A stretch of DNA of 64,000 nt from Styela clava (taxonomy: Eukaryota). Under the pieces are notes generated by a model, which saw only the letters and a program-made list of their open reading frames with translations, had not been told where the DNA came from and did no database searches. Positions 1-64,000 of this stretch are shown here, piece after piece (position 1 is the stretch's first letter; the number at the start of each line of letters is the position of its first letter). Position numbers and translations under genes: made by a program. The stretch is taken from positions 16,864,001-16,928,000 of the forward strand of contig NC_135253.1 of NCBI RefSeq assembly GCF_964204865.1, in the 5' to 3' direction.

Positions 1-3000
1 AATACTATGAAAATATCATGACAATCCGTTGACACAAAAATGCGTGGTAAAGTGCCCGATTATATTTTGTTTTGATTCGTATTTTTGTGAATTCGACAAA
101 TCTGGGCTGTTCGTACAACACGGCGCCCCAGTACTGTACGTACCAATGTGGAGGCAGTAAAACAAAGAATCCCAAGGGAAAATACCCTGATACGTATACT
201 ACGGTAGCACCCGAAATTATGACTCGGGTTGGGAAACACTGGTTTAGACTCTAGAAAATGTTATTTGGTATTGAAGTTTCCTTGCATATATATATACATG
301 GGGTTTGCGATTAGGTTGTTATTGTGAAAATCATTTAGTTGAACTTCTTGAATTAAGATTAGATTTGGTACAAAAGACCGAGTTTAAAACATATTAAAAC
401 TACAAAAAGTTCTGGGAGGCCCCACTGAACGTTTCTGAGTTCTTGCACAATATTTTTTTTTTCATTCTAGTCCGTATACCTACAGCATACCTTCCCGGAC
501 GAGGGTGTTCTGCTCCAATAAACGTATTGAGAAGTGAATTCAATTAAAGATGTAGTAATCAGATGGGCATTCTAAACATTGTGTTTTTTGATCGATTAAA
601 TAAGGGGGGGAATAGATTTTGATTCACGAAAGCTACAAATCCACTAAATTAAACACCTACGCTATACACCGTTATCATTTGTGGCCAAAAACCGATTTTC
701 TGTTAACTGGGTGCGGGCTTGGAACGAAATTTCTTACAACCTGAAATAGCAATCAGAATTATTGTCAACAAGCGTCGGAGTGGCTTTTCGAATGACTCGG
801 GAGTTGCAAATTTTCCCAGACTCCAGTCTAGAACAACTTTTTAACTATACAAAAAGCACTAAATAACTATTACGTCGAATTCAAATACTAGTATTACGCA
901 AAATGTGGCCGATGTTCCATGACGGTCCAAAACACTTTTCAATTTCAGCAACTGAGTGTTTTTTTAACTTTAGGTACAAATTCTTTCCAGCCTTCTCCAG
1001 GTGGGGAGACAGAGCAAGATTTCTTTCATCTAATTCAAATTTAATAAGCGATGTCAACATTTTTTCGCGCACTAGTTAAAAATTGAAAACCACTTTGTAA
1101 CATTTGCATTTATTCATTTGTGGAACAAAAATCTACAATCTAACGTTTGAAACTACGATTGTTAACCCAAAAGTGCATAAAAACGTGGAGCGATTATGTG
1201 AAATCGATGTTGTCGAAAATTGGCGAGGGATGATGATAATTGTCAAAGACACCCGAGACCCAAACGGTTATTCATTAAGAAATAGGCCTACATTACATAA
1301 ACAATAACTTGTTCTTCAATTCTAGACATTACCATATATGAAAACGCATGCTCATCTATACAAGGGTGTATGGAAAGAAACAAGCAGCTTCTACTGAAAA
1401 TGGGTGAAAAGCGCTGTACACTTGCAGTAACTGCAAGGTTGTGGACCATAAATAGACAGCAATTGGCGTACAGCAAAGTTGCTAATAAGACATCAGAAAC
1501 CGACACAATATATTAAATTGCAGAGTTTCCCCGAGAACAATTAATTTCCAATGCGTGTAGTGTGTACCTAGTTTCACAGTAAAAATCATTGCATGCACAA
1601 TTATATCGACATATCGAGAATCAGTTGTTGCAAAACGATCTATATGCGGAAATTTTTCTCGGTGAGTAATAGAATGAATCATTTGGAACTGTGTACTAAA
1701 CATTGATTTGTATCATTCGTGCAATCATATGGTCTATATGTTAGCCATTGCTTGGCCATCACCATAACAAACAAATCCACACAAAAGATTGACAAAATGT
1801 TTCTATCTAGCAGGTTAGTAATGAGCATATGAATGAATTCAGTACGATTCGATTTCAAACCAGACCAGGAAACGAAAACGTCAGAAATAGCAGCATCGGA
1901 ACTTGTGTGTTGGAACGAAATTATTCTGACCATTCATGCCTCAATGATTTTCCTTATTGGCAGATTTAGAATCACACCACCGTCAGCTAGACTACACAGC
2001 CTATGTTAGAGAATTAGATTCCATTACCAAATTACAAAATAGCACATGCATAGAATCATGGATATATATACATGAAGAATTAGAAATGTTGAGAAATACG
2101 CAGACAAATCGGCTTCAACTTATTTTTCAATAGGAGCAAAGGCATCATAGCGGTGCAAATAAAGAAAATAGCATGTGCAGAAACTTAGGCATGTTGACAA
2201 CTGAAACACCTTTAATAAAGAAAAGGGGTGCATTGCAGAATATGTGTGAATTAGTGATTCAATCTAGTGAAAATGACGTATAAAATAACACACTACGAAA
2301 CCTTTTCAACAAGATAGGTTTCAAATCTCAAAAATATGTAGTCAAAGAACTCCTGAAGACCATGAACAATGATAAATTGAATTGAAAAAAAACTTTTAAC
2401 CAATTGTTTAAAACAAGTTCGCATGCCTACATTTTTAAAAAAGACCTGATTGAACTCAAATTATTATAGCTAATGAAATGTGCAAATTGTTTAGATCAAT
2501 TTTTATGATTATGATGTATTCGAAAGAAAATATATTCCTGCTAATCATATAGAATATGATTTTCTTATTTACCCAGAGGGAAAGGCAAGTCGCCCTCAAT
2601 AATATAGCTCAATAATATCATGATCCACGTCATCCCACCCATATAGCCATGAACTTTGGTTCATATAGATGTTCATGTTAAGAAATGTGATTGCTTGTTA
2701 TTGAACTTTGAAATGAATAATACCAGATCACATAATAATCTTCAAAATCGGATTTTTGTTTACCAGATTTGTATATCATATAAACCTAAAATCTATATTT
2801 TATACATTTAACCAATCAAATGAAATTTACAACAAGCTGCAATTGCAGATTAGCAACTTGTCGATAAAAAATGTCACAAGAAATAATTGATCTACTGTTA
2901 ACATAAGATACTTTTCACATTTTATAGAGTCATCTGCCATATATTTACTGTTTTACTAAGGCAGCGTTCGAAATCCTAAAGAAAATACAATTATTCAAAT

Positions 3001-3881
3001 ATAATTAGTAAAACTGAATAGTGCTGAATTTTTGCAAACGAAACCTATTTGTTTGCATGCTCGCTAACTTTTCAGAAGTAGCCACCATCCTGAATGGAGT
3101 ATCTAAAACTTCAAGAAAACTATGTTCGTATGCCCTGTGTAATGAGTAAGCAACTGCCAATTTTTTATATCCATAGTGGGAACTTGCACAGTATCCTAGT
3201 GCAGCATACTTTTTACAATTATACAAAATAAATGTAAAACTTGAAATTAGAAAATGAAACTTAAATACTAAAATTAAACATTAATGTACATGCATAGTGT
3301 GAATCTAATATTGCCTACCACACTGTTAGAAAAATACATTTGAATTACTTGAATATCCGTACAGTGATACATCTCACATAAAAAATTTTCAATCCAAAAG
3401 TTCCTAGTCCAAGAAGATTTAATTAGAGAACAATTTCACGAATATAGATAAATGTACTGATTTTTCTAACAGTGTAAAACTATGTGTTAATATCTTAAAA
3501 AACACAGCGACATATATAATTATAAATATATACATAGACTAAATTCTCATGTTTCTATCATATCTCTATTAAATTAAAACGATAGAATTATTGAAACATA
3601 ACCTTAATTAAAGCTTGACTGTAAAAAGAGTGCAAGTAAACAATTTACAATAATATTGTGAATCCTCGATAATTACCTAGGCCTGAGAATAAGCTGAAGA
3701 TATTTTTCATAGTGGCAAAATATTGCACAACTAAATTATTCATCTGAGGATCAAATAGAACTTATTGTTTTAATCTCATGGACAGGAAAGCATTGAGATG
3801 TCCTAACATATTATAAATCTTGTCTGCCTACTAGTCCAGAGTATTGGAAGAAGCCGGGCCAGTCCTGGTATTGACAAGCTG

Positions 3882-3998
3882 TCCCGCCTGGTAGATTTCA
3901 ATGTCCCGGTCATGTAGTATGGCAGCTATGAATATATTTTTATTTAAAATGAGTACAAATTTGTTTATTTCAACGAAGCTAGTCCACTTATCACTGAC
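3882..3998. repeat. Dispersed repeat fragment (second copy ~22809-22928)
   Basis: Shared block GCCT(G/A)GTAGA..AATGTC(C/T)CGGTCATGTAGTATGGCA and AGTCCA..TCACTGA at both loci. Confidence 0.7.
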
Positions 3999-4229
3999 TG
4001 ATAGAGAACGTACTGCTTCATTGCTATCCACCCAAAAGTGCGAAAATTTTTGAATAACCTTTTAAATTGCCAGCCTCTCGGGTTCATCTCCTTCATAGTC
4101 AACAATAGGCACAAAAATAATACCAGAGCCAGGGTGTATAAAATTGAGTAAGACTAAGATTTTTAACTATGCATTGTGAGGTGCATTTAGTATTGCAGCA
4201 ACAGTGTTTTTAAATATTTAGGATTCATT

Positions 4230-7200
4230 TTATCTGATAAAACTTCTATATAAATATCGTATTCTGTTATAGTAGTATGTAACTTCACGACGAAACTCGA
4301 CACATGCCCCCATTGTGGGATTCATTTGGCAAAACACTGCTGATATCAAGAGGCTGATGAGAATGATAAGAACACAAACCAAGAAAAAGAGAAGAAGATT
4401 CGTCATTGAGTTATCTGAAAAACAAATTTATGGATGAACGTTCGTCATACTTAAACAAAGTAGGGACAAAATAACAACAAGCATAGCAAATTTATCAGCA
4501 GTTATTCTAATGCAAATTTAAAAGTTATCAGCAAACAATTGATCATCATTCAAAGGCAGGGTATTTTAAATTCCAGACAGGGATAGCCGAAACCCAATAA
4601 TGTACTATAATGAATCCATTCCAAAAAATATGTAATATCGAATATTATAAATTGAGTCAATAGAGAAATGCTCATAGTTGAGCAAATGTAATTTAGAATA
4701 AAAGTATCTGGTATTACAAAAAAAAATCATGTAAAATATGCACTTATAGACTTTCACTAACACTGTCAAAAATGAGGTCTATTTTTAGTTTGAGCATCAG
4801 ATCATGAATGCTCGAAATGACAAATTTTCAAATAAAACAATTCGAAGTCCTTAAAATTATGAATTTACTGTATCAAATGCATCCAAATATCGAATTTTTT
4901 GAATCTTTGATTCATGTTGGACATCCCTGATTGCGGGTTTCCCTTCATTATCAAACAGTCGACACAAAAGTAAATCAACAATATGGTATTTCCACAACTC
5001 GAAAACTGACATGCCATATTTTATCTTCAAAGAATTTTTATCATACGAACAATGGCATGTTATTTCCCAACATTCATGATGCATGCTAATAACCACAATA
5101 GCAATATTTATCAAAGGAAATTGCAAGTAAGGCAAGGGGTATGAAAACAAAAGAGTCTCTCTCTCTCTACAGGTCAGTATTCACCAACAAATATAGAGGT
5201 AATAAATGCAATATAGAACATTCTACTATTTGAAAAAGTCTCCTAAATTTTATTTTAGGTCACTGGGAACTTATACTTAATCACAGGTAAAAATTAGTTA
5301 AATTTACCGGTTTCACCTTCATCTCTCAATCTGACCATTTGTGGTAGAGGATCAGCAAATGTTACTCTTCTTTGCTGCTCTGGTGCTGTTGTTTCACTAT
5401 TCTGTTGAGTCATGTTATCATCCGAAGCTCTTTTCTTTAAAATTGACCTCGTTCGTTTGAGCGGCCTATAATTGTGAAATAGTTGAAATTTTGAATTGAT
5501 ACTTCATTTTTTATTACCGTTGATTAAAGCATACCGGAAACCAGAAATCTCCGAAACCGAATATTCCACTATTCCAAACACATTCTAAAGCAGGGGTGTG
5601 TAACATTTTTTGTCTGTGGGCCATAAAACCAACTTCAGACATCTAGCTGGGCTAAACAAAAAAATTCAAGTTTTTCTATGTACATAACGAATGACAGTAA
5701 TAGAGGCACCGGGAAAACAGCGAAAATTTAAACGCAGTAACAAGAGCAAAAAAACGTATGTATGTTACCCATGTGAGCGTCATTTCAAACATAATGCCGC
5801 CCGTTGCACACCCCTGTTCTAAAGTAATCATTTATAATATGAAATATATTATAAATTAGGTCATTATTAACAATGGCTAAAATACAAAAAATGTTTTGCA
5901 TATTACCAAACAAAAACAATAAGTTAAATTTTACTAATTTGGTAACAAAGTTATTCCTATTATTTAGTAAGTAGTTAAAGTGTAATATTAATTAAAAAAT
6001 GGGACAGTTAAAGTCAGAGTTTAAAATACAACAGTCAACAAATATATAAACCCTAATATTGATATACATCAAAACATACTTTGCTCCACCACTCTTTTCT
6101 GTGCTTTTGACATTTTTTCTGTAAAAATAAAAAATAACATCCAATTATAACAAAAATTTAAAGTGAAAATCAAAATCTTAATTTTGTTATTTCTATTTTT
6201 ATCAAATTGTTTAATAATAAGGTCTTGGCTGCCTCCCTTATTTCATAACTTTCATAACCATGGACCAGCACAATTCTGATTGTTGTCAGCTGGGAACATA
6301 GTTCTCCATACTTTGAATAATTCAATATGGCTGACATTTTGGTCTCAGTCACCAGATTGTCGTTATAGCAAATAAATCGGCAATCCAGAAGTGTGCTTAC
6401 CACAATATGGAGGTAATTTTGTTCGCCTACTTTGCAACAAGTTGTGCAGAGGGACTGAAACCTATGGACAGGGGGTATACCCCAAGCTTGTATTAGAACT
6501 AAAATAAGGAACATCAGAATAAAATTAAGGCGTAACCCTAACCTGACACACACACTACGGGAGTACTAAGAAATCTACTGACACAACAGAACCCAGATGG
6601 CAGTTTGAATCAGGCAACAGATCAAAATCTAAATATGAAGTGCCATTGTATGCAACCAGTAAAAAGTCTTGAGAATTACAATACAAGGCGAAGCAGTATT
6701 ATTATATATATTAGAGCAGAATTTTTCAAGTACATACACACGCCTAACCTACTACTAAAACAATAAATTGAAGGACATGCTTGTATAAGACAAGGATACG
6801 CTTGTATAATATATTTGATAATCAATAAAACCTACCTATGTCGCAATAATGTCTCTTCTATTTCAAAAGGTGATGATATATTGGATTTATTCTGCAATTA
6901 AAATACATTGATTTATGAGTGTGTAAACAAATGCTGTAATGTAATGCTTGTTTGTAACATTTCTTATATTCAATTTCTGTACAGAATTAGATCAAAAACC
7001 TATGCAATTCACAGTATGCTCATACATTTCCCAAAAATCGAATATTTGTTAAGATAATTTCAACTTTAAACAATTTGATCGAAACCACAAATGATAAGCC
7101 TTATGTATCTAGTAGAAGTGAAATAATGTTTGCCAAAGACAGATAAAACAGTTATCACAAATTCAATCTGACGGTTATCGTGTAATTACAATTGTTACAC

Positions 7201-9200
7201 AATTGCTGTGAAAACTACAAAAAAATGTTAGCGTTGTTTATCTGCACTGCAGCCAGTGCCATAATAAAATTCAAAATTTTATTGTTACATCCAAGTAGAA
7301 GCAAAAAATAAATCGTCAAGTTCCAAATTACCCCTAAATTAAGTTGTTCCATTGATTCTGAATATTCAAGTTTTCCAGCTTCAGCGTAAACCGATGTAAA
7401 CTGTTCAAAACTTTTCCTTGTTTTCTGATGATCATCTCCATATTCATGCATATACAACAATGTTGCTTTTCCACTATACTCTAGCGCCAATCCAATACTG
7501 CAATAAATTACATATCTTGCATACTACATCAACTTTAAATAACTGGGCATTATTAAGTATGATTTCACGAGTATGGCCATTGGGTGTGTCCTCAAAATGA
7601 ATCAAATACATTAAAAATTAGTTATATAGGATACAATGCAGTCTTAAAAATAATACATTTAGTTAGAAATTACAAAGTTTAAATATTACTGAAAATTTCA
7701 AAATAGCTAAATTAGTATTGATAACTGTACAAAAATAGAAAGCCGACCATAATTTCTAAATATTACAAAATCTAGATATTTCATAATGTTCTCTCTTATT
7801 ACCAAGCATTTTCATATCAGAATTCATCAACAATATCAAATGCTTGGTATAATAATTTACTTAATCTGAATTTATTTGGTCAAAGTCCATGATTCTATCT
7901 TATTATTACCACAAAGAAAGTATATAACATACTAACATAACCTACATAATAAAGGAAGGACATTATTCTTCAATATACAGAAACAAAAATAGCAGTTCAG
8001 CTTTATTACTACTCTACCATTATTTCATTCAATTTGTTTCCGATAAAATAATTAGAATCTTTCTGATCAGTTTTCCAAAACAAAAATTTAAATACAATAA
8101 TGACAATGGTTTGAGTTATATATCAAACCATGTAATTTTAGCAGTTTGTCTGATCAAACAACATCAGATAAATTTTTAATCATATTACAGAAATTGATTA
8201 TTCATCAATAAATAAATCATCAATTACGAACCATTCCTGTTGCAAACATAATTTTGCAAGTTGTTCATATTCTGATGCTCGTTTTGTATTCGGACTTTTC
8301 GCATCAGATGACTCCCAGTCCGATTCGTCATTTATTTCGGAAGTAGAATCTTGAATTGAACTTCCTGATGCCTCGCTTGATCCATCGCCACGATCCCTTG
8401 TTGACTGTTCATCAGACTCTAGAGAGAGCAACAAGAGAGCAATGCACAACTATATTAACATGGAGTAATACAGGTATTATTCGTCACACGGTACGGATGA
8501 TCGAAGTTGAAACTTCGATTGACTTCCAGATCGCAAGCGTGAACAAACTTGTCAAATTGATAATATTAATCATGATTTTTTTCAAAAAATATTCAAAGTT
8601 TTCAATTAATGTTTCCTTTTTACAATAAAACAATCATTTCAACACATTCAAATATTTCTTAAAAACTAAACTTTATAAAACATTACTTCATTGAAATTTG
8701 TCATTGATAATAGTGTCACCGTAACTTGTTCCTATGTCAGTCAAAAGATAGGTAAAATTATTAACAGTAAATTAAATAAGAAGTTGAATATGAAAAAAAA
8801 CAAAGTTAACCACATTGCAGCATTACGGTACCTGAAGGATCTTTCATTAATAAACCATCCAATCCATTGTGTAGTAAAACGGTTTCATAATAAAGTTTTT
8901 CAAATTTTTTGAAAGACAATGCATTATCCATATCTCCTTTCTCACTATAGCATGATGCAATATTTTGAAGACATTTCGGGAATAATTCCGAGGTCAGCCC
9001 CAAACCTTGATTGGACAGCTTTTTCATGCACCCCTAAAAGTAATAAAAATAACTAAAATGAGTAAATTATTGTTGCTGATAACAACGAAGTTTCTTAAGT
9101 GTACCTGAAATTTTTCAATTGCAACATCGAAATCTTTGTCACACAAAGCTTTTTCGCCAGCCTCAAAATCATCAATTCTGCTGCTATCTTCGGAATCCAT
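4230..9200 (-). CDS. CNST: Consortin-like protein (~362 aa, 8 coding exons: 9200-9105, 9033-8832, 8418-8232, 7497-7332, 6891-6836, 6118-6080, 5465-5308, 4414-4230)
   Basis: All introns GT-AG with consistent phases (1089 nt total). N-terminal helical block FPKCLQNIASCYSEKGDMDNALSFKKFEKLYYE resembles consortin LPQCLHQIAESYF..ERLYHE. SILK and RRVTF PP1-docking motifs present. C-terminal TM followed by a Cys-containing tail (AVFCQMNPTMGACVEF..YY). Confidence 0.8.
5591..5816. mobile_element. hAT-family MITE (226 bp) in a consortin intron
   Basis: TIRs CAGGGGTGTGTAAC / GTTGCACACCCCTG; perfect 8-bp TSD TTCTAAAG at 5583-5590 and 5817-5824. Confidence 0.9.
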
Positions 9201-11734
9201 TGGATTGCTGAATTTCCAGACTTCAGGACTTTGCAGTCGGGTCAACAATATTCGGGAATAAAATTCTGCTACAAACTTTAGTATTGCTAAATTACAGTTG
9301 AGGAAAATAGATTTTTTAAAAGCTAAATTGCTGAACAGCTGTTGCAAACAAAGCCTGGCAGGCTGACCGACAACTCGACTACACCGACAACTCACCGTCT
9401 ATGACTGCTGGACATGTCCTCTGTATGAGAAGTTCTGAATTACCAGTCCTGCAGTCTGCCAGTACCGGTACCGGTACCGTAACGGAACTGTACCGGTATC
9501 CTACTCTGACTGTAGGGTACCGTATGTATTGTAAAAGATCTTGACAAAACTGATTTAGTATTTACTTATTTACCAATACAGTAAGGGGAACCCCATCACT
9601 ATAAAACGATTTCGATACACTGTACCGGAAACTCGCCTTGCAGACTTTTCAGAATTATTTTTTGTTACGCCAACCAATCACCTGCGAAAGCAATACAACG
9701 GTATGCAAATGTATGTTTTCCAGAGTCGCGACTTTTTTGTTTAGCCCTATGCTATGCCTATATAATACTGTTGTCCAGTCAGTAATACCACAATGTCTAT
9801 TTTTGCGTTAGCTCTTACACATTTTCCATTCGACAAATTTCCAAACATGGTTCTTTCAGAATATTGCCTTGTTTACGTTATTTTGACTGTCACTTGACAG
9901 CTTTTAAATTATGTTCCGAATATAGATTTTATGAATCAGAGATGGCCAACACGTCTTGAGTAGATCGCGTATGATGTTGGATTAATTTAATAACATAACC
10001 CGAAAAATTGCCCAAAACCAGTTTTATGCAGCGCCTGTTGTGTAATTTTAAAACAGAACGAATGCAGTACTGCATATGCGCAAAAGATTCGAGAAGTGAC
10101 CGCCGTCGCGTGCGGACGTGGCTACCTCGAACCGAAGATATGCATTCGAGAAGTGAATCCCAGACTTAGTGACATCAATAAACAAATAACATAAATAGCA
10201 GATTTTTTAATGATGGACTGGAAATGTGCAACATGGGTGCAAAATGGAAGATTTGGTGATGGACGAAATTATGCTCTGCTCAAATATGGAGAAGACCTGA
10301 TATACAAATGTTAAACCGTAAATATATACTTCTACGGTTAAACCAGAGCCATTATATAATGGTGGGGGTATATATTTACGGTTAAACTGCACGAACCGAT
10401 ATTTGAAAATTCACAATCGATTTTTACATTGGTGTGTTAACGTTTTAGTAGATTTTACTAGATATATGTTTGAGCGTGGAACGGAAACATGCATTCGCAC
10501 CTCATTCTAGGATTTTTCGGACTGTTTGTTTACATGCCGCATCACACGCACAGCGGATATTTAATTCACTGTTTTGTCTTTGAAAAGATTGCACGCAACC
10601 TGATTACCAAGTGAAACGTCTGAGTAATGACTGCCGTCAATATTCATGTTTATTTGTTTGTGTTTGTGACTCGTTTTCTTTTTTCTTTGGTAAGTGAACG
10701 CGTTTAATACGTTTTAAACCTATTTTATTAGGTTTTGTTCACTTTCCAGATTCTTCGCCTTAATCTTTTGTGTATATGTGTTTATTTTGTTTTTGCGAAT
10801 GAATCGAAATAAAATCTTGTCTTATCTTAAAATACGATATACACATACAGTAGTTGAGTCTGAGCAAGCCCGATAGCTCATATTGTTACGCGTAACAAAG
10901 TTACTGCGTAAATGTAACTCCAAGAGTAGTCGCAAGAAGACATTGGCACCCAACATGTCCAATTTTTTATAATTCCAAGCGAGCGAATAATCGGATTTAA
11001 AGAAAATTGTAAATTAGATACTGAACATTGAGCAGTCATGTAATATTCATGGTTTGACATATTTATTTTCAACTAATAAATGATGAAAACTTAGTCCAGG
11101 TACAATTATATAATCAAATTACTGTACTAAATTGAATGAAACATAAAATACAGAAATTGTTTGTAAAAACACATTGTTTTTATATATATATGGAAAAAAA
11201 GTAAAGAATGCATGAATTTGAATATGAAAATGTCAATTCAAAAAATGGGCAGCAGATATGCCGAAATATCCAGTCAAATGTATAATTTGGGGGAGAAAAA
11301 ATCTTATGGGATAGCTTAAAAATCGAAACGAATGGCCGAACGAGGAAGTGCTCATCGACCAGGGCCGGGCATTTCAAATCGAATTGTAAATTATTCGAAT
11401 TGTTTCAGACAATAATTTAGAATCGCCGTCATCCTCCATCTTGCTTTTTGTTCGACAAGGGTCGAGTGAATCTCTCAATTTTTTCATTGAAGCAACATGT
11501 TTACAGTGCAATTCTGCTATATATGACTCTTGTTATTAGTGAAATAAATATGTTTCTTATTTTGTATGAATACTCAGCGAACTGTCTAAGTAATAAACTC
11601 TATTTTTCAATAATTTATGTGTCTGAAAGATTCATAATAATATAAAAAAAAAATCCCATACAATTACAAGCATTCGAGCTATGCTCGAGAAATCGACCAA
11701 CAAACTTTAAATACAGGGCGTCGCTGCAAAATAC

Positions 11735-14455
11735 TTAAAATATATTGTTTTGGTGGTCTGGTAAATCTAATTTGTGATTGAGTACAACACCAAATTTTTT
11801 TCTCAATATACTTATAATGTCTTCATCCTCTGGGATAAGCTTGGTTGTTTTTGTTTCTCGATAATCATCAACATATTCTTTTCCGAGATAATTTTTGCAA
11901 ATCAATGCTTTCATTCCCAAAGCCGTCTGAAGAACGCAGAATGATATTTGTCTGAATTCGCTATTTTCATTATCTTGGGAAGCATCAATGTTTATCTGAA
12001 AATCTTCAATTTTGGAATTAGATGCTTGCAATGGAAATCGGAATCTACCATTCCATTCTAGGCCTTTGACTTGTTTGAGGTCGCCAACAGATTCTAAAAA
12101 ATATGAAACAGACATGTTATGCCAGTGGTTCTTAACTTTGTTAGTATCACGAACAAATTAATCAAATACTGTTGTGAAAATACTTTAAAAGCCGATTGAA
12201 CTACAATTCATTTTCACAAACCAGTGTGCGTTATAAATAATAAATAAAATTCTTACGATCCTAATGATCATAAATAAAGAAATAATCAGAAAAAATAATC
12301 AGGATGATGAGTAGAAATCAACGCATGTGTTGAGGAATGAAATGGGAAATAATTTTATAGTAGCAATGTCGGTCGGGACAGCCAAACGCCCTGTCATTTA
12401 AAAATAGAAAATTATTTAAAATTCGGCCAATCCCGAATTTTTTGCCAATATCGATTCCAGTGCTACAATCTCTACATGCCCGCACACGTCATGCTTGAAC
12501 ATTCAGACAGTAGAATACAACCCTATATGATAAATATATATATCCTGATTTTTCTGCAAGTTGTTTTGTGACTGAATAAGTGGATTAATAAACTCAGACT
12601 ATTTATTGTACTCTACAAATCTTCCACACTCTTCCAATTACCTTGATGCAACAATAATAGAAAACCATTGCATTAGTGTGGCCAGGTGTTTTTAGTTCTG
12701 AATTTTCTCTTAAGTCTTTCTCTTTTTAATCTTTGATTAAAAAATTTTATCGACAAGTTATCAAGTTCATTTATATGTATATATATTCACATTTAACACG
12801 AGACGAAGTGAAGTGATCAATCCCGAACTCTGTATCCCTCATAGAACTTATTTGCTTATTAAACATTTTAAAATTAGTTATCAAGTCGGCTTTGTTGGTA
12901 CACTATCATCATTTTACTAAATTTATTTATAGCTATACTCTACCTATTTCCTTTACGTCGATAACGGTTCTTGATAATTTTTCTACATAAAAATACCAAT
13001 TCTTTTCTTCGTTACAAATTTTTTTTAGAACTCTTGCTTTTGTGTTTCTTTGGTCTTGGGGTTCTTCTGTGTCCAAATCCAAAGGAAGTGCTAGTGAGCT
13101 CACGTCAGCGATTTTTTGTTTACCGTGTGGAAATTCTACCTATGAATATGAGCAATAAACAAAATAAATCATCATTAAATACAACTCTACCCAGAACCCG
13201 AAAACTACAGCCAGAAACTAATAAAAACAACTTCTTGTTGTCGGGCTCTACGAGTTTCTTTGTCGTTCAAGATAAGCGGAAATTTTATACCGATATATTT
13301 AGAGTTAGCTTCGTCTAATTCTAGTAGCCTGATCGTTTTTATCAATAAGCAAAGTGAAATCACGAGGACAAAATAATTCGAAGAATAAATAGGGTTAATT
13401 TGCAATCACTATATTAATTTAAATTTACGTCATCAGTAAACAACGTTAAAATTATGGAGCTCTAGAAGTATGTGCACCAAGATGGCGCACAGCCTGAACA
13501 TAGTATGTGTACCAGTTTTTGGTTCAGGTTGTGCGACACTTCGGTGCACATACTTCAGGAGCGCCACAATTATTCATGGCATATCAAATGAAGTAACTTA
13601 CAACTAATGTCAAGTGACCACCAATTAAACCATCACTTGATTGACGGTTTGAATTTGAAGCCATTGTACTTTCGGCTCTTATAACGTTGACCTTGAAACC
13701 CAGTTCTTTTAAGAGCCAGTTGAACATAGCATTAAGTTCATAACACATTCCGCCAACTCTGTCCGTAATTATTTTCCTGTAAAAATTAATGAAAATAATT
13801 CGACTATTTATCCCGGTGATGCCATCGAAATTATAACAGACTAAATTAGTTTTCAGTACAATTTAACCGCAAGTGTTCAAATTCTTTGCCTTATTACAAG
13901 ATGTGGAATTTGAAGCGGTCAAAGCCTGAAATGCGAATTCTTCATTCCTAATTCTGAACTGTTTTATTTCAGTATGGCGATTGCGACGGCTTTTCACAAG
14001 CCAAATACGATTCCAAAATGGTCACACATTCCGCAATTGTAAGAAAAATTTATCCATGTGTTGTTTGGCGTGTAAAATGCATTAGGGGAAAGCATTTCGG
14101 CTGGTGACCAATTTTTTACACCAAGTAGTAGCCTAAAATGCCATAGTCGCTGAAATACTTTGACAGGCAAACGCGTTGTTATTCGTCGATTATGCAGAAG
14201 TATCCCCACTGCATCGTCAAAATGTTTACAGACCGCAGAAATGTGCATAGGTAAACCAAGAGCAGCTGCGATTATTTGTACTTACCTGTATATCGATTCT
14301 AATTTCACGACCTTTCTTTCTCCACTGCCAAATAAATCCAACGTATAAAACGGAACATGTGTAACGTGAGCCCAACACAATTCCTTCAAAACTTCCTCAG
14401 TTGGATTTTTTGGACCCGAATATTCAATTCTTGCTAAATAGTCATCGACATCCAT
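11735..14455 (-). CDS. Arylamine N-acetyltransferase family protein (~299 aa; exons 14455-14286, 13776-13602, 13139-12944, 12093-11735)
   Basis: MDVDDYLARI start, HVTHVPF motif, and catalytic triad in GGMCYELN (Cys), GGHLTLVV (His), KIADVS (Asp). C-terminal LRKKFGV. GT-AG introns in phase (900 nt). Confidence 0.88.
13455..13566. mobile_element. Short palindromic MITE in NAT intron 2
   Basis: Inverted termini TGGAGCTCTAGAAGTATGTGCACC / GGTGCACATACTTCAGGAGCGCCA plus inner inverted match CAGCCTGAAC / GTTCAGGTTG. Confidence 0.75.
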
Positions 14456-14618
14456 GTCTGTATCTCTCCAATACGTCCGAGGATAAATATGCCTCCCGAT
14501 GTTACCAAACTGGGTTTACTTTGTACGGTACCTGTAAGTTAATCATTGTTCCGCCGGTGACAAAAATATTTGCTTTATTCATACCGGACGGTAACCAAGT
14601 AACGAAACCCCCTTACTT

Positions 14619-14820
14619 GGCTCGGCGGTGTGGCGCATCATGCCAAGCGTCGGGAATACGCTCGCCATCGCACCTCCGATTACCCTGGGTTCTGACCCTC
14701 TCAGGGGCTACTCATGCAAGAGAGGAATGTTAAGACTCCCAGCTGTGGCAGGTTCACGCGACCGCTGGTCGGTTACGGCTCCCTCATAACGTCTATGCAT
14801 CCGAAAACAAATCGCAGGAA
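14619..14820 (+). mobile_element. Degenerate tRNA-derived SINE (5' part)
   Basis: GC-rich island with A-box-like TGGCGCATCATG (14631) and B-box-like GGTTCTGACCC (14688); no full cloverleaf. Confidence 0.55.
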
Positions 14821-15474
14821 CAGCCTGCAGCCTACGTCTAAACACGAGAATGCAAAAGTAAATCTCTCATAACAGTCTTCCAGTGCCATCGTATCTACCA
14901 TGTGCGTATTTTCTGATCAACAAGCCGATTTTTCGATCTGATTTTCTGAAGAAGTTGCATAGCTAGTGTGATTATGGGTAAGGTTAGCCCAGCACTGGCT
15001 GAAGCATGCGTTTGGTTTTGCTCGATTTGCTCGCCACCTAAGTCTTGCCCCAATAGTATCTCTGAAAAATTTTAAATGGTAAGAAAAGGTCAAAATAAAT
15101 CTGCATAGTACCTCCCAGCATGAACTTGTTTACAGATTCGGTTATGTTTCTAGCTTGAAAACTGATGTTAGGAAATCATCAGAATTGCAATGTCCTCTTC
15201 AATTTTATAACTTATCATTAGTACATAGACAAGTGAGAATTAATCAGCAGTAACGACACAATTTGTTGTCTCGAAACATCGCCTGAGAAGAGTGCATATT
15301 TTGTTGATGGATTATTTATGGTGAATACCAAAAAACTCCAGCACATGTATGATTGCTATACTATCCCGCTTGTGAGACTCGAAACCAATCCATTCAAGCA
15401 AACGACCGGTCTGTGGCGCAAAACCACAAACATTCCCAATTCCAGACCAGGGTATGTTAAAAAACAATCGTTCA

Positions 15475-17501
15475 TCATCTCATCAAGTATATGGCTGTAC
15501 ATAATTCAGGAACATGCTTCAAGTTGAGAGACTGATACCTGATATCAACAAGATAATATAATTCATTACTGATTTGAATTTCACAATCGAACAAGGCACA
15601 GATGAATCATGAATGATAGATAAAAAAAAATGGTAAACTTGATTCAGATAGGTCAGAATTATCTCACTGAAGTCGTTCAATTTCCAGAAACCATTTATAT
15701 GTTCAATTTGCGGTAATCACTGCATAAAAAATTGTCACATATACTTACAACAGTTATAAAAAAGCTATAATTTTTTTTACTCTATGGTGCATATGATATT
15801 AGTTGTTGAAAACTACAGTATTTTTGTAAATTACATTACAACTTACATTTCTGATGTTCTGTGATAGTAATATCCTTCAATAGAAGCAGTAGACTTTTGA
15901 AAACAAATATAATAAAATCCAGCAAATGATGCACCATTTATGTCCTGAATTTTATGATCAGGAACCAAAAAATGCTCCTGAAAATAAATTGGTAGCAAAA
16001 ATAAAAATCATGCATAGCATATGGTCTACTTGAGTGGAGACGCTCAACACTAGATGTTCTAAACCGAATTGTCACAATGAGTTGTAAGAACAAGGCAATT
16101 CTAGCTTCAAAAAAGTAGCATTGTTCCCATTATATAATCACTTCTGTAGATATAAATCTCAGAAATGGTTACCAACAAAAATTAATGATGAAAGAAGAAA
16201 ATTTTTTTTGTTATAAATATTCTAACGAAGAATTTCATAGATTAATTTCCCACACACTTCAAAACTACGGGAGGTATAATGCACACTGTTCAGAAATGTA
16301 AAATTATGAATATTGAATCTATTCAGACATAAATAGGTATACTAATTACCTTCCATCTCATGAAAATATAATCACTATCACAAAGTTCTTTATAATCAAA
16401 ACCATCTGTGTTGAAACTCTTCTCGAACTGATTGAATGCTGTAAATTTTCCCTGTTTGAAAATACAAAAGATGAAATAACTATCTGCCGGAGATATTGCT
16501 TGGGAACAGAATATTTTGTATGTACTCTACAATACAATAAACAGTACATGTGTTATTGTACAATAAACATGTACAATAAACAGTGTGCTTTCTACAATTT
16601 TATCAGTCATAATTTAGTACCGTGAAAACTTGTGAAAATAAGAAAAAAAATCAATATCTTCTACAAAAGAATAATTCAAATTTTTTTTTATGATTCACAT
16701 TATAGTTATAGAACTTATAGTTATAGAAAAGAAGAAGAAGAATATAAGAAGTTATAGAAAATCGTCCATATATCGATACATTTCAAATAACTATAAAATG
16801 TCATAAGAACAAACCCAATGTTTTTTGTCTACTTCCTCATCAGCTTCCCATTTTCTTGTCAAGAAAGGATATCGTTCACTGATTATTTCACCATCAAAAA
16901 ATGTTGTCATAGTTGGGAAATCCTCCGTTAGTCCATCTATTTTTAAATAGCCGCAGAGATAGGAAGTATCCAAATCAACTTGCTATAATATATAAACAAA
17001 GAGCAAAGTTTAAAGCTTGTGATGACAGCTGTAGACAATTGTGACAATAAGAGACATGTATACTGTATTCGCAATTGGACTGCAGTAGGGATGCAAAAGT
17101 AAATGTAACTTGATGCAATAGGTATAGAACTAAGCGTTTGATTTTATATCAACTGCATTGTAAAAGAATTGCAATTAATTCAGTTATCAACCGAAAATAT
17201 TTTGAGTTTAAAGAAAAAAGTTGCCCAGATGCTAGAAACATGTAAATCATTATGTTCATTAGTATACTTTAATGAAGGTATGTAAAAAGATCGAAGAACA
17301 GACGAAGAATAGGCTATTCAAAAACAACTTATTACATCAAAAAGTATCCACCTGCAAAGTAACTTCAACATCATAGCAACTTCCTTTACTCTTTTGATGT
17401 CCACGGAATTTTGAACCATTATAAAGCAAAGTTCTATGTATAACAGGTTGTATTGTATTGCATGGTGGAGGAGGATCTAATGTGTCCACCAAAGCACTCA
17501 T
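15475..17501 (-). CDS. GID4: GID4 / Vid24 homolog, Pro/N-degron receptor of the GID/CTLH E3 ligase (204 aa; exons 17501-17352, 16982-16815, 16451-16350, 15977-15847, 15538-15475)
   Basis: [92 protein letters not shown]. Canonical splice sites in phase. Confidence 0.95.
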
Positions 17502-18192
17502 TTTATAAATCTACCAATATATGGGATATCTAAAAATAACAAAAAAATTAAACTACCACAACAAAGTTGGCATAAAAGAAACTTATTTTAATCAAAGATT
17601 CTTTTATACAATACAATATCTTAATCGATTATATATTCTGAACCTCTTAACTTTGGAAGAAAGGTATTTGACAATGTGACACATGAAATGGTGAATGAGA
17701 TTTTTAACCAATAAATAATTATTTTAATATCTGTTAGAAATGAAGATGCAAATTTCACGAAACTTAATACATATAAGCGAGTAATCAACAAAATCAGATC
17801 TTCAGCTTTTGCATAATTTCAAACAACCGAAAGCTACAAAATTGCTTGAAGTAGTCATTAAAGAGAAAAACAGAAAAAGTTTAAAGCACATCTGATTGAA
17901 AATACTAAAATTAACTGGTGTTGATAAAATGGATCAGATCTTTTTATCGGAACGTTTTGAATCAAATGTATATGTGATGAGATGTAAAACATAAAATAAG
18001 TTTAGACTAGACAATTTTCCAAGTTGTTAAATTCTTTTGTTGTAAATCTTCAGCATTTTTAATCAGGATTCATAAATTACCTGATTTCAACAACACTATA
18101 AAAATTGATATACAGTACAGCAAAATGACAAAAACTACTGAATGACCAAACATTTTTGTTTGTAGTTCCGAGAAGTTCTACTCAGGACTTAT

Positions 18193-18846
18193 TTACATTT
18201 CATATTTTTTAAATTCCATTCCATCTGGTGCCTTGACATCAGTTTTTTCCTTCCTTATATCACCCCAATTCGTGCTGAGCACAGTTCCCCCAGATTCTGA
18301 AAAGGATTTATTCATTGCTTTTCTCAAGTTCTCATCGCCATCAGAATATATTTTTTTGAAGAAATTGTTCAAGGCTTCATCTCCTTCTGGTTTTTCATTT
18401 TCTTCCTCGGTTTTGATATCAGCAACAAGTTTATCCCAATCTCTTGTATAATGGGCTGAAGATGGATATTTATTTGCGTCGTCTATATTTGTTGATGCAG
18501 CTGGTGCTGGCATAGGTGCAGTAGGTGAGTTATCTTCACCATGCAGCAAGCTCCACCTTATTCCTTCTGCTTTCATTAATTTGCATTCAATTTTCGTGGA
18601 CATTATGCGCGATGTACATTTATCTGGTAATATTTTGTGCGATAGTGACAGATTTAAAACAAAGCTTTCCCCAGTGTCACGTTGAATTTTGACTGACAGC
18701 GATTGTTCACCATATTTTGTTGAGAATTCTTCTTGTTTGACTCTTTTTACCATAATTGTTACTACAACGTAAGTGTCGGTCTGGTACCAATCATATTTCG
18801 GAGTAAGTGTTGACGTGTTTGTGGAAGATTCTCCGTTTAACTCCAT
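18193..18846 (-). CDS. SUGT1: SGT1 Hsp90 co-chaperone, CS + SGS domains only (217 aa, single coding exon)
   Basis: KYDWYQT CS-domain start; SGS motifs YPSS..RDWDKL, GDEALNNFFKKIYSDGDE..RKAMNKSFSESGGTVLSTNW, PDGMEFKKY. First in-frame ATG at 18846. Confidence 0.93.
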   Translation of the reverse strand: MELNGESSTNTSTLTPKYDWYQTDTYVVVTIMVKRVKQEEFSTKYGEQSLSVKIQRDTGESFVLNLSLSHKILPDKCTSRIMSTKIECKLMKAEGIRWSLLHGEDNSPTAPMPAPAASTNIDDANKYPSSAHYTRDWDKLVADIKTEEENEKPEGDEALNNFFKKIYSDGDENLRKAMNKSFSESGGTVLSTNWGDIRKEKTDVKAPDGMEFKKYEM

Positions 18847-19031
18847 AGTATTGCTCCTAATGCACCAAAATTTCGCAAAATACAACCATAAACCCCTTTG
18901 ACAAGACGACCGCTCTCAACGCACGGAGTAAGATTACTGGAATATTCCTCAACGGGCAAACCGTTCTTCGTGCACCTTTGTCGCCATTCAGTGTATAAAT
19001 CCCGAGATAGCTTGAAATTATACTGAGACAT
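18837..19031 (-). other. Candidate 64-aa upstream ORF overlapping the SGT1 start codon
   Basis: ATG 2 nt after a TTTCAG acceptor-like site; stop TAA lies inside ATGGAGTTAA of SGT1 in a different frame. Confidence 0.3.
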
Positions 19032-19544
19032 ATCTGAAAGTGGTGAGGCATATTGACTTGTATTTTCTTGTAAGCATGAGTCATTGATAATTAAAAAGTT
19101 ATGTATTTTATTTTCCTTGACCGTAGACAAAGGCTGTTGAAAAGCACAAACATATATTTTAGGTTCCTGTTTCGGGGGGAGTGGTGGAGGTGTGTTCCCG
19201 TTTGTTTTGGTTTTTATGATTTGCACTCTGCAAAGTTTCCTTATAATTCTCCTATTTTTACTTATCTGTACCGATATGCCGCAGTATAGTATTGTTTTGG
19301 TCGTCAGTGGCCTGAGTGTTAATTGCAATGAATTCCATAATCTAATTACCGATATGTAATTATTTATGCTTCTTGCATTACAGCATTGTAAAATAAATTG
19401 TCTATACTTATCGCTTTTTACCAAGCAGTATCGGTATTTTATTTTCTCACTTGTACAGGTTACTAGTAATGCATGCCAATTAACTGAAATTTCAGAATAT
19501 TTTGATTGAAGACGGAAGAAATACCTGTAACTACAGAACTAAAA

Positions 19545-25024
<5,480 letters not shown>

Positions 25025-26878
25025 ATTTGCCATTGCTGTTTAATGTTTTCGCTTAATAACGCTTGCCTCACCCTTTGGCGCTGTACGCTCCTAACAAAAA
25101 TTAGCAGCAAAAATTCTATTAGCTTCGAACATTACATATTAAACTAATTGCTTTACAATTCTCCAAGAGCATAACTCAGTCTCTGTTGTGAACAGAACTA
25201 AACATACAAGGAAGGACCTGTTTGATATGAAATTATAAGTGTGATAGCAATCATGCTCGTAATGATAAGTTTCTTATATGAGTAATAGTGAACAATGACA
25301 ATTTGATATTTTTCATCAACACACTTGTGCAATCACTGTGATAGTAATCTATCATTTTTTTTTTATTAATGCTTATCATGTGTACACTTTCTGCAATTAA
25401 AAAAGCAACTGTGACGATTTTGAGAATCGAGTACTACTGCTCCTGTCAGTTATTTGAGATAAGCTAATGGCGATCATAGTTTCTAGTTTGTCCTCCCAGA
25501 GCTTTAGGGATAAATAAGGTTGCGCAACATAGCTGAGAGTTTTGAACTCTTGCTCTTTTAACTGGTTGTTAAATATTCTTATCATCAGTCTTCTATTCAA
25601 ACTTATAGAAGTTTCTTCATCTTGCAATCTATGATATTTCAGATAATAAATAACTTGAACTTGGTACAAGTTACAATCCTACAATTTAATTTAAGCAACG
25701 GGGATTTTTTGATGAATTGAGCAAAAATATCATAATCTGGATCAGAGAAGAGAATGACAAGATTTTATTTAAGTATCCTCGCAAGGCAGAAGTTTGGATC
25801 AACTGACTAGCAAAACATTACAGAATACAATTTTTGTATGTTCAAGAACCTTCAACTGTTCAATAAAGGTGTTTTGACTTTTGCTGCAATATTAGGAAGA
25901 GCAAAAAAACAGATAAAGATGAGCATTAGTTAGAGGCACGTTACTACAATTAACCATATAGGATAATTAGAATGCACTCGATACACCTTGTTTTTACGAA
26001 TTAAAAAACTTGCTATCTATATTGAAACGTTATATTTGGTAACAAATAAATCTAGGCAAGCATGCAAGAGTAATATCTGTAACTATCTCGCTACGCCTAC
26101 TATAGATATCAATTCACAAAAGGCACAGAATATCAACATTGAGATATGCAAGGCACCATATAAACAAAACTTTGGCATCAAGAGTGAACAGCCAGCTGCA
26201 TCACGACACAATTCTAGTACAAAACCGAGGCAAAAGGCACTTTAACATTCTTCTCAAATAATGTATAGATTAAAAGTTATTTGAATTGGGCATTGTTAAT
26301 TGAGAAACTATGAATGGTTAGAAAGTTGTATAAACAGTAAATATTATTTAAATAAACAAAGGTCTGTAGACTCCTCACAAAACAATTTTATTTAACCATA
26401 ACCATTAGCATGGAATTTAACAGAGCTGGGAACATTCATCTGATTTACTTTCATCAAATGTGAACTGTTGCAACATATTGAAAAAATTTAAATTCAGATT
26501 TACTCCCCCAGAGGAATAATTCGATTTAGTATAATAACATTGCTAAATTTTTCAAACTCGAATTCAATCAAATGTTCCAATAATTTATATAAATATATAT
26601 GACGAAAAATTTAATCAGAACATTTTTTATCAGCATTGTGCAATGATTTGCCATATGTCAGATGTTGAATACAACAGACACTACGCTTTGTAAAAAAAAG
26701 GAAAACTTTGTGATAAATTGTATAACTCTGAAGGAATTCTGAAAGACACTTTTAGTTTGGCGAAACAATTCCAATCATAGTTGGGTTTGGTTCTTGCACA
26801 AGTCGATTGTCGAATTACTTTTTTTACACCTGGCTGTTTTGTCATTTAATTCGATAACAGAAGCAAGGTACCCCATAC

Positions 26879-28906
26879 TTAATACTTTCTTCGCAATCTA
26901 TCATTTTCAATACGCAATCTTTCAATTTCTTGTAATAGGAGAGGATTTACAGATGACTGCTCAGCAAGTTGCCTTATTCTCTCATTTTGTTCCGCAAACA
27001 TTTTAATCAATTGCAAATGCAAATGTCTTAGTTCATCACGAATGTTATCTTCATGTTCTTCCACCATCTCTCGTACAGTGTTTTGTAAAAAATCGAGCTG
27101 ATATTGAAAAGGATTTGATTGAATATAGTCTGGTTGTTGATGGGGTGTTGACGACGCATCGGTGACTGCACCACCATTTACAAAATCATTTAAAGTGGAA
27201 TCCTCACTCTGCGGTCGGAATTTCCCAGAAGCATTTTCGCTGGTTGGACTGAGAGAGGAATTCGATGCTGTTGCGCCATTAACTGATATCGCTGATGCAC
27301 TGTTCATAAGAGGAGTTGAATGATTTACCCTTGTATCACTCCGTGAGCCTCTGCCCAGCTGTCCACTGATGCTACCCCGAGCTGTGCTCTCCTCTTCTCT
27401 AGTGAATGGAGTATGAGCTTTATTTATTTCCCCATTTTGTTCTGAGGGCAAACGATTAGCAGAGTTTCTTGTAATAGGATGAATGAAACCAGAGTTTGGA
27501 AGCAAAGACCCCCTGCTTGTCCTTTGTGGTTTGTTTTGACTGTGGTATGCAGGGGTGAATGCTGCATCATCTTGTATGCTATCATTCACACTAGCAACAG
27601 GAGAGAATATTCCCTCACAGTACGAGCCCATAGTGTCTCTTCGAATTGATGCAACACTTCGATTTGCAGGAGTTTGAAGACCTATATTTTTTTCAAGTTG
27701 GCTATTCCTACCAGGTATGATTTTATTGGTAGGACTAATAATACCATCACCATTTATCGGTTTTATCTCATTGGATGAAACTTCAATATCAGGAACTTTG
27801 TTTGACCAGGATCTTCTGTTCTTTGCGTGATCTTGTGGTGACTTAGCATTGCTTTTGAATTTTTCTGATGCTGAAGGCTTCAGTTCATCCTTTTGTTGTG
27901 TATCTTTTTTTTGTGTTTTCTGCCCAGACTGTTTAGAAGAACTAGATCTCGATGTCCTTGAGCTTTTTCGAAGATATTTTTGTTTACTTGTTTGTGAAAC
28001 AAGCCTTTGTATTGAGGTTGAGTGGGCGTGAATACTGTATAAAGGTTCTTCGGCTTTCCTTAAATCATATTTATAAATGTTCCCCATGGAGCTTCCTGCA
28101 CATACATGGACACCATTACTTAAAAAACATACTGCAGTCAATGGTTGACTACTGTTTATAGTTTTAACAACATTATTACCCTGAATGTCATAAAATATAA
28201 CCTTTTTGTCCAATCCACACGATGAGAGTAGTAAATGATTCAAAGGGGAAAACGATAAATCCATTGCAGGGGCATCATGAGATGTAAATACATGTTTCGT
28301 CGCTTGTTTTTCAGTATTCCAGATATGAACAGCCCCATCGTCTGATGTTGTACCCAATGTAGTTGTCACCCACGGTGACTGTTCCAATCCACGTACAGAC
28401 TGAGGTTTAGATGCTTTTAATTTTGTACAAACAGAACCAGATTCTATTTTCCATACAATAATTTCCCCTGCAGCACATGCAGAAACTACTTTGTCTTCAG
28501 CTATTTTATCAATACGTTTGACTGGTGACTGATGGCACTCATTGAAAGTCTTCACTCTCTTTCCAGTTTTGCAATTCCATAAATTTATATCCCCTGTGGT
28601 GCCACCAGAAAATAGAGAGGAGCCACTGTGTCCAAAACAAACAGAAGTTTGTTCAGTGCTTTCAGAGAGTTCTCGATAGTTTATATTATTATTTCCTCCA
28701 CTGCTTGCCCAATCATACAAGACAATACCTCCAGTTGTGGATACACTTGCCAGTTCAGTATTATCATAATTCCATGCAACATCTTTAAAGTTTGAACCAG
28801 ATGAAGAATCATGGCAATTATACTGCCTTAATGTTCTCATATGTTCTGCATCCCATACCTTGACACTGTCACTTGCTGACACAAACATTGAGACTGAATC
28901 TTGCAT
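26879..28906 (-). CDS. NEDD1: NEDD1 / GCP-WD gamma-tubulin ring complex targeting factor (675 aa, intronless CDS)
   Basis: MQD..FVSASDSVKVWD start; WD40 repeats (SDDGAVHIWN, HDAPAMDLSFSPLNHLLLSSCGLDKKVIFYD, GSSMGNIYKYDLR); S/T-rich linker; C-terminal FQ..F.QN.V.E..LHLQLIKMF..SVNPLLLQEIERLRIENDRLR. Confidence 0.95.
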   Translation of the reverse strand: MQDSVSMFVSASDSVKVWDAEHMRTLRQYNCHDSSSGSNFKDVAWNYDNTELASVSTTGGIVLYDWASSGGNNNINYRELSESTEQTSVCFGHSGSSLFSGGTTGDINLWNCKTGKRVKTFNECHQSPVKRIDKIAEDKVVSACAAGEIIVWKIESGSVCTKLKASKPQSVRGLEQSPWVTTTLGTTSDDGAVHIWNTEKQATKHVFTSHDAPAMDLSFSPLNHLLLSSCGLDKKVIFYDIQGNNVVKTINSSQPLTAVCFLSNGVHVCAGSSMGNIYKYDLRKAEEPLYSIHAHSTSIQRLVSQTSKQKYLRKSSRTSRSSSSKQSGQKTQKKDTQQKDELKPSASEKFKSNAKSPQDHAKNRRSWSNKVPDIEVSSNEIKPINGDGIISPTNKIIPGRNSQLEKNIGLQTPANRSVASIRRDTMGSYCEGIFSPVASVNDSIQDDAAFTPAYHSQNKPQRTSRGSLLPNSGFIHPITRNSANRLPSEQNGEINKAHTPFTREEESTARGSISGQLGRGSRSDTRVNHSTPLMNSASAISVNGATASNSSLSPTSENASGKFRPQSEDSTLNDFVNGGAVTDASSTPHQQPDYIQSNPFQYQLDFLQNTVREMVEEHEDNIRDELRHLHLQLIKMFAEQNERIRQLAEQSSVNPLLLQEIERLRIENDRLRRKY

Positions 28907-29695
28907 GTTCAAATCTTTTCCATTGGATGTGTTAAAATTTTTGAAAAATCATCCCTGGTTCATTTAAACATGGTTGAGAGTCATATAGACATATTACTAT
29001 TATTAATTATACAATGCTATAGAAATTTAAAACATGATATAGCCTAAATGTATAAATTCCACAAATTTCAATTCTGATATAACATAAAAATCAACTACTG
29101 TAAATGCTTTATTCCTCATTTTTGTAGTTATGTGTACAATGAAAGCAAACTTTTGCCGCTTTATTTTCATGAGTTCGTTAACATTTAATAACTGATCAAT
29201 GTCAACAACGTTTAAAGAAAATCTGTATAAGTTACCGTACATATCATTCAGTCATTCCCACATTCTCACTGTCTCAACAAGAATTAATAAAGACTTGCAT
29301 ATCTAGCCTACTTATAAACTTATGCCAAATTTGTTAAAAAATTTATACAAATATATTTAATGCGCATGCAACATGGAGACAGACCGAGTTAATAATACAG
29401 TGTTAAATTCCTTCTCTCCAATAATACACCTAAATTTTGAATTCGATAACAAATTTCAGAATTTGGATTCAATTCACAGATTCATACAGACGTATAAACT
29501 TGTTGACTTGCCTTACCCCTCTACCGGTAGTCTACCCAGTTACCAGTACGTACCCGACTAGGGTATCTATAAACCTAGTCAGATCCTTCTGATTTTTTTC
29601 ATGCATCTAAAACAAATAATTGGCTAACTAATCCTTTACCATAGCCTACCGGACGTGGACTGATAACGGGACAAAAGCCATGGTACGGTACCGGT

Positions 29696-29752
29696 ACGCC
29701 ATATGATTAAGTCGTCTTATCGACTTTCATTACCCCGGGATAAATACGAACT
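29696..29752 (+). repeat. Short dispersed repeat, SINE-tail-like (related copies 46616-46690 +, ~19800-19835 +, ~2558-2600 -)
   Basis: Shared motif CGCCATAT..TCGGCTTTC..CCCC.GGATAAATA(T/C)G.AAATC across the loci; only the 3' part is present at 19800 and 2558. Confidence 0.55.
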
Positions 29753-29904
29753 TTCAGACTTTTACAATCTCGGTTATGCGAACCGAAGGGACTATAACAC
29801 TTTATTTGACGTGAACCAAGCACCAACTGAGGCGGGAATATGGCGGCAAATGTCCCAGACCGGTAGCTGTCGCCATGGCACAGGAATAAGTCACCAAATG
29901 ACTC

Positions 29905-30065
29905 ACTATTATGTTGTTGTTGTTCTTGCTCTTCTTATTCTTGATGTTCTTGTTCTTTGACACGTTTTAAAAAAATCGCTATTCTCTTTAATTACTGGAC
30001 CAATTGTTTTGAAATTTTTAGTAGTTAAAGCTGGATTTTATTTGTAGAAGGCTTTTACTTTTATC
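29905..30065. mobile_element. Partial copy of the Helentron-type repeat
   Basis: (TGT)n tract plus TTCTTTGACACGTTTT and ACTGGACCAATTG, reverse complement of ~55700-55815. Confidence 0.7.
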
Positions 30066-30454
30066 AATTTCAGATATTCCTGTGAGCTTCATGGGATTTG
30101 TCTTTATTTTGAGCTATGACATGGGTCACATAATCGCTGGCAATAGACAATAAGTTTATTTCGTCGTGCAAGAAAACACAATACAAATTCAAAATAGGAA
30201 AAAAATAAATATGCGTTACAGTAACGGATTTCATTGCAGTTGACTGGAAGTCGCGAAGGACCAAAAATGGTCATCATAAGTCTGCGACACCAAGATTGAA
30301 AACAAGTCAATATTAAAAATTGAAATAAATGAAAGAATAAACACAAATATAAACTTATCCATTCAATAATTAATCAACAAGGTTGATATAAATCAGTATA
30401 TATGATTTGGGAGAGAAAGTAAAAATAAAAGTCGGGGAAATTCAATTGATATAT

Positions 30455-31260
30455 TACTATAAAATGCGAGTAAATGTGATAAAATTGTACAAGTACATGA
30501 AGGCATGATTCCAATGAAATTTGTATATTGCTTGAATTCATTGAATGCTTTATCACAGTAAATAGTAGTTTTAGAACAATAACAATATTATTGTAGCTCT
30601 CTAACATTCCCATGATAATAACAACGTGCAAGTGTGGAGTGTCTAACTCTTTTTCATGAATCATCAACAAAATATTAATATTAATATTGGAATCATGCCC
30701 TCATGTACTTGTACAATTTTATCACATTTACTCGCATTTTATAGTAATAAATAAAAACAGTTACTTTTTAATATAATTTCATGGTAATGGCGAAGTAGCT
30801 GAATTAGGACATAACCCGAGCTTGTAAAAAATCATTCTTTACAATTTTAATTGTCAATGTCATATCTATGAATTTGCTTAATCGGATAAACAGTTGTTGA
30901 AAATCTAATTTGCATTTTTATGCCACCAGCATAAAGGTATCAAATTATTAGTTCTAAGTCTCATTTAGTTTCGAAACACTGCTGTGCTGTTTGTGCTGTT
31001 TTAAAACCGCACCAATATATATCAGTTTTGTATGTAATTAGCTACATTGTATTGATAGTTTTGAACAATTAAATGTCAAACTTCAAGATAAATAAATATT
31101 TTGTTGATGGTTCATGACAAAAAGTTAGACACTCCACACTTGGACGTTGTTATTATCATGGGAATGTTAGACTGCTACAATAATATTGTTATTGTTTTAA
31201 AACTACTATTTACTGTGATAAAGCATTCAATGAATTCAAGCAATATACAAATTTCATTGC
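30455..31260. repeat. Interleaved inverted repeats; the central block is repeated directly at ~33115-33395
   Basis: 30455-30512 is inverted at 30687-30748; 30512-30676 is inverted at 31096-31259; 30688-30958 matches 33115-33395. Confidence 0.85.
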
Positions 31261-31716
31261 CTGTGGTGTGCTAATTATAAATAGTTATGTTATTTCGCTG
31301 ACACTACAAAATTCATTTTTATAAAAAACGCAAAAACTTCATGTCAGTCATATTTCAGAAACAACTACGGATCGATAAATGTGTGAGAGAGAGAGAGATT
31401 TATTGTTTTGTCAACCGTAAACGTGTAATCTTGAAGAAAAAAAAATTTGTTTGTAAACTGAAGTCAGCTTTGACATTCTACAGTCTTTATTTATATGCCC
31501 AAGCCTGATATGTATTGGTGGAAAAAATTCCCCACGAAACTCTTTAATATGGACGACTATCTCGTGTAAACGGATATATCTCGATAAAATTTTCTATAAA
31601 TTACAAAATCGAATTAATTGGACGGTGTTTTTAGCTTTATTTGACAGCACAGATCAGATAACAGGCATGTGGAATGTCAAATCAATTATAACTTCTATTT
31701 TTCACATATATATCAT

Positions 31717-32531
31717 ATCGTCACGCTAATAACCGAATTGCGTAAGTCATTTTTAGCAGTTTTGAGAAAAACGTAAAAAACTTCCTAATAATATTGTTGT
31801 GCCATCGAGAGTCCATAATTTGCCATGGTTCAATTTTTTGATCGTAGCCGGATTTAATTTAATTTGTCTGACGCAGTTATGTGACGTCATAATGGCGCAC
31901 TGTGACTTAGGCAGAAATGTGGGTATGGCTTGGGGACATACGCAATTTTGCAACTTGACTATATGCACCAGTCCTGAAAACCAAACAATCCAAAAACGAA
32001 TTTAATTCCCAGTATCTACGATGTCTAATCCCCCAAATTGCTGATCTGTTTCAGGTACATTTTTTTATGTTTAAAAATATATATTTCATCAATAAAACAC
32101 GCTCTGCAAACCCACCGAAATTAGACTTAGATTAAAAATAAAGAATAAAACAGCAATGCATCCAATATAAAAGCCAACCAAGGTGAATTGGACTCGGACA
32201 GTGAATATCACAAGTGCATACCTCCCTATACTATAGAATAAATTCAGATTTATAAGCGCTAAACTAGAATCTGAGATGCAAAAACTAGAAAATTTTTCGG
32301 CGAGGTTATTTTGCCTTTGTGACGTCACAGTAGTCCTGCGGTAACAACGATAATTCATTATGACGAAACAATTGCACAAATGTGCATGTCATACAAAATC
32401 TCCATTTTTATGGGTTTCGGAATTCCTAACAGACAGGTAGGTGCGCAGCATTACATAAATACCTATTTTATAAAAAAAAAACTCAAAACCGCCAAAAATG
32501 ACTTACGCAATTCGGTTATTAGCTTGACGAC
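31717..32531. mobile_element. Non-autonomous TIR DNA transposon (~815 bp)
   Basis: ~45-bp TIR TCGTCACGCTAATAACCGAATTGCGTAAGTCATTTTT / AAAAATGACTTACGCAATTCGGTTATTAGCTTGACGA; flanked by AT on both sides; no internal transposase. Confidence 0.8.
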
Positions 32532-35500
32532 ATGTGGATTTAAACGGTATCATGAAATGTTAATACATCACATATATACGTTCAAATATATATATATATA
32601 TATATCCGTACCGCGCCGTTAGATGATGCGAACTGATAGAAAGGGGAAAGAAAACAAAAACCGGAAGGGAATGGAATGAGACAACAAACAACAGGACCGT
32701 GGTGTTCCTCGTAATCCGGAACCTCGTTACCGGCTAGCGTTTCCTTATGGATATCCGTGGCACATAGGGATTAGATTAGAGAAATCTGCTGTCCACGAGT
32801 GTTTGATATGGCGACTTTAACACAATATTATCGACAAATTAACAAATTTCTCTTGAGATTGTTTCAATGATACTATGCTTCTCTTTGCAATTTGCGTTTA
32901 TGGATCGTATTTTATCCAATTTAGGAATTCTAACGTTAATCCGTATAGGACGCGTATTTGACTCCATGCAGCGTTGTCCAATGCGTGAAAATACAATCCA
33001 AGTAAAATTACATTAATGTAAGTCAATGTAGGTACTCTTCGTCTATTTATCCACACACAGGCTATAAATACTGCTCATTTCGTCACGACTCACAGTGTCA
33101 TGCTACGAATAAACTGGAATCATGCCCTCATGTACTTGCACAATTTTATCACATTTACTCGCATTTTATAGTAATAAATGGAAACAGTTACTTTTAAATA
33201 TAATTCCATGGTAATGGCGAAGTATCTGACTTAATTAAAACATAACCCGAGCTTGTGAAAAATCATTCTCTACCATTTTAATTGCCATTATCTTATCTAT
33301 GAATTCGCTTATTCGGATAAACAGTCGTTGAGATTTTGAGATCTATTTTGCATTTTTATACCACCAGCATAAAGGTATCAAATTATTAATTCTAAGATAT
33401 ATTCAAAGTAATTTAATGCCATTGTATCAAAACATAATAAATTTGTGGACGCAAAATATGTAACCAAATATATAACCATATTACAGAATCTTGAGAATAT
33501 ATGTACGGAAATTTTCGTACGTGTTGCTATGATTTTTTGCGAACAGTTTTAGCATTTTGATTTATTATTTTTTGTTTCATTATTCCGCTGAAATTACCCC
33601 CTCACAGAAGTAAACTGGCATGACAAAAGTTAGTTTCATACTTGACTACAATAGCACAAGTTTGAGTGTCGCATACATACGCTGTCACAGCTTTTGTATT
33701 TGTTCATCGTAAAATTCCATCAATTCCATCCTTATTTCATCCATTGTTCAATGCCATATTTCAGATTGTAAACAACATCTTCCCAAAATGTGAATAATTT
33801 AAAATCGCTCAGAGACCCATTTGTGAAATTTAGTAACAATTGTCCTTTCAATCAAATATCATTGGTTGGTTGATGGGAAATTTTGCAGCATGGTTGAATA
33901 CTTTACATGCCTATGTACTATAATTATGTATGCTTGCAAGTAAGCTCGCGTGCACAATATGCAATGGTATGTGCGCGTGCAGTACATGCATGATGCGCAT
34001 GCTCAGTGCGCCTTGCCAGAGATCACGTGATCTTAAAACGCAGGCTGAGCTGCGGTTGGCGCATTTATAACTAAAACAACTAAGACCGCGTAGCTCGACA
34101 AAATGGCGCTAGTGATAAAGGACAGATTTTTTTTCATTTTTCAGTAATTTGGGTACTTTTTGTTTATTGTATTTTGTTAAGAAGAGTTACAGTTTATTTA
34201 CATCATTCGGGTTGAACTAAGCGTACAAAACAACTAGCTCAATTCTATGACACGAATTTGGTGACGACCCGCGATATGATTTATAAAGATGACTATATAG
34301 TCACGTCGTGACATTTGCAGACTTCCCTATGAGCTCACAGAATAGTTGAGTTTACAAATAAGACTTTTTGTCTTTCTTACGGACAAAAAAGGCAATGAAA
34401 ATGTACCAGTATTGGTGGGCAATTTAGGAAGGAAAAGATTAGAGAATACAGGATTTTCATTTTCCGTTTTCAAAAGCTTATGAAAACGGGATATCCTATA
34501 TTACAGACCTGACCGCTTTTCATGCACAGATTGTTTGTTTACTATGTTGGGGAAATCTTGTATATTCATGAAGTATTTCATACACAATCTAGCCTGCCTA
34601 GAAGTTTCGTTTTAAACGACCGGGATTTCCTAATTTTTCCCAGTTAAATTATTATTTCATTTTGTAATTGTTTTATAAATAGATGTCATAAAGTCATTTA
34701 TCCACAAATTTAGCTTAAAGTGTTCGGACTGTTTATTAGATCCCTCCACTTTTATCTTTATATTTAAATTTTCTGATAGATTGTTCAACGCTCGCCAGAA
34801 TATGCAAATCAGGTTCATGAAATGAAATAAGAAATTTAAATCTATCAATTTCAAATTATAGACTGTTTGTTGTCCATAGGCGATAACTAAATAAATTGCA
34901 TATGAATTTGTGTTTAAATAAGACTTAATTTAAAGTACAATATTAAATATTACGATCATAAAATAGTTGTGATATGTCGGAGGTATTTTACAGCTGTAAT
35001 GTTGTAACACCAAGCAGAATTAGAATTTGTATCTCAATACTAATTATGATTTCAATAACCACAACGTAAAAATGATACTATGGATACAGAATTTAATTCA
35101 ATAAAAAATGATATAGAACATTGATATTTCAAAATTTTACCGTTTTTTTCGTTCACTAAAAATTCCCCATACACTATTATATTTGTAGATGTTTTTCAAT
35201 TATCGAATCTTGTAATTTATTAGAAAGCTTCCAAAGGAAAATTACTGTTAAATTTCTGTTTCAGAAAATACAAATATGCGTGGCAAAATTAAGTACGCGG
35301 CAATCATAAGACTTTTCCCTGTTGGTGTGTACCTATTTATGTTTCAAAGGCAAACACGCGCTTCTAAATGGCTTCGAAACCGAAAAAGTAAGCGAGCACG
35401 TGTTCTATTTGATGACTGAAATACTCGTTTTGGTCATGAGGCTAGCCAGCTGTGCAACAAAGTGAGTTAGTTAGGCGTGGTGTGAGAAGAGAGAAATACT

Positions 35501-38071
35501 CTTGGGGCAATCTCATCATCTCTAGATGAAACAAAATTGTAGGGAACACAATAGCTTTACGTTGTTTCCCCACTAAGTACCTATAAGTTATTAATTGCAT
35601 TCACAATGACAATTGAAAAACAAAATTTGTGTTGTTTCCGCGATGTACTACCGCATTATCTACCTCATTTCCAATTGTCTTGCGTATAGGAATGCATCGG
35701 GTATCCGTATTATCGTATCATTGTCGTAGGACCACTGAAAACAATTTTCCTATTAAAAAGACTGCATTCATTGCAAAAATGTTCCCTAACGCGACTTTTT
35801 CGATCGTTCAAACCGATTATAACTGATGATATATTTTAACTTAGTCGAACAAGTTATTTCGACAACTGAATCTTTAAATATAGCAATATTAAATTGGAAA
35901 TTTTCATTTCTTCCTGCAGTTTTCCAAATTGAGTAAAATGCAAAATAGATGGCCGAATGTTGGATTCACAATTCATAAAAAGGTGTTTATCACTGACTCC
36001 ACACACAAAAATATGGAAATAAATCTGTTTTTCTATATTAAATACCAACAAAACTTTCAGCATGCCGAAAATGTAATCACTATAAATAAAACGCGTATAA
36101 TAGGGTAAATATAAACATTCAATAACCGCAAATGTTCACAGTTCTTCAATTCAGCTTTTGATTAATATTACATCATTGACTAGAAAAACGCAAAGTCCAG
36201 TTTGAATTGGATTGGACTCAATTAAAAACACGGGGTCCAGAAGGTACAAACACATTTATTTTTAATTAATGTCCGCATTGGCATGAATATTTTCGAGCTA
36301 TTTTAAATTAGACGACAGACCGGGTATGTTATTTTTTCCAAAACTGATGAAGATCAGACAAATTTTGAAATTTCATTTGCCCATAATATATGGAGAAAAC
36401 TCGTGAGTCGCTATTTTTCTATTTTCATTTCTAGTTTTTTGCAAACAACTCAATATATACATTCATGTATTTGGAAGTATCATGTATAAATTTTATGAAA
36501 TCTCGAGGGTTAAGGATTAAGAATTTATATGCTTTAAAATCAATGCTATACTATTTACCACCTCTTTGGTGCATAAAATTATGATCTCGTTTTACATCGT
36601 AAGGCCTGTGTGTAGTGGATTAAAAGTTGAAAAATTGTTGTGTCGCAACGGGCGAGTGTGGGCTGGGGATTAACGTGATATGTGAGTAGGATAACGCACC
36701 ATACAGAAACAGACTGGGCTTATTACATTATGGCGCTTAGTACAAAAGAGAAAAAGGTTCCAGGCTATGCTACCTTTTCTTTTTCTCTTTTGTTTAACTA
36801 AGTAAAGTATTTAACTCGGCCGGTGTTTTCTATCCGGAATTATTATAATGGTGACAAGGAAAGGGATAGTGTAATATACTTGATTAGATCCGTCCGCTTT
36901 TTATTAAGAGAGGAAAAGCAGTCTATTGAGTAAGAAAAATATGACAAAGTAATGAATTTTAATACTTCTGTTTTTGTTTTATCTTTAATGAAGCAGTTAG
37001 ACAAATATACTCTGTACATCTTGTGATTTCCGTTTAATCGAAGCAAACCTATTGGCCACGTCAACATTAGGGAATTTAAAATTTCCGAAAATTGATTGCA
37101 TATTGAAGAAAAGCAGAAAAAAAATACTCAAATACAAATTTTGGTTTAAAGGAAGAAAATATCTTCAAGGTATGTAGCAAACTTGATGTAACATTCGCAA
37201 TCAAAAAATTTAAAATAGTTCATTTTCGAATCCCGATCAGTTTTATTATGTTGGATATTCTGTTGCTCGTTCAACATATAGTGTACATGTTATAGTGTAA
37301 TATGTATAAAGACAAACAGGCCAAGAGTAATATCTCAAAATAGTAACATACTTTATGCATTTGCTACCAATGTTAAAAATAGATTAGGTTGGAAAATTTG
37401 AACAAGTTTAGTCTTGTCGAACGCAATTGATTAGATTTGAAAAATTTCAGGAAATAGAATATAATTTCCTTTTCCTGCTCACGTGTCACTATATGGTTAA
37501 CAAATGAGCCTTTGAGTTCCGGGCGTGTGCGTGGTGTCTTGAATGCCTAAATCTCGCTGCTGTATTAAGCCGCAGATTAATTCCAATACATATACAGTCT
37601 ATACATAAATAAGGTGCTTTTTGGGAGCACTTTTCATCAACAATTCTCCTACTGCACAAGGCATAATACAGTCAGTAATAATGTTAGAAGTGGGTCATAT
37701 TAGGTACAGTTATAAGTGCTGCTGCTTCTATTCTATTGAATTGTCAAAAATGCTTGTTATGTGTTTGGATTCCATTTTTTGGTAACAGTTTACAATAGAA
37801 TATATAAAACACGATTTCGGTAGTGATTTTTGATTATAACAGGATGAAGGAACATGTACATTAGCGAAAATAAGGCATCAGAAATAGTTCAAAAATCTTT
37901 AAATTAACATAAATCATAACAATCAGATAAAGCATTTAGAAGATTGATTGGCACTGATGTGTCGCGTCTATTTTTTGCGTGGGCCAACATAATGCTTTGT
38001 CCACGAGTCACAATAAAAATGCAGAAGGCGTGTGCGAAGCTTATGCGCAAGCGTCTCGAAGCGCTTCTAGG

Positions 38072-38089
38072 GCGCATGCGACTTCCGGT
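38072..38089. promoter_or_regulatory. Adjacent NRF1-like and class I ETS consensus sites upstream of Erg/Fli
   Basis: GCGCATGCG directly followed by ACTTCCGGT (ACCGGAAGT on minus) in a CpG-rich patch. Confidence 0.35.
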
Positions 38090-40585
38090 TTAAAATTCGT
38101 TATACATTAATCAAATTCGTTCGACAATTTTTGGCATGCTTTCAGAGCGATATGTTGAGCAGCATCATATCGATTTCCAAATTAAAAATATTTTCACCAT
38201 TGTGAACGGAGGTGGGTACATCCACCACTAATTTTCCACGTTATTCCAATACTGAAAAAAAAATTCGAACAATTTTTAGCAGCTGTTAAATTGAAGAGAA
38301 ATATACATCTGATTAAAATCACAACCCAGACTGAATTGACAAAAGGATGCAACTCATTTTTTCTATCTGTCACTCACTAAGCTAAGGTAACATTGGCGGC
38401 AAGGTACTGAATTCCGTAAAGTGGAATAGAGGATTCAATTCTACTTTTATATGAATTTGCCGGAAATTACTGAGTTTCCTCGATTCGAATTTACTATAGT
38501 GTTAGTAAACACTGCCGCAAATTCATCGCATTTTGTTGAAGTACTTCCATAATTTCCGAAGTGCGAAGTCTTGGGCCTAGGCCGGTTATCATCTATATGC
38601 GAATGGTATGGAGGAAACGCTTCTGAATTCAGTCAAAAACCGTCTATGATATACTTCAGTGTTTACTTGTGTTTAAAATATTTAATGTACCCCCCCCGCT
38701 TAAGAAAATTTATTTTGTACAATTAATAAAATGTTTGTGCTTTCGAAAAGTTTCCAGTCATGCAAAACATTTAAAAATGCAAAGGTTAAATTGTTTGTGT
38801 GCAGCAGTTTTGTTGTTAATTCCTATTTCGCCTTGATAATTGATAATATATTTATATATAATAGTGTGGATTTCACAAGTATAATGACGGGTGCCATTAA
38901 AAAATGGCAACAACACTGGCAAAACTTTCCAAACGCATCCACAAGCACTTCCTCCAATACGTGGAATTGACTTTTCGTAATTGTTCTGCCCTAACTACAG
39001 TTATAGTTCCCGGTTTGACACATTCAAAATTTTCCCGCGATATTGTCGCTTGAATTGTTTAGTTAAAACGTTGGGTTTGGATAAAAATATTCACTACACA
39101 CTTCTCGTGTACATATGGAAAACATCTGCGTGGAACTGGCTAGAGAACAAGCCGTGATTAAGTTTACAAGTTTTTTTCCAAAAAGAAGTCAAATCGATTG
39201 GGTAGATCGAGCGAGAATTGTTGTTCCCTTCCAAACTTTTATCTTGAAATCAAGCACAACAACATTCTGTTAAAATCTAAGGTTTGGCAATGTTTACCGA
39301 GTTATAAAATTACTTTACATTGGGATCCAGCGTTTTAAATTCAACGGACCCTACAAAATCATTATCACGCATGTACAATTTTTACGGACAATTTTGTCGA
39401 TATCATAAAACCGTTCCCCATAATTTGAATCATACGTATTCAAAGTAAGCATCTATATCCTTCATTTCGACAACACATATACCACGATTTGGAAAATCGA
39501 CGGTTCTACAGTATTGTTTACTAAACATAAACTGTATGAATATTGTTATCTTTTGAGGTTATGTTAAGCTGAACGTGAAAAGGAAAAAAAATGATGCCAG
39601 TGGTTATAATTTCAACTTTGGATGCCCGCGTGTACCTTGTATAATATAAATCGTATCATAACGAATTATTATTTATGAAATGGGCGAAGTAATAGGCCGA
39701 AGTACACTAGCACATGCACGCGCTACTGCATGGCAACCGCAGTCTGAGCGGTGTAGTAATCCGCCGATGCAGGAAACAGCGTCATATCCTGAATCGGGCA
39801 GCGAACAATCCAACGCAGGCTGTAACGCAATGGCAAGCCGTTCACTCACTAGCTGTTTGTTATTCAGTGTTTTATAATAATTTGTCCCGATCTCAAAATA
39901 CCGTGTGGGCGACCGCTATTCAAAACTAGCTAGACGAGGTCATCGACTGACACAAATGTAAGGAGAAATAGGCCAATCTGGCAATGACATGATTCTATTA
40001 AAATCACCAATTGTGGGAAAAATTATGTGACAAATGTCCGAATCATTGACCTAAAATCTTTTATAACTTATTTACGCTGCAAAAAATTTGCTGATATTTA
40101 CGATTTTTGGTGTAATATTGTAAAATTGAATGGAAAACGAGATGTGAAATCAATTATGCTCTTTTTTTTATTCAATTCGTTAATTTCTTGTTCATTCCAC
40201 GTCGGAATATGATCCTTTTTGACCACGTTGTAGTCCGTGTTTGCGTTTGGACATTGATTTCACTAATCCACATTATCACAAGAGAAACAAACAAAATGGC
40301 GCTCGTCTCGGCGATAAAATAAATCAACCTTATCAACAGTTAACTTATAATGTACGCCATTCAAGAAAAATGCTTTTTGCGAGCTATTTTCCACGTTTAA
40401 TTTCGGTTATTACCAAATAATATTCTTTTGAAAATCGTACTCTATATATAGCATGATGGCATTTAACGTCAATACAATTTTGATATGAATTTGTTTCATT
40501 TCAGGCGAAGGACGAAAACAGCACAAAAGCAGATTTTTGAACAGATCTTACTTTGGAGCAAAGACCCTTATAAGAAGGGAGAAAA

Positions 40586-44344
<3,759 letters not shown>

Positions 44345-47032
44345 ACCCAAATACGTATATATTTCGATGCTGCGAAATACGGGTAAATTGCAAGAACGGA
44401 TGTTCCAGCCTTAGTTGTTCTGAATCAATATAATTTGCAGATGACTAGAAAGTAAGGTGCTGATCAAATAAGAGCTGCTTTAAATTCAATCACTGTCAAA
44501 ATAACAAGCTATTTGTGCAAGTTTTAAATTGCATTTGTTCATCAGTTAATATGCCACCTGGTCGGTCAAACGCTTATGAAAGGTGGATAGTTCCATTATG
44601 GTGCCTTAAAAATTATACTTATTATTTTTAATATTGTTTTTAAGTTACGCACAGGAATAATTATGGTTATTTTTTGTTTGAATTTTTATAACTTATATGA
44701 AGAATGGCCTGTCTCGTTATTACTTTGCTGTTTTGCGTTATTACTCTTTTCTTTTAAATATCAATGACTAGTGCCTTTATTTGTGTATTTCTCAGAAGCC
44801 AAAAATGTTTAATAATTTGACATTCCAAAATAAAAATATTTCGTTTATTTTCAACGTGTTGAAAATTATCTTTATGCAATCTATCAAGTGCATTGCGACA
44901 TTCCCGTAGTTTTGCTCCGTGTATTCTTCAACTTGTTTGTATTTTTTATTCTTAGTTGGTGCATTCTTTTTTTTAGACAAGGGACGTTTTATATAGTCTT
45001 TAATTTGTCTATAAACTTCCTATTGTAAAGGACAAAATTTAAAACACCATAAATGTGTGTTCACTCTGAGTTCAGTGTGTCACTTGTGGCTGGTGTAAAT
45101 ATTGTCGGCACAATATACCATTTGCTATTATGCCAGAATGCTTACTTATCTACATGGTGAATGTATTAGTATTTTTTCTGGCTCTAACTGGATTAAAGTC
45201 GTCCATAATTACGGCGTATATTCTATAACATTTAGAATAAAACACTGTACACTACATAAAAAATCACTGATTAATTGGCCAAACGCCATGCACGTTAATG
45301 GGGTTGAATGGGAAATTACACGAAACAGTTCTGGCCCACATGTATTGCATTTGTTCTATCGTCAAATTTCTATTTTTGATGTTTTAAAACTTTTTGTGAG
45401 TTTATATATATGTGTACCATCCTATGGCCAACTAAAATTTAACTGCTGAACTTGGTTTTCGCAAGAGAGATATACTTTGAAATAATCCCTATCTTTATAG
45501 GAATTGCCAGATAAAGTGCTAGAATATTTGTTTTTCGTAATTTTGTGTTTCGCCAAAGTAAAGTAAAAGAAAATTTGAACCAGAGTCTGATTTATTCTTC
45601 TAACCGGTGAAGCATATTAGGACTTTACATGTGTTCGAATATATGTAGACAGTTAAACAGTTTCAAGTCACCATCATAGTTTCTGTTATGAACATTTAAA
45701 TGAGCCACACGGTTGTAGTTTTGAAATGTTCTAATAGTGATTCCTCGGAAACAATTGTCCTTCAAGAAACAACAAATATAAGTCATCATCCACGCAAAGT
45801 CATGGTTTAAAATGGTTATAGTAAAAGATTTCTACACTTGTGAGCCCAGGCACCAAGCTGCGTAGACGACATCGCCAGGATATCTGGAGATTACCCCTTG
45901 TGCTATCTCTCGGCTGCTTAGAATGGCCTCAGTAATATTCAGACTACAATGTTAACAATTTTTGTAATTCATTAACAAGAAAGTGGCAGTTTAAAATACG
46001 TTTCAGTTCCCTGTTTTTGCAAAGCCGTAAAATATACTGGGAACTCTTGAAACAAACGATGGGATTCCATAAGGTGATGTTCCATTATCAACTAAATATA
46101 CACATACAGCCAATTGATTAGCATCACAGATATCCAATTTTGTCACAAATATACAACAAGTCATTAACAGGAGATATTAACAAGAGAGTGTGCTAGAGTT
46201 CTATTCAGCAATATATGTTTAAGACTGTTTTTGACTAAAATGATACCGGATATTAATAAGATGGTGGTACTTCACCATACTCATGGGGGTAAAACCATGC
46301 ACCATGGTAAAATTTAAAAAACTGATGGTGGCATGGAAAGTATTATTATTATATTATATGAGAAATGAATTTATTTCGACTTTTCGGTCGGAGGGGCGTT
46401 CGTTAGTCAACAAGTTCTCCAAAGGGGCGCTGCTAGAGAAAAATCCATTACATAATACACACATTTCATTCCCTGCTTTTCTTCCAATTTCTGGCTTTTG
46501 TTTTCAATGGCAAGATATCCCAGAGTAATTTATAGTTAAAATCAGTATTTTTAATAAGTAAACGAATAGCTCGCAGAGCCATGTGATTCATATGGAGCAC
46601 AGAGCTATGATTGAGAGAGGCCGTGGTTCGCCATATATCTAGGCCTTCTTTTCGGCTTTCTTCTCCCCTTGGATAAATATGTAAATCCCATGTTATATCA
46701 ATTAATAAATACATAAATAACCGCACTCCTCTCGGCGACTGGTTCATATTCTGTTCTGTAGATACGTTTTCTGTCTAATAGATATGCATTCCCAATAAGC
46801 ATATGCTCATAGTTGTATGCTTTCAGCGTACCATACTTCGAAACCCAAAACCAAATAAGTATTGAAGAATTAAAGACCTCAATACGGCCAATTTTGCACC
46901 CGACTCGGCTGAAGCAAGGGATTTTGGCAGCGAGCAATGCGTTTTCTTAATATGCAACGAACCATTTAGCTGGACGACGTAAAAATGCAAGGAACAATGC
47001 CATAATGAGCAAATCTTTGCAAGTTTCCACTC

Positions 47033-47129
47033 ATTGTATATATGCTCATTGGTTATCGGTAGTCTATTGTGTGGTTGTGTGGTAGATTGTATATATGCTC
47101 ATTGGTTATCGGTAGTCTATTGTGTGGTT
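47033..47129. repeat. Tandem duplication, 53-bp period
   Basis: ATTGTATATATGCTCATTGGTTATCGGTAGTCTATTGTGTGGTT at 47033 and 47086. Confidence 0.9.
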
Positions 47130-48470
47130 TTTTCTGGACTTTATGTCCATATATTTGAGCATTATTCTCTTGTTCAAAATAAAATAACTTATTTTCTGAT
47201 TTAAAACTGCCAATGTTATTTCATTACGTAGTTTCATAAAAGGAAAATATTTTTATGCGGCGACACGATACCAAAAATTATATTATCTAAAGCGCGATTA
47301 ATCGACAATCCGTGGCGCTTCATATGCTGGCCACTGAGGGATTGCTAACTTGGAGTCAATAAAGAGTTGCGTCGTGAATTCTACTACACATATTATTCAA
47401 CGAAGATAAGACAAGGTTTTACACCAAAACCAAACATACAGCAAAATATGCAAGGAATTAAAACAAACCGATACAGCTACACAGTAAATGAAGATGTCAA
47501 TAATTGACGCTAGCCTAAATGTAATAAATGATTTGCGCCTCCATAGAATGCAAAACCACCTGAGTGAGATTGTGGTCGTCTCTCAACATTTCTTCGAGAA
47601 CCTATAATATTTTACCAATATGTCATGTAACTGAATGACAGGTTTACAACAGATAAAGCGATTTAAAAGTAGCCCGTGTTATTCAAATTCTTACACAACT
47701 TACATCTTGTCGAAGCTTTATTTCATCCCCTGTTTTCCGACAGTAGTGGTGGTACTGGTAAGTGACTCCGATGACCGCATGGTCGTATCGTTGCCACCCA
47801 GTCTGTACTGAGTTATATTTTGCTTTCTATTAATTATGTTTTGTTGTGTATATGATTTCTGGTGGACAAAACAGATAAACACTATCTCTCTCAGTATTCA
47901 GAAATTTGCAGACCAACCGCAGCATTAGGCTTCGACGCCGTCTCAGTTACAATAGACAAGCACCAGCGTCTTTTATCACTGTTCGTCGTTCACTGGTATA
48001 AACTGATGTTTTCGATTGTGTATATGTTGCAGCTTTTACCTACTACAAGTCGCGCTCTGTTATCAGCTACATGCTCAATCACACAGATAAAGTTTTTTTT
48101 ATCTATCGTTACTCAAGGGTTAAATACATTATAATCCATAGTTACACAATGCACATTCGCTACAACACCACTGAATCCTGCACAAGCCAAATTAGTTGGT
48201 CGCAGAAAGTTTCAGCCTTGGTGTTCGACGCGACAATAGGCCTAAAATTAGTCAGCACTGCCATGGAAACAGGAGATCGAGTGGAAGTCCTCAGCCTTTC
48301 ATTCGGCATGAAAAAGCAACTCTTCAATGCAAGGTGCTTCTTTTACAGATACTCTATACTAAAAAGTGGACAGTGTTCATCAACGCTAGTTTTCACTTTA
48401 AAACACTCCTGAAAATATACCTGACATTTAAATGCAAGATTAGCGTTGAAAATATTTCGTTATCTACCCC

Positions 48471-50040
48471 AAATAAAAATATTACCCACACTGATTAGCC
48501 TGGGTAAATATCCAATAGATGCACTTGAGTCTAGTACTGGAATTTAGAAATAATAAATTGTTACCGGTAGGCACTTTTTTAGGCACTTATTTAGGCACTT
48601 CGAAAAAAAGGTGAAATGGACGTAGTAACTCCTAGAAAGATAATGAATTAGTTCAAAATATTTAAATTAAATGTTGAACGCGAAAATTGCAACAGTTAAA
48701 CCCAATAACGATTTTTAAAACGTAGTATTGAAGGGAGACGCACGCGCTCTGTCACCACGTATGCTAGGCACATATTTAGACACTTCGAAAAATAAAGAAA
48801 ATGGCAATTATCACTAATAAAAGACAGAGAAATAAACATATTACCCACCCTGATTAGCCTGGGTAACTATCCAATAGATGCACTTGAGTCTAGTACTGGA
48901 ATTTAGAAATAATAAATTGTTACCGGTAGGCACTTTTTTAGGCACTTATTTAGGCACTTCGAAAAAAAGGTGAAATGGACGTAGTAACTCCTAGAAAGAT
49001 AATGAACTAGTTCAAAATATTTAAATTAAATGTTGAACGCGAAAATTGCAACAGTTAAACCCAATAACGATTTTTAAAACGTAGTATTGAAGGGAGACGC
49101 ACGCGCTCTGTCACCACGTATGCTAGGCACATATTTAGACACTTCGAAAAATAAAGAAAATGGCAATTATCACTAATAAAAGACAGATAAATAAACATAT
49201 TACCCACCCTGATTAGCCTGGGCAAATATCCAATAGATGCACTTAAGTCTAGTACTGGAATTTAGGAATAATAAATTGTTACCGGTGGGCACTTCGAAAA
49301 AAAGGTGAAATGTAGTAACTCCTAAAAAGATAATAAATTAGTTCAAAATATTTAAATTAAATGTTGAACGCGGAAATTGCAACAGGTATACCCAATAACG
49401 ATTTTTAAAACATAGTATCAAAGGGAGACGCACGCGCTCTGTCACCACATATGCTAGGCACATATTTAGACACTTCGAAATATAAAGAAAATGGTAATTA
49501 TCATGAATAAAAATACAGAAAATAAAAATATTAGTCAAAATAATTAGCCTATTTGAATATCCGATGAATGCACTTGAGTCTAGTAGTGATATTTGAGAAT
49601 AATAAATTGTTACCGGTAGGCACTTTTTAGTCACTTATTTAGATACTTCTAAAAATGCGTAAAATGGGCGTAATAACTTTTGAAATGATAATGAATTAGT
49701 TTAAAATATTTAAATTAAAAAATTAATATGCAAATTGCAACAAGTAAACCCAATGATAATGTTTAAAACGTAGTATTATAAGGAGGCGCACGCGTTCTAT
49801 CAACGCATATGCTAGGCACATATTAAGCACTTCGAAAAATAAAGAAAATGGGATTGATGGGACTAGTTAAACGCATTATAAAACTTGAATATTGATCATC
49901 TGAAGTACAATAAGTAAACCAATAAATGAAGTTTAAAATGTAGTATCAGACGCAGTCGCGCTGGATATACCTAGAAGAAAATGAGATTTATCACCAATAA
50001 ATCGCCATGAAATAAGTATATATTCGTCATAAAAGGTATC
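48471..50040 (+). repeat. Left arm: ~4.5 tandem copies of a ~330-359 bp unit
   Basis: ATTACCCAC.CTGATTAGCC at 48481, 48840 and 49199 (period 359); diverged copies at ~49530 and ~49900. Confidence 0.92.
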
Positions 50041-51414
50041 CTGGCCATATTTTAATCATGTTTTTTTTTTCGATTGAATTTGTTGTCGGTTTAGCTGATT
50101 ACGAAATTAATATGCATTCATATGCGATGTACACAATTGATTCTAGTAGTATCAATTAAAAATGTTGAATTGGTACCGGGTCCAGAGAGACTGCACATGA
50201 ATATATATATAGTTTATTCTGTGTTTTTCCCTTGAACATTTAATTAAAAATTTAAAAACACCTGTGACTTGAATAAATTTATTAATGACGGACAAAAAAT
50301 CATGGAAATATATTTGATTAAACATTTAAAAAATTGAAACCGTTATAAAAATACACCGAGTTCATAATGTTTTCTGTGATACACATTCTAGCAATTAAAG
50401 ACACATATCCGACTAACGAACTTATTGTTCTTTTAATTGAGAATGGTAAATTAAGATCGGTGGCATAATTGCAGGTATTTTGGAAAATAGGAAAGTGGGC
50501 GTTGCCAATAAAACTATTATATAGGACTTTAATTATTTTAATTATAGCATTTACCAAACTTACGTAGCATACGAACATCTAAAGTTTTGTTATCTGGAAG
50601 GAACTTTATTTGGTAAAACGTAGCTAAAAAATCTATTGTATAATATTGATGTCGCTCTATTATATTTTCACTACGACATATCGGCGAAACCTGAGAGCTG
50701 TGAAGCACTAGCGATCATACTTTCTGATTCATTTTATAAACTGCAAGACCTAGATTAATTAATATATTTAGGGCATCGTGATTGGGGAGACTGTATACTA
50801 TTTTACAAACATACTGTGCTGTCAAAAATCATTTCAAAATTATTAAATGTTGAACATTTATAACGAAAATTAATCTGTAAATAAGCTGCCATGAAACTTT
50901 ATGTCAATATACAGTATATATATACAGTCGCTGGTGAATAATTTTTTAACAGCTCAAAATCCAAAATAAGCAGAGACTGTAAAGAGGTCCACAATCTCAC
51001 ATTTTAAAAAGAGATATTGAAATACGATAGTAAAACACTACTTAATGGTTTACATTGCAAATTTGTTACGAAAAGTTGTGAAAAAAATAGGATGTAATGC
51101 AGCTCAATTATCCGAAGAAGATGAAACACCTGGTAAATCAGCGTTTTCTAGCAAGGAGGAATTCGTTCTTAGTAAAAAGTGTTGTTTTATAGTACAAAAA
51201 TATCGTTTAGTCATCACTACTATTTTAACACATATATATATATAAAGACCAATTTCAAACTATGCCAAAGTTGTGTATCATTCAATAATGATTTTAGAAG
51301 GCACAGCAAATGGGGTCTACGCAAATTTAAGTGGGAATACAGAGTTTCAAAATGGAAAAAGGGCGGAAAAGATTGAAAACCGCCAAGTTAAATGATATAC
51401 TGTCAAATACAGGT

Positions 51415-54374
51415 TTATTGCATACACCTATTGCAAACCCAATACATTTTTAAATCAAAATTATTTTGGCATTGATTGTGGTACCATTTACGACACCAGC
51501 AGCATTTGGCTTGGAAAAACTCACGAGCATTGCCAGGACAGGTGGTGCTCTCGCAGATTGACCAGTTCGAATTATCCATTGAATATATAGAAGTAGAATC
51601 GATTATTAAATCACTTGTTTCTCCAAAAATTTCGGCTTGAGAAAAATATTTTATTATTTTTGTTGTGAGACCACCGTCCTGAACTTTTTTTGGGGATTTC
51701 CTGCTCAATTTTCGTTTTAAATATAGATATTCTCCCTATTGTCTTGCAACCAGACCGTTAATAGGGGCAAAAGGTAACTGAGACAAAACGAAGAAAACAT
51801 TACATACAACGAATATTCCGCAGTCCGAGGAGTTGTTTTGCTGGGGTGTATCGGAATAAACAAATCGCTTCCACTCCAGTATGTTCGGGCAGCGGTCGAT
51901 TGCTGCGTATGAGGAATGTAATATTCTCATACATATGTCAATGGTGTTTTTTGACTGGCAAACATTGCGACCTGCCCTCCAGGAATCAAACAAACCAATC
52001 TCTTTTCTATCTAAATTTGCCACGGCGAGCTGCCAATGTACTTCTGTAAAATTTACAACAAAGACGAACAGGTCGTGATTCAGAGCTTCGTACCTACTGA
52101 GGAACTCTGCTACACATCTCCAATTTCCATGTTGCGCAGCTTGGAATATAGTACTTGGCACTACGAGAACCTGTTGATGTTTCTCCAAGTCCTCAACGAT
52201 TTGCTCGACAGCTAGGTTTACGCAGTCGTCAGTCAACCATTGGCCAGGTTTGAAAAATGCCAAGGTATTATCTGAGAATTGGGATTTCATTGTAGATAAT
52301 TCTTTTTCCCACTCCCCATTTCCCCAATTATTCGCAGGATGTTTTGGCGTTGATGTTTTAGGCAATTCAGCATCACTCTCAATTAATTGCGAGTTATTGC
52401 GGGACGCGTCAAATAAATTATTTGCAAGTGAATCCGGAGCTGATATTACATTATAGTGATACTCTTTTTGCCTGACTTTTCGTCCGGATTTTCCTTTGAT
52501 ATGTCTCTGTTTCTTTCGTAAGGCTGATAATGAAAACTTTGTTTTTTTGTCTAATTGTTGAGTCTGCAGACAAATATCCACTGCCTTTAAGTGCCAGCAT
52601 TCTTTTTCACCAAGACAGCTACATATTCTCGGGTCGATGGTTACGGCGATCCGCGCATTTGTATAGGGATTACATATCACGAATGTTCCGGATTGGTTTT
52701 CTAATGTGACACCATGTATTGACACACAGTCCTCAGCAATTCTTTTTTGTGGCTTTCTGTCAGGTGGAGAGAGATTTTCGGGAATACGGTTGCCTTTTAT
52801 TTGTCTGTATATGTCGCTCATCGAAAGAAGTTTTGGAATATTTTCATAATTCGTTACCTTTCTTTTTACTCCTGGAAGTAATTGAAATCGACCAAGACCC
52901 ATTTCCGCCATTTTAAAATCATATTCGTAGGTTTTCGTGATTTTGAACAATATTAAAGTCATATCGTCGGCACGACGCTCTCGGGATTCACATGCATCTT
53001 TCAGTACTTTATTGAAGGATTCACTTGCATTATTGGTGGTGGTGATGTTGTCAAAAGCTCGGAATCTATTCGTTACAATTTTGGAGGCACCTTTGATGAT
53101 GTACGTATTAAGTCGACTGTCGAAATAACTTTTAAATGGCCTCGACCATTTAACAGAAAATTCCATGTATAGCGATTGATAAGATTTAAGATCAGCGCAG
53201 TCTATCAATTGTTCCACGTGGTCTTTGTACACTTTAATATCATGCGCAGTTCCTTTATTTTTGCTTAATCCAATATTCCACGTCTCGTAAAATGTGATTA
53301 GTGCATTATACGTTTTTAAGCCATTGCTGCTTTTTTATTACATTTGTTATCGAGAATTCCCTGTCCGTTGGAATTGGAATATCACTGTCGTTTTCCACTT
53401 TAAGTGCCGTTTTTACGAATGAGAAAAGAAGCTCGTGATTTTCCTGCGATTTCCTTTCGTGAAGAAGGAAACAAACAGGGAAAATTGGATCGCCAACTAA
53501 ATTTGTTTTCCTCATGACAAGTGGGGAGATGAAGAAATCGCCAAGTTCAAACGTCGTGTCGTACGATAACGATTGCTTACACGAATTTTTAAATTTTAAA
53601 AACTTACAAATTTCCATTGCAGCGACATCTATGATGAAATCTGTGGCCATAACAATAGCCAAGCCAGGAATGAGAAGCATCGCACGGACAAAATTTGGTA
53701 GTTCAGTTTGGAGCTCGCAAATCGAATATATTTCATCCCGACATTTTTGTGATTGTATGGATGTCGAATAAGCAACGTTTCTTACTTGTTTTATGTCACG
53801 TGGGCGATCAACCGGTATTGTTGGAGTTGGATCTTGAGGTTTCGAATTTAGTCGACAATACACATCGTGTGGAGAAAGATCGTAATCAAGTTGGTTTTTG
53901 ATTTCAGTGAATACAGATTTTTTCGTGGGATAAAATAACTTGTTTTCATTTTTACAGCCACCGTGAGCAGTGTCAAAATACCTTGCAGAAGTTTCTCCTA
54001 GATAATGAACCAATACGTACCAACACAAACCATCTTTGCGTTGGAATTCGCTAACAATTTTCTTGAAGTTAAGGTGGTCTCTGTTTGCTCCCTTTGGATC
54101 TTTGAGGAACCATTTTCGGCGAATGAGCTTACCATTTGCAACTTCCCTTTTTCCAGCTCCAATCCACCTATACTGATCGGACAAATAATCTTTCGCATTT
54201 TTTTTCGTTACACTTGAAGATGTATACCTCTCCTGCATGTGGTTTGACTGGTGGATCGGTGGCAATTTTTTCTCTGGGCACCTTACCGTTTTCACATGTT
54301 AGAAGAAGATCGATTATATTTTTTGCTTTCAATATAGAAGTAAACGACTGTAGATATACAACGTTTCTTGACAT
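51415..54374 (-). pseudogene. Disrupted MULE transposase fused to SWIM finger, Ulp1 (C48) protease and PHD-like finger (~980 aa reconstructed)
   Basis: DDE residues SYDTTF / PTDRE / NNASESFN; CxxH motif (CTNH); SWIM CSCLGEKECWH; Ulp1 motifs GQWLTD, VHW, FDS, QQNNSSDCG; CCWCRKWYHNQC..WVCNRC. Lesions: frameshift at the T8 run 54198-54205, stop at 53306, frameshift ~53270, in-frame stop at 51736. Confidence 0.88.
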
Positions 54375-55545
54375 AATAAATGCGACGTGACGCGGATAAA
54401 GATTCTATCGGCACAGGCATTGAACGAATTGACTATAGACCCTTCCCCGAGCATCGACTTCTTTATGTACTTCGTGACATTGGCTAATCAGCAAGATGCA
54501 AAAAGTGACGTAACAATGCCCCCTTTTTGCATCCACTCAGACACTTTTCTCACTCAGACAGATTTTCAGGCGTGGTTTTAAACATTACCTCATTTTCGCG
54601 TTTTTGAACTCTTTTCGCCAATTTTTAGTTGTCTTTCGGAAATGTAAATATAAATCAGATAATTCAATGCTCACTATGTCTTTTTAGAAGTTTTAATTTA
54701 ATCACAGTAATAAGAAATTGGTGTTGAAATAGCTGTGATAGACTAGGCTAAAATTCCTCACCGTTACTTCTAAAACACAGATTATTGTCCGCGATGAATC
54801 ATAATGTTGGTTTGAAACAAATACCCCATTTTACAGGGGCCAACTCGCGAAACCACTAATAAAATATCCCCGAAAATTTTGCAATGGTAAAGTATAGGAA
54901 GATTCTTTCGGGGGTCAAAGGTCGGGGAAAGGTCCATTGCAATTGATTTGAGACATATATTGTTTCCAGACAATTGCGTATCACCACTGCTTTAAATAAT
55001 GAACTCTTTGAACCCTGGCGTCTCTGAGCTAGCAAGATTAACTAGTATGACCAATATCGTACAACTCCCTTTAATACTACGTTTAAAAGATTGTTATTGG
55101 GTTTACCTGTTGCACTTTGCATGTTCAACATTTAATTTTGACTATTTTTAACTAATTCATTATCTTTGTGAAAGTTATAAATCCCATGTTACCTTTTTCC
55201 TAAGTGCCTAATTGATGGTACCTACCGGTGACAATTTAAATTTTTTAAATGGCACTAATAAACTGAAGCGCATATTCACATAGGCTAATTAGCGTGAATA
55301 ATATTTTTATTTCTCACCCTTTTATTGGTGATAATTCTCATTTTTTTCTATTTTCGAAATGCCTTAATAAGTACCTAGCATATTTGGTGATCCTTCTAAT
55401 ACTACGTTTTGAATATTATCATTGTTTTTACTTGTTGCACTTCGCGTGTGCAGCATTTAATTTGACTACTTTTAACTAATTCATTAATTATGTTTTTAAA
55501 AGAGTTATTACGCTCATTTTAATTTTTTTTTTTTCGAACTGCCTA

Positions 55546-56094
55546 TCGTGTTTTCCCGAAAATATGACCTACCCTGAAAATAAGACCTAGCCTGAATTTT
55601 AGGAATTATATATAATACAAGAGAGCTATGCTCAAATATATGGACACGTAGAGTCACATAATTTTGATGACGTCATAGCGAAAAAAAAAGTAATAGCCTT
55701 CTGGAGAAAATTTTTATCTTTAACCACTGAAAATTTCAAAGCAATTGGTCCAGTATTCGAAGAGAAAAGCGACTTTTTAAAAACGTGTCAAAGAACAACA
55801 ACAACAACATAATATTGAAACGATCGTTATGTCCACTACGTGTCCAATAAGCCCTCCCCTTAAAGTAAGACCTAGTCAATAACGCGAATTAATTGACCTA
55901 GCGGATAGCAAGAAATCTCTCCTACACGTTTTAAATACCTAATAATCTACGGTTAACAGATATTTTCAATAAAAACGTGGTATTCATAAGTAAATTGATT
56001 TCGGTTTTCATATTTTGCATATTTGAAAATATCTTAATTCTTTACTTTGTAATTTTGTTTTTGATAAATTAAAATATAAGACATCCCCCGAAAA
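55546..56094. mobile_element. Tc1/mariner-superfamily (pogo/Tc2-like) MITE, one end lost
   Basis: Begins after TA with TCGTGTTTTCCCGAAAATATGACC; internal repeats of CCC.GAAAATAAGACCTAG; interrupts the array motif GTGCCTA|CCGGTAACAATTT. Confidence 0.6.
55617..55847 (-). mobile_element. Helentron-associated non-autonomous element (HINE/DINE-1-like structure), apparently complete
   Basis: 11-bp sub-terminal IR TGGACACGTAG (55641) / CTACGTGTCCA (55836); hairpin GAGC-TAT-GCTC (55623-55633); internal (CAA)n; no clear TSD. Other fragments at 24445, 29905, 47143, 57514. Confidence 0.7.
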
Positions 56095-58725
56095 ACAATT
56101 TATTATTCTCAAATACCACTAATAGACTCAAGTGCATCTATTGGATATTCAGCCAGTCCCAGGCTAATCATTTTGACTAATATTTTTATTTTATTTATTG
56201 GTGATTATTGCCCTTTTCTTTTTTTTTCGATGTGCCTAAATATGTGGTGACAGAGCGCGTGCGTCTCCCTTTAATACTACGTTTTAAAAATCGTTATTGG
56301 ATTTAACTGTTGCAATTTTCGCGTTCAACATTTAATTTAAATATTTTGAACTAATTCATTATCTTTCTAGGAGTTACTACGTCCATTTCACCTTTTTTCC
56401 GAAGTGCCTAAATAAGTGCCTACCGATAACAATTTATTATTTCTAAATTCCAGTACTAGACTCAAGTGCATCTATTGGATATTTGTCCAGGCTAATCAGT
56501 GTGGGTAATATTTTTATTTCTCTGTCTACTATTGGTGATAATTCCGATTTCCTTCTTTTTTCGAAGTGCCTAAATATGTGCCTAGCATATGTGGTGACTG
56601 AGCGCGTGTGACTCCTTTAATACTACGTTTTAAATATTGTTATTCGGTTCACCCATTGCAATTTGCGTGTTCAATATTTGATTTGACAATTTTCAACTAA
56701 TTAATTATCATTTTAAAAGTTATTACGCTCATTTCACATTTTTTTCGAAGCGCCTAAATAAGTGCCTATCGGTAACAATTTAATATTTCTAAATTCCAGT
56801 ACTAGACTCAAGTGCATCTATTGGATATTTACCCAGGCTAATCAGTGTAGGTAATATTTTTATTTCTCTGTCTTTTATTAGTGATAATTGCCATTTTCTT
56901 TATTTTTCGAAGTGTCTAAATATGTGCCCAGCATATGTGGTGACAGAGCGCGTGCGTCTCCCTTTAATACTACGTTTCAAAAATCGTTATTGGATTTAAC
57001 TGTTGCAATTTTTGCGTTCAACATTTAATTTAAATATTTTAACTAATTCATCTTTTTTTCCGAAGTGCCTAAATAAGTGCCTACCGGTAACAATTTATTA
57101 TTTCTAAATTCCAGTACTAGACTCAAGTGCATCTATTGGATATTTACCCAGGCTAATCAGTGTGGGTAATATGTTTATGTCTCTGTCTTTTATTAGTGAT
57201 AATTGCCATTTTCTTTATTTTCCGAAGTGTCTAAATATGTGCCTAGCATATGTGGTGACCAAGCGCATGCGACATCCTTTAATACCATGTTTTAAATATT
57301 GTTATTGAGTTTGCCCGTTGCAATTTGCGTTTTCAACATTTAATTTGACCATTTTTAACTAATTAATTATGTTTTTAAAAGGTATTACGCCCTTTTTACT
57401 TTATTTTCCAAAGTGCCTAATTTGCAAGTGCCTACTTTTAGTCCGTCCCCTATTTCTGCCCTGCCAATCGCCAAATTCCGCTTCATGATTTTTTTGCAGG
57501 TACGCTCTTTCTAAACAAGAGAGCAATCCTAAAATATATGGACACGACAGCCAAATCGATACATTTCACCCACAATTTTCCCAAAATCATTTTCTTGAAG
57601 CTGAACCTGTGGACCAGTGAACTTACTACCAGTACCGGTACTAGTACCAATACCAAGATTGCACTCTGATCCGTCAAAAAAAAAATACCCGGACTACTTC
57701 AGCCTTATCAGGTCCTGTGACAATGACGATCCATGCGTCTTGTGTCAACGCGAATCGAAATGCTAAATGATTCGACTCACAATTATAGCATCAATTAATT
57801 TAAAGTACCTTACCTGTTACATGACCTACCAAGATTGCCGGCATCAAAAAACTTTCTACTGACAGCGTTGCCAGATCCTAATGATGAAAAAAGTCAGATC
57901 ATAAAATAAAAAAGACAACAATTTTACAAAGTACGAAATTAAAATTTAGTTTAGAAAAGTACCATTAACACATAGAAATTTCCTCTTTAAATAGGTTAGT
58001 ATAGGATAGGTCATAAATTAGGACAACATGAAATCGAGGTGAGCTTTTTAATACATTGGATGAAAGTTTGACAATCGTCACGTGTGAAAGTCTTCGTCAA
58101 ATTTACAAATGCGGCGCCCATAATGTTTTGTTTGAGCATTCATACCTTAACAACTTACCTTGTGTAGTCATCAATGGTTTGAGTACAGAAATTGGTGAGG
58201 CAGTTAGGGTTAGGAATACAGTTTGAATTGAAAGTTATCCTGATTTACGAAATATTTTTTTTAGTTGGCTTAGGAGTCTCAGTCATGGTCTTGCATGCTA
58301 ACCCTCACAAATCTCCAAATAACCATTACGTTAACTAAATATTATTGAATTATTTTTTCTGTCCTTGAATCAAATGTATCACAGTGCAGCAGTGTGTACT
58401 TTGTTTTAATAATAAAATATCTCTCTGTCTATGTTTCATTTTACTTCTATTCCCCTGCATCTAATTTGTTCATCAACAGATCGAAAAAGCACTGCTGTAC
58501 TAGTGGCCTACTTCCCTTTGTTGATAGAAACTATATTGGTTTCGTGACCGATTCTCTCAGTGATGTCTTAATAATTCACCCTAGTTGGCAAGTGGCAGAA
58601 ATGTTTTAGAGCTAGCCAAAGAACGAAATTGCATTCAAGTTCATATTTGGATATAGTGCAAGATATCACAATCAGACTGACCAAACTCATTTGTTTTTTA
58701 ATAAGTTAATTCATTTACATATGAC

Positions 58726-60069
58726 ATGGTTAAGCAGGTCATTTTCGAAGACTCACATAGAAAATACCTGGAAAAAGTAGCTGCACAAACCAAGTGTACA
58801 GCAGGTTTAATTTTGGGACACATAACAAGCAACAAAGATTATATTGCAAGCTTTATAAGATGTCCATCTCCGACTGATGGTGAAAACGTTAAGCAATGGA
58901 ATGGTGTCAAAGACGTTGAAGGTTCTTGGGTGGCTGGTCATTCAGCACAAATAATTTCGAGTCTATCTGGAGGTATTAATATTGTTGGTGTATTTTTGAT
59001 TGCACCAACTGAAGAAGCAAAACAAGTATCAGAAAAACTGAAGCAAATCGTTTATCAAGCGTACAAGCTTGTATCAAAAACATTAAGTGAAGTAGACAAT
59101 TATCTCCAGGATTCAGATGAATCTTTATTTTGGACAGTTATGCATGTTGATGTCAAAAATGGTTTGGTTGCTTCTTGTCGTCAATATGATGTAAAAGACA
59201 ACAAAGATATCGGTAGGCCTATGGATCTGAAAATAGTTGATGCTCCAATACAGTGGGAATGCTGTCAAACAACCTTGAATATCAATAAAGTTAAATCAGA
59301 AAGAGTTCTAACCCAATGCATTTCTGCCGATATTTTTGAATCTATGTTGAAACTTTTTCAAGACCAGGTGAAAAATGCTATTGTTACTATAGAACAGAAA
59401 CACAGAGTTGAAACAGATGTACTAAATCCTTCATCCACTAGCAATCACTCTGCAAAAGGGTCTAAGAAAAAGAAACCTGTCGTTAAGTCACAATCGGCAA
59501 AAACATTGTCATGTCAAATTTTCATCCCAACCTCTTTACAGATAGAAAATCCTGATTTGTGCCATAGTCTTCAGGTTTGTGGAAGCATTACAGCAAAAGC
59601 ATATTTGCCTCCAAACTCAACAGTAGGACAAGCAGTGATAGCACTTAAAAGAGATATTCTGCAGACTATTCACCAAAGAATTGAAATATTATCTGAGGAT
59701 CCAATTGACCTATCAGGTGGGGAACAAAAAATTTCAGTCTCTTTTCCACGAAGAGTATTTGCAAGTAATGGCCAAAATGAAACTATTCTGTATTCGGATT
59801 ATATACTACATGATGAGCCTTTGAACGACTGCTTGGAAAGATTTAAAGACAATTTAGATATGGAGTTGCAATCCAATGAACTTAGTATGGAAAACTCTTT
59901 TGAAAAGTTCCAACCAGAACAAGATTGTTCTCGGGGTGAAGCCATCGAGAGCGAGATGGAAGGAATACATGAAGGGGCGAGTAAAACTAATGCTGTTATT
60001 GCTCTTGTGGCAACAGCTGTAGCATTCTTAGGGTGGATATTCTCTGGTCTTGTTATAAATGAAAATTAA
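58726..60069 (+). CDS. ODR4: ODR-4 homolog, ER membrane GPCR maturation factor (447 aa, intronless CDS)
   Basis: GLILG..KDYI...CP, WVAGHSAQI...LSGGINIVGVF, AVIALKRDILQTI..R.EIL.ED, FPRRVF, YSDY..DE; C-terminal TM anchor. Confidence 0.9.
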   Translation: MVKQVIFEDSHRKYLEKVAAQTKCTAGLILGHITSNKDYIASFIRCPSPTDGENVKQWNGVKDVEGSWVAGHSAQIISSLSGGINIVGVFLIAPTEEAKQVSEKLKQIVYQAYKLVSKTLSEVDNYLQDSDESLFWTVMHVDVKNGLVASCRQYDVKDNKDIGRPMDLKIVDAPIQWECCQTTLNINKVKSERVLTQCISADIFESMLKLFQDQVKNAIVTIEQKHRVETDVLNPSSTSNHSAKGSKKKKPVVKSQSAKTLSCQIFIPTSLQIENPDLCHSLQVCGSITAKAYLPPNSTVGQAVIALKRDILQTIHQRIEILSEDPIDLSGGEQKISVSFPRRVFASNGQNETILYSDYILHDEPLNDCLERFKDNLDMELQSNELSMENSFEKFQPEQDCSRGEAIESEMEGIHEGASKTNAVIALVATAVAFLGWIFSGLVINEN

Positions 60070-60306
60070 GAATTTGTCAATTCTTAGCTCTCAAATGTCA
60101 AGCAATGATCATTACTTGGGAGATCTGTGCAGGCATCAGCATGCTGTAATTTGCAACGAGATTATGCCCAAATTCTCTGGTCTTGTTATAAATGAAAATT
60201 AAGAATTTGTCAATTCTTAGCTCTCAAATGTCAAGCAATGATCATTACTTGGGAGATCTGTGCAGGCATCAGCATGCTGTAATTTGCAACGAGATTATGC
60301 CCAAAT
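60039..60306. repeat. Perfect 133-bp tandem duplication spanning the ODR4 stop codon
   Basis: ATTCTCTGGTCTTGTTATAAATGAAAATTAA...GAGATTATGCCCAA starts at 60039 and again at 60172. Confidence 0.93.
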
Positions 60307-61073
60307 GGGGTGAGGGAGTAGAATTTCCAGATAATTGAATTTTTTTCGTTCGCATTTCTTTTAATAGATATATATAGTGGTGGTGTGGTTGCAAGATTAC
60401 AGTGAAAGTGCAATAAAATTATATGGTGAAATAAATTGTTCTATATCTGGATGTCATTTGCTAGCGTTTCACCCTCCATAAAGAAGTCTTTGTGCCAGTC
60501 AGTCACCATGAAAGCCTATTATAATTATTAGATAATTCAATAGCTTTAGGGCACCTGATATGCATCGGGGAGGCTCGGCTCATGTTTTGGACTCTACTTA
60601 AGATCATACGACACGGCATGAAAATGCTTCCTTGAAACACATTCTTTTTTCTTTATTACACAAATTTAAGATAAAATAAATAAAACCAATGACTAAAGAA
60701 GACCGATTGATTAGAAGACATGCCTGCAATAGCTTCCTATCAACATTACAATACCTGTTTTGGGGTCATGAATATTGCACATTAGGAGTTTCACATAACT
60801 GCATCAACAATATCAGTTTTGGGAGTTCTGCATGTTATAAAATAAATTAGCACCAGAACTGTTTGTGTATGTAAAACATTCTTAATATATATACTGCATC
60901 ATATTATGTCAGACACATTGGCTATATGCTAGCTGTTCATTATGGGATGAATAATACTGGCTCAACTATGTCTGAAATTATAGAAAGAAAAAGTTGCAAA
61001 CAGTTCTTATGACAATTTCTGTTAATTTCTAAAATGCAGCAATCATGTATAGTCATCCAAGAAGCATAACATT

Positions 61074-62147
61074 TCATAAAACCACATCTGCATGCTCATG
61101 ACTATGTGGTAGCATGCCGTATTCACACAAAAATGTCTCCAAGTCATTCGCATAAAAGTCATTTCCCAGTGTGTCACTAATTCTTACAAAGTTCCCAATG
61201 ACCAGGTTCTCTTTGTAAACAATAATGGTTGGAAGACCATTTTCCAAGAAATTTGATGACAATCTAGCCTCTCCAGTATTAATCCGACAAAACTTTACAG
61301 TTTTGTATTTTGAGGCCAAAATTCTCATACATCCATGTACAGTGGCACAAGCTGGTGTGTCATCATCAAAGATGTGTATTATAACTGTTACATGCTTGTC
61401 TTCTTTTTCAATGGCATCGACAAAGTTATCCCTGTTAAGCTCGATTACATCACCAAATACAATTTTTGACCATTTTTTCGCAACCATCTCTTGCATTTCA
61501 ATTATTCTTTTCTTTTTATAATATTCCATAAAGTCTTCATCATCGCTTAAATCAAATTCATCTTTTCCTGCCTGTTTCTTATCATTCTCTTCTTCTTTGA
61601 ATGACTTGCAAGTCATTGCAAGTTTTCTGCAAAGTTCATCTTTTTCCATGATATCTCGCTCTCTCTTTTCAGTCTCTAGTTGTTTATATCTTCTCCAATC
61701 TTCTATCACCCCTTTAGGCCCTGAGAGAAATAGCAAAACATTCAAAATCACAATATATACAAACATTCTCATATATTCATATACAAATTACACGAATACA
61801 ATTAAGAACATCACAAACAGCATATTATTATATTCAAATGATACTAATGTCTATTTGTTACAGTGTTAGGAAATAGTTAAAAAGTTAGATTGTCCATATT
61901 TCCAATAAGGCTTGAAACACCAAACAAAACAGTAGAAAACAATTTAAATTTAACCTGTCTGAGTTGCTTTGCCATCGAATCTTGACTCAGGAATGAACGT
62001 TGGTGCTTTAGTGCTCGATCTTATCGATTCTTGTGCATCACTTGAACCTTCATCACCAGATGCTGAATTTCCTTCGTCTTCTGATGAACTACAATAGTAA
62101 TCCACTTTTTCACCCAAAAGCTTATCATCCATGTTATTTAAAGCCAT
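61074..62147 (-). CDS. PDCL: Phosducin-like protein, PhLP1/phosducin subgroup (279 aa; exons 62147-61955, 61720-61074)
   Basis: DDKLLGEKVDYYCSSSEDE, spliced TGPKGVIEDWRRYKQLE (G-beta-gamma binding motif), thioredoxin-like C-domain (VKFC, LPTIIVYK..GNFVR..LG.DF...DLETFL.EYG). Confidence 0.95.
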
Positions 62148-62230
62148 TTTGAACTGCCTAAATTAATAGCTAGCTTAAGTTATACTGTAATAGGACAATT
62201 TATGTTTTTATTATGCAAGTATACACAAAC

Positions 62231-62255
62231 ACCGTACCGGTACGGTACCGGTACT
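62231..62255. promoter_or_regulatory. (GTACCG)n palindromic cluster near the 5' end of PDCL; similar clusters at 9462-9524, 29521-29556/29682-29698, 57626-57654, 14523-14532
   Basis: ACCGTACCGGTACGGTACCGGTAC; recurs near the inferred 5' ends of consortin, NEDD1, ODR4 and NAT. Confidence 0.5.
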
Positions 62256-63389
62256 GTAAGTGTAACAGCAGCCCAAAAAACTACTAAGTCTAGTAAGTCA
62301 GATATCAGTACCCAAGATGAAGGTTTGTGGTATATGTTGTCGCACTGCGTTATACCGTACCTGACCCAATCGAGTCAGCATATTTTTTTTGTCTGTGGAG
62401 GGTGGAGACAACAAAAGGATGGGCGGGTAAGCGACAGAAAAACCGAAAATCTCTGTTTTGACGCTATTAATTACAGTTCCTACACGGAAATATTAATGCT
62501 GCCTTGAAAATTATTTTGCGAAATCTCCTTTACACAATGTCCCTTAATATAAAAAAAAGTACCTCTAAAAACGCAAACGAATTTACCGCTTATTAGTAAA
62601 CGTCATTAGCAATAAGACTCAAATGTAAGTAATTTATAATATCGTTGATCGAAATACAGTCTTATACGGGCCTACGTAAGACAAGCTAAAGCAGGGTCGT
62701 CCAACCCGTGGGCCACATGTGGCCGCGTGGTATTATTTGAAGCCCGATATCTTCCACAAATCTGAGTCACTATTGAAACCTCTAATAAAAAAAAATTAAT
62801 TTTCGTCGTTCAAACGCGCGATAAGCACCACACGGCTATCGAACGTTTTTTAAAGTATCTTTGCGGGCGTTGTTGCTGGAGATATAAATTTGAATTTATT
62901 TTAATTGTCTGCCATGTAATAAAATCTGTTTTCCTGCCCTTTTTCTGTGGAGCTGGAAAAGGCAGATTCGTGACCTCAATATCTGACAGCACTTACTTGT
63001 ACGAGCAAGTTGTCAAATCCCCCGTGAGATCACTAATTTCTGATAGCCATATGAAAAATCCGCTTCGCATTACTACATTGTCCATCGCAACGAATATTGA
63101 CAAACTTGTTGGATAAAAGCAGTGCCATAATCCACATTGAAATATCTATGTGTGGTAAAACATTCGACTTTACTGTATCTTCGTATTTTCATTGTTCTTA
63201 TAATTTTGGTATGACGGTTTCATTTGTTTTTCAATAATTTGTAGTCGATGTAGTGTAGAACTACCATGCCAAGTTGCCCGCGTAATCATTCGTAAACAAC
63301 ATGTGGCCCTACGGCCACAAAGGCTGGACGACCCTGAGCTAAAGAAAGTTTCGATTTTTCCGGCGACAAGAAAAGGTAAGCCTATGAAT

Positions 63390-63870
63390 GTTTCCCCGAG
63401 CATCGATTTCTTTGTTTATATCCGTAACAATTACAAACCAGCGATAAGTTAACAATGATGTAACAAATGGAATTCATGGCCACCGCTCAGACACTTCTCT
63501 CGCTCAAACAGATATTCAAGCGTGGTTGTGAACTCTTTTCGGTAGTTTTCGGTAGTAGTAGTTTTCGCGTTATTCGTCAGTTTTTAGTCGTGTTCCCAAA
63601 AAATAGTTGTAAATCAAATAACTTAATTGTCACCATGTATTCCGAGGACCTTTAGTTTAGTTACAACAATCAGAAATTGATGCCGCAAACACTGCGATCG
63701 ATCAGCCTAAAGCGGCACGGCACGGCAAAGGGGTCTATTATTTTGAATATAAAAGTTTTGAACATGTGAGCCAGTTTGTAAGCGCCAACTATCCAAAACA
63801 CTCTCAAAATCAGCGTTGAAAATTTTGCAATGATAAGGCATGGGGGAAAATCTTTCAGGGGTCTTTTAGT
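63390..63870. mobile_element. Diverged relative of the internal region (54440-54920) of the Mutator element
   Basis: Collinear blocks TTCCCCGAGCATCGA.TTCTTT, CTCAGACACTT.TCTC.CTCA.ACAGAT.TTCA.GCGTGGTT, GAACTCTTTTCG, GAAAATTTTGCAATG, TCTTTC.GGGGTC. Confidence 0.7.
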
Positions 63871-64000
63871 ATCTTGAGTTCTAGTTATTTCACTTAACGG
63901 ACGATTCCCTGACCCACGACCGCATAAAAAATATTCCTATCATCGTGATGCTTATTTTGAATGTCTTTTCGCGAATCAGAACTTACAACTTAGTTAACAT

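Follow-up and report, generated by a model that had tools for sequence, protein, structure and literature searches.

A palindromic word, seen as the 8-mer TACCGGTA and as GTACCGGTAC, is strongly enriched in the window (the whole stretch of 64,000 nucleotides that was analysed), where its copies are clustered, lie upstream of ATGs and fall near the edges of CpG-depleted domains. We put at roughly one half the probability that it acts in this ascidian, at the level of DNA, as a cis-element for broadly expressed genes; by analogy, such an element would be a clustered, lineage-level binding site like those of DRE/BEAF-32. The evidence comes from five loci in one window, picked for displaying the pattern.

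Copies and enrichment of the word

Six exact copies of GTACCGGTAC are present in the window (at 9462, 9468, 29688, 57632, 62234 and 62245), grouped as four short arrays 5' of consortin, NEDD1, ODR4 and PDCL. The sequence and coordinates given for these arrays in the earlier note are correct, and its gene names are borne out by Pfam or PDB. At no more than one mismatch, GTACCGGTAC has 8 matches, compared with a mean of 0.42 and a maximum of 3 in 100 dinucleotide shuffles. The count of TACCGGTA is 13 (expectation 0.38), and among 21828 8-mers it ranks first under an order-2 model, fourth under order 3 and tenth under order 4. Eight of its copies belong to the four gene clusters, four to the arms of a transposon and one (23815..23822) to the LDHD intron 23501-23995, away from any 5' end. 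There is none in ~25 kb of CpG-normal non-promoter DNA, and therefore CpG survival alone is insufficient as an explanation.

When 256 palindromic 8-mers were tested, only two gave p<1e-9, both from the GTACCG-type repeat. Of those among the 30 self-complementary hexamer classes that exceed one-third G+C, ACCGGT alone has arrays at four loci. CCGGTAC was the best discriminating word among 9780, being found in 4/5 5' regions and nowhere in 48.5 kb of background (p=1.2e-6; ~0.012 with Bonferroni); a further common word, AGTCAGA (4/5 regions), was lost after correction.

The degenerate form TACCG[AG]TA occurs 11 times in the five 5' regions (2.0/kb) versus 5 times in the non-transposon remainder (0.10/kb), and has no copies at NAT, GID4 or ERG; for the latter two genes, the earlier note had already seen no cluster. 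When the word is counted together with its variant TACCGATA, all five 5' regions of genes with CpG-depleted bodies are marked and none of the three other genes is, the widening to the variant and the choice of zone width both being post hoc. The proposed link to the 5' ends of broadly expressed genes is supported, and the CpG-depleted-body criterion is independent of the motif. The gene count for the strict word alone (4/6 vs 0/3) is not significant (Fisher p=0.12).

Clusters of the half-site CGGTA (at least three per 200 bp) number six in the window, five of them at gene 5' ends, compared with a mean of 0.91 and a maximum of 5 in 100 simulations. They cover 4/5 of the presumed housekeeping 5' regions. 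Two are off-pattern, one at NAT, a gene without CpG depletion in its body, and one without a gene (32545..32732), where three CGGTA lie within 200 bp of CpG-rich intergenic DNA; the latter is either a counter-example or an unannotated start. To look for hidden genes near the clusters, 116 of the 261 longer open frames that fall outside annotation (111 of the longest and 5 others) were scanned with Pfam, which returned only the consortin C-terminus and two sub-threshold matches.

Position of the sites relative to genes and CpG-depleted domains

The consortin 5' cluster (9457..9524), which precedes the minus-strand ATG at 9200 by 262-324 bp, contains three in-phase GTACCG units (9462-9479), TACCGGTA at 9491 and TACCGTA at 9518; the domain edge is at 9359. 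NEDD1 has a proximal cluster (29522..29556) made up of TACCGGTA, TACCAGTA and GTACGTAC, and a distal array (29683..29697) of the form GTAC-G-GTAC-CG-GTAC, with half-sites also at 29647 and 29861 and the domain edge at 29634; its sites are 615-792 bp from the ATG. The PDCL array (62234..62254) consists of two GTACCGGTAC with one base between them and precedes the minus-strand ATG at 62147 by 84-108 bp, with the domain edge at 62312. The ODR4 array (57627..57656) has five degenerate units, one of them intact, and precedes its ATG by 1071-1099 bp; the transposon end is ~180 bp away and the domain edge, at 58119, is 484 bp away. The array is a single intact site without a half-site cluster, upstream of the strand-skew switch, and may be a property of a divergent minus-strand transcript, not of ODR4.

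Weaker forms had been reported at two further loci. This description holds for NAT, where a weak site of GTACGGTAC and two further CGGTA half-sites (14523..14593) lies 68-76 bp upstream of the ATG (14455); the CpG-depleted domain of GID4 has its 3' edge 536 bp away. The signal between the head-to-head genes SGT1 and LDHD (19269..19436) is stronger than claimed: three scattered TACCGATA (19269, 19347 and, reverse, 19429) are spaced 78 and 82 bp apart, with the domain edge at 19369. The strict word is absent from both genes. These 698 bp hold 4 one-mismatch copies versus 0.21 expected.

The earlier note placed the arrays within ~1.1 kb upstream of an ATG, in agreement with the distances over the four array genes (84-1099 bp). 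All four arrays are at most 1.2 kb upstream of an ATG, a zone that makes up 18% of non-transposon DNA (p=0.001); p ranges from 0.001 to 0.03 depending on zone size, and ODR4 is lost at 1 kb or less. Neither spacing, orientation nor ATG distance is constant among the sites. Marked genes have a body CpG o/e of 0.43-0.70 and a CpG-normal 5' flank. As for the unmarked genes, the bodies of NAT (1.01) and ERG (0.84) are not depleted, and GID4 sits within a depleted domain, behind SGT1. Three of the four arrays lie 56-131 bp from the 5' edge of a CpG-depleted domain, that is, within the 150 bp that account for 3.3% of positions (p=1.4e-4), and all four are within 500 bp. The ATG and CpG-edge tests are not independent, since a site close to an ATG will to some extent also be close to the CpG edge. 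We infer the state of gene-body methylation from CpG depletion, a proxy through which the methylation edge is not separable from promoter proximity. The consortin, NEDD1 and PDCL arrays are downstream of a switch in G+T skew, from which the likely TSS was estimated, with some noise.

A candidate cis-element and its known counterparts

If the word is a cis-element, its unit would be the half-site CGGTA/TACCG, two overlapping copies of which form the palindrome TACCGGTA or its variant TACCGATA. Sites are grouped by 2-5 per ~200 bp, in some cases as scattered copies, and local slippage would in some cases have produced arrays of 2-3 units of the type GTAC-S(1-2)-GTAC. They would occupy the unmethylated 5' zone, mostly shortly downstream of the likely TSS (in the first exon, first intron or outron), and would mark the edge where gene-body methylation begins. 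A sequence-specific, probably dimeric protein would bind them and help to hold promoters open and active, on the model of DREF and BEAF-32, BED-finger proteins with boundary or activating roles, at TATCGATA/CGATA clusters in Drosophila. Among the mechanisms offered in the earlier note, a protein-binding site and a chromatin or methylation-edge signal are those left, both putative. Speaking against a cis-element are the NAT cluster, the geneless cluster, the intronic LDHD site, the lone intact site at ODR4, the lack of the strict word at SGT1 and LDHD and the variable distance to the ATG, and the tandem form and CpG-type decay would suit an ageing microsatellite too.

The likeness to DRE/BEAF-32 lies in a palindromic octamer of the pattern TA..CG..TA, in which pentamer half-sites overlap. 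DRE marks housekeeping promoters, as stated for broad promoters (PMC4691747), and BEAF-32 elements, which have at least three half-sites per 200 bp near promoters, restrict a repressive chromatin mark (PMC2605929, from an excerpt); the same density rule describes the sites near promoters here when applied to CGGTA. CGGTA is one transition away from CGATA, and TACCGATA includes CGATA. The ascidian word differs from the DRE, TATCGATA, at two symmetric positions, forms tandem arrays and lies at an edge that is probably one of DNA methylation. The true DRE occurs once in the window (~1.4 expected) and in none of the 5' regions; CGATA stands at 2.4/kb vs 1.3/kb, and its clusters do not follow 5' regions. 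Another tunicate, Oikopleura, also has a lineage-restricted palindromic promoter word, TCTAGA, which according to an excerpt of 10.1101/140764 is testis-specific and occurs singly at a set distance of 40-50 nt upstream of the TSS, whereas the ascidian word is clustered, variable in placement and found at broadly expressed genes.

A bolder version, which we regard as doubtful, is that CGGTA clusters serve as boundary elements, setting the sharp 5' edge of gene-body methylation in this ascidian, and are read by a transposase-derived protein; they would then be, by analogy, a chordate counterpart of BEAF-32 that acts on DNA methylation. This version draws on the word family retained in the arms of the resident Mutator-like element. 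In ascidians the methylated domains are sharply delimited, with promoters believed to shape their 5' edge (PMC3827831, from an excerpt); true CpG islands are absent from ascidian promoters (PMC3333190). The portions of the ascidian literature examined name no sequence signal for these edges. If true, the boundary version would supply a cis-signal for unmethylated housekeeping promoters without CpG islands in mosaic invertebrate methylomes. A short word at such edges is a direct handle, countable genome-wide, deletable in reporters and usable as pull-down bait, and could help to place the promoters of trans-spliced genes, whose TSSs map poorly.

No description of the word was found in the portions of the literature consulted, whose motif logos, in figures and supplements, could hold such a word. 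The words TACCGGTA and TACATGTA may be frequent in the genomes of certain other marine invertebrates, a possibility that found no support in the literature consulted and is not used as evidence here.

Alternative explanations

The alternative that survives best, and that we consider possible, is a neutral by-product. A self-complementary hexamer microsatellite would arise near promoters, where germline DNA is open and transcribed, through slippage or template switching, survive where CpG is unmethylated and decay at methylated edges, all without function; the word would then still be an odd mutational signature, of modest interest. The sites share with an (ACCGGT)n microsatellite the self-complementary unit, degenerate edges and tandem 5-6-bp units with indels; spacing is not fixed, and longer imperfect palindromes surround the consortin and PDCL arrays. 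However, flank complementarity outside the arrays is not significant (p 0.13-0.94), and an inverted duplication reaching past them was rejected on the same ground. CpG transitions make up 7/14 in-phase substitutions (p=0.0004 when every change is given the same likelihood), but this excess is gone with a transitions-only baseline (p=0.15). A neutral process would be expected to yield different words at different promoters, whereas a single word recurs, confined to 5' ends here. The SGT1-LDHD copies are scattered and non-tandem, and since they lie ~80 bp apart they are not a product of slippage. Decay words are not enriched in CpG-depleted bodies (TACCAGTA 1 against 0.70; TACTAGTA 0 against 0.27), and on this ground the idea that the word was generated across gene bodies and then lost by CpG decay was rejected. 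A survey of 154 eukaryotes lists, in the part consulted, no perfect (ACCGGT)n of at least 5 units, its definition of a microsatellite (PMC3397955); no array here exceeds three perfect units, so the arrays fall below that cut-off. PMC3091743 lists an (ACCGGT)n for C. elegans, but judging from the table there this may be a letter-sorted label for another repeat, and it is thus not taken as precedent.

A signal acting in RNA (outron or 5' UTR), whether a hairpin or a splice element, that steers cis- versus SL trans-splicing appears unlikely. Its location would suit three of the arrays (consortin, NEDD1 and PDCL), given their place downstream of the skew switch, and those of consortin and PDCL lie inside the usual Ciona span from TSS to first acceptor (median ~455 bp; PMC11155486, from an excerpt). 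The same two fold well (z -2.3 as RNA), and the NAT and PDCL sites directly follow acceptor-like sequences with scores of 5.2 and 5.9, compared with 4.7-14.8 for true acceptors. Nevertheless, the palindrome is strandless, there are no Rfam matches in the window, and 4/7 sites fold no better than shuffles. The hairpin that had been suggested was rejected as a general property, since folding exceeds shuffles in 3/7 sites as RNA and in 2/7 as DNA. The relation to splice sites varies by gene, and the reported adjacency to a first-exon donor was not confirmed and is at background level, donor-like sites of such quality occurring at 1.8 per kb per strand.

We find it quite unlikely that the clusters are scars of Mutator-like insertions at promoters, or sites for a domesticated transposase. 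The Mutator-like transposon in the window (48471..57450, minus strand, ends approximate) has long inverted arms, composed of tandem units of ~350 bp, and a transposase/Ulp1-protease gene that is broken. In favour of this origin are the element's distance of ~180 bp from the ODR4 array and the content of its arms: TACCGGTA is intact in 4/8 aligned units (the core had been claimed for most), TACCGATA/TATCGGTA, the same variant as at SGT1-LDHD, are found in 2 more, and the central CG is unchanged in 8/8. The arm copies count as one event, since all derive from one unit, and the 8-mer there is a junction product of TTACCGG with the TAGGCAC sub-repeat. The arms never contain GTACCGGTAC, and the element is devoid of CGGTA half-site clusters. 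The cluster flanks resemble neither the arm unit nor each other (27 masked pairwise alignments, lowest p=0.12), and a shared transposon or MITE origin was rejected, no flank similarity being above background.

Ordinary sites for a Grainyhead/CP2-family factor (core CNRG) are very unlikely. The ACCGGT core is common to both, and Grhl1 accepts changes of the central dinucleotide at a 3-6-fold loss (both from an excerpt of PMC5829564); the cores CCGG, CCAG and CTAG are all present. Against this, the outer bases of the ascidian word are TA, not AA/TT, the Grainyhead site AACCGGTT is in 0/7 clusters (its sole copy in the window is in ERG), and TACCGATA disrupts the essential second G on one strand. 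The CP2 spacing CNRG-N5/6-CNRG appears in 1/7 clusters only, being missing from the other six, and CNRG-N6-CNRG was counted 18 times window-wide vs 14.8 in simulations. The Grainyhead/CP2 and true DRE identities were both rejected, the sites departing from the consensus. Chance combined with the choice of a striking window, for which the small sample, the post hoc zones and the gene-level result for the strict word would speak, is hardly credible, as word counts exceed every shuffle and simulation and the top rank holds after correction for 9780 words.

Three minor observations were made alongside. The earlier note overlooked the half-site cluster at 32545..32732, as well as a triple of GTAC that lacks CCGG (131-143). 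Upstream of the consortin array, a lone copy with one mismatch (9622..9630) also matches an ETS word. GTAAG adjoins 4/7 of the sites of the earlier note, on mixed strands and in part sharing the phase of the motif.

Word frequency and array structure

In the window, which has a G+C content of 34.5%, the longer palindromic word GTACCGGTAC occurs six times, or eight times with one mismatch (0.42 in shuffles). Its 8-mer core, TACCGGTA, has 13 copies against 0.38-2.3 expected, depending on Markov order; eight lie in the four gene clusters (consortin, NEDD1, ODR4 and PDCL), four in transposon arms and one in an LDHD intron. Arrays are built of GTAC boxes linked by 1-2 C/G bases, and nine such linked pairs were found at five loci (the same four and NAT) compared with 0.15 in simulations. 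The variant 8-mer TACCGATA occurs three times between SGT1 and LDHD at a spacing of about 80 bp, as one of four such triples among 8-mers with at least three G/C. Clusters of three CGGTA half-sites in 200 bp number six (consortin, NAT, SGT1-LDHD, NEDD1, PDCL and 32545-32728, where no gene was found), with none at ODR4 or in the transposon. At the window edge, three GTAC boxes without CCGG (131-143) lie within an apparent end of a putative hAT-type MITE, with a terminus near 228-242.

Position relative to genes and CpG-depleted domains

Start codons, taken from translations rather than transcripts, lie on the minus strand for consortin (9200), NAT (14455), GID4 (17501), SGT1 (18846), NEDD1 (28906) and PDCL (62147) and on the plus strand for LDHD (19545) and ODR4 (58726); ERG/FLI (plus) is placed by a large exon from 41333, which may not hold its true start. 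As the earlier note had proposed, arrays lie upstream of start codons, none of the four main ones farther than 1.2 kb away (p = 0.001; 0.001-0.03 across zone widths, with ODR4 counted only at >1 kb).

CpG o/e is low over consortin, GID4, LDHD-NEDD1 and ODR4-PDCL but not in NAT, ERG, the transposon or intergenic DNA, where it is normal; such a mosaic is typical of ascidians. A two-state CpG model with arrays masked places 5'-side domain edges at 9359, 18570, 19369, 29634, 58119 and 62312. When the five 5' regions of CpG-depleted genes (consortin, SGT1-LDHD, NEDD1, ODR4 and PDCL) were the test set, CCGGTAC ranked first of 9780 words, occurring in four of the five and nowhere in 48.5 kb. Combined, TACCGGTA and TACCGATA have 11 copies in 5.5 kb of these regions vs five in 49.5 kb, the variant and the half-site being post hoc additions. 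The combined words are absent at GID4 and ERG, in agreement with the earlier note, and also at NAT.

AGTCAGA was seen near 9506, 29577, 57892 and 62296 (four of five 5' regions, three times ~40 bp or less from an array); its enrichment there is not significant after correction. Three of the four arrays have a CCAAT box 110-165 bp away (at 9674, 57464 and 62366); the window holds 27 such boxes in all. Upstream of NEDD1, 29837-29880 holds words that resemble YY1 and RFX X-box sites.

In Ciona, the median distance from TSS to first acceptor is close to 455 bp (PMC11155486, in part), and trans-spliced genes are G+T-rich just 3' of the TSS (PMC4691747, in part). Sense-strand G+T skew turns, noisy stand-ins for the TSS, fall at about -510 (consortin), -1003 (NEDD1) and -698 (PDCL), all upstream of the arrays, and at -748 in ODR4, downstream of its array. 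In 57626-58158, strong minus-strand donors at 58158 (9/9 U1 match), 58145 and 57813 (8/9) accompany an acceptor at 57878; judging from sequence, a spliced transcript may diverge from the ODR4 promoter toward the transposon. Since donors 58158 and 57813 and this acceptor suggest such a transcript, it is doubtful that the array belongs to ODR4. With scoring matrices derived from 23 donors and 24 acceptors, the density of donor-like sites is 1.8 per kb on each strand, and the reported adjacency of arrays to first-exon donors therefore means little.

Possible role of the word

The feature is real and non-random, and a role is plausible from the sequence of five loci in one window. Because one word recurs at unrelated 5' ends, both dispersed and arrayed, and has no copy in 25 kb of DNA with equally normal CpG o/e, the simplest account (probability about 0.5) is a putative binding site under selection, to which slippage would add copies. 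Its main rival, a neutral microsatellite confined to promoters, is appreciably less probable; the longest perfect run in the arrays is three units, and copies also occur dispersed.

It is improbable that the clusters are methylation-edge elements, a reading of high interest if true. In Ciona, broadly expressed genes are marked by body methylation with sharp edges (PMC3827831, in part). Distances to the 5' edge are 131 bp (consortin array), 56-109 bp (NEDD1), 69 bp (PDCL), 101 bp (first LDHD site) and 484 bp (ODR4 array), and this closeness overlaps closeness to the ATG.

RNA, transposon, Grainyhead and chance readings jointly share the remaining probability. The arms of the Mutator-like transposon (about 48471-57450) are of foldback type and consist of tandem units of about 350 bp; the element encodes a Ulp1 (C48) protease domain, and a MULE domain is found in its relatives. 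Its left end looks truncated, its transposase region is broken at two places (frameshift near 53306-53334, stop codon near 51736), and its CpG o/e of 1.12 is not depleted. The core, said to sit in most arm units, is intact in four of eight, where it is formed at the junction with a TAGGCAC sub-repeat; two further units hold TACCGATA/TATCGGTA. GTACCGGTAC was not found in the arms, and cluster flanks show no kinship with one another or with the transposon unit. The suggested hairpin fared poorly, folds beating shuffles at three of seven sites as RNA and two of seven as DNA. The Grainyhead pattern is absent from all seven clusters and the CP2 pattern from six (patterns from PMC5829564, in part).

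Generation in gene bodies followed by CpG decay was rejected, decay words not being enriched in depleted bodies; at array edges, seven of 14 substitutions are CpG transitions, with a significance that depends on the baseline.

Drosophila BEAF-32/DREF elements share the layout of the ascidian clusters, with at least three CGATA in 200 bp and the palindrome TATCGATA, and limit a repressive mark (PMC2605929, in part); the proteins have BED fingers of transposase origin (PMC3606216, in part). By analogy, the ascidian word would act like a DRE, but it is not one, because it fails the sequence test: it does not match the consensus, found once in the window. The TCTAGA of Oikopleura illustrates that private promoter words evolve in tunicates (10.1101/140764, in part). 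No description of the word was found in the titles, abstracts and main texts covered; the term 'motif' is absent from the main texts of PMC3827831 and PMC4776710, ACCGG from PMC6292497 and 10.1101/140764, and CCGG from PMC8857917.

Other repeats and gene organization

Probable MITEs, in the form of small hairpins and nested inverted repeats, lie at 10310-10387, 13450-13571, 30446-31259, 31714-32534 and 33115-33396. SGT1 and GID4, a minus-strand tandem 690 bp apart (15478-18846), share one CpG-depleted domain, and a strong acceptor lies at 17530; they are likely an operon. SGT1 is intronless and, as in Ciona and Phallusia, its protein has no TPR domain; among named proteins it is closest to those of Phallusia mammillata (53%) and Ciona intestinalis (55%), which marks the window as ascidian DNA. 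The coding sequences of NEDD1 (26879-28906) and ODR4 (58726-60069) are also intronless, in an otherwise intron-rich region. An exact 133-bp tandem duplication (60039-60306), either recent or an assembly artefact, spans the ODR4 stop codon and the start of the 3' UTR.

Follow-up and report, generated by a model that had tools for sequence, protein, structure and literature searches.

The 64-kb window (the whole stretch of DNA that was analysed, to which all positions refer) carries a ~9-kb MULE foldback element in which inverted arms built of ~350-bp units surround a single intronless gene. The copy is dead and one-ended, having lost its left terminus and with it any TSD pair, and was compared throughout with a sister copy elsewhere in the genome (G000:C16:19142565-19151653, here C16), to which it is 97.6% identical over 5379 nt. 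A preliminary description had placed the element at 48471..57450, and it does lie there, but its right end is at 57449 and its left arm is short by ~293 bp of the family terminus. The features are:

48471..49853, plus strand: left foldback arm of ~3.9 tandem units, each 325-359 bp long; ~293 bp at the outer end, including the terminal motif, are absent
49854..51414, no strand: 3' non-coding internal region, common to the sister copy and two internally deleted copies
51418..51564, minus strand: C-terminal PHD-type C4HC3 zinc finger, variant (W-x-x-C ... C-x2-C-R-x-W-x-H-x2-C ... C-x2-C)
51736..51738, minus strand: premature stop TAG between Ulp1 and PHD; a Trp codon in C16
51760..52260, minus strand: Ulp1/Peptidase_C48 domain (His 52038-52036, Asp 51987-51985, Gln 51840-51838, Cys 51822-51820; PF02902, E 9e-14)
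52477..52491, minus strand: basic KSGRK motif after the SWIM finger, conserved in the alignment; possibly with a nuclear or DNA-contact role
52591..52623, minus strand: SWIM-type CxC-x5-CxH finger, read as a motif in the sequence
53017..53566, minus strand: MULE catalytic core (D1 53560-53558, D2 53365-53363, CxxH 53305-53294, E 53022-53020), split by a stop at 53306-53308 and a frameshift at ~53263
53957..54374, minus strand: start codon (54374) and N-terminal CG-1-like / WRKY-GCM1-fold DNA-binding domain, identified through relatives; +1 frameshift near 54198
55065..55545, minus strand: decayed inner arm units, 70-74% identical to the unit
55546..56093, no strand: ~550-bp unrelated insertion within the right arm, of very high-copy repeats; not in C16
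56094..57449, minus strand: right foldback arm; its terminus is intact (GGGACGGACTAAAAGTAGGCAC when read inward) and its AGGCAC motifs are oriented
57450..57458, plus strand: expected 9-bp TSD, right copy only, placed from the family TSD length; left partner lost

The kb-long inverted arrays of the preliminary description were recovered in a scan of the window as tandem arrays of 359 bp (48471-49294) and 346 bp (56230-57048) that are mutually complementary (up to 349 nt at 88% and 293 nt at 95%). Mapping of the unit placed ~3.9 copies on each side of the gene (48471-49851 and 56094-57434), with 1.5 decayed units at 55065-55545. The motif AGGCAC is strictly oriented in the arms, with forward/reverse counts of 11/0 on the left and 0/11 on the right, compared with 9/7 in the remaining 55 kb of the window. 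The left TIR of C16 can be aligned to the left arm only from TIR base 294, and among the 63 exact family termini in the genome (control 0) there is no forward terminus nearby upstream of this arm. The 9-mer at 57450..57458 occurs again in the window only at 20073. In contigs from one DNA sample, the left flank is matched up to 48473 and then continues with other letters, while a right-flank contig begins at 57449; these may represent a different allele. The copy sits 1.3 kb upstream of an ODR4-like ORF, a single case.

The gene runs on the minus strand from an ATG at 54374 to a stop at 51415, and its ~985 codons are distributed over four frames by a +1 nt change near 54198, a TAA (53306-53308), a +1 nt change near 53263 and a TAG (51736-51738). 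The ~980-aa frame previously assembled from four minus-strand fragments is thus confirmed with exactly two frameshifts and two stops, and all four sites are open in C16. Splicing, or a protease encoded by a gene of its own, was rejected for this family: each break is a single-base change or a stop, the sister copy is open at all of them, and the relatives consist of single ORFs. Contigs of presumed-RNA runs give shallow coverage of parts of the gene, which is no proof of expression.

The encoded protein has the domain order CG-1/WRKY-like DNA-binding domain, DDE/CxxH core, SWIM, Ulp1 and variant PHD. The motifs read in the sequence are D1 (SYDTTF), D2 (TDRE), CxxH (CTNH), E (NNASES), the SWIM finger, Ulp1 H-D-Q-C and eight PHD ligands, so that every domain listed in the preliminary description was seen, but the N-terminal DNA-binding domain had been overlooked. 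The profile check proposed there succeeded for the protease, the only domain above the Pfam cut-off in the window's own frames; MULE matched weakly (E 0.012), and the isolated window segments gave no Pfam match for SWIM, PHD or CG-1. Matches of such segments to KRTDAP were under the cut-off and taken as chance. The MULE, SWIM, PHD and CG-1 assignments rest on homologues and on profiles from which the window was left out, which gave E values of 1e-26 for MULE, 1e-5 for the CG-1-like domain and only 1.6 for PHD (canonical PHD seeds). In relatives, the N-terminal domain passes the cut-off for PF03859; it also shows a weak match to WRKY4 (E 0.065), and its Atlas neighbours are FAR1, GCM and ALS2CR8. 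The clade profile weakly matches a solved Mutator-family transposase (6XG8, E 0.039). Pfam SWIM is weak in close relatives and above cut-off in three others (P0019, P0057, P0117), and all eight PHD ligands of the window align with those of relatives that score above the Pfam PHD cut-off.

Intact relatives (P0005, P0035, P0036, P0060) carry the same domain order in one ORF, which bears out the proposal of a foldback MULE with transposase, SWIM, Ulp1 and PHD in one protein. Among 40 long relatives, found by searching with a profile of the transposase portion, clade profiles detected Ulp1 in 32, PHD in 17, both in 14 and neither in 5 (Pfam alone: 22, 11 and 4 for the first three), and the in-frame Ulp1-PHD fusion is scattered over the tree (FastTree). 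One relative, P0009, has a Macro domain in place of Ulp1-PHD. A sister family in the same genome has two genes in place of one: a transposase without the protease, and a CxxH-defective paralogue in which Ulp1-PHD is retained; in a 60-row alignment the paralogue keeps D, D and E and lacks only the CxxH His, which rules out a loss of the catalytic Glu. Mobility does not depend on the fused protease, since the family with the protease-free transposase has 106 exact termini and P0009 carries Macro instead. Homologue searches with the C6 1013-aa protein (1 match and 0 matches) did not find the two-gene layout outside this genome.

Genome-wide, an exact 9-bp TSD was present at 16 of the 21 family loci examined, and the complete sister copy shows its long TIRs as a 1.7-kb inverted match at 92.6%. 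The window arms are the TIRs of this family, in support of the foldback MULE of the preliminary description. Genome-wide, the majority of the family consists of arm-only derivatives. Protein searches (39 candidates scored in each, so that counts are lower bounds) recovered at least the window copy, C16, with its own 8-nt deletion, and older decayed copies, and found no fully intact copy in the assembly.

By modelled fold and H-D-Q-C residues, the C48 domain is of the Ulp1/SENP type. A PDB profile search matched it to Ulp1/SENP1 at 1e-16, with 63 bits for the SUMO protease versus 35 for the NEDD8 protease, and Foldseek with the sister-copy model returned SENP2/Ulp1 at E 1e-10 versus 6e-8 for the NEDD8 protease. 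Identity to SUMO proteases is only ~20%, and a preference for SUMO is predicted from this ranking of matches only. H-D-Q-C is intact in 27 of the 32 Ulp1-bearing relatives, with three of the five misses stopping at the protein's end; the residue after W-L-x is variable (D in 15/32), which weakens the prediction of SUMO specificity. Against two older subfamilies, the dN/dS of Ulp1 was 0.46 (159 codons) and 0.32 (161 codons), near the MULE core (0.35, 0.24) and under the linker (0.69, 0.55). These are pairwise values from decayed copies, the window and C16 differing by too few changes to be informative. The protease looks to be under purifying selection.

The reading we lean towards, by a modest margin over its negation, is that the locus holds the dead, one-ended remnant of a foldback MULE that moved recently and whose single protein would bind the arms, transpose the element and carry a predicted deSUMOylating protease at chromatin. 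The CG-1/WRKY-like domain would bind the oriented AGGCAC repeats, more repeats giving stronger binding, and the DDE/CxxH core would perform cut-and-paste chemistry, both by analogy with Muta1, in which subterminal repeats raise binding and excision (passages of PMC5499845). Arm-only derivatives would have been moved in trans. The Ulp1 domain, a putative SUMO isopeptidase tethered through the transposase, may aid the element by reversing SUMO-dependent silencing or by removing SUMO marks from the transposition complex. In flies, Panoramix SUMOylation is needed for piRNA-guided silencing, as stated in part of 10.1101/2021.07.27.453956, and anti-silencing in cis by the protease, as first proposed for this locus, is plausible.

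Promoter targeting by the PHD finger, the other half of that proposal, is weakened. Canonical PHD readers of H3K4me3 have an aromatic cage of Tyr, Met and Trp and an Asp after the third Cys. In the alignment the window finger keeps two Trp, has Gln in place of Met and has no Asp, and so lacks the full set given these general residue roles, while some distant relatives (P0035, P0112) retain it. It is because the subclade's PHD is without Met and Asp that the targeting idea loses ground; the finger would add a chromatin contact, probably not canonical H3K4me3 read-out. The PHD part of the AlphaFold model is poor (pLDDT below 50).

Other roles for the protease were weighed against this one. It could act on the transposition reaction itself, stripping the transposase, or repair factors at the cut DNA ends, of SUMO or another ubiquitin-like modifier, and so prevent removal of the DNA-bound complex or aid repair. 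Passages of PMC2836005 propose such a role for the Ulp1/OTU domains of Ginger and Mutator, the fusion places the protease at the cut ends, and the conservation and dN/dS data fit it equally well. In the sister family, however, Ulp1-PHD sits apart from the active transposase, on a CxxH-defective protein. This arrangement fits a separable chromatin role, although that protein could still join the complex; we regard the reaction role as rather unlikely, yet the most serious competitor. That the domain processes its own polyprotein, as proposed for OTU-fused MULEs in part of PMC1702500, or acts on NEDD8 or ubiquitin, appears improbable: the NEDD8 protease and bacterial deubiquitinases have the same fold (Foldseek), but SUMO proteases are the best matches in both sequence and fold.

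It is least probable of all, and largely refuted, that Ulp1-PHD is passive cargo, captured once and of no benefit to the element. Capture of host genes by MULEs is described (passages of PMC12903978) and 5 of the 40 long relatives have neither domain, but the catalytic residues survive in very divergent relatives, dN/dS is well under 1 and the in-frame fusion is spread across the tree.

A broader proposal, extending the favoured deSUMOylation at chromatin, is offered tentatively and may well be wrong: a large, barely described animal MULE clade (>1,000 protein clusters) would park an active deSUMOylase on its own arrays via a CG-1-type DNA-binding domain, a sequence-specific anti-silencing device that would be an animal counterpart of plant VANC/TnpA. 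The sister family would split the job between a transposase without the protease and a paralogue, defective in cutting, whose one remaining use is to bring Ulp1-PHD to the arms. The window copy itself is an ordinary example of the clade. The clade is a tractable system in which to ask if animal DNA transposons work against SUMO-dependent silencing: it offers intact proteins read from one ORF, a terminal and repeated motif that is defined, and a sister family in which cutting and protease functions are naturally separate.

The element is a member of the MULE superfamily, with DDE and CxxH between D2 and E, a 9-bp TSD and long TIRs; the 8-11-bp TSD range was judged on family loci, as the window copy has one end. 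The preliminary description had suggested a possibly undescribed family, yet the novelty of its layout is low. The legend of Fig. 1e of Bao et al. 2010 (PMC2836005) aligns Ulp1 and PHD in Ginger1 and Mutator transposases, and passages of that paper cite Ulp1-bearing Mutators from hydra, lancelet and plants; to judge from these, they resemble the window family in carrying Ulp1 and PHD at the C-terminus of a DDE transposase. The layout is therefore already described for related transposons and, in the literature searched, the role of the protease is untried: transposase-borne Ulp1 domains have been noted since at least 2010 and no functional test of them was found.

Assignment to Phantom was rejected. 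Phantom, Muta1 and Tm1 (passages of PMC5499845 and PMC3169594) share with the window family a MULE transposase, an 8-9-bp TSD and TIRs of subterminal tandem repeats, although Muta1 has 12-bp repeats in a 145-bp TIR and the window family has ~350-bp units with several motifs each. The defining feature of Phantom is a FLYWCH finger at the N-terminus; none was matched in the window, the sister copy or the 59 relatives scanned, where CG-1 matches instead (one low Atlas row has FLYWCH in 14% of members), and the DDE domain is like that of MULE-Cg. By eye, the transposase appears closest to the oyster MuDR-1_CGi and MuDR-2_CGi, which form MULE-Cg, group 15 of Dupeyron et al. 2019 (PMC6446971). LSYDTTFELGDF is identical in MuDR-2_CGi (by eye, supplement of PMC13359780), and P-[VL]-x-F-x-[IL]-H-[DE]-R-K, DRE, CxxH and TNN-x-x-ES-x-N are shared, again by eye; a single ORF and an animal host are further points in common. 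The two members listed in PMC6446971 differ in size (4.3 and 5.1 kb), in TIRs of 48 and 296 bp and in having no zinc finger or extra domain tabulated, whereas the window family has 9 kb, foldback arms of 1.4-2.1 kb and the CG-1-like, SWIM, Ulp1 and PHD domains.

Rehavkus is similar in its 9-bp TSD, single ORF, PHD finger, long TIRs with tandem repeats and length of 5-18 kb (PMC6446971, 10.1101/2024.12.02.626372). The DDE domains of Rehavkus-1_DY and -2_NVi (two rows, by eye) nevertheless have none of the clade's motifs, no CxxH Cys and a much longer insert. Membership was rejected on this DDE sequence, the resemblance being one of layout only, which suggests that such elements can be mislabelled as Rehavkus on layout alone.

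The preliminary description of a foldback Mutator-like (MULE) transposon encoding a transposase-SWIM-SUMO protease-PHD polyprotein was correct: the element is real, and the copy in the window (G000:C4:16864001-16928000, within a 377-Mb eukaryotic assembly) is dead. Tandem arrays of 359- and 346-bp units lie about 6 kb apart in mutually inverted orientation, and between them are about 985 codons (ATG at 54374, stop at 51415), split into four minus-strand frames by the following breaks.

Interruptions of the transposase gene (window positions)
near 54198, minus strand, single-base insertion
53306-53308, minus strand, stop
near 53263, minus strand, single-base insertion
51736-51738, minus strand, stop

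A sister copy (G000:C16:19142565-19151653; 9,089 bp, interior 97.6% identical to that of the window copy) is open at all four positions and has its own 8-nt deletion. Since, in addition, both inserted bases are absent from contigs of other sequencing runs, the earlier joining of four fragments across two frameshifts and two stops into a single ORF is sound without any repair. The window copy retains its right end at 57449, but about 293 bp are gone from its left TIR, and so it cannot move. Its right arm is split by an unrelated 550-bp insertion. Nested non-autonomous repeats within that arm (55546-56093), one beginning AACAAGAGAGC, have a very high copy number in read contigs, and a similar short repeat is found near 57516 and 47150; the nested repeats presumably resemble Helitron-type and Tc1/pogo-type miniature elements. 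Four host ORFs with long uninterrupted frames were seen in the window, and the element lies 1.3 kb upstream of the ODR4-like one. A 428-codon open frame (41312-42595, plus strand) gave no Pfam match.

Host ORFs (window positions)
18196-18915, minus strand, SGT1-like CS+SGS protein
26882-28948, minus strand, WD40 protein
58705-60069, plus strand, ODR4-like protein
61077-61787, minus strand, phosducin-like protein

Of the domains proposed, only Peptidase_C48 passed the Pfam cut-off (E 9e-14) when the window's own frames were searched. With the transposase frame of C16 as query, 32 relatives at 27-42% identity were recovered; those named are of hemichordate, sponge and insect origin, and one is labelled bacterial. 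The relatives matched MULE, Transposase_mut, SWIM and CG-1 in Pfam, and the long ones C48. Profiles built without the window sequence picked up its MULE core (1e-26), found a CG-1-like N-terminal domain (1e-5) and recovered the PHD weakly (E 1.6), with all eight ligands aligned. The weak WRKY and FAR1/GCM-type neighbours of the N-terminal domain are consistent with the WRKY-GCM1 fold described for MULE DNA-binding domains (PMC1702500); a literature search for CG-1 linked to transposases found no such paper. The modelled protease domain best matched SENP2, Ulp1 and SENP1 (E 1e-10), followed by a NEDD8 protease (6e-8).

The family terminus GGGACGGACTAAAAGTAGGCAC has 63 exact occurrences in the genome, 31 of them forward and 32 reverse, against none for the reversed control. 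Target site duplications of 9-11 bp had been expected, and an exact 9-bp TSD was present at 16 of 21 loci (20 paired-arm loci from 150 listed of 250 arm matches, plus the C16 copy); three others can be matched by eye once one or two additional G are allowed for, one is mismatched and one has no right end in the fetched stretch. When 22 stretches were set against the complete copy's interior, three proved to hold interior pieces, all non-coding, and the remainder are arm-only. One arm-only copy (G000:C9:3118188-3123226, L075), with about ten units in one arm and three in the other, is an example of arm expansion towards satellite. An old copy of the family adjoins an intact 989-codon endonuclease/reverse-transcriptase-like ORF (G000:C17:19359637-19362603; LINE-type by eye). 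Within each arm AGGCAC occurs in one orientation only, both in the window copy (11/0 left, 0/11 right) and in the C16 copy (16/0 and 0/23); by inference from Muta1 (PMC5499845), this motif is likely to be the binding repeat.

A profile covering the transposase part matched 1,058 clusters (E up to 1e-30) in a 50%-identity library. Among 40 relatives reaching well beyond the transposase, chosen from the best 150 of these clusters, clade profiles whose seeds included three of the 40 detected Ulp1 in 32, PHD in 17, both in 14 and neither in five (Pfam alone: 22, 11 and 4 for Ulp1, PHD and both). Of the 32 Ulp1-bearing proteins, 27 have an intact H-D-Q-C set. Simple pairwise counts on decayed copies, with no formal test, put the dN/dS of Ulp1 against two older subfamilies in the same genome at 0.46 and 0.32, near the values for the catalytic core (0.35, 0.24). 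P0009, a transposase of the same clade, has a C-terminal Macro domain (E 2.5e-34) in place of Ulp1-PHD. The protease is therefore a long-kept, selected component of the clade, yet not universal.

A sister family with related termini (106 exact in the genome) and arms of short tandem units is represented by two elements of 13-14.5 kb, G000:C6:23733200-23747723 and C8:5467964-5480993, with 9-bp TSDs, one exact and one with a mismatch. Each carries two divergent genes. Gene 1, frameshifted in both copies, encodes a transposase that has the D, D, E residues as well as CxxH and ends after SWIM, and no Ulp1 or PHD remnant was found downstream of it in either element. Gene 2, which in the C6 element is open for 1,013 codons, retains D, D, E together with Ulp1 and PHD; it alone among 60 aligned cores lacks the CxxH His, and its N-terminal domain is also missing the HGN His. 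Because that conserved CxxH residue (PMC1702500) is missing, gene 2 has probably lost cutting. Each gene is the other's nearest relative in the tree (FastTree support 1.00); synonymous sites between them are almost saturated (pS 0.74, pN 0.35), and they have a common first ~380 bp at 94-95% identity. In these two copies from one genome, the arrangement looks like division of labour following duplication.

A separate 11-12-kb repeat family (G000, C5:18270124-18282106, C8:15520169-15532609, C17:12055559-12067379 and C5:6406145-6417561) has common ends and inverted arms that hardly differ from each other (reaching 5.4 kb at 99.9%). Within the arms lies a host-type SENP-like ORF without introns, which was seen on both strands in the C5 and C8 elements. 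This family is a second case in this genome of a repeat amplifying a SUMO protease.

The window element belongs to a cut-and-paste family that makes 9-bp TSDs and encodes a single fused protein. The N-terminal domain of this protein would bind the arm motifs, the DDE/CxxH core would cut and join, and the tethered Ulp1 may strip SUMO off nearby chromatin proteins. In flies, piRNA-guided silencing requires SUMO (10.1101/2021.07.27.453956), and we lean slightly towards the whole reading, in which predicted deSUMOylation relieves silencing. That Ulp1 instead protects the transposition reaction, as put forward in PMC2836005, seems rather unlikely. The PHD of the window's subclade retains two Trp, but the Met and Asp typical of canonical H3K4me3 readers are absent from it; some distant relatives have both. 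Trp, Met and Asp residues of the PHD have roles in H3K4me3 reading. Promoter targeting, also proposed in the preliminary description, is doubtful for this element because the subclade's PHD is without this Met and Asp. The main interest lies in what the protease is predicted to do and in the sister family with its split gene pair.

In passages of 10.64898/2026.08.24.746577, PMC13547354, PMC12903978, PMC3417536 and 10.1101/2021.09.26.461848, no experiment on the function of a transposon-borne Ulp1 was found. Ulp1 and PHD domains have already been described on Mutator transposases (PMC2836005), and foldback MULEs are also known (PMC5499845, PMC3169594). Rehavkus (PMC6446971; 10.1101/2024.12.02.626372) resembles the window element in TSD, PHD and repeat arms but differs in its DDE domain. 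The DDE domains of oyster MuDR-1/2_CGi (group 15, MULE-Cg), compared by eye, share motifs closely with that of the window element (PMC13359780 supplement).
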